Positions 1 through 64,000 of a stretch of DNA of 64,000 bases are shown here, one piece after another; the first letter of the stretch is position 1; each line of letters begins with the position of its first letter. The stretch is from Azolla caroliniana (taxonomy: Eukaryota > Plantae > Polypodiophyta): positions 9,486,001 through 9,550,000 of the forward strand of contig JBHGNT010000020.1 in assembly GCA_043228905.1 (NCBI GenBank). Reading direction: 5' to 3'. The translations under genes were made by a program, and so were the position numbers. The notes under the pieces are model-generated. The model did no database searches. It was not told the origin of the DNA and worked only from the letters and a program-made list of their open reading frames with translations.

Positions 1-3000
1 CATCCTCGAGTCGAGCAAAGTAAAGTTGGCTATGTACGCAAAGGGCCAGAAACTCGAAACCGACTTAAAATTGTGGCACAAGAGAATCGGCCACATCAAT
101 CCCCAGAAGCTTCAGAACATGCAGACAAAAGGAGTCGTAATCGGACTCTCGAACTTTACGGCAAAGGAGATCACGGGCCTGTGCGAAGCATGCCAATTCG
201 GAAAGCAACGCCGTCATCCATTCCCAAAAGAGCGGAATGTAAGCAAAGGGATCCTAGATCTCATACATTCAGTTGTGTGGGGACCAACCCAAACAACTAC
301 TTTCGGCGGATGTCGTTACTATGTCACGTTCATCGATGACTTCTCCAGAAATACCTGGATTTATCCGATGAAGCAAAATAGTGAAGTGTTCGGCCACTTC
401 CAGAAGTTCAAAGCCAAAGTGGAAAAAGCCACGGGATGGCATGTACGCTGCCTTCAATCAGATGGAGGCAAAGAATATTTTTCAGATGAGTTCTCGGCGT
501 ATCTCTGCAAGGAAGGAATCTGACGAGAATTCTCGTGTCAACATACACCTTAGCAAAACGACGTAGCTGAGCGTAAAAACCGCCACATAGTAGAAGTCGC
601 ACGAGCCATGATGAATGAGAAGAACCTACCGAAATCGTATTGGGCAGAAGCGGCAAACACGGCCGTATACCTCATGAATAGGTGCGCAACCTCAGGAGTA
701 CATGACATAACTCCTCATGAAAAGTTCTTTGGAAAGAAGCCGAACTTATCGCATGTCCGCATTTTCAGTTCTATTGCCTACGTACATATTCCCAACGATA
801 CGCGACAAAAGCTCGATCCGAAGTCGGAGAAATGTATCCTCGTAGGATACTCACTTGAACAGAAGGGGTACAAGTGCTACAACCCATCTAACCGAAAAGT
901 TCGCATCAGTTGAGACGTAGTCTTCGACGAGTCCGCATCCTGGTACGCACCAGAGAATACTTCGACTCCACTCAACGTGGATGACACTGAAATAGAAATA
1001 GACGTTGAGGATTGGCTCACACAGATGTTAGAAGACAACCCAATTACGACACAGCTAAGTGGGCCATCTGAGCCGCCGAGCGATGAAAGCACATCTCGGC
1101 CGAGTCCGAAACTGGACAAAGGCAAGGCAAAAATGCATGAGTATGAAGATCATTTTGATCTTGACAGTGAGTTCGATTGCCTTGATATCCACACGGACGG
1201 CGTGAAGAAACCCCTAGAATCCGCAAATGACAAGCCACACCGATTCACGCGTGAGAAGAACCTCGTAAACCGCTACGGCTACGACGAGTACATGGCGTAT
1301 CATTACACATTCATGATGAAGGTCGCGTCAATATGGGAACCGGAAACACTTTCCGAACCCGCAAAGGATCCACGATGGGTCAACGCAATGAATGAGGAGA
1401 TGGGAGCGTTATGCAAAAACGAGACATGGGATCTCGTTCCTCACCCCCCGAACAAGAAACCAATTGGTTGCAAGTGGATTTACAAGGTGAAGCACAATGC
1501 CGATGGTTCTGTAAATCGCTTCAAAGCACGGCTCATTGCAAAAGGCTACACACAGACACATGGCGTAGACTACGAAGAAACCTTTGCCCTGGTGGCAAAG
1601 ATGACGATAGTATGGACCGTAATCGCGCTAGCAGTAGCAAAAGGGTGGCACCTTCATCAGATGGATGTGAAAAATGCTTTCCTCCAAGGAGAGCTAGAAG
1701 AAGAGGTGTATATGACACAACCACCCGGATTCGAATTGCGTAATCATCCGCACGCCGTATGCCGACTCAAGAAGCCACTCTATGGCCTCAAACAAGCACC
1801 GCGTGCTTGGCACTCGAAGATCACGCAGTATCTTCACCAAGTCGGATTTCGGATGTCAAAATCCAATACATCTCTGTACATCCGAAATGAGTCGGATAGC
1901 CCGATAGTCATCATTCTATACGTGGATGACTTGGTTATCGGAGGAAAGGATCTCGCCGAGATTAATAGAGTTAAATCACTTCTTTCTTGCAGATTCGAAA
2001 TGAAGGACCTACACGAACTTCATTACTTTCTAGGTATTGAAGTAATTCGGACACCAGTTGGGATAATGATCTCACAACGGCACTACATTCTCAACTTACT
2101 CTACAAGTTCGGAATGACATAGTGCAAACCTGTGACTACCCCTCTTGAACGTAATCCCAAGATCGATGCCAGCTCTGGCACGGCCGCAAGTGAGTCGACT
2201 CAGTATCGTCAATTGATCGGTAGTCTAATCTACCTAACCATTATGCGACCCGACCTCAATTATTCGGTCCGCCTACTTAGCCAATTCATGCAGAATCCAA
2301 GAAACCTTCACCTCGATTGCGCTAAGAGGATACTATGTTATGTCAGCACAACAGTGGATTATGGCATCTTGTATAAGTCAAATACGACCATTCGACTTGA
2401 AGGGTACACAGACGCGGACTAGGTAGGATACAAAGCGGATAGACGATCCATATCCGGATTTGTCTTCTCCCTCGGCAGCGGAGTGATCTCTTGGAGTAGC
2501 AAGAAACAGCCGACAGTCGCACTGTCGGGCACGGAAGCCGAATACAGGGGCGCGACAGTTGCTGCATGCGAAGTTGTATGGCTTAAGCGTATACTAAAAG
2601 ATATGGGCATACCCATCAAAGATCCAATATGCTAGTATTGCGACAACATGAGTAGTATCTATCTCACGCGTAACCCCGTATTTCACACACGGACTAAACA
2701 CATCGAAGTGCACTACCACTTCATCCGCGAGCGTGTTCAGGGCGGAGAAATTGACCTCCAACACATCAACACGTACCTACAAGTCGCTGATATCTTTACA
2801 AAGGCCTTAGGCATCGACAAGCTCGGGCAATTTGCATTGGATCTTGGTCTCATGTCGTCCACATTGCCGAGCTTGAGGGGGAGTACGCAGACGCATCACG
2901 GATAGGCTATGCAATACACAACACAGCCGACTAGACAAGTCGAAGTACGAACTGAATGACTTTCCGACAGATGGAAGTTGTGTTCAAAGGGGCGTGTTGA

Positions 3001-3282
3001 GAATCGAACTCAACATCCCATAGATAGGTTTCACACTAGCTCATGGGCATTCCATGCTAGTTTTGTAAATAGTAGTAAGGGCGCTTGCCCTAGCTTAGTT
3101 GGTATATAAACCAACTCATTGTAACTTAGTTAATGTTGGATGTATGTTGTTTCGTTAACATAATATACGTTTTTGACTATCTCTGTCTCTGTCTCTGTCT
3201 CTGTCTCTCTGCTGTTACACATACACACACCTACGTTCACCTTCCGCTGCATTGCAATCACCATAGAATCCATTTCCTAACA
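1..3282 (+). mobile_element. Ty1/Copia LTR retrotransposon A, 3' part (GAG-pre-integrase, integrase, RT, RNase H, PPT, 3' LTR); 5' part outside window
   Basis: ORFs 26-2905 give LWHKRIGH..CEAC (integrase Zn finger), [40 protein letters not shown] with several in-frame stops; PPT aaaggggcg 2986-2994; LTR TGTTGAG...CCTAACA 2995-3282. Confidence 0.93.
2995..3282 (+). repeat. 3' LTR of Copia A
   Basis: TG..CA termini directly after PPT; TATA-like tatataaa ~3103; older Copia coding sequence resumes at 3283. Confidence 0.8.
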
Positions 3283-4097
3283 CTAACAACAATGCATTGG
3301 CTCACTCACTCGACAATAACTTTGATGGCTTTGATGTGCCTTTTATGAGGACACATGGTGTGCAAAAAGCCATTGCCACAACAAATGAAAAACTCCGTCC
3401 CTCCACACATGAGAAGAATCCAGTTAGTCGATTCGGCTATAACGAGTACATGGCATACCACTATGCCTTTATGATGAAGGTAGCAGTTGTTTGTGAATTG
3501 GAAAGCTTTACCGAAGCCGCTAAAGATTAGTGATGGGTCAAAGTGATGAATGAGGAGATGCAAGCTCTCTCTAAGAATGAGAAATGGGATCTCGTTCCCC
3601 ACTCACCTCACAAGAAGGCAGTCGGATATAGATGGATATTCAAGGTGAAGTATTGTAAAGAATCGGGTATGATTCTTGTGTAGCGGAAGAGTTATGTGTT
3701 ATGTGTATGTGTGAGAGGAAATAGAGAAGAGAAGAGAAGACACAAGATGGATAGGTAGAATGGAAAATAGAATACTCAAGAAGAAGAAGATGTATATTCA
3801 CAAGGAGAATATGAAATACAAAAATGTAGCATTACAAGGAGTCACAACCGACTTAGTATGAAGTATGAGGAGGGTGCTTTATATATAGTCACCCTCTCTC
3901 TTCATTAACTAACTACAACAACCACTCTCTCTTGGGGAATGTGAAGACTCATAGTCATGGGGAATATGTAACTCATTAGTTATGTGTCATAGAATATGAT
4001 TCTATGACACATAGTTAATGTGTAGAGAGTAGTGGTGTGACTCTTGACCTTTGAGTAATCATAGATTCTCAAAAGGTGTGTTCACACGTTGCATTAT

Positions 4098-4521
4098 TGT
4101 AAAAAGAACAACGTGCGGAAGCAACAGAAAACCGAACGTAGGAAAACATAGGTTTAATGGAGAGCTTAGACACACACAATACGTGGGAGAGACAGAGAGA
4201 GAGATGATACACACAACTCTATTTCAAAAATAATACTCAGCCTGTACATAGAATGTGCTTAGTGAGCACTTTTATACAAGTCCATACGGACTGACAGAAG
4301 TACTAACACGTACTTCAATGCTCATAACTGAGCTCTACACTAACTCCCAAAATGTATTCCTACGCGAAATATCTTCCCAACGGCCTCGTGGTTTACGCAC
4401 CGCCACGGCTTCTCGTTGCGCACCGGTTTGCGCACCGGTCCGGCCTAACCGATCGGTCCCAACCGATCTGGTTCTCAGCTTGCACAGCTGATCCGACCAA
4501 TGTTGAACTTGTATCTCAACA
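4098..4521 (-). repeat. 3' LTR of Copia C
   Basis: High similarity to 19014-19435; adjacent to PPT. Confidence 0.95.
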
Positions 4522-4590
4522 CTCCCCGTCAAGGTCAACTTGAGGTTCTTCCGGATCCCCGCTCCGGTTTCTTCTAGCTTCACGCCTCGC

Positions 4591-6081
4591 TCACGCTCCT
4601 CGACCTGTTCGATTCCGCGTGCCTCGACCCTTCTGGTCGGCTTGTGTGCTTGTGCAGCCCTTCTCAGCTCCATTGCTGTCGCGGTGTTGGCGCCTCTTCG
4701 GCTGCCCTTTCTTCCGCTTGGCCCTCGGTTGATTCGGTGTCTCCGAATCAAACATCCGAACCGAATTAGCTTCCTCCAATTGGTTTTTGCTCTCGTCCGA
4801 GTTGGATGTCTCCAACTCGTCTTTCGTCTTCTCGCCCTTTTTGGCTTCATCTCCCCCATGCTTGGCTAGCTTCGGCTCTTTCTTTCGGTTGCTGCCATCA
4901 CGTCCGCTTTCAGACTCTTTCACGGATCCGCCCTCGACATCTTCAACAGACCTGAAATCGAAATCGTCATTCGACTCAGCGTCACGGTTTCTTCCGCTCC
5001 TTTCCTGCTCCCTTCCGTGGTCTTCCGGGACTTCTCTCCCCCTCAAGTTCGGCACATCAAGGTGTCGCAACCCAAGCGCACCTGAGAATTGCCATAACTT
5101 GTCGAGACCAAGGGGATTGGTGAAAATGTCGGCGGTCTGCCGATCCGTTGGAACATACTGTTCGACTTCACCGGAGAGGACATGCTCACGGACAAAGTGG
5201 TAGTGCACCTCAATGTGCTTAGTTCGGGCATGGAAAACAGGGTTCTTCGCTAACTGGATGCTGTTGAGGTTGTTGTAGTAGATCGTCATCGAATCAGACA
5301 CCTCCACCTGCAAATCCTTAAGTAGTTGTTTCAGCCAGATGGCTTCGCATGTGGCGACAACCGCTCCTCTATACTCGTCTTCGGTGCTCGATAGTGCAAC
5401 CGTTGACTGCTTCTTGCTACTCCACGCAATCACGGCGCTCCCAAGAGAGAACGCAAATCCAGATGTGGATCGGCGATCACCGGCGTTTCCAGCCCAATCA
5501 GCATCGGTGTAACCGACTAATTGTGCGGCAGTATCGGTCTGATATAGAAGCCCCCGGTCCTTAGTGCCATTGACATACCAGAGTATGCGGTGTGCGCACT
5601 GAAGGTGTTCCTTGGTTGGCCGTGCCATGAACTGACTAATCATGCCGACTGGGTAATTGAGGTTTGGTCGAGTGATAGTCAAGTATATGAGGCTTTTGAC
5701 AATCTTTCGGAACCTCTTCGGGTCGCAAACTTTTCCGGAGTCGGGGCGAAGCTTGACGGTTCCATCTAGAGCAGTCGAGACAGACTTACAATCTGCCATC
5801 CCGAACTTGAAGAGCATACCCAAAATGTAATGCCGTTGGCTAATCAGTGTGCCTTCGGGGGTACGGATCACTTCGATCCCGAGGAAGTAATGAAGGTCCC
5901 CCAAGTCCTTCATGTCAAATGATGCCGCGAGCTGGAGCTTTACGCGGTCAATTTCACCTAGGTCAGTGCCGGTGATGACCAAGTCATCAACGTAAAGTAA
6001 AATACTAACCGGCCTTATTCGACCTTTCCGAATGAACAGTGAAGAGTTTGAATTGGATGTCGCAAATCCCATCCGATGCAA
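4591..6081 (-). pseudogene. Copia C RT C-terminus and RNase H with ~150-aa charged C-terminal extension
   Basis: [28 protein letters not shown], then frame stays open past VPNLRG to 4591. Confidence 0.85.
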
Positions 6082-9000
6082 TCATTGCGTGATTTTCGCG
6101 TTCCAAGCATGCGGGGCTTGCTTTCGTGTTCCAACCACGCGGGACCGTCGAAGTGTTCATTCCGGAGTGAAATCCGGGGGGTTGTACCATGTACACCTGT
6201 TCCTCAAGCGCGCCTTGCAGGAACGCATTCTTTACATCCATTTCATGTAAATGTCACCCCTTCGCCGCTGCTACGGCTAGTAGGACACACACGGTAGTCA
6301 TCTTCGCGATAGGCGCAAAGGTCTCGTCGTAGTCCACGTCATGCTTTTGCACGTAGCCTTTCGCTACTAACCGGGCCTTGTATCGGTTGACCGGGCCGTT
6401 GGTGTTGTACTTGACCTTGTATACCCACCTACATCCAATTGTCTTCACACCCTTTGGTGCATCAACTAGGTCCCAGGTTTCATTCTCCGCCAATGCGCAC
6501 ATCTCTTCCTCCATTGCGGCACACCAATTTGCGTCCTTTGCCGCTTTTGCGTAACTCTCCGGCTCACACACTTCTGCTACACGCGGCATGTACGCATAGT
6601 GATGCGCCATGTACTCGTTGTATTCGAACCGGACAACAGGGTTCTTCTGGCGGGTAGATCGGCGTAATTGCTCATCAGCCGATGTTGAGGCTTTCTTGGT
6701 TGAGGTGGACTTTGCTCTCAAAGGCCCGTCATCACTCTTCTCAGAGTCGGATGGATGTCGATCCGACTCGCCCTTATCCGTGCCGTACTCCGACATCTTC
6801 TTCTTCCCTTTTTCCTTGCGTGTAAACCTTCTCGTCGGCTTCCTACGCGGGGAATGCACGACCGAGTCTCCACTACTCGCCGGCTCTTCTCCGGCTTGGT
6901 CAAACCAACCTGGTCGCTCGTTCGGTCGACTTAGCCGAAATGAAATCGGACTCTCATTGAGGGTCTCGATTTCGCGGTCCTCCAAATGCATTTCAACCTC
7001 GCTGACCTCATCGTCAGAACTCGGGTCCAAAGGTCCAGAGTTGGAGTTGAGGTTCGGAGTTGGAGGCAAGTACTAGGATGCAGACTCGTCAAACACGACA
7101 TCGCGTCTCACGCGAGCTTGTTTGGTTCGGGGGTTATAACACTTATAACCCTTTTGTTCATCCAAATAGCCGACCAAGATACATTTCTCGGCTTTCGCGT
7201 CCAACTTCCTCCATTGCTCCTTCTGCACATGCACATACGCAATGCTACCAAAAACTCTCAAGTGTCGTAGATTCGGCTTTCTTCCGAAATGAAGCTCATG
7301 CGCCGACACTCTGTCTCCAATCCTATTCGGCCCAATAGAACTTGGGCAAGTTATTTTCTTCAAGCATTGCCCGCGCCGCTTCCACAACCGACCGATTTTT
7401 CCTTTCGGCTATGCCGTTTTGCTCCGGCGTATACCTGCAACTGAATTCGCGCCGAATTCCCATTTGTTGCAGATAACTGTTGAATTGGCCAGAAAAGTAC
7501 TCTTTTCCGCCATCCGACCGCAGGCACTTGATCTTTCTCCCTGTTTCCCTTTCTACGAAGCTTTTGAGGTCCCGAAAACAGTCGATACTTCACTCTTCTT
7601 TTCAATGAGATAGATCCACATGTGTCGCGTGTAGTTGTCGATGAAGGAGACAAAATATTGACTCCCGCCAAGACTAACGTTCGGTGTTGGCCCCCATACA
7701 TCCGAATGTATCAAGTCGAGCTTATTGCGACTCTGGTTAAGGTCGTTTGGGAAAGGAAGTTGGTGTTGCTTCCCTAGCTGGTAGGCTTCACAAATTTGGG
7801 CCTTCCGGCCACTAAATTTGGGCAATCCGAACACAACTTTTTTCGATTGCAAGTCCTGAAGCCTTTGATAGTTGACGTTGTCGTGAAGATTCCGGGCCAT
7901 CGGTAGAAAGAATGTGAAACGCGCGGGAGCACTCGTGCACACCCTTAGTGAATTAGATAGTGTAAGTACTAGGCATAGGAAAAAGGAGGCGTACTAGGGA
8001 GTTAAAGCATTAATAGGGATTTAGACATCGCGTAAGTAGGGAGAGTTACGAGGAGGGCAAATTAGGGGGGGAGAATTTAGGGAGTTAAAGCGACAAGGCC
8101 ATGAATGCTCTGTAACGGTTGCTCCTTGTGCTATAAAAGGGGCGACCCTCGACTGTTTTTGAGGATGTCAATTTTAGAGAGAGGAGAAAAGAAACAGAGA
8201 GAAAAGAAGACGAGGAGTCCTACGACGTGCCACCGGAAGGCGCTTACCTTGCTCGCGTCAGATGCTCGAGTGCTCTCGACCAGGGGATTGACCTTCTGTG
8301 TGCCCATTCATCTCCGTATCTAACTACTGTAGAGCCTACGCTCGAACACCGGCACTGATCCGGTTGTAATCACCCACAACACCACGCACATATATTGATT
8401 AATAGAAGCTTATCCACCGAACGCAAGTTATTCTTAGCATATCTGTCTACGCTTGTGTCTACGCACGTTCCTCTTACACTATCTCTCTCGTTTTGCTAAT
8501 CTTTCTGTTTAAACCGTGGTCTCAGGGCTGACGTAAACCACAAACTATTCCTCCTCACTTCTCGATTCCTTGGTTCAAGACCCTCGTGGTCCTGCCCAAC
8601 TTCTACGCATCTGCGAGGATTACCTCGACATATTTGGTGAACCCGACGTGAAGGGCGGCAAAGGAATCTGAAAATGAGAGGGAGCGAACTTGCAGAAGCA
8701 ATGGCGGTGGCGGTAGACCGCCTAGTTAGTGCTCGCGAGGGCGTGAGTGCCCTCGACAGGGCCATAGAAGCAACGGTCGACAAGATAGGCCGGTTCAGTG
8801 GAAAAGACGCCACGAGTTACTTAGAGGCCTACAAATATGAGATGTAGATGAGGAATATACCCGAGGATAGACAACTGACAGGGTTTTCCTGGGTCGTGAC
8901 ACCACACATCCATATAGAGATGACCGAAATACAAGCGGGTTGCCGTGATTGGGCGGAGTTCGCGGAGGAAGTTCTCGAAAGATACAGCTATGACGACTTG

Positions 9001-9533
9001 CTCTGGTTATTGAGAAAGGACTTTATGGATTGGGTCAACAACCCCGACAAGGGTCAAAACGCTTACGCGCTCCTCTAGGAGTTCGAGTCACGGTTCGTGC
9101 GGCTCTCTAGATTGGACCGAACCGTGCTCGAAACAAGCAAAGTTCTGTTTTTCGTTACGTCGTTTGACTCGCACGTCCGGGAAAGCATGGGTCTTCTTCT
9201 GGAAACCAACCGCGGTCTCACGATTGACTGGGCGACCGTCAAAGAAGTATGCAACAGGATTGACAAACGCCGAGATCGGAAAGAAAGGGAGTCCTCACGG
9301 GCCAGACCAGTTGTTGAAACTAGAGCCGAGCCGACACCGAGCCGACACCGACCCGAATGAAAGAAACGAGGAGGTGGCCTGAGCTAGGCCCACCCCCGAA
9401 AAACGTAGTCGCAGGGCCTGCAGGCGGCGTTGTCGTAGTGTATTTTGTACACTATGTGAAAAAGTAAAAATAATATAACCAATTTAATTACATATAAATA
9501 AATAAAATAAGAATATCAAAATATTTATCACGT

Positions 9534-9604
9534 GCATAGGGCAAGATTCAAACCCTGTACCTCCACGTAGCCAAACCTCAACTTTACCATTATGCTACCT
9601 TATC
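9534..9604 (-). promoter_or_regulatory. tRNA-like Pol III type-2 promoter cassette in E1 LTR (copy at 12374-12444)
   Basis: Minus strand A-box TAGCATAATGG (9597-9587) and B-box GGTTTGAATC (9554-9545), 44 nt from tRNA-equivalent T8 to G53. Confidence 0.6.
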
Positions 9605-10260
9605 TTTAATGTTCTACAAATAGATTTAATAACTATAAGTGCTTTATTTGCGCCTACCTTTATTAAAAGGTAAATCATGCATTTTTAGAGTGCGTGAATA
9701 TTTTATAGAAAAACGCAAGTAACTAAAAAGTGACTCATGCACATCTAGCGTGCATGAGCACTATATTTAGCAAATAAAAGCAAGGATTAGAAAAGCATCA
9801 CATGCACATTTAGTGTGCATGAACATATTAGAAAAAAAGAAGCATGTAGCTATGCTTAGTCTCTCCCATCACTACATAAGGATGGGGAGCACAATGTAAT
9901 AGGTGTGTGAAATATTTGGAAATTGGATATATTTCCGAAAACACCAACCGATTAATATAATCGTGGGATTCACGAAAATAATATAATCTATACTTGTGGG
10001 ATTCACAAGTTTCTTATATCTTTCTTTCAATCTAAATACATATTCTTATCTAAATATTGATTAATCGAATACAATACACTCGTGGGATTCACGAAATTTC
10101 TATCTCTCTTTCTAATAATCTATTCATTACTAGCCTCATCTCATATTCTTCTTTCTCCTAGTCCAAAACCTCAGTGGTTCCCACCCGACTCACGCAACGA
10201 TCCGGCGCCAAAAGGCACGACACATTTGGTGAACCCGACGTGAAGGCGGGTGGCAAGGAG

Positions 10261-12270
10261 ATGGAGAATCAACAAGAGGCGATGAACATGATGATGATGA
10301 TGGTTGAGCGGATGCAACAAGAACAACGCGCGATAACGGAGATGAAGGCAGCAGTAGAGCGGCTTGTGCGACGAAATGGGGAATTCAACGGAAATAATGT
10401 GTCACGCTATCTACGTGACTACAAAGGGGAGATGATGCAATGTGGGATACCGGAAGGATTGCAAGTGATATCCTTCAGTCGGGTAGCCACGGATGAGTTA
10501 CAAGAAAGAATCTACAAGATACGGCAACAAAATCCAACATGGGGGTCCTTTGAAGAAGCTTTACGAGAGGCATATGACTACGAGAGATCGAAGGGACGAG
10601 ATCGACGTGAGTTTGACGAATGGGTGGCATCGGAGAAGACCCACCGAAGTGCAACACAAGCATTCCTAGAGTTCAAGCATCATCTTGCTCGACTCTCGGA
10701 GCGGGAACAACGATTGGTGGGGGAGGATAAAGTCCTAATGTTCGTAAAATCGATCGATCGAAAAGAAAGGATGGACATCGGGATCGAACTCGAAGACGAT
10801 GACGGTACGAATGGTCTTACCGAAGATTGGGCCGAAGTCCAAAGGGTATGCCAGAGACATGATGAGAGGAAGATGAGAATCTTGTCAACGACATGGCCGA
10901 TGAAGGATGGTCGATTGAAGACAAACGATGGAGCCGATATGAAGGCCGAAATACAACATGATGGTGCGACGGAAGAGGGTGTAAAACAAGCTACCCTCTT
11001 GTCTTGCGAAAGAACAACAACGAAGGATAAGGCCGATAACCCAAGTGTAGAAGAAGATTTCAGAATACAAGTGTCTGAAACATCGGGTGAAAAAGGGGTA
11101 AGCATAATTGATGCAGTGAAAGAGAGCAAGGAGGACTTGATTGAGGAGGTCGCCACGAAAGATGACATCGAATCAAAGGTGGCTATGGACGAATCAACGA
11201 CGGATGGCCATATCGAGACTTCCCCACCACTGATTCCAAAGACTCCGACGGTTGCGTTCGAAAGGCAACGTGAGACCGAAGAGACGGAAGGTGGCGGAGA
11301 GAAAACAAAGGTCGAAGCCGATGCGTATGACGGAGAGATAGCCGAGAATATGGCTATGGGTGAAACAACGGAGGATGATAATACCGAGGATTCCTACCCA
11401 CTAATTCTAGAGACTTCGGCGGTTGTGTCTGAGAAACAATGTGAGACCGGAGAGACGGGAGGTGGCAGCAAGAAAGGTAAAGTCGGAAGCCGGTTCGGAT
11501 GGAAGGTGATCCGGACGGGATTCCGATCCGAAAGAAAGCCAAACCGGGTAAAAGAGGATTCGACCAAAAGTCGACCCGAAAGAAAGCCGAACCGAAAGGA
11601 AGAGAATTCGGCCGAAAGACGACACAAACGAAAGTTGAACCGGGCGAATGAGGATTCGGCCAAAAGACGACCCGAAAGAAAGCCGACCCGAAAAGGGGTC
11701 GACTCGGTCAAAACCGATCGACCGAGTCTGACTTGGCCGAACGCGAATATGGATGGAAGCCGACCTAGCCGAAAGCCGATCGGACGAGACCGATCCGGAA
11801 AGAAGCTAATCTGACTCAATCGGAGGTTGGACCGGTAGAGGCTGGTGAAAACGAGGAAAAGAAAGCCAACCGAAATCGAAACCGATAGATCGAAACCGGG
11901 CCAGAAGGAGACCGACTCAATCAAAACCGAACAACCGATTCCAATTCGGCCGAATACGAATCCGATCGGAAGCCGATCAAACCGAAAGTCGATTGGACGA
12001 GAGCGATCCGGAAAAAAGTCAAGGTTGATGAAGACAAGAAAGAGGCCAGTAAAAGACACTACCACAAATGACAAGGGCCAAGAATATGACGAGAGAGAAC
12101 AAAGAATATGGTGAATCGGATGGCGACAATGGTTCGGGTGGAAAGAATGGGTCTACTCAAAATGGAGAGACAAAGTTGACATAGCGGGACAAACGGAGGA
12201 TGAAGGGGAGACAACGAGCATCGGCAACTTCGGCACATACCGGAGGATGTGCGGGTTTGGAGGGGGCGAG
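10261..12270 (+). pseudogene. Gag-like ORF of E1 (Gag core + acidic region + Arg/Lys repeats + Trp-rich tail), broken by in-frame stops at 11812, 11836 and 12112
   Basis: Collinear with intact ORF 27529-29457; stops at 11812 and 12112 correspond to CGA and TGG codons in E2. Confidence 0.85.
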
Positions 12271-15088
12271 TGTCATAGTGTATTTTGTACACTACGTGAA
12301 AAAGTAAAAATAATATAACCGATTTAATTACATATAAATAAATAAAATAAGAATATCAAAATATTTATCACGTGCATAGGGCAAGATTCAAACCCTGTAC
12401 CTCCATGTAGCCAAACCTCAACTTTACCATTATGCTACCTTATCTTTAGTGTTCTACAAATAGATTTAATAACTATAAGTGCTTTATTTGCGCCTACCTT
12501 TATTAAAAGGTAAATCATGCATTTTTAGAGTGCGTGAATATTTTATAGAAAAACGCAAGTAACTAAAAAGTGACTCATGCACATCTAGCGTGCATGAGCA
12601 CTATATTTAGCAAATAAAAGCAAGGATTAGAAAAGCATCACATGCACATTTAGTGTGCATGAACATATTAGAAAAAAAGAAGCATGTAGCTATGCTTAGT
12701 CTCTCCCATCACTACATAAGGATGGGGAGCACAATGTAATAGGTGTGTGAAATATTTGGAAATTGGATATATTTCCGAAAACACCAACCAATTAATATAA
12801 TCATGGGATTCACGAAAATAATATAATCTATACTTGTGGGATTCACAAGTTTCTTATATCTTTCTTTCAATCTAAATACATATTCTTATCTAAATATTGA
12901 TTAATCGAATACAATACACTCGTGGGATTCACGAAATTTCTATCTCTCTTTCTAATAATCTATTCATTACTAGCCTCATCTCATATTCTTCTTTCTCCTA
13001 GTCCAAAACCTCAGTGGTTCCCACCCGACTCACACAACGATCCGGCGCCAAAAGGCACGATAGCGCAGGACTAGAAGAACTGACAAGGATGGTGCGCGAC
13101 CTCCAGATCGCCCATGCCCGGCGAAGCGACGAGGGTCAGCCGCGCGACTGACGACCGTTGGCCAATCAGAGGTGATATGGTGCGATGCCACCAAGCATTC
13201 CCGGAGATATTGCGCTGACCTCGGTGAAGCGCTTAGAAGTAATGTAGTCTATCTCTCGAATGGCAAGATACATGCGAGCGACACGCGAAGATTGCTTAAC
13301 GCGAATTTCGGACGAGGTGGCATGACGAGGCTAATGGAAGAAGCCGCGGCACGGCACGTCGAAGCCATCCACTACTCGGCTTCGGCCAACATCCGCGTAG
13401 GCAAGAGGGCAGCCAAACCCGATTCAAACCCTGGGTTCTGGTCGGTTGTTCTCGAGACCTTGTCTGGAGGAAGGTTGCAGAAGGGAGAGGCGGAGCGCGC
13501 GCAGGAGCGTGTGCGCGAAGTTACCAGCTGGAGTGACCCCGTTGAGGAGAGCACCGACTTTCTGGATGCCGCCTGCAGGAACTACGAGGCCCTGATCGAC
13601 GAAAGGCGAGCGAGGAAAACCGGAGGAGCGGGCCCTTTGGGGAGGTATGACCCCCGAAGCACGCCGAAAGGGCATGAGGCCACTCCAACCAGGTCCCAGG
13701 ATAAGGAGAAGGGCAAGACTCCAAGCTTCCATTTAAGCACGGAAATCGAGAAAACAACGAACCTACAAAAGGTTCAACAGGAGCGAGTTCTCGACAGTCG
13801 CATAGAACTCATGCTTAGGGAAGTGCTTGGCATAGAGAGAAGGGAATTCCACGACAACATCATGGACCTTGTGAAGAGAAAGCGTCTCACGACGGAACCG
13901 GAGCCCGAGAAGCCGGTTGAAGTAAGGACGACACTCCACTACGACTACAGAAACCCCTGTTCGTATCGGGGACGTGAAGGAACCGGTGGTAGCATTAATT
14001 GACCATGGGTCGGAAATTAACCTGATGTCCATGGACTTCTACAAAAATGGGAATTGGCCGATCAACACCAAACACGGGTGGAAGATACGCGTGGCTACAA
14101 GAGCCACGGAAGAACTACATGGGGCTTGCCCGAACGTCAGGGTGAGCGTCGGAGACGTCGATATAAACCAACACTTTTTCGTGCAAGAGACGTCTTCCCA
14201 CCTGGTCATCCTCGACAAACCATACATCATGGCGGCAAGAATGGAGACAAAAGTGCTAGACAATGGTTCAGTCTATGCGAGGGTTAAAAGTCAAGACGAC
14301 CGTCACTCCGTCCAATTTTTGACCGTTCAGAAGAATCACGAGCGGAACCGGGACACCCTTGGAAATAATGATAGGGCGGATTTTTAGAAAGGGCTATCAA
14401 GGCATGGGGCCGCGATAGTCCGTATAGCCGGAAAATTCCCCACACCTGTAAAATAGGAAGGAAAGTTTTGTTCTCTGACAACGGGGGATGTACCATAGCC
14501 AGCATCAGTGGCCGAGAAAGAAAACGGGCCGAGATACGCTTAAAGGCGTGCGGAGCCTTGAGTCACGACGAAGGAATTGGGGAAGTCGTGGAGGCGGTCT
14601 TGTTCGATGACACCCTTTGAGAAATTGGGAAGGTAGTTGAAGGAGGCCTAAGCGAAGACCGAGTCATACCAGTCAACTCGGTCAACATGTATGAAGTCAT
14701 TGCGGACATCGAAAGAAAAACCCGGGCGCATCGGACCGCCCGAGTAGACACCAAGTACAAGACTGTGGACCGGAAAGTGAAGCCCGTCGCGGCTCCCTTA
14801 CAGGAGGGCAGCTGGGAACGAATAAAGGGGGTCTTTACAGACCCGAGCTTGCGAGATCCGGCCGGCATAGGACACCGTTTCACCGACAAAACGCTACGAG
14901 AATTGAAGATTGGTAAGGGTGGCTTCCTACTGCCGATGGAAGAGGACCGGTTCAGAAGGATGCTCGAGAGGCATGTGAAAGCCTTCACATTCTCGCCGAG
15001 AGAGATCTAGTGCGTCGACCCGACCACTGTCGAACCAATGGTGATCTTTACCATGTCGCACGTCTGATGGAGCCTCAAACCGATTCAA

Positions 15089-16921
15089 GTGCCAAGAGCT
15101 CACATGCCCATGTTGATGGAGCTTCTTAAGCAGAAGGTGGAGCTGGGCATCCTCGAACCATCGAGTGCCCCTTACTCTAACCGGTGGTTTACGGTACCAA
15201 AGAAGAACGGTACGTTGCGCTTCATCCAGGACTTACAATCGGTCAACAAGGTGACCATCCGCAATACGGGAGTTGGGCCGTTGATCGATGAGTTCGCGGA
15301 AGCCTTCGCCGGAAGGTCCATATACTCGGTCGGAGACCTTTACTCGGGGTACGACCAGTTCCAGCTGGCCGTGGAAAGCAGGGAAATCACAACAATGCGA
15401 ACCCCTCTCGGCCTAGTTCAAATGTGTACCCTACCACAGGGAGGGACCAACTTGGTGGCACACATGGTAAATGCAATGAACAGAGTCTTGCGGGACTGTA
15501 TTCCAAACATCACCATGCCTTTCCTGGACGACATCCCTACCAAGGGGTGTCCGGAGGGGTGCCGAAGGTTTGTCACCGACCATATCTCCGACTGCGAGAA
15601 AATACTACAGAGGCTCGAAGGTGCGCGGCTTACCTTCTCAGGAGAAAAGTTGACCTTCGGACAGCCAGAGATCTTAGTGGTGGGCCATCTATGTGGGTCG
15701 TACGGACGGAAGCCATCGCTGATCAAGGTAGAGGCCATTTCGGCAATGGAGGAGTGTGAATCCGTCATAGAGGTTCGACGATTCTTAGGAGCATGTGCCT
15801 TTTACCACATATGGATCCCTCATTATGCGCACGTCGCCGAACCACTCTATGGCTTGCTAAAAAAGAGCAGGAAATTCGAATGGACAAAGGAACATACCGA
15901 GGCGGTCCAGAGGCTAAAACGAATGCTCAGCACAGCACCAGCTTTACGCAAAGTAGAATACGCACCGAGAACTCCAGTCTACATCACGGTGGACACCAGC
16001 CCGACCGGGATTAGATGGGTCGTAAATGAAGAGGACGAAGATGGCATGCGTTTCCCTATCCGGTTTGGTGCGAAGGTACTGAGCGAGCGACAACGAGGAT
16101 ATGCCCAAGTCAAGCGCGAGCTATGGGGCATCGTTTCAGCGGTTAAGGTCAACAAAGATTATCTAATCGGGACAGAAGTGATTATAGAAACGGATTGCCT
16201 GCCGATTCTCGGTATGGTCTCCGGATGCGCAACTCCCGACCTGGCCATGCTTAGGTGGATTGTGTACATCAAGTCCCTGAACCCAGAGATACAACACATC
16301 TTGGGTAAAGACAACGCCATGGCCGATATGCTTTTCAGAGCAAGGTTCGAGGACGAGGACGATATGGTATCGGAGAATGAAGAAGTCGGCACGGACTTCT
16401 TCGAATCGGCAAGGATGAGGATAAAAGGTAGAAGCGCTCCACCCCTGAACGAGTTCGACGAAGACGACTATGACGGGGAGTGGCTTCTAATCGGAAGGTT
16501 TCTAAAAACAATGACGGGGGACCCCACGATGACTAGGAAGGAGGCGGGACAGCTCCGAAAAAGGGCATACCGGTACTTCTTACGGAATGGGAAAATCTTG
16601 AGGGACCCAAAAAGGAGAAATGACGCGCCGCTCCGGGTAATAACGCGGGCGGATGATCAAGAGAAGCTAATATCGGAGTTCCACGAAAGCCCTTGGTCTA
16701 GACACCGGGGTACGTGGGCCACATTCAAGAAGATAAAGGAAAAATACTGGTGGCCAAGTATGTATAAGAGCGTGCACGACTTCGTGTCCACGTGCGAAAG
16801 CTGCCAGATGCACTCGGTCGTTCGACACCGTGATGAGCTGCACCCAACCTACCCCCCGACTGTGCACTTCAAATGGATGGTAGACTTAGTAACCATGCCG
16901 ATGGGAGAGGGTCAGAAGTGA
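15089..16921 (+). pseudogene. Gypsy D pol (RT, RNase H, integrase Zn finger)
   Basis: PKKNGTLRFIQD, DLYSGYDQ, FLDD, VRRFLG, YAQVKRELWGI, H..H..CESC; PR-RT-RH-INT order. Confidence 0.9.
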
Positions 16922-19013
16922 TACCTGGTGCTAGCTAGAGAAGACCTAACGAACCAGGCAGAGGGCCGAGCACTAACGAATAAGACCACCGCGGAAGTAT
17001 GTAAGTTTCTGATAGAAGATGTCATATGCTGATACGGGTGCGTCGGAAAAATTGTAGCTGACCGAGGAGAGCTAGATGCGGAAGAGGCCGAAGAATTGTT
17101 CGATTGGCTAGGCGTAAAACTGTTCCTCACAACAGCGTACAACCTAGAGGCAAATGGAAAGATAGAGCGAGGCCACAGTCCGATCGTAAAGGCCATTGTA
17201 TGCGCGTGCGAAGGGCGAGTCGGCGACTGGCCAAGGTTGCTCCCTTACATGCTATGGGCGGACCGGACTACCCATAGTTCGGTGATAGGGTACATGCCGG
17301 CGAAACATATCTGTCTACGCTTGTGTCTACGCACGTTCCTCTTACACTATCTCTCTTGTTTTGCTAATCTTTCTGTTTAAACCACGGTACGGTCTCAGGG
17401 CCTACGTAAACCACAAACTCTTCCTCCTCACTTCTTGATTCCTTGGTTCAAGACCCTCGTGGTCCTGCCCAACTTCTACGCATCTGCGAGGATTTCCTCG
17501 ACAACGTGGCCTATCCGCTTGTGCCGCAAGTCAATATCCGAATCGACTCTTTGTCCTTTTGCGAACATTGCGGTGCCAACGTCATTGGTGTTGAGGATAA
17601 ACCACCTCCCATCTCTGCGCCCATGCTCAATAAGTTGGCCTTCCTCCTCGATGAAGCACCCGAGATGCGTGAACCGGACTTGCATCCCCTGGTTGACGAT
17701 CTGGCGGACCGACACCAGATTCTTCGTGATTGTCGAGACGTGTAACACGTTCATGAGATTCCCTTTTTGCCCGACATGGCTCAGGGGAACTTCACCGACA
17801 TTCTCGATCGGATGCGGAGTGTCGTCTCCTGTTGCAACTACTCCCGGTTGCATCGGTTTCTCAAGGTATGAGAACCACTCCTTATGGCTCGTCATGTGGT
17901 TTGACGCGCCAGAGTCAATGTACCACACCTCATCCGATTTCGGGGTGGTCTTCTTCATCGAGTTCGCTTCGTGTCTCGCCACGAAGGCTGCCCCCTTTCC
18001 GACTTTTTCGGATCCTTCGGTGTAGTGCAATCGCTACCGATTTCCTTTGTTGGTTTGTCCGGATCCGGATCCGGTCTTCTCTGAATCGGCGCACGTCTTC
18101 CAGCACTCACTCTCCTTGTGGCCTTTGTTGCCACATTACCAACATTCCATGATGGATTTCCCTTGCCGATTCTCGTTGCCTCAACTCCCCTTGTTTCCGG
18201 TGGGTCCGGAATTGCTGTCGGCATCACTTCGGTGCCTTCTTCCTTGATCCTGTCAGCTGCTTCCATTGCACACCGACTCGCCTTGTCCGCCATGACCACG
18301 GGGCCTATCTCCCTCCGTGTACAACATCTTGCTATCGGTGTGCGTGCTCGTCGACGCACCCACGTGGTTCTCCTCTATAAGGAGCATCAAATGTAGGTCG
18401 AAAAATGACGACGTATTCTCCCGTGTGCACACAACAGTTCGGAACGCTCTGAAGTTCAACGCTAGTTCCCCGAGACAGATCTGCACCATCTCACCTTCCT
18501 CGATGTTCACATCGATGGAGGCTAAGGAGTCGCATATCTCTTTGATCTTCGAGGTGTAATCAACCACAGACAAATCGTGTTGTCACAAATTGCTCAACTC
18601 CTGTCGGAGTTGGAGCTTTCTGGCTGTGGTGGTTGTGGCGAAAATCTTTTTCAGATTTCCCCAAGCATCCTTCGGCGTTTTTGCATCCCGAATATAGCTC
18701 AGAAGTTGTTCGCCCGCACAAGACGCGAAGCAGTAGAGAACTCTGCTCACCGACTGTTCCCAAGCTGGGAAGTCTTTGTGTGTCGAATCGGGTGCCGTGT
18801 CATGTGCTCTATCCATGCCCGAGCAGGTACTGGTGCATCTTGTACGACGAAGACGCGTAGTTGTTTCTGTCGAGCTTCTCGGTCAGAAGCGAGCTAGCCA
18901 TGCCTCTATCCATTTTGTTTTCCTTGTTCTTTACGAATGTTAGGTTTTCTTCTCGAGCCAAGGCCATTTTGTATTAGAGCGCGAGGGTTCTCAACCCTCG
19001 CGCTCTAATACCA

Positions 19014-19435
19014 TGTAAAAACAAAGGTGCGGAAGCAACAGAAAACCGAACGTAGGAAAACACAGGTCTAATGGAGAGCTTAAACACACAGTACGTGGGA
19101 GAGACAGAGAGAGAGAGACGATACACACAACTCTATTTCAAAAATAATACTCAGTCTGTACATAGAATGTGCTCCGAGAGCAATTTTATACAAGTCCATA
19201 CGGACTGACAGAAGTACTGACACGTACTTCAATGCTCATAACTGAGCTCTACACTAACTCCCAAAATGTATTCCTACGCGGAATATCTTCCCAACGGCCT
19301 CGGGGTTTACGCACCACTATGGCTTCTTGTTGCGCACCGGTTTATGCACCGGTCCAGCCTAACCAATCGGTATCAACTGATCCGGTTCTCGGCTTGCACA
19401 GCCGATCCGGCCAATGTTGAGCTTGTATCTCAACA
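19014..19435 (-). repeat. 5' LTR of Copia C
   Basis: High similarity to 4098-4521; adjacent to PBS. Confidence 0.95.
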
Positions 19436-19999
19436 ATTATGTTGAGCTTGATTCACAACAAGTATAATGCTAACGACTTTGTCAATTGCTATAAAGCTCG
19501 AATCAAAGTGAAAGGATACAGAGCCGACTGATGATCGATCTTAGGATTCGTGTTCTCTCTCGAAAGGGGAGCCATCTCTTGGAGCAACAAGAAGCAACCG
19601 ACCGTCGCACTTTCGAGCACATAGGCCGAATACAAGGGCGTGGTTATGGTTGCATGTGAAGCTGTTTGGTTGAAGAGAATATTTAAGGATCTGGGCATTC
19701 CCATCAAGGATCTGATTCCCCTTTATTGCGACAACATGAGTAGTATTCATCTGGCTCAAAACCTGGTGTTCCACTCGTGCACGAAGCATATCGAAGTGCA
19801 CTATCACTTCATCTGAGAGCGCGTTCAGGCTAGACATCAACACGAATATTCAGACAACCGACATCTTCACCAATGCCCTAGAAGCTGACAAGCTTCGGCA
19901 ATTCATGTTAGACCTTGGATGGACGATCCCTGACTTGCCAAGCTTGAGGGGGAGTACATACAAGAGAGAACCAGATACCAGCCAAAGCAAACATTGTCA

Positions 20000-20071
20000 T
20001 GATATGGCAAGACTCGAACCCATGACCTTATACTACATGGGTCGAGCTCTTGACCATTAGACTATACATTG
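20000..20071 (-). promoter_or_regulatory. tRNA-like Pol III type-2 promoter cassette at the start of the chromovirus LTR (copy at 25223-25294)
   Basis: Minus strand A-box TAGTCTAATGG (20064-20054), B-box GGTTCGAGTC (20020-20011), 45-nt T8-G53 spacing. Confidence 0.6.
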
Positions 20072-20178
20072 TAATACATAGAATATTATTTTCATTTATG
20101 TTTTATTATAGAAAATTGATGTATATTCCAGATTTCTCTAGAACATTCTAGAAACTTCAGGAGTATTCCTTAGAACAC

Positions 20179-20444
20179 TATAAAAGGAGGCACAAGGCAT
20201 TATTTCGAACCAAATCGGTTCAACGCCAGTCTTAAGCCTCCTAGCTACTGTACATTTTCTTCACATAATATATATCTTTTCTTATCATCACACACACTCT
20301 CTCTCTCTCTCGATCTCTCTCTCCCTCCTTCTCACTCACTCTTTCCTTCTCTCGAGAGTTCTTCACCTCTCTTAGTACTAATACTTCTTTTAGTACTAAT
20401 TCCTTCTCTGTCTTAGTACTATTCCTGACAGTTTGAACCGATTT
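20179..20444 (+). promoter_or_regulatory. TATA box, predicted transcript start and self-priming PBS of the chromovirus
   Basis: tataaaa 20179-20185; aaatcggttcaa 20212-20223 is the exact reverse complement of ttgaaccgattt 20433-20444; no TGG tRNA PBS. Confidence 0.8.
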
Positions 20445-23400
20445 TGCTACCTTGTGTCTCTCTCATTTCCTACTAATCTCTTATTCCTCTTTTCTTTCAT
20501 CCCATGGCCACTGTTAGCGCTGAAGAATATCAATCTGTTTTCTCGGAATTTCAATGCTTGAAAGAGAAGTTCCATGCTTTGGAACAAGAAAACCAACGGT
20601 TGCTGGGGGATCTTCAGCAAATCTCCTTAAAAAAGCAGCAAACGCAACAGCATGGGGAACTTACGTTACGCGTGCAACAACTCGAAGCAACCATCGTAGC
20701 GATGCAACAACAAGGGCCCGGAACGCAAGGGATTCATAAAGAACCCAAGATTGGCCTTCCCACGAAGTTCGATGGAACGCGATCGCAGTTTAGAGGGTTT
20801 CTTAACTAGGTACGATTAGGTATTCAAATGCATCCTTCCCGGTATCCCATCGATGCATCACGAGTGGGTTTAGTAGGCACTTTGTTACGTGGCTCAACGT
20901 TGGCATGGTTCGCTCCACTATTAGAAAAGGAATCCCCGTTACTCAACAATTTTGAAGAGTTTCTCCGTGAGTTTAAAGCATGTTTCGGAGATACTGACAG
21001 CATCAGGACCGCAATCAACAAAATTCGGCGATTACGCCAAGGTGACCGTCCAGCCTCCGCATATGCTGTAGATTTTCGCCTACTCGCCGCCGATATCCCT
21101 TGGGATGATCAAGTGTTGATGGAGCAATTCCGTTATGGTTTATGTAACAACGTCAAGGATTTACTCTTGACCTTCCCCGAAGAGCCAAAGTCCTTAACAG
21201 AAGCAATCAGTCACGCGGTGAGATTTGACAACTGCCTCTTTGAGCGACGTTCGGAACGACAACTACAGATGTCGAGGGCAAGATTAGAGCCCACCTACGC
21301 CTCAGTGGTAGCAAGACCTTTTCCAAGGGAGTCATATAATGCGCCTCCAGCGAATACTCTGACTCCGATGGAGATTGACACTACACGTCGTCGAGGGCCA
21401 TTATCCGAAGAAGAAAAGCAGCGACGCCGTACAAATCGACTATGTCTTTACTGCGGTGGACCAGGACATATTACAATAAATTGCCCCCATAGGCCAAGAA
21501 GACATGTAAACCAAATAGTCGCTAGTTCTAATTGTACTAAACCCGAGCCTATTTCAGTAGGGATATCTGATAGTCCTAATAGTACTAATAGCCCAAATCT
21601 AGAAAACAGATTTGATGTCCTTAGTTAGTTAGAAGAAGAGTTAAACGACTAAGTCCAGCCAAAATAGGAGCCGTTTGGTTGGACAACCCTAGATCTGTGT
21701 AGCCCATTAGTGGTTCCATTCCCTCTAAGCAAGTTAGTGATGTGTTCGTAGCCCAAGTAATAGTTAGTACTAAAAGTACCCCTCCAGTACATGTCCTAGC
21801 ACTCCTAGATTCCGGAGCTAACTCTTGCTTTATGGATAAGAAATTTGCTCAAGCTCATAAGATATCCCTAAGAAAACTCCAGTGTCCAGCCTCTGTAGTA
21901 GTCATTGATCCGGAAATATCATAGAAGAGTCAGAGCCCATTAATATTGTCCTAGATAACTTAGCATGTGTAGTATCATTTAATATTATTAGTATCCCAGA
22001 ACATCCCATACTTTTAGGATTACCATGGTTCGAGTTACATAACCCAGACATAGATTGGAGAACAAGAGAAATCCGGTGTCGACAAACCCAAGGGTCAACT
22101 TAGAAAATGGCAACCATTTCGCTACGTCAGTTGCGTAAAGAAGGGCACAAGGAGGAAATGTTCCTCTTTGCAATATCAGTAAACCCCTCCAGCACCACTA
22201 AAGAAGGATCCACCGTTCAACTTCCTGAGAAGTATTGTCATTACGCCGATGTGTTCGATAAAGTACAAGCCAACACACTTCCTCATCATCGACCGTACGA
22301 TTGCCCCATCGATTTACAACCAGCAAAAGAGCCGCCATGGGGACCGATCTACAATTTGTCACCAACCAAGCTGGAAGTCCTTCGGGCCTATATAGAGGAG
22401 AATTTGGAAAATGGTTTCATCCGGCATTCGAAATCTCCAGCCGGCGCGCCCATTTTCTTCGTCAAGAAAAAGGATGGATCGCTTCGTCTTGTTGTAGATT
22501 ACCGTGGCCTGAATAAGGTTACAATCAGGAATAGGTATGCTCTTCCCCTTATCTCAAGTCTTTTAGAACGGATCAATGGTGCCAAGTTCTTCATGAAGAT
22601 TGACTTACGGGGAGCATATAACCTCGTACGGATCCGACCAGGAGACGAATGGAAGACCGCGTTTCGCACCAGATATGGGCACTTCGAGTATACGGTCATG
22701 CCGTTCGGCCTCACTAATGCACCGACAGTCTTCCAACACATGGCTAATGATATATTCCGAGATCTATTGGATGATTGTTTGATCATCTATTTGGATGATC
22801 TACTGGTTTATTCAAAGGCCCAAGAAGAACATGATTCTCATGTACTATTAGTACTAAAACGACTTTGAGAACATGGTCTGTATGCAAAGCTGGAAAAATG
22901 TAGTTTCGGGTGCAACCAAGTGGAATTTCTCAGCTACATCATTTCGTCAAAAGGCATCTCCATGGACCCAGCTAAGGTCAAAACGGTGGTAGAATGGCAG
23001 ACTCCACGTTCGGTGCGGGATGTGCAATGCTTCCTAGGCTTTGCCAATTTTTACCGGAAGTTCATACAAGATTACTCAAAGATCGTTCTACCTCTCACAC
23101 AACTTACCAGGAAGGGACAACCGTTCATTTGGTCTGAAGAAACGGACGTGGATTTCAAAAGTCTTAAAAAGGCATTTACATCGGCTCCAATTCTAGCTCA
23201 TGTCGATCCGGAAAAACCATTTATTATCGAAGCTGACGCATCGGATTTTGCATTGGGGAGCATTCTGTCACAACAGGGGAATGATGAGAAGCTACATCCT
23301 ATGGCTTTTCACTCACGCAAGTTTGATGCCGCCGAAATCAACTACGAAATTCATGATAAGGAGCTATTGGCAATAGTGGATTCTTTTATGCAATGGAGGC

Positions 23401-26129
23401 ATTTTCTGGAGGGATCCTCTCATCCGGTCACCATATTTAGTGACCATAAGAACCTTGCCTACTTTCAGGATGCTCGTGTGTTGAATCGACGTCAAGCTCG
23501 GTGGGCCCACTTCCTCACGCATTTCGACTTCAAAATTACATATCGTCCGGGGAAGCACCAAGGGAAGGCAGATGCATTATCACAGCGTTCGTATCTAGCA
23601 CCCCGTCCCGGCGAGCCAGCTTTCGATAACAAAAAACAAGTCATCTTGGGACCGGCACGACTACAAGCAACAAAGATCTTTGACATGCCCATGGATTCCC
23701 GCGTTATAGATACCATACGCGAAGACTTTGAGACAGATGCGTTCGCCCAAGCTATACTAGCACAAATTGATCCCTCTCGAGCGTCGTGTTCACAATCGCA
23801 ACCACCATGTACGGACTATCGGCAATTCAAATACCATGATGGATTACTCTTCTTTAAAGAATTTTTGTATGTTCCTAATGGTTCTTGCCACCTTCAAGTA
23901 GTACAAAACTGTCATGACACATATATAGCTGGGATTTTGGTAGTACTAAAACACTACATTTAGTACAACGATCATTCTGGTGGCCCTGTATGCGACAATT
24001 TGTCGAGGATTTTGTTCGGACTTGTGATACATGCTGCAAAGCGAAAATGCCAAGGCATCATCCATATGGTTTATTAGAACCATTACCAATTCCAAGCAAG
24101 CCGTGGCAATCCATTGCTCTAGACTTCATCACAGATCTTCCAATCTCTAAGGGGTTCAATGCGATTCTAACGGTGGTCGATTGATATACGAAGATGACTC
24201 ATTTCTTGCCATGTACTAAGGAGATCTCCAGTGAAGACACTGCCGAAATTGTCATGCGTGAAGTATGTCGGCATCATGGACTTCCCGATAGTATCATCAG
24301 CGACCGTGGACCCCAATTCGTGTCAAAATTCTGGAAGCACCTTTTTAACATGCTCAAGGTCACTTGTAACCTCTCCTCCGGTTACCACCCACAAACCGAT
24401 GGCCAAGCCGAACGAACCAATCAAACGCTGGAGCAGTATCTGCGGTGCTTTCTCAGCTATCATCAGGATGACTGGGCAAATATTCTCCATTTCACCGAAT
24501 TTGCCTATAACAACTCTATCCACGCATCCACGAAAGTTACGCCATTTTATGCTTATACGGGATGTCACCCCCGGTTGTGTGTACTTGAAACCCTAGAGGT
24601 GTCCACAAATCCTTGCGCAGAGGATCGTTTGGAGAGGTTACCCAAGATACAAGCGGATTTATCTACTCATCTCCAACAAGCTCAACAAACACACAAGGTT
24701 TATGCGGATCATCATCGACTCCCATCTAGTTTTAACATTGGAGATCAGGTATGGCTACTCCGACGACACATCAAGACTACTCGCCCATGCGAGAAGTTGG
24801 ATTATCGGCGATTAGGTCCTTTCCGTATTATTGGAAAGATTAATGATGTCGCTTTTCGTCTTGATCTACCTCCACAACTTCGGATACATCCGGTGTTTCA
24901 TAGTTCTCTCCTCGAACCCTATCAAGAAAGCACCATCACCATCCCAGGACGTATTACACAGCCTCCACCCCCGATCAAGCTTGAAGATGGACCTAAGTAC
25001 GAGGTTGCCGCCATCCTTGATTCCAAGCTTGTTCGCAACAAGCTCTACTATCTAGCCGACTGGCTAGGATATAGTCCCAGCGAGTGTACTTGGGAACCGA
25101 TAGAGAATGTCACCAATGCTCGTGCTCTTCTTGAAGACTTCCATCGTCAATATCCAGACAAACTGGGTCCTCAATCCAAAACGACTCGTTACACTCGTCG
25201 TTTTAAAGGGGGGATAGTGTCATGATATGGCAAGACTCGAACCCATGACCTTATACTACATGGGTCGAGCTCTTGACCATTAGACTATACATTGTAATGC
25301 ATAAAATGTTATTTTCATTTATGTTTTATTATAGAAAATTGATGTATATTCCAGATTTCTCTAGAACATTCTAGAAACTTCAGGATTATTCCTTAGAACA
25401 CTATAAAAGGAGGCACAAGGCATTATTTCGAACCAAATCGGTTCAATGCCAGTCTTAAGCCTCCTAGCTATTGTACATTTTCTTCACATAATATATATCT
25501 TTTCTTATCATCACACACTCTCTCTCTCTCCCTCCTTCTCACTCACTCTTTCCTTCTCTTGAGAGTTCTTCACCTCTCTTAGTACTAATACTTCTTTTAG
25601 TACTAATTCCTTCTCTATCTTAGTATTGTTCCTAACAGACATTAGCTGACATGGACACCATAAGAAGGCCAAAAGCCAAAAGCCGACCAAAGTTAAGCTT
25701 GAGGGGGCATGTTGAGAATCAAGCTCAACATAATCTAGTGTGTGAACACACATTTTGAGAATCTATGAGCACTCATAGGTCAAAGGTCACCAATACTTTT
25801 TATACATTAACTATACGTCATAGAATCATATTCTATGACACATAACTAATTGTTGGGAAACAAGGTCCCTCCATATGGGAAGGAGAACACAAACCGGATC
25901 AGTTGGATCCGAAGGAGAATAAAGGCCGGACGCGGATCTGGATAGGCATCCGAAAGAGGCCACATATGTAAATAGGTTTAGCGTTGCACCTATTTAGGTC
26001 AGATTTGTAAATAGTCCTAATTTATATAAGTATAAATATAAATGGGGCAAAAACATTAGGTATGAAGTTCATATTGTTGTAATAATGTGATAGTGTGAGA
26101 GAGAGTGTGAGACATGGAGACATAGAGAC

Positions 26130-26169
<40 letters not shown>

Positions 26170-26857
26170 AGAGCGTGTTGTTGCATCTCTGTTGTACCCG
26201 CCATCTAGCGAAGAAGACGAGCCCAGGGTCTTGCCTGGTAGTCTCTCTGTATTTCCTTTCGCATAGTGACATAGCTTGGAGTCTGTGGACTCCCGTGGTT
26301 TTTCCCTGTTAGGGTTTTCCACGTAAAACATCTTGTGTCACTATACTTGTGTATTTCTGTTTCCTGTTTTGTTTGTTCAAATCTTTCACCAGCATACATT
26401 ATAGTATAAACCGGTTGTGGCCGTCTTCGATCTCAACAAACTGGTATCAGGGCGATGAAAGACTCATTTGGCGGCATGTTCAAACTAACCGGCTCCAACT
26501 ATTCAGTGTGGAAATCGAAGATGAGGGACATGTTGGTGTTCAAAGATTTATGGTTGCCGATGCAGTAATGTAAGACCAAACTAGACAAGATTGATGCATC
26601 GACTTGGGAAGTCATGCACCTGAAGACAACATCATACATAAGATGTTTTATAGACATGAATCTATACAACAACTTCAACGAGGACAACAAGGCGGATGTC
26701 TTTTGGGAGAAGATTGACATTATGTTTGAAAACAATAATGTCGTTAACAAAGTCTCCGTTGTCGTAGTGTATTTTGTACACTACGTGAAAAACGTATATA
26801 GTATTAGATTCAATAAAAAATGAAGAAATAGAAGAAAATAGCAAAATAAATGGAACA

Positions 26858-26929
26858 TGCATAGGGCAAGATTCGAACCTTGCACCTCCATGTTAATAAT
26901 GTAATGTCTTACCATTACACTAGCATTTC
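26858..26929 (-). promoter_or_regulatory. tRNA-like Pol III type-2 promoter cassette in E2 LTR (copy at 29612-29683)
   Basis: A-box TAGTGTAATGG (26922-26912), B-box GGTTCGAATC (26879-26870) inside a GCAAG/CTTGC stem; T4 run downstream at 26846-26843. Confidence 0.65.
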
Positions 26930-27528
26930 ATTAGTGTTAAAGCATAGATGTCCCACATAGAAAGGTAAATTCACGCTAGGATAAACATTAGAAAAACGCA
27001 TAACAAAAGAAAAAGCTACACATACACATCTAGCGTGCATGATAAAAAACGCACAAGTTAGAAAAAAAGCATGATCACTTTAGATAAAGCATATAGTCTA
27101 TCTATAGGAAAAGCATGGGGTCTATAGTTAGAGAAAAAGCATAGATTACTAAGACTTCCTCATCACTACATAAGGATGGGGAGCACAATGTAATTGTGTG
27201 TGAAAAAATATTTGGAAACTGGATATGTTTCTAAAAAACACCAATTAATAAACTATACTCGTGGGATTCACGAGGATTCTATATCATTCTCTTTCAACCC
27301 AAATTTATATTCTTATATTCATATTGATTAATCAAATACAATACACTCGTGGGATTCACGAGTTTGTTATAACTCTTTCTTACAACATATTTATATTCTT
27401 ATTAGCCTTAAAACTCTCCTCTTCCTAGTCCAAAACCCCAGCGGTTCCCACCCGACTCATGCAACGATCCGGAGCCGAAAGGCACGACACAAGTTGGTGA
27501 ACCCGACGTGAAGGCGGGTGGCAAGGAG

Positions 27529-29457
27529 ATGGAGAATCAACAAGAGGCGATGAACATGATGATGATGATGTTCGAGAGAATGCTACAAGAACAACGCGAG
27601 ATGTCGGAGATCACGACAGTAGTACAACGGCTCGTGCAACGGAACGGGCAATTTGATGGAAAGGATGTGTCACGCTATCTACGTGACTACAAGGCGGAGA
27701 TGATACGATGTGGGATACCGGAAGGATTGCAAGTGACATCCTTCAATCGGGTGGCCACGGATGAGCTACAAGAGAGAATCCACAAGATACGGCAACAAAA
27801 CTCGACATGGGGATCATTCGAAGAAGCTTTACGAGAGTCATATGATTACAAGAGATCGAAGGGACAAGATCGGCGAAAATTCGACGAATGGGTGGCATCG
27901 GAGAAGACCCACCGAAGTGCAACACAAGCATTCCTAGAGTTCGAGCATCGTTTTGCTCGACTCTCGGAGCGGGAACGAAGATTGGTGGGAGAAGATAAAG
28001 TCTTAATGTTCGTAAGATCGATCGATCGGAAAGAAAGGATGGACATTGGGATCGAACTCGAAGATGATGACGGTGCGAACGGCCTTACCGAGGATTGGGC
28101 TAAAGTCGAAAGGGTATGCCGAAGACATGATGAAAGGAAGCTGAGAATCTCGTCAACAACGACATGGCCCATGAAGGATGGTCGATTGAGGAAAAACGAT
28201 GAAGCCAATATGAAGGCCGAAATACAACATGATGGTACCACGGGAGAAAGAGTGGAACAAGACACCCACTCGTCTTGTGAAAGAACGATGGCGAAGGATA
28301 AGGCCAATAATTCAAGTGTAGAAGGAAATTTCGGGATACAAGTGCCCGAGACATCGGGTCAAAAAGGGGTAAGCATAATAGATGTTTGCATAATTGATGC
28401 AGATAAAGAGTGTGAAGCGGATGTGATTAAGGAGGTAGCCACAAAAGACGAAATCGAATCGGAGGTGGCTATGGACGAATCAATGGCGGATTGCCATATC
28501 GAGACTTCCCCACCACTGATTCCAGAGACTCCGGCGGTTGCGATCGAAAGGCAACGTGAGACCGAAGAGACGGAAGGTGGCGGAGAGAAAACGAATGTCG
28601 AAGCCGACGAATACGATGAAGAGATAGCCGAGAAGAATGCTAAGGGTGAAACTACGAAAGAAGGTAATACCGAGGATTCATGCCAACAATATCTAGAGAC
28701 TTCGGCGGTTGTGTCCGAGAACCAACGTGAGACCGGAGAGACGGGAGATGGCGGCGAGGAAGGTAAAGTCGGAAGTCGGTTCGGATGGAAAATGATCCAT
28801 CCGAAATTCCAATCTAAAAGAAAGTGCGACAATGCGGAGGTCGGGTCTACGACGGGAGAAGCGCGTAATACAGAGCACGCTCTACGGCGAATAAAGAAAC
28901 GCGTGTTATGGCGAATAAAGAAGCACGCGCTACGGCGAGAAAAGAAGCATGCATTACAACCACACGAGGACCGAACAACGAGCACATATCGGAGGACCTA
29001 CGTGGCGAACAACGGAAAGAAGTGCCGAAAGTCGAACCGGACAAGGCAGGTGAAAACGAAGAAAAGAAAGCAAATCCGGACGAAAAGAAAAGAAAAGAAA
29101 CCGACCCGAAAGAGCACTGAATCGGTAAAAACCGATCAACCGAGTCCGGATCGACCGAATACAAATCGGAAAGGAAGCCGAACTAAACGAAAGACGATCC
29201 GACGAGACCGAATCGGAAGTAAGCTAATCCGACTAAACCGAAAATCCGAAAAGAAGTCGAGATTGATGAAGAAAAGAAAGAGGGCAAGAAAAGATACTAC
29301 CGCGGATGACAAGGACCAAGCGGGCCATGCAAAAAGCGAACATAGAATATGGTGGATCGGATGGCGACAATGGTTCGGGTGGAAAGAATGGGTCTACTCA
29401 AAATGGAGAGACAAAGTTGACATAGCGGGACAAACGGAGGATGAAGGAGGAGACTAA
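27529..29457 (+). CDS. Intact 642-aa Gag-like protein of E2
   Basis: N-terminal ~210 aa resemble Gypsy D Gag (GQFDGKDVSRYLRDYKAEM vs GRFSGKDATSYLEAYKYEM; GLTEDWAKVERVC vs GLTIDWATVKEVC), followed by acidic, basic and Trp-rich segments. Confidence 0.88.
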   Translation: MENQQEAMNMMMMMFERMLQEQREMSEITTVVQRLVQRNGQFDGKDVSRYLRDYKAEMIRCGIPEGLQVTSFNRVATDELQERIHKIRQQNSTWGSFEEALRESYDYKRSKGQDRRKFDEWVASEKTHRSATQAFLEFEHRFARLSERERRLVGEDKVLMFVRSIDRKERMDIGIELEDDDGANGLTEDWAKVERVCRRHDERKLRISSTTTWPMKDGRLRKNDEANMKAEIQHDGTTGERVEQDTHSSCERTMAKDKANNSSVEGNFGIQVPETSGQKGVSIIDVCIIDADKECEADVIKEVATKDEIESEVAMDESMADCHIETSPPLIPETPAVAIERQRETEETEGGGEKTNVEADEYDEEIAEKNAKGETTKEGNTEDSCQQYLETSAVVSENQRETGETGDGGEEGKVGSRFGWKMIHPKFQSKRKCDNAEVGSTTGEARNTEHALRRIKKRVLWRIKKHALRREKKHALQPHEDRTTSTYRRTYVANNGKKCRKSNRTRQVKTKKRKQIRTKRKEKKPTRKSTESVKTDQPSPDRPNTNRKGSRTKRKTIRRDRIGSKLIRLNRKSEKKSRLMKKRKRARKDTTADDKDQAGHAKSEHRIWWIGWRQWFGWKEWVYSKWRDKVDIAGQTEDEGGD

Positions 29458-32073
29458 CAAACACCAACAACTTCGGCACATACCGGAGGATGTGCGGGTT
29501 TGGAGGGGGTGAGTGTCGTAGTGTATTTTGTACACTACGTGAAAAACGTATATAGTATTAGATTCAATAAAAAATGAAGAAATAGAAGAAAATAGCAAAA
29601 TAAATGGAACATGCATAGGGCAAGATTCGAACCTTGCACCTCCATGTTAATAATGTAATGTCTTACCATTACACTAGCATTTCATTAGTGTTAAAGCGTA
29701 GATGTCCCACATAGAAAGGTAAATTCACGCTAGGATAAACATTAGAAAAACGCATAACAAAAGAAAAAGCTACACATACACATCTAGCGTGCATGATAAA
29801 AAACGCACAAGTTAGAAAAAAAGCATGATCACTTTAGATAAAGCATATAGTCTATCTATAGGAAAAGCATGGGGTCTATAGTTAGAGAAAAAGCATAGAT
29901 TACTAAGACTTCCTCATCACTACATAAGGATGGGGAGCACAATGTAATTGTGTGTGAAAAAATATTTGGAAACTGGATATGTTTCTAAAAAACACCAATT
30001 AATAAACTATACTCGTGGGATTCACGAGGATTCTATATCATTCTCTTTCAACCCAAATTTATATTCTTATATTCATATTGATTAATCAAATACAATACAC
30101 TCGTGGGATTCACGAGTTTGTTATAACTCTTTCTTACAACATATTTATATTCTTATTAGCCTTAAAACTCTCCTCTTCCTAGTCCAAAACCCCAGCGGTT
30201 CCCACCCGACTCACGCAACGATCCGGAGCCGAAAGGCACGACACCGTGTTCCATGTTGTTGATCAGTGAGCAGAACGAAGTGAATCTTGTCGGCGATGAA
30301 TCGACATGGGTGGTTGACTCTAGAGCGTCGTTTCACCTGACCCCTGACCAGAAGTGCTTCTCATTGTACAGAGTCAGAGACCACGATTTTGTAAAGATGG
30401 GAAATGAAGGAGCATGTTGAATCATCAGCATAGGAGATGTGTGTTTGGAAACGTCGTGCAGATTAGTGCTGAAGGATGTTCAACACATTCCAGAAGTAAG
30501 ATTGAATCCGATATCGAAAAACTTAATAATGTTACATCTAAACATCTTGTACTCTAAAAAAAAAGGGAAGAGGCCATAAGCTTGGATTCATTTGATTCTC
30601 TATCAAACAAGGATGACAATGGAAATTTGAGCATAGAATGTAAATCTACATGCTAGATTGCCTTAATTTTGATGAAAGATGAATTCGGAATCTCATGTCA
30701 AAGTGCTTGGTGCATCAACATCTTGGGGATTTTACAAGGTTCGTGACGTAATTTTCGAATTGCGAATTCAAGTTGTAGACCAAATTTAAGTCATTAGTGA
30801 AAGAAAATTAACTAATGATGCGAATTGAACGCATAACACTGAGTTGAAACTCAACACTCCAGGTTGATGTAGGACTCTCCGTGGTTTTAATCCATTGAAA
30901 GCCCCTTCTTGAAGGGCATCCTTGGAATTTAAATTCACAAAGGGTTTACATGAAATTTTCCACAAAGGGAGGGAGTAAGGAGGAGAAGAGAGGAAGAGGC
31001 TAGGCCCAAAAGACTATATACACATACACGTCAATACATAACAACATAACTTCACATTTCAATCACATATACATAAACATTCATACAAATATAATGCACA
31101 TGCATGCAAATATAAACATATATACATACTTACAAGTTACACATGTAACTATATACATACATCTTTCTTTTAGTAACACTTTTATTACTAGTGGGAAGCC
31201 TCAAAGTGAGGTGAAAACCCATAAAGAATAAAGAGAAATATACAAGTGTCGATTAGACACTAAAGAGTTTAGAAGCACTCAAAGTAAAGATTGCAAATTT
31301 GTAGTGTGATGTCTCTAAGTTGCAGACAATCAAATAGAGATTGTCTGAGTAGTTGCTTAAAGAAGCTAACTTCATGCCTTTGGTTTTGATCAAAGACCTT
31401 ATTATTGCGGACCATATACATACACATATGCACATTTCCACGTATTGATATTTATGTATATATATACATAAATATGTGCATATTTGTATGTTCATACACA
31501 CACACACACACACTCAAGTACACACATGCATTGTATTTTGCATGCATGGGTTGAACATTATATACATAGCCATATTTATGCACACATACAAGACAACCAT
31601 ATAAATACTCTTATATGCCTAGGCACTCGTGAACTCACACATTTACTTAAGCACTCATATACACACTTGATTATACTATTAAAACTCTTATCAACAACAT
31701 TCAAAGGAAGCTTAAAGCTAGTACAACTGATAAATTTGAGGCTCTTGATCATCAATTGGAGCCAATCCCATGTTCCATTGTTTAGGTTTTCCATGTGGTT
31801 CTACGCACATTTCACACTCATGTGCATAACTCCACAACAACGAAGTATAATAAGATGTGATTGCATGTGTTTGTTGCCATATGTTAGGTTTACCTAAATG
31901 CCATTATATTTGAATTTGAAATTATTCACTTGGATGTGAGGGCCTCTACTAGGCATATGGTTCAATGGCCATCATAAGCAAATCATCAACGATCGTCTCA
32001 AATTGTGCATTCACATTCCATTCCTTTACTAGTTTGCATGCCCAACTAGAAGAGGTAAGGATTAGCAAACCAG

Positions 32074-32285
32074 GCTTTTAGAAACATTAAATTTCCTCTT
32101 AGAGAGGTAAAGTTATTATACAAAGCTATTGAAGAATCATCTTCCTAGACTTGGGCACCCCTATGAACAATGGCACGATGCTTTTAGAAACATTAGATTT
32201 CCTCTTAGAGAGGTAATGTTATTATACAAAGTTATTGAAGAGTCATCTTCCTAGACTTGGGCACCCCTATGAACAATGACACGAA
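32074..32285. repeat. Tandem duplication, 2 x 106 bp
   Basis: gcttttagaaacatt...gaacaatg.cacga starts at 32074 and 32180. Confidence 0.9.
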
Positions 32286-33429
32286 TCTACATTGCATCTT
32301 ATCCAAAAATGTCAAGTTCACACTTGAGGAATTGTCAAAGCTTGACCCCAAGACTTGGCACAATGTCCCCCTCCAACTCGATGGTGGACTCTCCCACAAT
32401 TGGTCGAGGTCCCTGAGCACCTATATGACAAATGTAGCGCAATCGAGGATACAATCTCAACTGACAATATAATTCATATGACAAGGAAGTTCGTGAAATG
32501 GGCACACGACCCTCAACTCGTGAATTTGGCTCACGATTTTCATGCCCGTCTACATGAGTGGCGTGGGCATCGTAAGCCTCTAGTGAGTATTGCCCGGTTC
32601 CTCACACACTATCTTTGCACAAAGTTCCAAATTGGCCCACCAACCCACCATACACTCGTTGCCCAGAGCAATACAACATCACCCGAGTACCCCCCCCCCC
32701 CTCGAAGTCAACGCTGACGAGACCTGTACGTTTGCACATTCCGAAATGTGACCACGTTCACCAAGGACAACGGAGCACCTCCATTGGTACCCGAGGAAAG
32801 GCGGGACACAAACTATAATTTGCCAGTTGACATCGAGTGCCTACAACAAGTAAACATCCTCATCAACTCGTGCACGAAGTGGTTCGAGTGGCTCTTTGTT
32901 AGTCTTTTAAATACGTGGAAAGTGACGCATCTAGTTAGGAGAACACACATTGGTAGAGCAAAGTTGATAGTAATTGTTGTCGATGAGCATGTCATACTTA
33001 GTAGATGTCATGGATTGGAAGTCGGCCGCAATGATGTACGAAAGCATTGCATAGAGATAGACGTAGGGTCCCATGACCATGTGGGTGGACTAGCAGCCAT
33101 GTAGAAACCAACCAAAATGGTGTGAGTGTGTAGTATATTTTATGGGGATTTATGTATACGTATGTATACATAATTATATTTGTAAAGCAACGTAGGGGAC
33201 AAGAAAAGACACATAATACATATAACTTGGTCAAACCCCTTCCTTGCTTTTGAGCTTTAGTTTGCCCTTTTCTTTTGCTTTTGGCGTTTCTAGGGTTCCG
33301 TCAGTCCTTTTTGTAGAAGCAGACGGAGAAGCACGGCGACGTGTGATTGGCCCGTATCGATCCTCGACGTCGTCCAGCTGCTGCCGGCGTTTTAAGGGTT
33401 CCGTCAGGACGACGGACTTCTTCCATTTT

Positions 33430-33860
33430 GTAGTAGCGTAGTAGTAGTGGTGGTGGTGGTGGTGATAATAGGAGGAGGAGGAGGAGAATAAGAACGCGAA
33501 CACCAGACGCAGAAGCAACAGCAAGTGCAGAATCAGAATTCGGAAGAAGAAGAAGAAGAAGAAGAAAAGGTAGGTAGTTGTAGAGTAGTAGTAGTGGTGG
33601 CGGTGGTGGTGGTGATAATAGGAGTAGTAGGAGGAGGAGGAGAATAAGAACGCGAACAGCAGCCTGCTCCTTCTTGCTTGTTGGTGTTTGGTTGTTCTAG
33701 GGTTGTTCTAGGGTTCTAAGGTCGAAGAAGAAGAGGAGAATTAGGAAGCAGAAGCAGAAAAAGAGGTAGGTGTAAGCCGAAGTAGAAGTAGAAGTAGAAG
33801 TAGAAGCTGAAGGAGAAGGAGAAGGAGAAGGAGAAGACGCAGGAGGAGGAGGAGACAGTA
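33430..33860. repeat. Low-complexity (GTA/GTG/GAG/GAA) microsatellite region with an internal ~70-bp duplication
   Basis: gtagtagtggtgg..gataataggag..aataagaacgcgaac occurs at ~33440 and ~33585. Confidence 0.8.
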
Positions 33861-33863
33861 GCA

Positions 33864-34996
33864 ATGGGATCAGAAATGGTGAGAAGAGAAGAAGTATCAT
33901 CTCCTGAGAGTGCGATCAAGAAGCGATCATCACGTCGTCCCAAAAAGATGCCCGCTGATGTGACGCCAGAGGAGGCATATTATCGAACTCTCACGCCTGT
34001 TTGCAACAAGTGCGGACAATACAACACAGAATTCCGCTACTTCAACAACCGCTATCGAACTCCCGGCAGCCGCGTGTCGAACTTCGATCAGCCGCGTTAC
34101 AGGTGCATCTCTCCCTGCAACTTTGAGTTCACATACAGAAGCGACGGGCAGAGCATCAGCAAGAAGAAGTCGAAGAGGAAGAAGACATGCAATACTGTCG
34201 AGTCCGAGTCCACAGCTCATGGGGCCAACAACATCAGCAGCATTATCGGCTTGCCTAGTGATCATCATCAAGAATTGGAGGCTTCTTTTAGCCCTTGGAC
34301 CAAATTTATGACAGGTGTGCACTTCTCTTCTCTTCTTATATAAAGCTTGGAAGCCAGTTAGTTATGTACGTAAACAATTTTGATGCTAATTAGGGGTATA
34401 TGACAGATGATGATAATTGTACAGGAGCGCCGGATGATCCAATAACGCTACTGTGGGACTGCCAAGTCACAGTGCCTGAAACAGGAGCCTACATCTACCC
34501 TACAATGTCAACCACCTGTGCTCCTACAATTTTCAACAGCAACAGTATCGCAGGGATGCCTGATGATTTGATTATGCTCCCAGATGATCCGATTATGCTA
34601 CCAGATGATCCAATTATGCTGGAAACAGGAGCCTACGTCGACCCTGTAACAATGTCAACCACCTGTGCTCCCACTAGTGCTCCTCCTCCAATGTTCGAAA
34701 CAGACACTAACATAGCATCGTCTTGGCCTCCAACTGCCAGTGATGAAGCCATCTTGCAATACCTAGCCCATGAGCTGCTTTGGGACGATGATATGCTTCC
34801 AGAACTACAGGAACAACCATTGTCAACTGATGTACAGCCACTTGACAGTGCTCAAGTGGCACCCTTATCTACATCTAATCTTGTGGATCATCATCATCAT
34901 AGTGATTTGATGATGATGATGGGGAACCAGCATAGCCGCGACAATGTGCCACCGGCCCTGAGAGATTATTTTGCAATGCTGCAACATATTCTCTAG
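33864..34996 (+). CDS. Divergent Dof-like C2C2 zinc-finger protein, probably 2 exons (33864-34314; 34407 or 34425-34996)
   Basis: CNKCGQYNTEFRYFNN...QPRYRCISPC resembles Dof CPRCxSxNTKFCYYNN..QPRHFC; basic KKKSKRKK follows; phase-1 GT donor at 34315 and in-frame AG acceptors at 34406 and 34424 join an acidic, Pro-rich ORF. Confidence 0.65.
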
Positions 34997-36947
34997 CTAT
35001 ACAATATTCAATCCCTGCAGCATGAGCTGCTGGTTCTTCATGCTGACTACTAATTCATAACTGTTTCAGTTAAAGCTTGATTAGTAATCAGTTCGTAATT
35101 AGTGTATGCACGGAAACACCATCCTCTCCTCTAGTTCCTGCATCACCATTTTTTTTCCGATGCTAGTTAATTGTTTCAACAAACATATATATAAATGACA
35201 ATTAACGCCCGTGCCGCCGTGCGTACTGTCTATGTATATATTGAATGAAACGTGTGTGTGTGAAAGAGAAAACCTATAACACCACGACTTTTATTAACGT
35301 GTCTACACGCCAGCGGGATCTAAATCCATCTCTTCTTGATATTATTGACGTCTCTTCTTTCATTGTAGGGGCCAACGAAATATTCATATTCTTTCATTGC
35401 AACTGATTATTAATAGTAGCCGGGTATACCATCATTCTCTTGGTTTGATGCAGTAATCTGGTGGTATGGCTGTGATAGTTATCTTCTTACGGATCAGAAT
35501 TAAACGGCACGACGATTGATGACAAGGTTAAGCCAGCTGAATAGTGGTGACCGACATGTGTAATAAATTAACAGTTGATTGCGATAGTAATGTTTATACA
35601 TCCTATTGCGGAATGTTACCAAAGAAGAAGCTCTTTATTAGCTACTCACAGCATCCTTTTTTCTCCAGAGGAATATTTAGACTATACTATAGTTTTAGGC
35701 GCACATTCTTTAGTAATACATGTGTTGCTTATTGAAAACAGGCATGCAGGGATCCATATTCTGATAATCAAAACCCCTATATATCTGCAAAAGGAACGAC
35801 AATCAAGACGAATGAAAATTATAAGAGATCAAAGGGCAATGTGCACCCTGGAGCATCTACATACTTACACATCCGTATTATCATATAACTAGCGTCTTAT
35901 CTTTTTTGACTGGTTTATTAAGTAATACAGATCGATATCCGCATGTAATTTCGGCTTAAGCTTCTGATCATTTGATACTATACCGTCCTAGGGAAGAGAC
36001 AATAATTTCACACACAATAGGAACGGGTGAGGAAATGAAGAGAACAGATGGAATTTGAAAAATGTACGTGAAGTTGAAGAACGTAATTTGGAATGAAGCA
36101 AGAAGGCTGGACCTCCTGTGTGTATACCGGTAGTGCGGTAATCCATATCTGATCAATACAGTGAGATATTTCATAGCGTGAGGGAAAAATAAAACAAGAC
36201 GGTAAGGAGAAGACTCGATTTAACTTATTGCAGCATATACATTATAGACCGAGAATAAAGATTCAACTCACAGAAATTTATACCTAGTAAGAAAGAGCAA
36301 GTGGTTTATTATACATTCGCAAGCAAGCAATAGCTTGTGGACCAGATGGATATTATATGCTACTGTACGAGCATGATGTCCGGAATCGAAGAAGCCATTA
36401 CATCGCATTTTCTTGTACATTACATGTAGGTTATGGTAAAACGTGCTTGCTTGATCTGCAGACTCACGACTCGCCTCTTCCTTATCTTCGACTTAGGGTT
36501 AGCTCATTGCGAAGATGTAGGTAGGGGATGAATTTATCTTTGAAATATTACAAGAGATTAAGAGAACTAACTCCAGAAACGTTTCCCTCTGTGAATGCCA
36601 AGGCTTCCTATTCATCTAGATCATTTGCTTCTTCTTCCTCTGTCATATTCATATTTGGCCATACACCAAGGAATCTATTAGAAATAAGTAAGCAAGAAAC
36701 GAAGCTCAAAGCAAGGTCAATGGTAAGTAGAGCAGATTCAATGAAGAAGGAAGCTCCTTCGTTAACATGAATGAATTATACTGAAAACAGTTGCAAAACG
36801 CTACACAACGTTAGTTCTTTTAGCAAATACAGGATGAAAGCTTGACATAAAACTAGGGAATGAAATTACAATAGAAAGTCGGACTGTCAAGGTTAGGAGT
36901 TAAGAGTAAGAGATAGAGGAAGAAGACGACGACGAAGAAAAAGCAAA

Positions 36948-37090
36948 GAAGAAGATGTTTCCTTCTCATTCCAGAATAATCTCATGCTTCTTTGGAGAAG
37001 AAGTTTCCTTCTTATTCCAGAATAATCTGATTTTTCTCTGGAGAAGAAGTCTCCATCTCATTTCAAAATAATCTCATGCTTCTCTGGAGC
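36948..37090. repeat. Tandem repeat, ~3 x 45-48 bp
   Basis: Unit agaagaag..tttccttctcattccagaataatctcatgcttct.tgg. Confidence 0.8.
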
Positions 37091-37160
37091 GTTCAAGAAG
37101 AAGATGAAGTGGAAATAGTATCCGGTCGTAGTTGTAGACCTGCCACATTCTCCATGCGTG

Positions 37161-37520
37161 GCGTAAGGAATGTGTGTCTGCCATAGCCAAAGCTGCTCAC
37201 GTCTCCAATCTACAGTGCACTATCCAAGTTTCAATATAACTCGACGATGCCTCCAACGATGATGATACACGAACGATGGAATGAAGAAGCGTAAGAAATG
37301 TGTGTCCGCCATAGCCAAAACTGCTTGTGTCTGCAATCTGCAGTGCACTATTTAAGTTTCAATATAACTACATCATGCATCCAACGATGGCGATGGTGAA
37401 GATGCAACGATGGAATGAAGAAGCGTAAGGAATGTGTGTCCGCCATAGCCAAAAGTTGCTCGCGTCTGCAATCTGCAGTGCACCATCCATGTTTCATTAT
37501 AACTTGATGATAATGATGAT
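37161..37520. repeat. Tandem repeat, 3 x ~130 bp
   Basis: gcgtaaggaatgtgtgtc.gccatagccaaa starts at 37161, 37289 and 37423. Confidence 0.85.
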
Positions 37521-40084
37521 ATAACGAACGAACATATGACGTCAAAAATGAATGTAATAATAAAATGTATTAAAAAAGGCGTTAATAATTTTGAAATCCA
37601 TCCGAACATGCTGTCCGTTTCATACCAGAAGCAAGAGCTCCAACGAACTAAGAAGGAAAGCACACATTCCCCCGGACGTCAGTGTGCGTGCATGTGTCCA
37701 CTTGGAAATAGCAAACTCGATCGATGAATATCCGTTCAGGGTTAAAACACATGCGTTCAATTGACAAGGTCCAATGTTTCAATAGTTTCATTCCCTGTTT
37801 CTCCTCTGCTGAATTTGGGAGTCATGCAACTGTACACCCAATGTGGGAATCATGCAACGGTACGCCCAATGTGGGAATCACGCAAAGTTCACATGCACCC
37901 TCCTGTTTTTCATGAGAGAGAGAGAGAGAGCATGGATGAGGGAACATCTCTTGGGGTGGAGCAAGATTCTAGAGTTCATAGACATGGGAAGGATGACAAA
38001 GTACATACTCGTATAATAACAAGTATCGTTGAAGATCAAGAGTGGCATCAATATTAGTTGCAACATAAGATCAAAGGGGAGGGTGTTGCCATGAAAAGGG
38101 ACACAATAAGTACTAACGATAATGCATTAACAAAAGTTAACTTGAGAATGGAGGATGGCATAAAGAAATCATTGGCAAATACATGATACATTTAGCAAGA
38201 CCCGTGATCCATTTCAATGGATATTCAACATATGATGCAAGTTAGTAATCCCATCATTATTCATGTGTAGCTATGATTATTCATGATTTGTTTTGGTCAC
38301 AGATGGTATATAATGATCCATGGATACAACTTTCTTTTAGGTAATGGAAGTCAAGTACTTTGATATTTTGATATGGTTGGCATGAACTCATAGAATTGTC
38401 TTCTATATATCGAAGGCTATCAATGGGTCGTGTAGGTTTGTTGATATGTGATTTAGTGTCTTGATGCATCACAATCTACTTCACGATTCCCATTCATGGA
38501 TTTTTCTAAGCAATGTATTTGGGACAAGTTGACATAAGCATCTTTGAAGTTGGATATATGGAAATGGTTGCAAAAAGATAAGCTTGGATTTCCATTTCAA
38601 TCCATGCAATATGAGGAAACTTGAAGTAGATTGGAGCAAATGTATGCAATGTATCATATGTCCTGTTGAGAATTGTTAGTTGGTCAGGGTAAGAGTCAGA
38701 CAAGTGTGCAAGCGTCGAAGTCGACAATTTTCGGATGAACACAGAGTTGGGTCGGATCGATGAGTCAGCACTTTTGCCGACTAAATAAAAATATATAGAT
38801 ACTAGAGTTAGTTAGAAGAGTTTTGGTTAGTTCTTGTCGCAAAGTGTAATTTTGGATGAGTCTGTCTCTCGGGTTACATATAAAAAGGAACCAAGAGCAT
38901 TGCAACACTATCGTTTTGATTTCAGTTTAATATAGTTATTAGTTAGTAAAATCTGTGATGTGTATTCTATGAGTAATATTGTTCTGTTCAACTCGGTTAC
39001 AAGGGTTGTTAAGTATATTAGGCTAAATTTGTCGATCACAATATACTTTATCTTAAATCAACAAGAGAGTGTTCCATTCGCACTTCCTCAGTTTCTTGAT
39101 AGAACGTTCGACATTGTTGTGTTGTCGGTCACAATAGTCGATTGTCGACCGAACAACAAGAATCAAACTCAACTTCCCGTGTGTGGGAACACACACTAGG
39201 TTACTCAAGTGTGTGACCACCCCACCTCCTTGTATAGTAACTAGTGTGTCATAGAAGTTAGTATCCTATGACACATATTCCTTAAGTAGTTAAGACTCGA
39301 CCTCTTTCCCAAGAGGCGCCTCTTGTGAGAGAATCTAGAGGGAAGGTGACTACATAAGTACCTTCTCCTTCACTTTGTAAGGTTGGTTGTTCTTGCCTCC
39401 TTGTAATATAGTTTTCTGTTTCTTTTTCTTGTAACTCTCTCTCTCTCTCTCTCCACACACACACACACATATAGTTCTTCCACTACACATAATCATGCTC
39501 AATTCTTTACATGATATCAGAGCGCATGGTTGCTTGATCGAAGCCCATCGCCTCTACGTGTGTTGTGCCCAATCCTGCTTTCGGAAAGAACCGGTTGATC
39601 ATTGTAGCAGCAATCTACACAATTCACCTCAAAGAGAAGAAGAAGAAGAAGCTTGACATGAGAAAGCAACCCCTAAGAACATAACTTCTATTACCGATAA
39701 GACATTTCGAACGCGCGAGGTAGAGCGTCCGGAAGAAGGGGGAGCAATCAAGCAGGCCGGACCCAATTGACAAAACAATTCCGCCCAATGTGGATACTGT
39801 GGAAAATTCGGCCACTATGAGGCAGAGTGTTGAAAAAAGAAGTGTGAGTCGGCCTCCACAAGCCGACAACTCACAAACTATGCCTCCAACTCTGACTACG
39901 ACAATCGTGACGGAATGTTTGTGATGAGGCATAGAGAGAACTCGATGACAGCCTCCAAACCAGAAGATGTATGGTTTCTCGACTCGGGTGCATCCAACCA
40001 CATGACATCCCACGAGGATTGGTTCAAGGAGCTACAAAAGAGATGGATTCTTGTGAAGCGGAAGAGATGTGAGTTATGTGTGTG

Positions 40085-40130
<46 letters not shown>

Positions 40131-43100
40131 CACAAAGAATACGCAAGGTAGAAGTATGTTAACAAAGGAGAAAGACTCAACATTATACAAGGTGGGAGGA
40201 GGGTGCTTTATGTAGTCACCCTCTCTCTTCATTAACTACAAGACTCATGGAGCATGGGGAATGTGAAAGCTCATAAGTTATGTGTCATAGAATATGATTC
40301 TATGACTCATACTAAATGCTAGAATACAAAGTGGTGACATAATGGTGACTCTTGACCGTTGAGGTGTCTCTTCTCTCTCAAGGTGAGTTCACACACTAGA
40401 CTAATTTGAGCTTGATTCTCAACATGCCCCCTCAAGCTCAAGTCGGGTCGGTTTCAGACGGTATCCGAAATCCGCTTTGACTCGCGTTCCGAAGTCCGCG
40501 TCGACTCGCGTCGACTCGGAGTTGCGGAATCCGTGCTCCAGCTTGCGTTGTGCGTAGTTGTGAAGTCTGTGCTTTGGCTTGCGTCTTTCTTCAGAACTTT
40601 GCGCGGTAGATCAGCTCTTCACAGCTTCGTTGCATGGTTGCGTAATCCACGCGTTCTTGCGTAGTGTGCGCGGCTTGCGGAATTCACGCGTTATTGCATA
40701 ATGTCTTTAGTACTCCCCCTCAAGCTTGGCAGGTCAAGGATTGTCAAACCGAGATTGGTCATGAATTGCCACAACTTGTCGGCTCCTAAGGCTTTAGTGA
40801 AGATGTCGGTCGTTTGAAGATTTGTGCTAATGTGTTGTAGGTCGACATCGCCAGCTAGAACGCGCTCTCGGATGAAGTGATAGTGCACTTCGATGTGCTT
40901 TGTCCGCGCGTGGAACACCGGGCTCCGAGCCATATAAATATTGCTCATATTGTCGCAGTAAAGGGGAGTCGGATCCTTGATGGGAATGCCCAAATCCTTC
41001 AAAATCCTCTTAAGCCATACGGCTTCACATGCAGCTACAGTTGCTCCCCTATATTTCGCCTCCGTACTCGAAAGAGCGACGGTAGGCTGCTTCTTGCTAC
41101 TCCAGGATATTGCTCCGCTGCCAAGGGAGAAAACAAATCCGGAGGTTGATCTTCTATCGGCTTTGTAGCCGACCCAATCAGCGTCTATGTACCCCTTGAG
41201 TCATATTGGCATTGCGGTCTTGTATAGGATGCCGCAATCCATTGTGCCGCTCACGTATCGTAGAACTCGCTTAGCGCAATCCAAATGAGTATCACACGGT
41301 GTTTGCATGAATTGGCTAAGGAGACCGACCGGATAACTCAGATCGGGTTGTGTGATCGTGAGGTAGATGAGACTCCCGATGAGTTGTCGATACTGAGTCG
41401 GCTCACACGCTTTGGTGCTGGAGTTCGCATTTAGTTTGAGATTACGATCGAGCAGGGTTGCCACGGATTTGCACTCAGCCATCCCGAACTTGTATAACAA
41501 GTTGAGGATGTAGTGCCGTTGAGAGATCATGATTCCGGCCAGAGTCCGAATTACCTCGATGCCGAGGAAGTAGTGGAGCTCCTTCATGTCCGTCATCTCG
41601 AACTTGTCGGAAAGGAAGGATTTGACTTTATTGATTTCGACGAGATGCTCATCTCCAATAACTAGGTCATCCACATATAAAATGATGACGATCGGACTTG
41701 CGGAATCGCTTCGTATGTAGAGGGAGTTGTCCGATTTTGACATACGGAAGCCGATTTGATGAAGATATTGCATTATCTTCGAATGCCAAGCACGCGGTGC
41801 TTGCTTGAGGCCGTAGAGTGGCTTCTTGAGTCGGCATACAGCTTTCGGATGGGTGTTCGAGTTGAAACCGGGTGGTTGGATCATGTACACCTCCTCTTCT
41901 AATTCGCCTTGTAGAAAGGCGTTCTTGACATCCATTTGATGGAGGTGCCACCCTTTCGCCGCGACAATCGCAATTATGGTCCGCACCGTCGTCATCTTTG
42001 CCACCGGGGCAAAGGTTTCTTCGTAGTCGACGCCATGTGTATGAGCGTATCCTTTCGCTACGAGTCGAGCTTTGTAGTGGTTGACGGAACCATCCGCGTT
42101 GTACTTCACTTTGTAGATCCATCTGCATCTGATCGCCTTTTTGTGCGGTGAGGTGGGAACGAGATCCCATGTCTCGTTCTTCCGTAGTGCCCGCATCTCC
42201 TCGTTCATTGCGTCGATCCATCGCGGGTCCTTTGCGGCTTCGGAAAAGGTTTCCGGCTCCCGTACTATTGCTACCTTCATCATAAAGGCGTAATGGTACG
42301 CCATATAATCGTTGTAGCCAAATCGGCTTACGGGGTTCTTTTCACGAGTGGATCGGCGGAGCTTTTCATTTGCAGAGATGCTCAGGGCTTTCTTTGCTCC
42401 GATTTGTACCTCGAAACCGCCGAACTCACTGTCGAGTGAGTGAGTTGACTCATTGTCGGTGAAGCGATCGTCTTCGTATTCCGCCATTTTCGCCTTGCCT
42501 TTGTCCATCTTCGGGCTAGGCCGTGATATGCTTTGATCGCTCAAAGGCTCTTGTGGTCCGCTCAATCGGGTCGTGATCGGACTTTCTTTGAACATGCCCG
42601 TAGAGGAGGATTCCGGGTCGAACGGAGTCGGAGTCGGAGTTGTCTCTGGTGTGTACCAGGATGCGGACTCATCAAACACGACGTCTCGACTTACTCGAGA
42701 TTTTCGAGTTGAGGGGTTGTAGCACTTGTACCCCTTTTGTTCCAGTGAGTATCCTACGAGGATACATTTCTCCGACTTCAGGTCAAGCCTTTGACGCTTC
42801 TCGTCGGGGATGTGCACATACGCAATGGAGCCGAATATCCAAACATGTGATAGGTTCGGCTTCTTTCCGAAGAATCTTTCGTGCGGAGTGACCTCGTGCA
42901 CGCCGGATGTTGTGCACCGGTTCATTAGGTAGACGACCGTATTTGCCGCTTCGGCCCAATATGACTTGGGCATATGCTTCTCGTTCATCATGGCCCGCGC
43001 TACTTCGAGGATGTGCCGATTTTTGCGCTCGGCTACTCCGTTTTGTTGCGGAGTGTGTCGGCAAGTGAATTCTCGCCGAATTCCTTCCTTTCGGAGATAC

Positions 43101-43663
43101 GTCGTGAAATCGTCCGAGAAGTACTCCTTGCCACCATCCGATCGAAGGCATCGTACATGTCGGCCCGTGGCTTTCTCGACTTCATTCTTGAAATTTTGGA
43201 AGTGTCCGAACACTTCGCTCTTTTGCCGCATCGGGTAGATCCAAGTGTGCCTAGAAAAGTCGTCGATGAAGAGCACATAATATCGGCATCCGCCGAATGT
43301 CGTCGTTTGAGCCGGACCCCATACATCGGAGTGAATTATGTCGAGTACGCCTTTGCTCACATTCCGCTCCTTCGGAAATGGGTGTTGGTGTTGCTTGCCG
43401 AATTGGCACGCTTCGCATACACCTTCAATCTCCTTCTCTTTGAATGTCGGAAGTCCGATGACGACTCCTTTCGATTTCATTGCTTTGAGTTTGTTGAGAT
43501 TGATGTGGCCGATTTGCTTATGCCATAGCTCTATGTCGGAGTCGGCTTTCGTGCTTTTTGCGAACATGGCGGATTTCATCTCGTGTGAATTGAGAATGAA
43601 CATCCGGCCCTCTCTTCTTCCGCGTGCGATGATTCGGCCTTCTTTTTCGATGAAGCACCCTTC

Positions 43664-46600
43664 AACACCGGGACATTTGAAACAGGTAATATGTCGCATT
43701 TTGAGAACTGTCCATCAAAAAATGACACAAATTAGGGTGATTCACAAAAAGGGGTGCCGCATGCATAAAGGAATTTTAAAAATGACCCAAAAAAATATTG
43801 ATTTTTAACATGTACGGAAATTTAGGTGTTCAAAAAAATGCCTAAATAATGGACATGCCAAACTTACAAATGAATGTCCAAAATGACTAACCCCAATATT
43901 TATAGAAATTCTGAATCCAAATCTTGATGTGCAATACAATATTTATAGTTAACGTATCAGGACAATCATTTTTCAAGTTTATGTCATCATCTTCATACCC
44001 ATTAGATGAACTAGTACGAGTTTATGAGGTCTTATCCTCATCATCAATGGCAACTAATGCATTGTGTTGATCCAATTGCAATCCAACCTCATCGAGTTTA
44101 TGAGTCATGCTTCTTGTTTGTCTTTGTGTTGTGTCTGAAGCCACATTCCAGATCCTCTTTTAGTATCTTCATTGTGGTCTGTCACAGATAACTTGTTTTG
44201 GTCAAAGATAAGTCATACACTAATATATAAACATTATCCAATGTAAGAGTAGATGTGCTTGATGCATCTTTCCTCCTCACTTTTTGGTTATGATATTTCA
44301 TTATGTACTTTCCATTTACAAGATTAGATTATGTGAGAGAAGCTTTCTACCAAAATCATTAGAATCTAAAAAATGTCTTAAAATGTTTCCCATTTTTCTT
44401 AGATTCTCATAGTAAGCCTTTGATGTCGTACAGAAATCCGATTCATTCCATCTAGATTTGACGCAACATGTCAAATTTTACTCTATACATCTAGAATTGC
44501 ATATAATGCATCAGATTCCTGTAAGCCTTGGAATTTTTTTAAAATTTTCCATTAAAAAAATACTCTTGCATTTTAATGCATTGCATTGAATTCTAGCTAC
44601 ATAGACTAAAATATGATACATTGCATGGATTTCCCGAAAATACATAAATAAATACAAATTGAAAAAATAAAACATTTTCCCATAAATAAATAAATAAACA
44701 TTTTTTATTTTACTCGTAAATAAATAAATAAAAATTGAAAAATTAGATTTCAATGGAAATCCAATTCCATGCATCGGATTCAATTGAAAATCCAATTTCT
44801 CTTATTTTTTGAATTGTTTTTGAATTTGTTTTTATTTTTCCCATAAAAAAATAAATAAAAATTGAAAGAATGGATTTTCAACGGAAATCCGATGCACTGC
44901 ATCGGATTTTGGTTGAAAGTCCACTTTTACGTATTTTTTTCCAAATTTGCTTTTTTCTTTGAATTTTTTTGAATTTTTTTGAATTTTTTCTATAAAAAAT
45001 AAATAAATATTGAAAAAATAGATTTTCAATGGAAATCCACTTTTTCTTATTTTTTTCCAAATTTTCATAGTTTTTAGAATTTTTTTGGTATTTTGTTTGT
45101 CTATTTTCTCATAAATAACTATATAGAAATTGAAAAAATGAATTTTCAAAGGAAATCCGATGCATTGCACCGGATTTCTATTGAAAGTCCACTTTTTGCT
45201 ATTTGTTACCAAATTTTCATATTTTAAAATATTTTTTTGTATTTTTTAAATTTTTTTTCATTTTTTCCCATAAAAAATAAATAAAAATTGCAAAAAATGG
45301 GTTTTCAACAGAAATCCGATGCACTACATTGGATTTCTATTGAAAATCCATTTTTTCTTATTTGTTTCCAATTTTTCAGATATTTTGAATTTGTTTTTGT
45401 ATTTGTTTTTGTATTTGTTTTGAATTGTTTTTGTTTTTATCATAAATAAATATATAGGAATTGAAAAAACTGTATTTTCAATGGAAATCGGAGGCACTGC
45501 CTCGGATTTCCATTGAAAGTTCACTTTTTCTTGTTTGTTTACAAATTTTCTTATTTGTTTATATTTTTCTCTAAAAAAGTGTTAAAAAAAAACAAATTGT
45601 GATTTTCTCCATTTAAAATGATGTGTTTTCAACGGGAATCCGATGCAGTGCATCGGATTCCCGTTGAAAACAAATAATTTTCAACAGGATTTTCAATGGA
45701 AATCCGATGCACTGCATCGGATTCCCGGTCAAAATCACTGAGTTTCAGTGCATCGGATTTCTGTTGAAAGTCCAATATTTTTCTTATGTTTTTTCATAAA
45801 ACATTAATTTGCAATTGAAATCCGACTCAATGGTTCAGATTTTGTTGAAAATGTAATATTTTTTTATTATCTCATTGCTTTATGAAAAACCTAAAAGAAA
45901 TTTGGATTTTTAATTGAAATTCGATGTAGTGCATTAGATTTCAGTTGGAAATCCACTTTTTTAATATATTTTTATTTATTTTTTGAAAAAATGAAAAACA
46001 ATTGAAAAGGAAGAGGATTGCCAGCTAAAATCTGATGCAATGCATGAATGTCTAGCTGTATAGACTACGATTTGATGTAGTGTATCGGATTTCAGTTGAA
46101 AAGCTGTTTATTATTTTTTTATATGGAAAATAAATAAATAAATAACATTGGAAAAAGAAAAAAGAAAAATGGATTTTCGACTCTAATCCAACGCATTGCA
46201 TTAGATTCTAGCTATATATACTAAAATATAATGTAGGGCATATTATTTTAGCTGAAAATCCATTTTTTATTTTTTAATGGAAAAAATTTTAAAAATTACA
46301 AAAAAAAAAACTTGGATTTTCAACTGAAATCTAGTGCATCGCATTGGATTCCAATTAAAAATCCAAGATTTTTTATTTTTTCAAATTTTATTGTTTCAAA
46401 TTTTCAATGGGTTTTAGATTAGTTTTCTGACACAGGTATATAATATAAAACTTACATCAATTTAGATTAACGTTATATTCTATTCTTCAGTTTGATGTTA
46501 CCTGTGCAATTTCATTCTACTGTCATGTACTACTAAAACATATGCCTTAAAGATTATCAGGAACTCTGTTGCATTAGAGAAGGACCTTGAGCAAGTTAAT

Positions 46601-47546
46601 GTCATCAAAATGAGGATCCAAGGTATCTGGGGTTGTCCTGATCAAGACCAAGAAGTTGGGGCAAAACATATCAATAAAACTTAGATGTTCCAGATGACTT
46701 TTAGAAAACTTGTGGAACTATAGATGAAGATGCAGGGAAACTTGTTGAATTAGAAGACGTTTCAGAGTCTGAACATACTAACAATTCAACTTAGCGTACT
46801 GACGAAACCAATGAGGACAATCCTGATGAAAGAGCTAATCCTGAGTAGACGGCTTTACCAGACTTATTATTCGATTGAATGGTTATGGCTTATTGTAAAT
46901 TTTGAACAATATGAATTGTTAAATTTTGACGTAATATATAAGTTGAGCTTACTTATAATTTTCGTGTAACAATCATTGAACTTAGAAATTAAGTATACTT
47001 GTATGTGTACATGTTATCTAAACTCTCCTTTATCATTTGGGGTATATCGGAGATAAGTTTATACTCTATCATTTACTCGTATGATTGGAATGTTATTGTA
47101 GACTACTTTATTTATACATTGACAGTGTCATGTATCACGTGTCAATGGAAATTTTCTCTTGACATAGTAATATCTCTTAATTGCAAGGTTCACAATTTGC
47201 TTTAAGATGTATTATATTTAAATATACACACATAATTAGAAGAAGTCTCTTATTCAATGGGGCATGCTTTTTAGAATATGCACAAGGACCCGTGTTACTA
47301 TTATACTTGTGTTGACAAATACACCCCTGTCTAAGATTTGGATAAAAACATGGTAGATAGAATATACGTCGGATGATTTTGTTGACGTGATATTAGTTAG
47401 TTCTTTTTTTCGCTATGTTTTCATAAACCACATACACATGTGTCGTGCCTTGTTGAAATTCTGCTTAAATAAGGCATTTTTTAACATCTCACTAAGATAT
47501 GAAAAAGAGAATGCGACATATTACCTGTTTCAAATGACCCGGTGTT
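43664..47546. mobile_element. Unclassified non-autonomous TIR DNA transposon, 3883 bp
   Basis: 37-bp TIR AACACCGGG(A/T)CATTTGAAACAGGTAATATGTCGCATT with 1 mismatch; 4-bp TSD cttc 43660-43663/47547-47550; splits the Copia F ORF cleanly. Confidence 0.92.
44430..46362. repeat. Array of ~17-20 imperfect ~45-bp palindromes separated by A/T-rich spacers
   Basis: Consensus TTTTCAAyrGAAATCCGATGCA-s-TGCATCGGATTTCyrTTGAAAA; best copy 45624-45672 has perfect 24-bp arms. Confidence 0.9.
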
Positions 47547-49053
47547 CTTCTTGGTCGAATTGTACTTGCATCCCTTGCTCAACCATTTGGCCGACCGAGA
47601 CCAAATTCTTTGTGATGATGGGTACATGCAAGACATTTTTAATGTATGTTTGCTTACCTCTTTCGCCGAACGGAACATTGCCGATGTGCCGAATCGGGTG
47701 CGTAGTGTCATCTCCGATTTCGACATAACCGGGTCGCTCCAGCTCTCGAAGTTCGAGAAACCATTCTTTGTGGGATGTCATATGGTTTGAGGCTCCGGAG
47801 TCAACAAACCATACGTCCTCCGGATTGAGGGCACTAGTTGAGGTAGAGGCCGACATAGAGTTTGCTCTATGTTTCATCATGAACATTCTGCCACGGTCGG
47901 AGTTGTGCCCGTACATTCCGCTATACTCTTCGTAGTCGGAATTGTGCGCGTAATTCGTGAGTTGTCGGCTTGTGGAAGCCGATTCACGCATCTTCTTTCG
48001 GCACTCTTCTTCGTGGTGGTCGAGCTTTCCGCAATATCCGCATTCGGTTGCGTTTTGAAGGCTTGGGCCGGAGTGGAAGCTCCCCCTTCTTGCGAAGGTT
48101 CCTCGTTGGCCTCTGTTTTGCGGCCGAAATTGGGAGTTGTTGTCGTAGGTCGGACCTCGTCCGCCTTGTCCTTGGCCGAATCGGCCTCTCGCTCGTCCGC
48201 GTCCTCTTCCTCCATTAGAGTGCGTGTAGAGCATGTGGCCTTCCGACTCATTGCTCCTTGTACGCACGTGGTTTTCTTCGACCAATAGCATTGATTGGAG
48301 CTCGAAGAAGGAGGGAGATTTCTCCCATGCTAGAACAGCGGTTCGCATCGCGCCGAACCGTGGTGCGAGGCCGCCGAGGCATATTTGCACCATCTCATCA
48401 TCATCTATACTTACGCTTATTGAGCCGAGCGAGTCGCAAAGCTCCTTGATCTTCAAGGTGTATGTCGTGATGGACATATCCCTTTGTTGAATGTTGTTCA
48501 ACTCTTGGCGGAGTTGAAGCTTCCTCGCGGTCATGTTGGTGGCGAAAATCTTTCGTAGGTTTTCCCACGCTTCCTTCGGCGTCTTGGCTTCTCGAATGTA
48601 ACCGAGCATGTGGTCGTGAACACATGTCGCCAAACAATACATCACGCGGCTTGCGGCTTGCTCCCATGTTGCGTATCCGGGAGCTGCTTCGGAGGGTCGG
48701 TCTTCATGCGCTCCTTTGATGTAGCTCCAATAGCCTTGTCCGACAAGATATTGGTGCATCTTGTACTCCCAAGATGCGAAGTTGTTTCGATCCAACTTCT
48801 CGGTAGGGAGAGCGCTCCCCATTTGAGTATTCATTATGTCGATTCTTCTTCTTCTTCTTCTCTCTTTGAATGCGAGCTATGTAGAGAAGCTACGATAGCT
48901 ATGAGCCGGTTCTTGGTCGTCAGCGTAGAGCACAACACACGATCACGATGAGGCGAATGGGCTAGATCGAGCTACCAACCTTCGCTCTAATACCATGTAA
49001 AGAATCAAGAGATGGATTCTTGTGAAGCGGAAGAGATGTGAGTTATGTGTGTG

Positions 49054-49099
<46 letters not shown>

Positions 49100-52000
49100 C
49101 ACAGAGAATACGCAAGGTAGAAGTATGTTAACAAAGGAGAAAGACTCAACATTATACAAGGTGGGAGGAGGGTGCTTTATGTAGTCACCCTCTCTCTTCA
49201 TTAACTACAAGACTCATGGAGTATGGGGAATGTGAAAGCTCATAAGTTATGTGTCATAGAATATGATTCTATGACTCATACTAAATGCTAGAATACAAAG
49301 TGGTGACATAATGGTGACTCTTGACCATTGAGGTGTCTCTTCACTCTCAAGGTGAGTTCACACACTAGACCAATTTGAGCTTGATTCTCAACAGGGAGCA
49401 ATCAAGCAGGCCGGACCCAATCGACAAAACAATTCCGCTCAGTGTGGATACTGTGGTAAATTCGGCCACTATGAGGCAGAGTGTTGAGAAAAGAAGTGTG
49501 AGTCGGCCTCCACAAGCCGATAACTCACAAACTATGCCTCCAACTCTAACTACGACAATCGTGACAGAATGTTTGTGATGAGGCATAGAGAGAACTCGAT
49601 GACAACCTCCAACCCGACCAACACCTCCAAACCAGAAGATGTATGGTTTCTCGACTCAGGTGCATCCAACCACATGACATCCCACGAGGATTGGTTCAAG
49701 GAGCTACAAAAGCCTGAACGACCCGGCTATGTGGAAACTGGGGATGACACAATTCACCCCATTCAGCATGTCAGCAATGTCCCCTTTGGGGAAGAAGGCA
49801 ACCAAACCTACATCAAGAAAATTGGACATGTTCCTACAATAACAACTTAGTCTCAGTTGGCCAGATAGTCGAACAAGGCATGCAAGTCCGCTTCAATGAT
49901 GGAGGATGCTTCATCGAAAAAGAAGGGTAACTTATCGATCGCGGTTGGAGAGAAGGTCGGATGTTCATCCTCGACTCTCACGAGATGAAATCGGCAATGT
50001 ATGCCAAGGGCCGGAAGGCTGACATTGGAATAGAGTTGTGACACAAACGAATTGGCCATATTAACCTCCAAAAGCTCAAAGGAATGCAGTCAAAAGGAGT
50101 CGTCATCGGACTCACGACTTTTACCGAAAAGGAAATTGCAGGCGTATGCAAAGCTTGTCGATTCGGCAAACAACACTAACAACCGTTCCCAAAGGAGAGG
50201 AATGTAAGCAAAGGGATCCTAGATGTATTACATTCAAATGTATGGGGACCAGCCCAGACGACAACATTTGGTGGTTGCTAGTACTACGTTATGTTCATCG
50301 ACGACTTCACCAGACACACCTGAATTTATCCCATACACCAGAAGAGTGAAGTGTTCTCACACTTCCACAATTTCAAGAACGAAGTCGAAAAGGCAACCAA
50401 TCGACATGTACGATGCCTTCAATTGGACGGCAGGAAAGAGTACTTCTCCGACCCCTTTACCGCATACCTTCGACAAGAAGGAATCCGGCGGAAGTTTACT
50501 GCATCGGATTTCCATTGAAAATCTATTTTTTCAATATTTATTTATTTTTTATAGAAAAAATTCAAAAAAATTCAAAAAAATAAACCCTAAACCCCCTCAA
50601 CTTTTCGTGTGTGACATAAGTACCTTCTCCCTCTCTTTGTAAGGTTGGTTGTTCTTGCTTCCTTGTAATATAGTTTTCTGTTTCGTTTTCCTGTAACTCT
50701 CTCTCTCTCTCTCTCCACACACACACACACACAGTTCTTCCCACTCGATTCTTTACAACTCCTTTTTGTTGGAGATTCTTAACATGTTAGTTGTGCAAGA
50801 GGTTTTGTCCTCAAATCATCTTCCCGTACATTTTGAGTTTAATAAACATGTGCTAGTTATGTACAAAACACATTGCTTGATAAGGACTTTTTGACATTTA
50901 ATTCTTCTTTATTGTTTCATTATAGGTAGTTGATTGATAAGTTTTCACATATTCCTACACGATGCAACGTATTATAGATGCAATATAATCTACATAATGC
51001 TACATTGATGCAACATAATCCTCATGATGAAGACCGTTTGGATCTTCACATTCAATTACAAGAGATTGTGAAGAATTTATATTGCCAAAGTTATCAAAAG
51101 GCAAGATTTATTAGCTCCAAGAGGGGTTTATAGAGATTAGTCACAATCTCATATGTTTTTTCAAGGACTAAGATCATCATATGCTCGATCTAATGTGGTG
51201 CAAGTTTTAATAGGAAAGGAGCTTGTTGTGGGCCTAATCAAGATTATTGAGGTATGTATTTTTCATTTTAAGGATTTGGAGAAACCAAGGTTGATTATCA
51301 ACGACGATATGTTGAAAGTAAGACATGAGTTTTATAGTCCGTGAGTTTAGTGAAAAACCAACAATGACTTGTGATTAGGGTGAAATACCACTTGAACCCA
51401 AGCTAGTTGGTTCTCCCCTAAATGCATTGAGGCACTCATTATCAGGTGCTATTTCTCTCACATCTTGCCCAAAATTCATCAACTTGTGCTTGAGAGATCA
51501 CCATCCACACATTCATAAGGAATGTAGAGATTCTAAGGGGGGTGGAGATTTGTCAACAATGATTAATCCTTGTTAGATTATTGTTGATATCACAAAATAG
51601 TCTATGCTTAGATGGTCGGTACATCTACATCAGATCCATCAACCCTAAAGTTCAACATCTTTACTATGACCAAAATTTAGTGGCATATATGTTGTCCAAG
51701 GCAAGATATGAAGAAGAGGAGATATTAGAGCCGGATGATGAAGAATGAGAGGAATCAACCTTAGCCATAAGCATCATCATAAGGGATGATCCAAATGAGG
51801 AATATAATAAAGAATTCAAAGACATTGGAAAGTATCTAAAACCACCATGGAAAAATAAAGTTGGCCAAGAGGGAGCTTCTCAAACTTGAGGCAAAAAGTT
51901 CTCCAATTCTTCTTACATCATCGTGGAGTTTAAAGATGGGGAATCCAAAATGTGTTATCTGAAACCAAGAACAACTAAAGCTAGCTAGTGTTACTCGTAA

Positions 52001-52389
52001 GAAGTTTGCAAGATTTTATAGATTTCCTATAAGAGGTTGGGAGAGAGGTATGGTGTTCCGAAGTTTTAGGCCTAACCTGCAATTTCTAGGAACTTCGATG
52101 AAGCCCATCACTCTTGGCAACTAGATGTAGTAAAGCCCATGCGAGTTTATGGCATGTGGAGTTCGGGGCAGGAAGATACAATCTCCTTCTCTCTTCTTCT
52201 TTTTCTTATGTTTTTCAATAAAACAATATGATAATACAACCCTTGTTATCCCCACTACTTCATTGATAAGGATATGACAAGGTAAACCCTCTCAAGTGTT
52301 GTAATACTAGATGAAGTAAGTCTACCTCATCTTGAGATAGCATCACCATATAACATAGTTACAAAAATTGCCAAATCAACTTCCCTTCA

Positions 52390-53650
52390 TCCTACGGGGT
52401 TGTGTTACCCACGATGTTCATCAAACAAGAACCCATTTCTCATGGTCCAATACTTAGGGTTGTCAAACACGACTTGATATGATGACTTGGGTAGAGCTTT
52501 CGCACCATTAATGAAAACCCACTTAAAAGGTGACAGAAAATTTCCTATTCTTGATGCCCAAATTTGTGATATCAATACCCAAATGGCTTTAGCAATTGGG
52601 CATGTAATGAACCTATGTCTAACATCTTTGTCAACCATTGTACAAAAAAACATGTCCCATTCTAAATATGTATTCGTTTTAAAGCCATTGCCAAACACAA
52701 CCTACTAACCATCACATGCCAAAGGAATACCTTTGCACAAAATGGAATATGAGAATGTCATCTTTCATCTAAAACTCAACACCACCACATGACATGACAA
52801 TAATATGCCATGTATTCGAAACCTTATTTGTTAACCAAGCTCTATCTTCAACCAACTTATGGTATACATCATTAGTGTGCACTAGAAATATTGATTTTCC
52901 AATACCAAAAGACTAGTCTTTCCATGGTTTCTCGACCACCAACTTAGGAATCGGAAAAACTAGATTGGGCAAATGCCAATATTGATTGCCAAATATACCC
53001 ATATCCACGTGGTATATGAAACTTATTTCGAACTGTCCAAAAGGCTATCATTTTCCTACGTGACTCTAAGATAACATCTTCCACATTTACTAAGCCAGCC
53101 TTGCCATTCAATTGAATTGTCAATTGAGATTTTCTTTTCCATCCCAATGTAATATCCTTGAGGTTGCCAACACATCTGCCAAGAAAGTACTAATTGTTGA
53201 ACCATAATAGATTCTGAACATTTAAATGCACGAGTACTATTAACATGCCACGGTGATGTAATTCTTGTTTTGCCATAGGATATATCAACCTTTTCCACAA
53301 AATTGTCCAATTATATCTGCCCAAGGGTGGGTACCTATACACATACCTTTTAAAAGATTGAACCTTCGAGGCACCATATGATCTTCTAAATTTAGTAATG
53401 TGGCTCCCCTAAACTTTTTGGGGTACATATATTGTTCCATGAAACCCAATTCATACCAAGCTTTGAATATTTGTTCCACAATGTATATTCAAGTGAACGA
53501 GCGGATTGATTAAGTGATTTCTTTGTCCATAATAATAATGGTAAAAACCAAGAAATCATTGGAATTATTATTTTCGTTTGTACCACTTTGAGATGAGTAC
53601 TAAACGACAAAGCTTGAGACTTCCAATTCATAAACTTGAGATGAGGAGGA
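52390..53650 (-). mobile_element. Degenerate L1-like LINE ORF2 C-terminal remnant
   Basis: WKSQALSF, WVSWNNICTPK..GATLLNL and C..H.FITCPIAKAIW (zf-RVT-like), with many frameshifts. Confidence 0.72.
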
Positions 53651-53739
53651 AGTGTTGTCTTGCCTGGTGTATATGTCCCGAGAGAAGAGACCTCAATGCA
53701 AGCACCGCTATAAAACTGGCAACATGAATGTGTTGGTCC

Positions 53740-54830
53740 TCTCTCTCTCTCTCTGGAAGTTGAAATATGACAAAGGGACAAATTTATAATTGCTACAACA
53801 ATGGGCATGTGAATAATAACGTTCAAGAAAGGAAGAGGTATTTGAGTTGGTGCAATCAGATGTTTGTGGTTCCTTGAAGGTAAAGTCAATAGGTGTTGCA
53901 CACTACTTTGTCGCCTTTATTGATGATCATTCTATAGAAAACTTTGGGTTTGAACATTGAAAACGAAGGATCACGTATTTAATGTGTTTAAATAAATGTA
54001 TGTTTCTATTGAAAGAGAGATGGGAAAGAGGCTTAAATGCATTCCCGCTGATAATGGTGGTGAATATTGTGGATCCTTCGATACATAATGTCAAGAACAT
54101 GGAATCAAGAATCAAAAGACACCACCAAAAACCCCAAAACTGAATGGCTTGGTGGAAAGGATGAATAGAACTCTACTTGAGAGAGTTAGATGTTTGCTCT
54201 CAGAAATCTTTTTGGGGTGATGTCGTGAGGATTATTGTTTCATATGTTATTAATTTATCTCCTCTTGTTGCCATTGTAGGATGATGTCTTAATAGAGTTT
54301 TGTACGATAAGGATGTTTCCTACATGATCATTTACAAGTGTTTGGTTCTAAATGTTTTCTGCATGTATTCGAAAATGAAAGGTCTAAGGTAGATGTTAAA
54401 TCCAAACAATGTATCTTTTTTTTCTTTTTTTTTAAAGAAGATATCCTGTCATTAGTGTAACCATTTTACAATATTTAAATTCTATGTGACGGGGGGGGGG
54501 AGAGAACAACCATTTCGGAGGTTGAAAATGCCAATAAGGAGTACCACAGTTGGCTGTCATGAATGGAGTAGCTTTCCATATAGTGATAAACTCATGCCAT
54601 TGAGCAATTTTAGCATTAGAATCTCCAACAATACCATCCCATTGTCCCTTCAAAGTATGAACTATGTCTAACCAAATATTTGAAACCAATTCAGTCGGTG
54701 GTGTTTTAAGTTTTTTTCAAGGATCAAACCATTGAAGACATTGAAAAGGCAAATGGGTCAAACAATCAAATAGATGGTGGTCTTATTGATTTTGACCTGA
54801 TTTCTACGACCAAATATGCTACATATGGAG
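53740..54830 (+). mobile_element. Old Copia integrase remnant (Tnt1/Tork-like)
   Basis: ELVQSDVCG, YFVAFIDDHS, DNGGEY, TPKLNGLVERMNRTL, DQTIEDIEK visible in + frames. Confidence 0.75.
54416..54700 (-). mobile_element. 5'-truncated LINE 3' end with A-rich tail, inserted in the Copia remnant
   Basis: T-run 54416-54432 next to a minus-strand Trp-rich ORF fragment ending WHFQPPKWLFSPPP; Copia sequence on both sides. Confidence 0.55.
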
Positions 54831-57800
54831 ATGCTTCCCAACCATAGTCTGAACCATATGTACCATATGTGCATTCGTATTCGAGAATGGTAAACACCCT
54901 CGAAGTATGGTAAATACCATACTTTTGTATTCATTATTTATTATAAGGTAATTTTTTTTTAAGGTAAAAAGTGTAAAAAAAACATAAGAATGTTTTGATA
55001 ACATATGCATTTGTTTTCATTCATATGAAAAAGAATGTTTGCCAATGCATTCAAGTATATTACGTACTATGTTCCCAACAAAGCGAAGACCGTGAGGATG
55101 TTGATGCTACACTTTGGGGGTGTGTTAGGGTTTTGTTCTAGTGGGTTTACGTGCATCGCTTTATTTTATGTTGGAAGAAACCAAGATTATGATAAAAGTT
55201 TTTCTTAGATAAAAGAATGATCTTGCATCATTCATCTTGCATCTCTCCTGTTTCTGCTCCTCCCGTTCTCGTAAGATTCTCTTCATCCTTCATCTCCTAC
55301 TTTTGCTCCTCCATTCTCCTCTTTTCAAAATCTAGGTGATTCTACCAAAACTATAGTCTACAACCGTAATTTTTTTACGATTTAAAGAAGGCATCTTAGT
55401 GGGAGAAATTCCATGAACAATTTAAAGAAGGGGAAAACCTTTGAAAAATTTATTGTCCCAAAGGCCAAAGCCATTAGGAAATCCTATATAACCCGAAGGA
55501 CGAGATCGATGACTTGGCATCTACATTGATTGATGACCCGACGCCTAGGTTCCACATATTTTTTCCTTTCACCCCCTAGAACCTACCCCAAGGAATTAAG
55601 GGAGGGGAACTTTACATCCCAAATGCGAGTAAACCTTTTCAATAAAATGATTTAATATAAATTTAAATTTACTATAACACTAAAAAACACCCTTCCCCTT
55701 AAAATCAAATATACAAACAATTGCACAAGCCCTCACATAAACACACATTCATTCATTCACACTACACATTTTATAAGCATTCAAGACATAGGAGCACCCC
55801 TAAATTCTTACACATATGAATATTTGACAATCACTCACACATTCCCAATTCACTTGGAACACTTATAAGCACAAACACAATTGCTCGTGCATATAACAAC
55901 CACAACTACACTATTATTGCTTCTCATAAACATGTTTACATGTACTCGTCTACTACAAGCAAACAAACAAACACACACACATAAAGGTGCACACATTGGA
56001 GAAACTAAGCACACATTCTTCCTCATTTAGAAACACAACTTTACAGTTACTCATACACATATTCATCTAAATGGATAAAACATTTATTTGACATCTGCAG
56101 ATGCACAATCACACGAGTGTACTTGCATAACCGCATATATATTCACATATTCCAAAATGCAAATTTACCAAACTAATCTACATTACAACTTGATAAAGAT
56201 TGAAGAGATAGTTGTAACCCTTCATCACCAACATCATTGACAAAGTCATCTTCTTTGGTTCGAGTTCCCCGTGGTCCTACTCAACACACACACACACACA
56301 CACACACGTAATTTTCATGACAATGATTTCCGATAGCTCATCATGTCGTGCCTTTTTGAAACTTGCTACTTATGAATTCGCAAACAATTTGTGGTTGTGT
56401 TGCTTTAATTCCACAAATTTGGTTGGTAGAAAATTGAATTAAGAGAGAATGTGCATGTACTCTTTCTTGTTGATAGAATGCACAAGTTTTAGTTCAAATT
56501 ATCATATGATAGAATCCCAATAACAATGATTAATATAAAAAAATACGATGAAAATGAGTAGACAAGATTTTGTATCAACAATACACATAGATTACAAGAG
56601 AGCGTCGATGACTCACATTGAATCAGAAATGTTCATTAATTATTAGAGAACCTGCTTATTTACCATGGTTAAACATATGCATGCTCATCACATTGCCACC
56701 ATGCATGATCATCACTTGGCATTGATGCAAGAATTCCATTAGCAACCATCTATTAGATTGTGCTAGGTGATGATATTTCATAATATTACATGTATGCCTT
56801 ACACTGACATTTTACAAACTCACAAAATAATCGCTCTTGAACAAAGATAGGGCTAATAATTATATTGCAAATGTGTGGAGGCTACCTAGTCTATATAGGT
56901 AGGAGCTTGTTATTTGTGGAGATTCTCATTTATGCCATGTTGGATCTTACCTTTGCAAGGACAAAGGTAAGCCCTTCATGAACACTCAAGTACAAGGTGT
57001 TGTGTACTAATGTATATGAACACTCAAGTACAATCAAAGCCTTGAATTTATGCATAATGTATATGAGCTACTAGAAGAAGAGTTTAAAACCAATAAGGAT
57101 GCAAGGTTGTGGAAAAGACATCTGACTTTTCTATGTTAAAGACGTTATACAAAAGAAGGCTTTTTAAAGGATATTTGAAAGCAACATCAAGGTTTAATTT
57201 TGAGCAAGGTCTCAAATTTGTGGTTCATACAAAACCAAAACCAGAGCATTGAAAGATTAAGAGATCCTTCATGATCAATGATCCAAAATCTAGAATGTAT
57301 ATCATTACATTAGTTAGATACAAAGAAGTTTGCGGTGGACAGGAAATGATGGATTCCTTAAACCAAGAATGGACATTGATAATGTTCACAAAACACATTA
57401 TGAGCAGGCTTGGGGGTGTGTTGAATTCATCGTACTAAACGTGATGAATTCATGCTAGCTTTAACATCAAAGGTAAGAAATTAGTTACAAATGTTCAAAG
57501 AACTGAACAAGTTTCTTCTCAAGTAAAAGTTGGTTGAACTTGGAGGCTGGAAAACCTAATATCTGAAGCTTGAAATGAGCTTGAAAATAAAAGCTGAAGC
57601 TTGTAGAAGAGAATGAGAATACTAAAACTCAAGGCAATTCCTATCAAGCTATATTCTGAAAGAGAAGACATGGCAAAGATGCATGCGTGTAGCTTCTGGA
57701 GGAACAAGAACGATGAAAGATCAAGGATTGACAAAGAAAGAAAGAAAGAAAGAAAGATATATTAACGTCTTTTAAGAGGCCAAAATGGCCTATAAGACCA

Positions 57801-58141
57801 AATAAGAGATTACATCTTGCGCGTTGTCTTGTCTTTGACATTAGTGACATTAAAACTGCAGTTGAGATTTCTGAAGAAGTGAATGAATCAAATACAGCAT
57901 TTTCATACAAATTGAACCTTCCTTCGCATGGATGAGAATTCACATAATGAGGCCACCTCGGTAATTTCCAAATTTATATAACATGTATTTCTAGTTTATA
58001 GCATGAAAATACTACCCTAGGAAACAGAAAGTATACATCTGGTGTACAAGGTCCGAAAAGAGTAGATTGCATACTCTTTACTTCATACCAACAGTATGTC
58101 CCAATATTAAGCCAACCCCAACCTTACAAGTTGCTGCAAAT

Positions 58142-61100
58142 TCAAGCAATCTCACATATATTTGATACTGACGTTCTCAATATAGTTGTTTTCTCTAATT
58201 GGTCCCCAGAAGCACAAAAAGCATGACTTGATTTGAAGACATTCCGAGCCTCCCTTTGTAAAGGGCTCATCATCTTATCACTCTCTGTTTCATGGCTCAA
58301 GTTACCTGAATCATTTTCACTACTATCAAGCTGTTCAAAAACATCAAGAGGAAGTTTCCCATTTTGCCATGTGCTCAAGATTGAGCGTTCTAAGACAGTT
58401 GAAGAATTAGTTGCATTATTATCTACTTTAGAAGAATTTCTCATCCCTAAAGAAGCAATAAGATCTGCACTGACACTTCCAAAGCTATCAAAGCTGCTTT
58501 CTATATCTACACCTGCAGTGGGAGAGCTCTTTGATTGATGATGAATTACAGGTCGTGATGTAGATGATCTGCTTCTTGCCATTGTAGCAGCTTGTATAAT
58601 ATCATGTTTACTTAGAAAAGCTAAACTCCATGGATCTATCTTTACTGATAACTTCCTCTTTGCAAATGTCATTGGGGCACTGCGTTGCTGATCCCAAATC
58701 AAGTATTATTAGCATTAGGAAATAACAATCTAGCAACATCTTAGTTTGTTTCAGTGTGTGAGAGAAAATAAGCTGAATTAAAATAAAATGTCTTATAAAA
58801 CTTTCCTGTCACATCAAAGTTAATAACTGTAAACCTTTGTGTTAGATATATGCGATCAAAGGAATGCATGTAAATTTACAACTACATACATAGAGGCATG
58901 CTGGAATACATGATACCAGTGTTAGATATAATCTAAAAGAAGTAATAAACCCTAGAGAACACACACACACAGAAAAAGAGGGAAAGAGAGAGAAGCGCCT
59001 TCCCATACTTCATCGGGCCGGATATGTAAGATGTTAGCCGTTCCAGTTTCTGGTTTCAGAGCTAGGCTTGTATTCTCAATTTCATCCCTTGTTTGTGTTG
59101 AAATGCGTGAATTGGATAAATCATGGTTCTGAACTTCCAGATTTTGCTCTCTTACAGCAATCATGTAGTCATATGTCGTGATTGCCTAGTGTTGAAAATG
59201 CATTAAAAAAATGAGTTTACTTCCATTATTTATATATTAGAGTAAACCTCAAAATACCCTGGAGAGTCTCTTTCCCTCAAAAATTCCTGGTCTATGCCCT
59301 GTCAAGAAACTATATGTAGTATTTGAGAATCAGATGGATAATTCATCTCATTCTTCACAATTATAAAATTATGTCATAGCCATTGTCTCTATTTCTTAGG
59401 TTGACCAGGGCCATTTGGGAAAATAAGAAAAATTGGGTATTTCAGAGATTTTTCCAATGTAATATGCAATACAACTCTGTAGATTAAGCACAAGATAGAT
59501 CACCTTTTTTATGAGAAGGGCATGAAAAAAGGAAAGTTGACCTAAAAAATAAGCAGCTGCGATGGCTATCATCGTGCATAAAACCTGCAACATTTCTCAA
59601 AATTTGAGCAAACAAAACATGCATGGCATTCATATCTATCTATCTATCTATATATATGTATGTATGTATGTATGTATATATGTATATATATACATAGTAA
59701 TAAGTATTGTAAGTGTTTTTCTCTTCACATACCACCACAAGAAGGTATACTATTGATGAGAAGCTTTTACCCAACTTCAAAGCAACAATAGTTTCAAAAT
59801 GTCTTCCATTCAAGATACGATGCACAATGATCCATAGTCCAAATAGCCCCTGCACAACAAACTGCCTTGTCAAGGCAAAAGGGGAAAACATCATTAGTAA
59901 GAACCATATTGAGAATATATCATTTCTAGATTTACATCCATAATGTGGGATAATGTAATGCCCTTGGAACAACTTAACAACAAATGGACCTATAGCAATA
60001 TTATGAATCAGAGTCTGCTTTCACAATAACATACCCACACAACAATTGGCTTGCTTCCTAAAGCTTAATAGCAGAATATATATATATAATTAGTCAAAAC
60101 TCCTTAACAGCAAAAATCACTTGGCTTTTTAAAAATGAGACAATTCCTCACCATAAAGAATCCTGACAAAATCAGGCACATAAAACCCCTGTAGTTTTTT
60201 CGACCAATGCAGTTGTTCAGCCACTGTCCAATTAAAGACATGATCCAAGTTATGAAAGACTAACACATTCAGAAAAATATGCATCTTCATATTACATCTT
60301 AAGTCACAGGTGTAATTAAAAAGACAATGAAACCAACCCGGCAGTGATGATCAAAGCCATCCACACATTTATCACAAATGCGACAGTGTTTGCTGTGCTT
60401 AAATATCTACACCAAAATAGTATGATATGATAATATTAAAAATTAAACAGAAAAAAAATGAGATTATTGATGGAAATTCAGCATCTTTACCTCAACCTTA
60501 CATAAATTACAGTATAGAATGTCCTCCTCAGATATTGACACTTCCTTGCTTGGTTTTTGCATGCAAATGCAACTCAGCAAGGAATGCTTCTCTGACTTAA
60601 GTGTACGCAATGATACAGAGTCTTTCTTCTTGAATGATGGAAGGGATAAATCATGATGCTTAAGACGTTGCACATGAGTATCTACTGGATTAGTTGCCAC
60701 ACACCAGATGTAAAGAACAGATACCACAGTGGCCTAAAAATAAGAAGTAATTAAATGATTCTTATTAAAAATGATATAAGAGGTTCAATATTCACATGAA
60801 AGGGAAAAAAACGTTTTGTATTCCAAATTAAACCTGATTCATATTAAAAGTATGACACCTACTTATATTGCAAATACAATTTGATGGATTGATGCAATCA
60901 TAGATAATTTTTTGTTTAATATTACGCCATGAAAGTATTGACATGGCACTGTCTTAGATTCCGCATTGAAAGATGATGCAAATACTGAAACAAATTCACA
61001 TACATTCTTTGTCCTCTAATTCTTTCTTGCTTGATAGGAACTTTTCATACTACCTCAATTGTCGACCATACATACTTCAGACCATGAATGGAAAAAGTTA

Positions 61101-62091
61101 CTAAAGTGTCCATTATACACACCACGAGCTGTCCGTTAAAATTCATATATATTCAAGAATACTAGAACGAACAAAACATTCCTTTGATAGAGAATATGCT
61201 GAAGTTGTTAAACAGTTTGTTACCGTAGGAGAATAGGCTGCAAATAGAAACACCTTCAGAATTCCAGATTCTACAAAGGGTAGAAAGAAAATGTAGAACG
61301 CAAATACAAGAGCCAGAAATGTTGCACCTGCAGTAATCTGCACATACACAACAGAATTATTGTTATCTATATGAAATTCATTGAATCTGTTTATGATTTG
61401 TACTTAAATTTCACTGCCATCGAGAGATGAAGCCATGATTTACCTAGAATGCTAGACAAATAGAAGGGCTAACAATACTATTACAATTTTTCGTAAAATT
61501 ATTTCAAAAGAAAAAAGAAGGCATCTGCATTGTAGGCTTAAGACATTTTTCCCCTCAAAACATCTTTATAAAGCCATATGCATACACTATAAATTATAAT
61601 CCTCTCATGGCCTCCAGTGCAGGAGACAATTCTGTGTCTATCCATAAAAGTGGAGCATCACTATAGGGAATAGTTCTGTTCCACAGATCAAAATAGGCAC
61701 CAGAGCCTATGAAAATGCAAGCATCTCCAGTGTTTCCATACAATTTTGGAGCTAGACATGGTAAATGTGATCAATCACAAGAAATTTAATATTATAGAGC
61801 AGTATAGGGTTTCACTGATCATTCAAACATTCTTAGTTGAAAGAAAAAAACTTCCATCATTGGCCATTTTATCTTCAACGGTTCATGTTTTCCAAAGTAA
61901 TATCTTCAAACAGCAGGCGCTGCAATAAAATAGCTTAAAGAAAATCTCTTTGAACAGCAGATTTGAACTTGACACAAAGTAATAAGCATTTAGAATGAGA
62001 TGAAAGATCTTGGAAGAGGATGAAACATGAATATACAATAATGAAATACCTGAAGTGGATGATATGGCAATTGCCAGCCATGATTCCGCAT
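58142..62091 (-). CDS. DHHC-type protein S-acyltransferase (PAT19-22 group, most like PAT22), ~490 aa; exons 62091-62050, 61337-61224, 60733-60491, 60406-60338, 60223-60152, 59861-59733, 59584-59504, 59185-59009, 58687-58142
   Basis: [14 protein letters not shown] start, two TM helices, [41 protein letters not shown], two more TM helices, TTYDY, VKIDPW; all introns GT-AG, phase 0. The last acceptor is least certain. Confidence 0.92.
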
Positions 62092-62129
62092 CTTCTTGTG
62101 TTTACTTTTGATGTGATTTTATAGAGAAT

Positions 62130-63349
62130 TCTGCAAGCAGATATTCTTCTTTTGCTCTCTATATGAAGGATTAACAATCTAAGCTCCAGAATGGAAACTA
62201 TACGTGCATCCTAGTTAAAATAGTGGTTGGAGATAGAAGGAAAGAAGAACTAGAGAATAAGCACATATATGTCAGATACTAAAGTCTTCTGTAGCTTGTA
62301 GTATGATAGAGAGAGCTTGCAATCAGATTATTCTTATCTATTCATTGCCTAAGCTCTAGCTCTAGAAAGACACCAATATGCGAATTCTTAGTTAAAACAG
62401 TGGTGGAGAAGGAAACTAAACAAACAATAGAATAATCAGAGCTATGAGAGGTCCTTAGCTCATGAAGGATCCATTGCCTAAGCTCTACAATAGTAACTTT
62501 GGCACATCCTAAGCTCGTGAATTAGGCTGCAGTCATACCGAGTAGCAACCATAAATATTCTCCTGAATTGGGATACATTCATCACTTGATCTCAGCTGCA
62601 ATGGCAGCCATATTATGTTCATGAAGAAATTCATTGCGTCACAGCTCAGCCACAATGGCAGTCATATGCTAAATTCATTACCCAAGGTCTAATAGATTAG
62701 CAAATTATGTGACGAAGTGTAAGACCCCGAGCTCAGATATAATTGCAATAATAAGTTGAATTGGTTAACTAAGCTCAGCTAAATTTCATTGCCTAGGCTC
62801 TAGTATAATAGCAACCATGTATAAATACCAGTTTAAAACAATGGCTAGATAAGAGATGCAAAAGAAAAGGACTAGAGAATAATCAGAGCCATGTCAGGAG
62901 CTAAAGCTCGTGAAAATGCAGACTAGAAAGGAAAGTGAAGCTAGAAGCATAAAGAGGAGAAAAGCAAGATGAGACCAAGAAGAAGAGGAAACAGAAAAGA
63001 TAGCAGTCAAATCAAAAGCGCACGAAAGGGGCAGAAAAAGCAGAAAGAAAGGCAAGGAAGAAATTGCAAAGTATTACCATGAAGTTTAGGCAGGAGAGAG
63101 AGAATCATTGTAAGATGAAATATTTTGCGTGAGAGAAACAGTTTTCCATGAAATGGAAAGGGATGGGGATAAAAAAAACAAAGAACGGTAAAAACAACGA
63201 AGAAAGCAAGGAGAGGAATGAAGGATCACTGTGATAGGAAAACAGGTTCTCAGATTTACGTCATGAGAAATTCTGTATGGGAATATACAAAGAAATGTAC
63301 AGGATCAGATATCGAGGAAGAAAGCAGACAAAATATTCTTCAAATTGAG

Positions 63350-63396
<47 letters not shown>

Positions 63397-63640
63397 CCGA
63401 AGAATTTCTGCATACATTGTTGAGACGAGAGGAAAGGCGCCATGGCCATGGCCAGACAAAGCTGACATGACAGGAGCTCGTCCTTCCAAATATCCCTGAC
63501 CATATTATATCTGCGAATGATGAGAAAACCTACTACACAGGAGAAGCTAAGCTACACACGCAGCTCGCTCTGAGCGAAAGCAAAAAAAAGCAAAGAAAGC
63601 TCTTCTTCTTCTTCTTCTTCTTCTTCCTTCCATTCTTCGA
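62130..63640 (-). promoter_or_regulatory. Probable 5' UTR intron (donor 63397, acceptor ~62130) and non-coding first exon of the PAT gene
   Basis: Minus-strand GTATCT donor followed by a (CT)n tract; TTGCAG acceptor ~40 nt upstream of the ATG; (GAA)n in the putative leader. Confidence 0.5.
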
Positions 63641-63721
63641 GAGTACTTGATCCACGAGAGAAAAGGTCTTGGGTTCAATTCTCACTTTGGCTTATCATTG
63701 TTATAGACTATAGTGTATAAA

Positions 63722-64000
63722 CCATACATACCTTATATTACATGCATGCATGCATGTATATATGCATGTATAAATACATCCATACATGCATGACATACAC
63801 ACACACACATACATACATAAATTACATAGATACATATATTACATACATTACATTGTGTGTGTGTATGTAATGCATGTATGCATGCATACATACATGCATG
63901 CATGCACATTGCATACATACATACATACATACATACATACATACATACATACATACATACATACATACATACCTTACATACATGCATAGATACATCCATA
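63722..64000. repeat. (CATA)n/(CATG)n/(CA)n microsatellite tract
   Basis: Direct inspection. Confidence 0.95.

Follow-up and report, generated by a model that had tools for sequence, protein, structure and literature searches.

In the 64-kb stretch of Azolla caroliniana DNA analyzed here (the window), all six LTRs of three Gypsy retrotransposons carry in U3, on the minus strand, a cassette consisting of an A-box and a B-box at tRNA-like spacing. Two of the elements, E1 and E2, represent one gag-only Phygy-like lineage and the third is a Tcn1-like chromovirus, both clades being assigned from element features and not from a reference tree; this agrees with a sequence-only reading of the window, which had claimed a U3 cassette in two unrelated Gypsy groups. 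The arrangement differs from that of the Helenus and Cassandra TRIMs, since it occurs in Gypsy elements that code for gag or for gag and pol, is mostly antisense and leaves the TATA in place. We suggest that the cassette is a decayed tRNA gene whose boxes may have been kept as a DNA docking site for TFIIIC, which would keep the Pol II promoter of the LTR accessible and shielded from silent chromatin, and we give this reading an even chance.

E1 (3.6 kb) has a 5' LTR at 9431-10222 (plus strand), which starts with TGTCGT and is 98.9% identical to the 3' LTR at 12271-13061 (plus). Its cassettes lie on the minus strand at 9540-9597, with the A-box at 9597-9587 and G53 at 9553, and at 12380-12437. 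In both LTRs the invariant C56 of the B-box is replaced by T, so E1 is likely to have transposed with a damaged B-box. The TATA-like motif TACATAAGG at 9873-9881 (plus), also present in E2, is a candidate Pol II promoter, and the primer-binding site (PBS) at 10227-10243 (plus) is complementary to the 3' end of host tRNA-Trp(CCA). E2 (3.5 kb) is flanked by the 4-bp target duplication CCGT; its LTRs at 26760-27489 and 29514-30243 (plus) are 99.7% identical and carry cassettes at 26865-26922 and 29619-29676 (minus). Pol is absent from both elements, and the sole ORF of each is gag-like, spanning 10162-11814 in E1 (plus; 550 aa stop to stop) and 27412-29457 in E2 (plus; 681 aa stop to stop; 66% identity to E1). 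Pfam searches of these two ORFs returned no domain matches, and the E1 ORF is 28-39% identical to the DUF4100-bearing gag of full-length relatives. The earlier description of the elements as protein coding must accordingly be narrowed to a gag-like ORF for E1 and E2, while holding for their full-length relatives elsewhere in the genome. Of the two regions stated to be unalignable between E1 and E2, the anticodon-arm stretch is indeed scrambled (11/25), but the flanking U3 is not: the LTRs align end to end at 68%, and 16/19 bases flanking the cassette are identical.

The chromovirus (5.6 kb) has LTRs at 19995-20430 and 25218-25637 (plus; 97.4% identity), the latter preceded by a PPT. Gag, RT, RNase H, integrase, SH3 and chromodomain sequences occupy 20810-25225 (plus), as several broken ORFs in the window copy. 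In agreement with the description of Tcn1 (PMC6317226), the element has a chromodomain (PF00385) and is self-primed instead of using a tRNA PBS. The self-priming PBS at 20431-20446 (plus) is complementary to a target at 20213-20223 (plus), which marks the inferred RNA 5' end and thus places the cassette in U3. The TATA box (TATAAAA) at 20179-20185 (plus) includes six columns that do not vary among 12 subfamily representatives. The cassettes lie at 20006-20064 and 25229-25287 (minus), the former ending 11 nt from the LTR tip and having its T8 115 nt upstream of the TATA box. No chromovirus relatives were found among viral contigs, and the analysis of the chromovirus cassette covers genome G000.

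All six cassettes were found at the sites, in the minus-strand orientation and near the LTR 5' ends, as the sequence-only reading had reported, and their T8-G53 spacing is tRNA-like, at 44 in E1 and E2 and 45 in the chromovirus. A loose A-plus-B regular expression matched the 64-kb window at exactly these six places, compared with a mean of 0.065 and a maximum of 1 in 200 block-shuffled windows; the six represent only two or three independent events. With a PWM trained on host tRNA genes alone, the window cassettes scored 22.3, 27.2 and 28.7 (host tRNAs, 14-34), and for each LTR none of 60 shuffled versions reached the real score. No cassette was revealed by scoring the further LTR elements examined in the window, which comprised one Phygy-like host element and four LTRs or LTR pieces of Copia type.

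The cassette is not a functional tRNA gene: ARAGORN predicted no tRNAs in the whole window, the Rfam tRNA model (RF00005) gave no match at E<=10, nor did Rfam assign the cassette to another known RNA family, and the acceptor, D, anticodon and T stems have decayed to averages of 2.7/7, 2.7/4, 2.7/5 and 3.2/5 pairs, against nearly full pairing in host tRNAs. Of the features of a type II Pol III unit, the A/B-box spacing is present (in E1 without C56) and a conserved oligo-T terminator is absent. The T4 runs that had been offered as terminators in E1 and E2 are at chance level (shuffled downstream DNA contains a T4 within 40 nt with P about 0.65); across cassettes the first T4 lies 6 to 176 nt away or is missing, and the chromovirus LTR ends 16 nt past the B-box with no T4 before its end. 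Because cloverleaf, terminator and orientation are all unconserved, a DNA site is favored over an RNA product, and the earlier suggestion of a defined short antisense RNA loses its footing, the more so as some relatives carry sense cassettes in the corresponding part of the LTR. We consider it unlikely that the cassette is an active Pol III gene, in which a short antisense RNA or outward transcription itself is selected, for example to regulate the element or block incoming host transcription. The retention of both boxes at tRNA-like spacing, the AT-rich DNA upstream and D- and T-stem pairing slightly above chance would suit such a gene, and an RNA-library contig matches 20003-20124 with 18 differences, although such contigs show neither strand, nor transcript starts, nor transcription itself. 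There is also precedent in foamy viruses, where working A/B-box units lie beside the Pol II promoter in the LTR of an autonomous retroelement, but these produce defined hairpin RNAs with terminators (PMC3993851), and neither a hairpin nor a terminator is conserved here. Against an active gene, in addition to the missing terminator and Rfam match, a chromovirus transcript would run out of the LTR just past the B-box, so that its 3' end would differ in sequence from one insertion to the next, and the orientation of the cassette is reversed in a related lineage.

Genome-wide, a strict cassette pattern gave 2,621 matches (control, 0), and all 30 sampled matches lay inside E or chromovirus LTRs, each at the same site within the repeat, which rules out a SINE inserted in these copies only. 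A free tRNA-derived SINE was likewise rejected on the strength of these 30 loci; the same genome does contain a free tRNA-headed repeat, F5, which differs from the cassette in sequence and body. The cassette was present in 24/30 and 27/30 copies of two PBS-anchored samples, in 10 of 42 metagenome relatives and in four full-length Phygy-like families (F families; about 7.4-7.9 kb), of which F1, F3 and F4 encode gag and a pol of 1158-1181 aa. Cassette-bearing LTRs hold one to four cassettes; in F3 and F4 the TATA is bracketed by two antisense cassettes upstream and one sense cassette downstream. L267, L270, L271 and four G000 relatives have sense cassettes upstream of TATA, with the position in the LTR unchanged. 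Weak PWM matches were excluded before counting: scores of 15-19 in L113, L124, L129, L153, L174, L179 and L193; scores of 17-21 in coding DNA, a U5 hairpin or flanks in L275, L283, L284, L293, L300, L315 and L319; the L104 match, which is the L103 LTR seen from the opposite strand; and the L136 match, 1.2 kb downstream. Consistent with Phygy as described by Neumann (2019; PMC6317226), the E and F elements have no chromodomain and interiors filled by ORFs, their insertion preference is NCGN (target duplications CCGT, ACGC, GCGT and ACGT) and F pol shows the RT-RH-INT order in Pfam; the passages of that paper describing the Phygy and Tcn1 clades mention no tRNA-like LTR cassette. Sampled LTRs of 26/30 Phygy-like, 30/30 iMet-primed and 29/29 other chromovirus elements lack the cassette, which is therefore dispensable for amplification; a PF24626 search yielded 30 loci that included other chromovirus families at 31-37% identity, and a protein homologue search yielded 12 proteins. 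On a gag tree of 34 rows (17 of 54 sequences dropped for short ORFs and three more as long-branch or truncated), the cassette-bearing Phygy-like families need two changes, and the AU test of their monophyly gave p=0.053.

Absence from most related families is what would be expected if the cassettes were passengers, that is, tRNA or SINE-head fragments gained by a few ancestors and now decaying, their box likeness stemming from tRNA origin and the search method. The same is suggested by C56, which has been lost from 8/24 E copies and from both LTRs of E1, by a chromovirus cluster of two copies in which 20 nt are deleted between the boxes, and by the existence in the genome of F5 and of capture routes. 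We nevertheless regard this reading as improbable, given the presence of the cassette in most anchored copies, in tandem duplicates and in two unrelated Gypsy groups, and given the conservation of its boxes. Conservation was measured on LTRs anchored on the PBS and chosen without regard to the cassette, at 14 box positions preset from the tRNA consensus. The prediction that boxes outlast their surroundings was borne out, with mean pairwise identities of 0.91 in the boxes, 0.72 between them and 0.65-0.68 in the flanks for five E subfamily representatives, and of 0.86, 0.68 and 0.59-0.72, respectively, for 12 chromovirus representatives (boxes against flanks and middle, Mann-Whitney p 0.001-0.016, in column tests that ignore shared ancestry); blocks at the U5 end and around TATA are conserved as well as or better than the boxes, and the A-box G10 drifts in several subfamilies. 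In aligned pairs, 13/14 box positions are identical versus 11-12/25 in the middle (binomial p 2e-4 to 6e-4; two weaker pairs, p 0.02 and 0.12). F1, F3 and F4, with 60-63% pol identity and near-saturated four-fold sites (0.26-0.43), share 11-13/14 box positions versus 8-14/25 in the anticodon arm, and when the LTRs of E2 and F1, elements with 34% gag identity, are compared by blastn, nothing but the cassette matches (87.5% over 48 nt).

T8-G53 spacing is 43-46 nt in 25/25 cassette types and exactly 44 in 19/25, and AGG at tRNA positions 44-46, which was absent from the PWM and the search patterns, is retained in 18, 19 and 19 of the 19 types with spacing 44. Conservation thus reaches past the minimal boxes, to AGGT at 44-47 and TGGT around 16-20, as it might if the letters were binding sites of an unrelated host factor that merely resemble Pol III boxes. 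This seems highly improbable, because the invariant letters are the tRNA invariants T8, A14, G18, G19, G53, T54, T55, C56, A58 and C61 at tRNA spacing, and both the 44-nt spacing and AGGT are shared by host tRNA-Trp.

On the docking reading, TFIIIC would bind the cassette boxes, the bound factor would exert a barrier or nucleosome-clearing effect on the LTR promoter, and an open, shielded promoter would benefit the element. The absence of the cassette from most Phygy-like LTRs and the damaged B-box with which E1 probably moved count against it. Of the two functions proposed by the sequence-only reading, the insulator appears to fit the conservation pattern best. tRNA genes and ETC sites, the latter being extended B-box motifs, are described as TFIIIC-dependent barriers and as placeholders kept free of nucleosomes (PMC12409998), and in yeast the assembled Pol III complex stops Pol II read-through (PMC4228148), which in the 3' LTR would be to the disadvantage of the element. 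These TFIIIC-type DNA sites, which affect nearby chromatin and Pol II (PMC12409998, PMC4228148), are our model for the cassette; they differ from it in being host loci of yeast and mammals and not mobile cargo (PMC12409998). Unlike ETC sites, the cassette keeps its A-box, so Pol III may in fact initiate on it. TFIIIC or TFIIIB might instead serve another step, namely TBP loading back-to-back with the Pol II promoter (a direct activator), nuclear tethering or clustering of copies, or cDNA integration, which we think very doubtful. With T8 115 nt from the chromovirus TATA box, TFIIIB would land between cassette and TATA; the chromovirus cassette ends close to the LTR tip; and trypanosome small-RNA genes reportedly need upstream tRNA genes for their expression, as Nakaar is said to have found in 1994. 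However, the distance to the TATA-like motif varies from 115 nt in the chromovirus to 245-276 nt in E2 and E1, and that to the LTR tip ranges from about 70 to about 630 nt.

A wider form of the TFIIIC docking proposal, to which we would give somewhat less than an even chance, is that in each of two unrelated autonomous Gypsy groups a tRNA gene was domesticated to serve as a portable TFIIIC boundary, with some families bracketing the Pol II promoter by outward-facing cassettes. If so, this would be an anti-silencing device made from Pol III machinery: every insertion would carry an insulated, open promoter of its own into heterochromatin, and retrotransposition would spread thousands of TFIIIC sites through a plant genome (2,621 strict matches in two lineages alone). 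It is an open question how plant LTR retrotransposons remain transcribable when they lie in silent chromatin. Most documentation of TFIIIC barrier activity comes from yeasts and mammals, and we found no report of it in plants. Within one genome, young intact families whose LTRs differ in cassette orientation and hold zero, one, two or three cassettes provide a ready-made comparison set.

The closest known system is Helenus (TRIMp3; Kojima 2024, PMC10886601), which likewise has tRNA-derived sequence in both LTRs with conservation centered on boxes A and B, no working cloverleaf, and solo and tandem copies. However, Helenus elements are non-coding and 311-1263 bp long, compared with about 3.5-7.9 kb and gag or gag and pol here, and their tRNA part is proposed as the promoter transcribing the element, whereas here TATA is kept and the cassettes, up to four per LTR, are mostly antisense (PMC10886601). 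Membership in Helenus/TRIMp3 was rejected on coding capacity and on sizes above the TRIM limit (about 1.3 kb), and a Helenus-type promoter role was rejected since the window cassettes, which lie in U3 upstream of the TATA or TATA-like motif, are directed outward from the element. The same source argues that autonomous partners have to rely on Pol II and probably do not have long stretches of LTR in common with TRIMp3, and notes that tRNA-like sequence occurs in "not a few LTRs" of Repbase, its analysis covering TRIMs alone (PMC10886601). If the boxes bind TFIIIC, the TRIMp3 idea would extend to autonomous elements, in which the boxes would do a different job. Cassandra and Ajax also retain Pol III promoter boxes within their LTRs, but theirs is a 5S rRNA-derived (type I) promoter in short non-coding elements, from which Cassandra is transcribed through the element (PMC10886601).

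The cassette probably originated as a captured copy of a host tRNA. Reverse transcriptase reading through the tRNA primer would yield the antisense orientation directly and, if the boxes bind TFIIIC, would give a plain path from primer read-through to regulatory DNA; alternatively, the cassette may have been captured from a SINE head. Some of the box identity across families may stem from independent captures, with different tRNAs or SINE heads as their sources. The best-scoring source isotype was Arg(TCT), for 9/27 and 7/27 cassettes in two comparisons drawing on only 16 host tRNA types, some probably organellar; host tRNA-Trp, despite its matching spacing and AGGT, does not match in the middle. 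Primer read-through captures do occur in the same genome, as a whole tRNA-Arg at two PBSs and as tRNA-Trp read-through at two Phygy-like PBSs, one of them in the E family.

The paired A- and B-boxes that make up the cassette are a real, selected-looking feature of LTRs in Azolla caroliniana, and one that extends more widely than the sequence-only reading claimed. When the sequence was read directly, all six window cassettes were found on the minus strand where that reading had placed them, and a loose regular expression returned six matches in the 64 kb, all of them these cassettes (mean in block-shuffled windows, 0.065). A weight matrix derived from 20 tRNA genes of the host gave the cassettes scores of 22 to 29, within the range of host tRNAs, and 0 of 60 shuffles per LTR reached the real cassette scores. 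As tRNA genes the cassettes were ruled out: ARAGORN reported no tRNA in the window, and Rfam gave no tRNA match. A Copia LTR family (window positions 49007-49393, 40038-40424, and 25711-25850) contains GGTCAAGAG, an A-box-like stretch shared with the chromovirus cassette; a B-box partner is absent from those LTRs, and the resemblance is probably due to chance.

E1 (9431-13061) and E2 (26760-30243) are Phygy-like Gypsy elements with young LTR pairs, 98.9% and 99.7% identical, respectively. Their flanking U3 had been called unalignable; on the contrary, the LTRs align at 68%, and the two elements belong to a single lineage with 79% identity across 2.1 kb. In both, the primer-binding site (PBS) matches host tRNA-Trp, and the pair fit the Phygy clade in the features given for it in the accessible part of PMC6317226, an assignment made by features rather than by a reference tree. 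On the same footing, the chromodomain and self-priming site of the third element (19995-25637) match the chromovirus Tcn1. Because its primer target lies at 20213 and its TATA at 20179, the chromovirus cassette falls in U3. E1 is nested in a Phygy-like element without the cassette (8438-17503; pol 72% identical to that of F1, a family outside the window) whose 3' end is cut, with integrase fused straight to the final 200 bp of the LTR. The 3' half of the E-family LTR contains two to four copies of a palindromic motif, TCGTGGGATTCACGA (9950-10100 and 27260-27360), and E-family tandem arrays with common LTRs and a period of 2.75-2.9 kb occur in the searched genome at G000:C1:20867503-20873056 and C3:11236257-11242077. 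An AT-rich array at 44690-46430 consists of units of ~150-170 nt with inverted copies and is flanked by Copia pieces.

Genome-wide, a strict pattern gave 2,621 matches across 523 Mb and 0 in the control. The cassette is not a SINE inserted in a few copies, since the first 30 strict-pattern matches listed all fell within LTRs of the E family or the chromovirus, with position and strand constant. A second pattern, with E and chromovirus matches excluded, gave 1,280 additional matches (control, 1), host tRNA genes among them, and 20 regions chosen from this list yielded four more Phygy-like families, F1 to F4. The description of the carriers as protein-coding Gypsy elements is only partly right for E1 and E2, each of which has a single gag-like ORF and lacks pol, and holds for F1, F3, and F4, which include copies with open gag and pol frames (pol, 1158-1181 aa). 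LTR pairs of F3 and F4 are up to 99.7-99.8% identical, and in their LTRs (L086:885-1986; L089:7988-8915) a pair of antisense cassettes precedes a CATGCA-rich block and the TATA box. A third cassette, on the sense strand, follows TATA by ~100-150 nt and would therefore be part of the genomic RNA's 5' leader; across the genome this sense cassette occurs in several variants. Another cassette type, with A-box TAGCTCARTTGG, is present at loci L136 and L393; in L393 the distance from it to a downstream TATA box is ~280 nt, and the DNA there resembles a Phygy-like LTR promoter.

In PBS-anchored samples, 24 of 30 E-type LTRs and 27 of 30 from the chromovirus contained the cassette. Among Trp-primed LTRs as a whole the count was only 4 of 30, and the cassette was absent from all 30 iMet-primed LTRs and from all 29 of other chromoviruses. 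When metagenomes were scanned with an integrase alignment, 80 loci out of 195 were retained. Of the 42 whose flanks were long enough, 10 carried cassettes, several of these loci being redundant; identity to the nearest G000 loci compared was 71-95%. One cassette-bearing metagenome locus, L271, has no close copy in G000, and the others may come from the same species as G000. On a gag tree the trait requires two changes, and an AU test did not reject a single origin (p-AU 0.053).

The boxes are better conserved than their surroundings. With one natural representative per subfamily, and column tests that ignore shared ancestry, identity at the 14 box positions was 0.91 in the E family, against 0.72 for the stretch separating the boxes and 0.65-0.68 for the flanks; the chromovirus values were 0.86, 0.68, and 0.59-0.72. 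Conservation at the U5 end and in the TATA region equals or exceeds that of the boxes. In comparisons among F1, F3, and F4, where four-fold sites are near saturation, the boxes agree at 11-13 of 14 positions and the anticodon arm at 8-14 of 25 (~7 expected by chance). The T8-G53 spacing is 44 in 19 of 25 cassette types, and AGG at positions 44-46, which played no part in detection, is near-invariant. Counting against constraint, 8 of 24 E copies and 1 of 27 chromovirus copies have lost C56, E1 has T56 in both LTRs, the A-box G10 drifts, a 20-nt deletion in a chromovirus cluster of two copies has shortened the separation of the boxes, and cassette-less Phygy-like families are the majority and more numerous. 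Cassettes that were passengers might show such losses, yet with box identities above those of the flanks we consider this quite unlikely.

The RNA side of the cassette is not kept. Stems show at best partial pairing, the first T4 run is 6-176 nt away or lacking, and the runs past the E1 and E2 B-boxes that had been read as terminators are at chance level. LTR Pol III miRNA units that work are known from foamy virus (accessible part of PMC3993851), and the Azolla cassette might likewise make a Pol III RNA, which we regard as unlikely beside these features. Orientation also varies: a related lineage has a sense-direction cassette upstream of TATA, and boxes are still recognizable at that position in four G000 relatives.

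A- and B-boxes are the sequences read by TFIIIC. What the cassette does we infer from its retained boxes, the loss of RNA features, an orientation free to vary, duplication in tandem, and its position, with the LTR edge on one side and the Pol II promoter on the other, all of which fit a protein-bound DNA site. The cassette is thus a putative TFIIIC site at which bound TFIIIC would protect or open the LTR promoter, a reading of both binding and effect that we hold with about as much confidence as doubt. In yeast and mammals, barrier and placeholder roles that depend on TFIIIC have been described (accessible parts of PMC12409998 and PMC4228148). Other TFIIIC or TFIIIB roles we judge very unlikely, and a site for an unrelated factor seems highly improbable.

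According to the accessible part of PMC10886601, Helenus, Cassandra, and Ajax have LTRs with Pol III boxes and are short and non-coding; the Azolla elements resemble them in having such boxes inside LTRs but fall outside this type in size, coding, and orientation. That part of the paper also mentions tRNA-like LTRs in Repbase, leaving them unanalysed. In literature mostly outside subscription papers and Repbase, no account of A/B cassettes conserved in the LTRs of autonomous plant Gypsy elements came to light, and no such cassette appears in the accessible parts of 10.64898/2026.03.01.708851 and PMC13578239.

Two diverged Arg-primed Gypsy copies, L251 (G000:C1:14809166-14812196) and L252 (G000:C1:16202344-16205374), have as PBS the reverse complement of the whole mature tRNA-Arg(TCT), CCA included, which looks like a product of primer read-through; RT-coding sequence starts ~0.5 kb or less after it, and gag was not seen. 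Of 30 loci with a match to the 3' end of tRNA-Trp, two are Phygy-like PBSs that continue past the T-arm and reach into the variable loop (L373, G000:C6:16308117-16311137; L374, G000:C6:16595794-16598814). From these whole and extended PBSs we infer that primer read-through yields antisense tRNA copies next to LTRs in this genome. A SINE donor is also possible, because a free tRNA-headed repeat exists: F5, a SINE-like sequence found outside LTRs, is ~320-430 bp long, has a long basal stem, and is bordered by unrelated DNA (L093-L095, e.g., L095:4918-5298). Chromovirus and Phygy-like cassettes have little in common beyond the boxes (E2 and the chromovirus type Ch3 are identical at 10 of 25 and 3 of 8 positions outside them), so they were likely captured separately. 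The genome also contains tandem arrays of tRNA-Arg(TCG) and tRNA-Arg(ACG) with a 1.18-kb period (G000:C1:25.11-25.15 Mb and C9:18.39-18.44 Mb; L253-L262), tRNA-Trp arrays (C8:17.80-17.82 Mb, C16:4.99-5.11 Mb, and C5:10.10-10.11 Mb), and a Lys/Asn tRNA cluster (C5:17.99 Mb).

Follow-up and report, generated by a model that had tools for sequence, protein, structure and literature searches.

Background

TR-GAG elements are described as separate derivatives of different full-length elements (Chaparro et al. 2015, PMC4350172), and their mobility has been demonstrated in Arabidopsis (PMC8704663). An automated table (supplement of PMC10025401, column order inferred) counts one TR-GAG for Ceratodon, none for P. 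patens and six for Selaginella. In wheat, RLG_Quinta and its helper RLG_Cereba were paired by the same PBS, LTR termini and PPT, homologous LTRs and overlapping insertion ages, with co-expression and trans-mobilisation as further criteria (PMC11302176). For the RLG_Sabrina/WHAM/Wilma and RLC_Angela set, host switches through LTR transfer have been proposed (PMC9744471). Phygy elements carry a 4-bp NCGN TSD and mostly a tRNA-Trp PBS (81%), with no mention of a non-autonomous partner in the accessible part of the source (Neumann et al. 2019, PMC6317226). Work on TR-GAGs and in wheat leaves two questions open: why gag is retained, and by what means a non-autonomous LTR element locates its helper or exchanges it for another.

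The window, the whole 64,000-nucleotide stretch analysed here, holds two copies, E1 and E2, of a gag-only family E. Like TR-GAGs, E elements are shorter than 4 kb (Table 1), follow the order LTR-PBS-single gag ORF-PPT-LTR, lack pol and have inserted repeatedly, leaving many TSD-flanked copies. Unlike the 5-bp TSD of TR-GAGs, that of E is 4-bp NCGN, and E forms part of one old gag-only lineage with several families that has changed its partner. E also lacks a zinc knuckle and the match to Pfam Retrotrans_gag/UBN2 that serves as the working criterion for TR-GAGs (the 642-aa protein matches 0 families at E 0.1). It would therefore probably escape TR-GAG pipelines, and E is an abundant element class that Pfam-based annotation would miss.

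Wheat Quinta likewise encodes gag, with a domain of unknown function and no RT/INT, shares PBS, PPT and LTR ends with its helper, is long-lived and has exchanged gag between lineages by recombination (PMC11302176). However, Quinta is a CRM chromovirus of grasses that descends from its helper and swaps whole gag among its own lineages, whereas E is of Phygy type, and its body does not come from the helper, from which it took the ends and half a capsid. The Sabrina and Angela set also comprises several semi-autonomous gag families around autonomous partners, with gag-region replacements, but Sabrina/WHAM retain Gag-protease, which E does not, and Angela switches occur between subfamilies and involve LTRs only, whereas the E crossover lies inside the capsid (PMC9744471). 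E has the TSD and PBS of Phygy, and in the autonomous families A, B and D a polyprotein fills the interior with no chromodomain seen, although these elements measure 7.1-7.9 kb against 7.7-10.0 kb for Phygy (PMC6317226). The putative Phygy assignment is defined here by TSD, PBS, the domain order of D pol and the 65% identity of A pol to D pol. Partners that carry gag alone (TR-GAG, wheat Quinta) have thus been documented before, as have switches of helper. The openly available literature searched revealed no exchange of half a capsid within a Phygy-type system, no gag-only Phygy partner and no intra-capsid helper switch.

Elements in the window

Table 1. Features of elements E1, D and E2 (positions in the window)
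Feature	Position	Strand	Description
D	7879..17503	+	decayed autonomous Phygy-type element, sister group B; PBS and TSD type shared with E; not the source of E
E1	9431..13062	+	3632 bp; second E copy, other LTR variant, premature stops, nested in D gag
Left TSD	26756..26759	+	CCGT (NCGN type), inside decayed Copia-type gag
E2	26760..30243	+	3484 bp; LTR-PBS-one ORF-PPT-LTR
E2 5' LTR	26760..27489	+	730 bp; homologous to family A LTRs, not D/B or N4
PBS	27495..27511	+	complement of tRNA-Trp(CCA) 3' end
E2 single ORF	27529..29457	+	642 aa; no Pfam match, zinc knuckle or protease
Capsid N-lobe	27529..27852	+	aa 1-108; A-type until crossover at ~27823 (ORF nt 295)
Capsid C-lobe	27859..28155	+	aa 111-209; gag-only lineage; identity 72% to N4, 38-40% to A
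Acidic tail	28156..28773	+	206 aa, 52 D/E and 21 K/R; internal repeats; common to N2-N4
Basic tail	28774..29328	+	185 aa, 67 K/R; at least 3 exchangeable versions
Tryptophan-rich motif	29350..29406	+	aa 608-626; in frame across gag-only families
A-derived 3' end	29412..29513	+	integrase ORF end remnant, hairpin (29476-29495), polypurine tract (29502-29513)
E2 3' LTR	29514..30243	+	730 bp; 728/730 identical to the 5' LTR
Right TSD	30244..30247	+	CCGT, matches left TSD

E2 has the termini TGTCGTAG...CACGACA and LTRs identical at 728 of 730 positions (2 mismatches), bearing out the near-identical LTRs and intact 642-aa ORF described in the first-pass annotation. The claimed tRNA-Trp priming site also holds: the PBS complements the 3' end of tRNA-Trp(CCA) of the same genome (63 genomic matches), and ARAGORN called tRNA-Trp at 4/4 matching loci tested. 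Both elements had been described as lacking pol, which is correct except for 16-33 codons of the helper integrase end that each retains. The LTRs of E1 are identical at 783 of 792 positions, and its TSD is GCGT/GCGC (one mismatch). Its ORF ends after 517 codons, the frame continuing past three more stops to the same tryptophan motif; because of these stops E1 is regarded as a decayed copy. It does lie within D gag.

D has the termini TGTCGTGA...CTCGACA and the TSD ACGT, and in its pol the Pfam domains for RT, RNase H and integrase follow the gypsy order. E had been read as a parasite of the D family that keeps and extends its own Gag. The location of E1 inside D agrees with such an origin, as do the PBS, the 4-bp NCGN TSD, the TGTCGT..CGACA termini, the pre-PPT hairpin and the homologous Gag core that D and E have in common. 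These likenesses stand, but the D LTR has no detectable similarity to the E LTRs (0% LTR coverage), the PPT differs, D/B have no LTR or internal nucleotide similarity to E2, and the Gag core is 34% identical between D and E2 against 75% between A and E2 (aa 1-102). E moreover clusters with D/B in neither lobe tree. Judged by these sequence comparisons, D as the origin of E is refuted, and a D-derived, D-mobilised element with D Gag kept and extended is very improbable.

The E family across the genome

The genome-wide copy search proposed in the first-pass annotation found the 36-nt E leader at 319 sites, whereas its reversed control gave 0 occurrences, so its abundance is not due to chance; the family numbers at least 319-497 copies. 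Trp-primed sites of all kinds number about 4,150 in the genome. Pol is absent from all 63 E-leader records (59 loci). Perfect TSDs flank 42 of 46 clean elements, each of the 42 being NCGN as in Phygy. Median LTR divergence is 0.14% (46 elements), with 15 identical pairs, in keeping with the claimed youth of the family. Two subfamilies had been taken to suggest that E is abundant and long-lived; it is both, but the subfamilies far exceed two and form module mosaics. RNA runs searched for E yielded only short or diverged contigs, or nothing, and so speak neither for nor against its expression.

Chimeric origin of the E protein

The E protein is a mosaic, in which the first ~98 codons (N-lobe) are A-type and the C-lobe, acidic and basic tails and tryptophan motif are of the type found in an older lineage of gag-only elements, which comprises at least four families in this genome. 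Identity to A reaches 75% over aa 1-102 of E2; an identity of 55% to A Gag, together with the fold, marks the protein as a capsid protein. In the MaxChi analysis, A:N4 informative sites stand at 110:13 before ORF nt 295 and 26:145 after it, a result reached by 0/2000 permutations. AU tests reject the grouping of E with gag-only proteins for the N-lobe (p 0.022) and with A for the C-lobe (p 0.0007), and one shared history for both lobes is rejected. The E-type C-lobe occurs in 0/34 autonomous-type Gags versus 41/41 gag-only-type proteins. About 1.6 kb inside E corresponds to family N4 and to nothing in A, with crossovers at about codon 98 on the 5' side and ~100 nt before the PPT on the 3' side. 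E does not encode a D/A-type Gag kept and extended; the older gag-only body takes the place of all that follows the N-lobe, zinc knuckle and protease region included.

An alternative raised at the outset was that each E copy had arisen by its own deletion from a full element bearing the same LTRs. The A-type ends of E, including a remnant of the A integrase end, are what such derivatives would carry. Against it stand the N4-like interior absent from A, identical lengths recurring at many loci (1446 nt in 12 copies, 1848 nt in 10) and the C-lobe of all 18 A copies, just 38-40% identical to that of E. The common non-A interior refutes this origin unless an unsampled autonomous family has the E Gag, and the reading is scarcely credible. 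E joins A-type ends and N-lobe to the body of the older gag-only lineage, likely by a double template switch between the two, with A as the likely copier.

Family A as the likely helper

Family A, the second autonomous family, has at least 334 copies, none of them in the window; of 18 copies resolved, 5 have both ORFs at full length. A and E have homologous LTRs and the same termini, leader, PPT, PBS and 3' end, and their insertion ages overlap (median LTR divergence 0.25% in 18 A copies versus 0.14% in E), so that the structural and age features used to pair the wheat elements (PMC11302176) are found for E with A; the homologous LTR and PPT are missing for E with D/B. The helper of E, sought earlier in D, is likely family A, as far as sequence can tell. 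Elements of type B, which have the PBS, hairpin and TSD type of E, could mobilise it too.

A-type sequence occurs in both LTRs of 2 of 49 E elements, and one further element has an A 5' LTR and an intact TSD. These hybrid LTRs suggest that A and E may be co-packaged. In one hybrid of N4 and E the two TSD copies do not match, and one complex element has the order A-LTR/N4-body/N4-LTR/A-body, with no TSD available for comparison. Three-LTR elements formed by template switching (LTR-body-LTR-body-LTR under one TSD) are known (Sabot and Schulman 2007, PMC1950507) and also occur here, within and between families; unlike those described there, they join different families, including gag-only with autonomous ones. 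Hybrid LTRs can also be obtained by recombination after insertion.

Capsid fold and selection

The predicted model has two lobes joined by a linker (107-112), with the Arc, Ty3, Copia and PEG10 capsids as best structural matches; Z-scores reach 9.8, moderate for a helical protein. Foldseek returned no match to the model at E 0.001, all E-values lying above it. The ESM Atlas offers no more than a lead, its matches being Retrotrans_gag clusters that score below 0.9, and the C-terminal 83 aa gave no match there.

Purifying selection acts on both capsid lobes, where shared variants give dN/dS of 0.45 and 0.28, and on the open frame up to the tryptophan motif: no stop codon is shared between copies, and shared ORF indels are all multiples of three. 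The E N-lobe is under less constraint than that of A (0.14-0.36 versus 0.08). Amino-acid constraint extends to the tryptophan motif, whereas the acidic tail drifts in frame (dN/dS 1.00, CI 0.63-1.59 versus N4). Neutral evolution of the ORF, the other case set against the original reading, thus applies to the tail at the amino-acid level but not to the lobes. Downstream of the motif the frame is lost (distances 90-93 and 131 nt), so the motif fits the last functional peptide. An Argonaute-hook reading of its GW pairs is a guess for which the literature search found no supporting paper. The basic tail is predicted to be an RNA-binding stand-in for the absent zinc knuckle.

Selection solely for RNA stability or export, through avoidance of nonsense-mediated decay, would leave the protein idle and packaging to A Gag. 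A tail dN/dS near 1 in an open frame and a dispensable C-lobe fit this idea, but amino-acid constraint on both lobes and the motif, and the dropping of the frame after it, make it improbable.

Copies without the C-lobe

The C-lobe is absent from 18 of 53 sampled E copies (about a third), which are as young as the rest and still amplifying; their N-lobe is constrained, and a replacement segment, derived in part from N4, continues the open frame. Outside records P0003, P0004 and P0007 contain comparable variants. A complete E capsid is therefore dispensable in cis, and the first proposal, that E packages its RNA with the Gag it encodes, cannot hold for the whole family.

These copies raise the possibility that the protein is an adaptor or interfering factor instead of a shell supplier, its N-lobe docking on the helper capsid and its tail recruiting its own RNA or disturbing A, in the manner of a satellite or Ty1 p22. 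The youth, constrained N-lobe and open frame of the C-lobe-less copies point this way, as do their counterparts in the outside records, the lack of a zinc knuckle and protease site region, and the binding of the Ty3 N-lobe to itself and to the C-lobe (PMC2878294). The two thirds of E copies that keep the C-lobe do so under purifying selection, however, and N3 has lost the C-lobe without having a helper-type N-lobe; an adaptor role is accordingly a tentative and rather unlikely alternative.

Compared with every autonomous family sampled, the N-lobes of N2-N4 reach identities of only about 24-43% (the averages for B being slightly low). N4 nevertheless has at least 103 copies with ORFs mostly open, so an element does not in general need an N-lobe like that of its helper, and helpers may be unselective. 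A further 16 loci with LTR ends of N4 type yielded no autonomous family whose N-lobe is N4-type, which, with the success of N4, weakens a helper-matching N-lobe as a requirement.

Proposed mechanism

In the favoured reading, E would have arisen by a double template switch between A and an older gag-only element. It would be transcribed from its A-type LTR, and its ORF translated into a capsid-like protein that joins A particles. E RNA, bound by the basic tail in place of a zinc knuckle, would enter particles also holding A Gag-Pol, be primed by tRNA-Trp, and be copied and integrated through A RT and integrase. Most likely a single switch brought in the A-type N-lobe together with the 5' cis signals, and the lobe was preserved because this crossover lay close to its boundary; the lobe may, in addition, help the E protein to mix with A Gag. 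Copies without the C-lobe would need A or full-length E capsid as a shell.

A gag-only lineage of at least four families, a likely helper capture with its crossover mapped to the lobe boundary, a variant with half a capsid and, beside them, a young family that is the likely helper together form a natural experiment, in which Gag co-assembly and cis preference can be tested domain by domain. More speculatively, and with the odds against it, an old satellite-like gag-only lineage might hop between helpers by swapping ends and lobes, the N-lobe docking and the tail and motif loading RNA, so that half-capsid versions spread.

Elements in the window

The window carries two copies, E2 and E1, of a pol-less, gag-only LTR retrotransposon family (E), together with D, a decayed autonomous Phygy-type element. 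The E2 primer-binding site (PBS) agrees with tRNA-Trp(CCA) of the same genome, and the E1 frame is continuous apart from premature stops. E1 had been placed within the gag of D, which the coordinates bear out. In the available text of PMC6317226, the Phygy clade is marked by NCGN targets and a Trp PBS. That clade was described from a moss. A contig from DNA run X2 joins the E2 flanks (window 26755/30244) without E2, representing either an empty allele or a second copy of the host Copia element.

Features of the window and related loci elsewhere in the same genome (G000)
Feature	Position	TSD	Description
E2	26760-30243	CCGT	LTRs 730 bp, 2 differing sites; PBS at 27495; single ORF of 642 codons; purine tract directly adjoining 3' LTR
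E1	9431-13062	GCGT/GCGC	E2-like plan; 9 LTR mismatches
D	7879-17503	ACGT	Gypsy element, decayed; RT, RNase H and integrase domains
Gypsy element	19995-25638		Chromovirus-type; Retrotrans_gag and zinc-knuckle matches; end presumably chromodomain-like
Hairpin	29476-29495		Just 5' of the polypurine tract (PPT)
Two ORFs	33864-34996		First with weak Dof zinc-finger match (E 0.02); possibly a diverged host gene
AT-rich cluster	44690-46400		Direct and inverted repeats, units about 120-170 bp
E tandem arrays (L167, L168)	G000:C12:3.268-3.281 Mb	single	(LTR-body)n-LTR
E tandem array (L170)	C6:15.499-15.508 Mb	single	(LTR-body)n-LTR
E tandem array (L169)	C5:13.228-13.234 Mb	single	(LTR-body)n-LTR; unit 1166 bp, most of ORF deleted
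E tandem array, (LTR-body)n-LTR (L062)	C3:11.233-11.243 Mb	single	
tRNA-Trp 3'-end motif clusters and tandem arrays	G000:C8:17.80-17.82 Mb; C16:4.99-5.11 Mb; C5:10.11 Mb		Probably tRNA gene arrays
Three-LTR complexes (L190, L191, L195)	G000:C4:9.31-9.72 Mb	ACGG	Two different families joined at PBS; recurs with identical flanks at three loci
Three-LTR complex (L187)	C9:17.10 Mb		Two different families joined at PBS

Copy number, age and targets of E

The first-pass annotation's suggestion of an abundant gag-only family was confirmed. The 523-Mb genome contains at least 4,154 Trp-PBS plus LTR-end sites, at least 319 exact E leaders and at least 497 exact matches to the 3' coding motif of E, all three counts being lower bounds. 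Sampling of the first 60 regions from the list of 319 leader sites revealed pol on the same strand in none of 63 E-leader records (59 loci), 6 of which showed no LTR pair in view. Clean LTR pairs were available for 46 elements. Of these, 42 had a perfect target-site duplication (TSD), NCGN in every case (42/42); median LTR divergence among the 46 was 0.14%, with identical LTRs in 15. The E2 divergence of 0.27% would correspond to roughly 0.15 million years at an assumed rate of 9e-9. Related sequence also occurs in DNA runs labelled as a second organism, with more distant contigs under two further organism labels; the family is therefore not confined to this assembly.

Probable helper family and two-parent mosaic

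The other Trp-primed loci sampled numbered 40 (20 consecutive and 20 chosen, 15 of these for an E-like or unusual spacer), and among them a second autonomous family, A, was found, with at least 334 copies. Of 24 A loci, 18 were resolvable, with a median LTR divergence of 0.25% and both ORFs full length in 5. Family A has the termini, leader and PPT of E. E LTRs are covered over 44-100% of their length by A LTRs, and not at all by those of D, of B (the sister group that includes D) or of the gag-only family N4. The proposed relationship to D survives as a homologous Gag core, 34% identical to that of E2, with no nucleotide similarity between the two; the partner of E is A, not D. Several further Trp-primed families, part of them carrying pol, encode divergent Gags (L171, L182, L099, L117, L115).

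E2 resembles A in two stretches: one runs from the LTR as far as roughly ORF nucleotide 300, and the other takes up the final ~100 nt ahead of the 3' LTR and corresponds to the end of the A integrase frame. The interior of E2 matches the pol-less families N2, N3 and above all N4 of the same genome. N4, reached via database protein P0005, has at least 103 copies, the matched part being stop-free in 57 of 70 scored. Informative sites divide 110:13 in favor of A over N4 before nucleotide 295 and 26:145 in favor of N4 after it, a switch reached by none of 2,000 permutations. Trees of the two protein halves conflict: in the first half, AU tests reject a grouping of E with the gag-only families (p 0.022), and in the second half they reject E with A (p 0.0007). 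Of 232 fetched proteins, 151 had an alignable second half; 76 of these were not long enough for classification, and many entries are close relatives. None of 34 proteins with a zinc knuckle or protease exceeded 39% identity to the second half of E, and all 41 with gag-only tail motifs reached at least 55%. These identities and the discordant trees therefore make the gag-only body one lineage. Sequence comparison identifies E as a chimera, apparently the branch of the gag-only lineage that took the ends of A. Individual E copies are mosaic as well, being made up of exchangeable modules.

Capsid structure and selection

For residues 1-210, AlphaFold predicted, at a mean pLDDT of 86, two helical lobes connected by a weak linker (residues 107-112). 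The best structural matches were Arc, Copia, PNMA2, PEG10 and Ty3 capsids, their N-lobes aligning with residues 37-107 and their C-lobes with 111-206; the top match had Z 9.8 (rmsd 6.3, 159 aligned) and the Arc N-lobe Z 8.7 (rmsd 2.0, 69 aligned). Foldseek ranked the same proteins first, yet with E above 0.001. The crossover falls within the final helix of the N-lobe, some ten residues ahead of the linker. Beyond the capsid, the protein runs through an acidic and then a basic stretch to the conserved tryptophan motif, and no counterpart of the A zinc knuckle or protease was found in the E protein.

Constraint along the ORF was evident in both lobes. For variants common to at least 3 of 66 copies, dN/dS was 0.45 in the N-lobe (p 0.0004 versus neutrality) and 0.28 in the C-lobe (p 0.00007), against near-neutral values of 0.80-1.18 for the acidic segment and the basic segment of E1 type. 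Stop codons were private in 17 cases and shared in none, a contrast made imperfect by the methylation bias of private mutations. Pairwise values agree (lobes 0.14-0.36; acidic tail versus N4 1.00; motif under 0.17). The 3' anchor is present in 51 of 62 loci, with the motif in frame at 49 and the frame open up to it at 35; 3' of the motif, the reading frame is free. Clean shared ORF indels are all multiples of three (5/5, 6/6 and 2/2 by reference; 8 distinct events), against 2/12, 4/25 and 5/25 of those in LTRs. Because N-lobe synonymous divergence from A is high (dS 0.6-0.75), these sequences point to constraint at the protein rather than purely the RNA level.

Hybrid elements and proposed mechanism

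The hybrid screen covered 49 E elements. In L045, both LTRs are A-type over their initial ~228 nt (45:1 and 46:1 sites), and L123 has an A-type LTR at each end. In L044, the 5' LTR comes from A, its junction is at the PBS and the TSD is intact. At another locus the order is A LTR, N4 body, N4 LTR, A body, an arrangement of the kind attributed to template switching in the accessible portion of PMC1950507. The A/E and A/N4 hybrids may be traces of shared particles, a pattern that post-insertion recombination can mimic; in one N4/E hybrid the two TSD copies do not match. The pre-PPT hairpin occurs in all Trp-primed families and is likely a shared cis signal, judging from its sequence; two compensatory changes of base pairs distinguish E/A, B and N2.

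Most likely, an N4-like RNA was packaged together with A RNA, and two template switches set the N4-like body between the ends of A. The resulting E would most likely be copied by the RT of A, primed from tRNA-Trp, and inserted at NCGN by the A integrase, adding its own capsid-like protein. Element structure, mosaic composition, ages and selection are established; we infer that E is transcribed, translated and co-assembled, and that its tail has a role. N2-N4 speak against a strict need for a helper-matched N-lobe, since they thrive even though their N-lobes share just about 24-43% identity with any sampled helper.

Half-capsid copies and known systems

In 18 of 53 sampled E copies, the C-lobe is replaced from the linker onward by a different in-frame segment, partly 84% identical to the N4 tail. 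These copies are as young as the others, and related variants are present in outside records. Since the available part of PMC6525542 describes C-lobe packing as the core that Ty3 and HIV shells have conserved, such copies, by analogy, are not expected to assemble a normal lattice on their own.

The accessible text on TR-GAG and wheat elements (PMC4350172, PMC8704663, PMC11302176, PMC9744471) describes gag-only partners, gag exchange and helper switches, so the kind of element is known, and E appears to work like TR-GAG and like wheat Quinta and Sabrina. As far as those texts go, three features set E apart: it is a Phygy-type system that Pfam does not detect, its helper capture has a crossover within the capsid, and its half-capsid variant thrives; the literature search found no case of Phygy-type gag-only helper capture with an intra-capsid crossover or a thriving half-capsid variant. 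The gag-only family N3 (L098, L107, L109) has also lost most of its capsid C-lobe, and its tryptophan motif is doubled.
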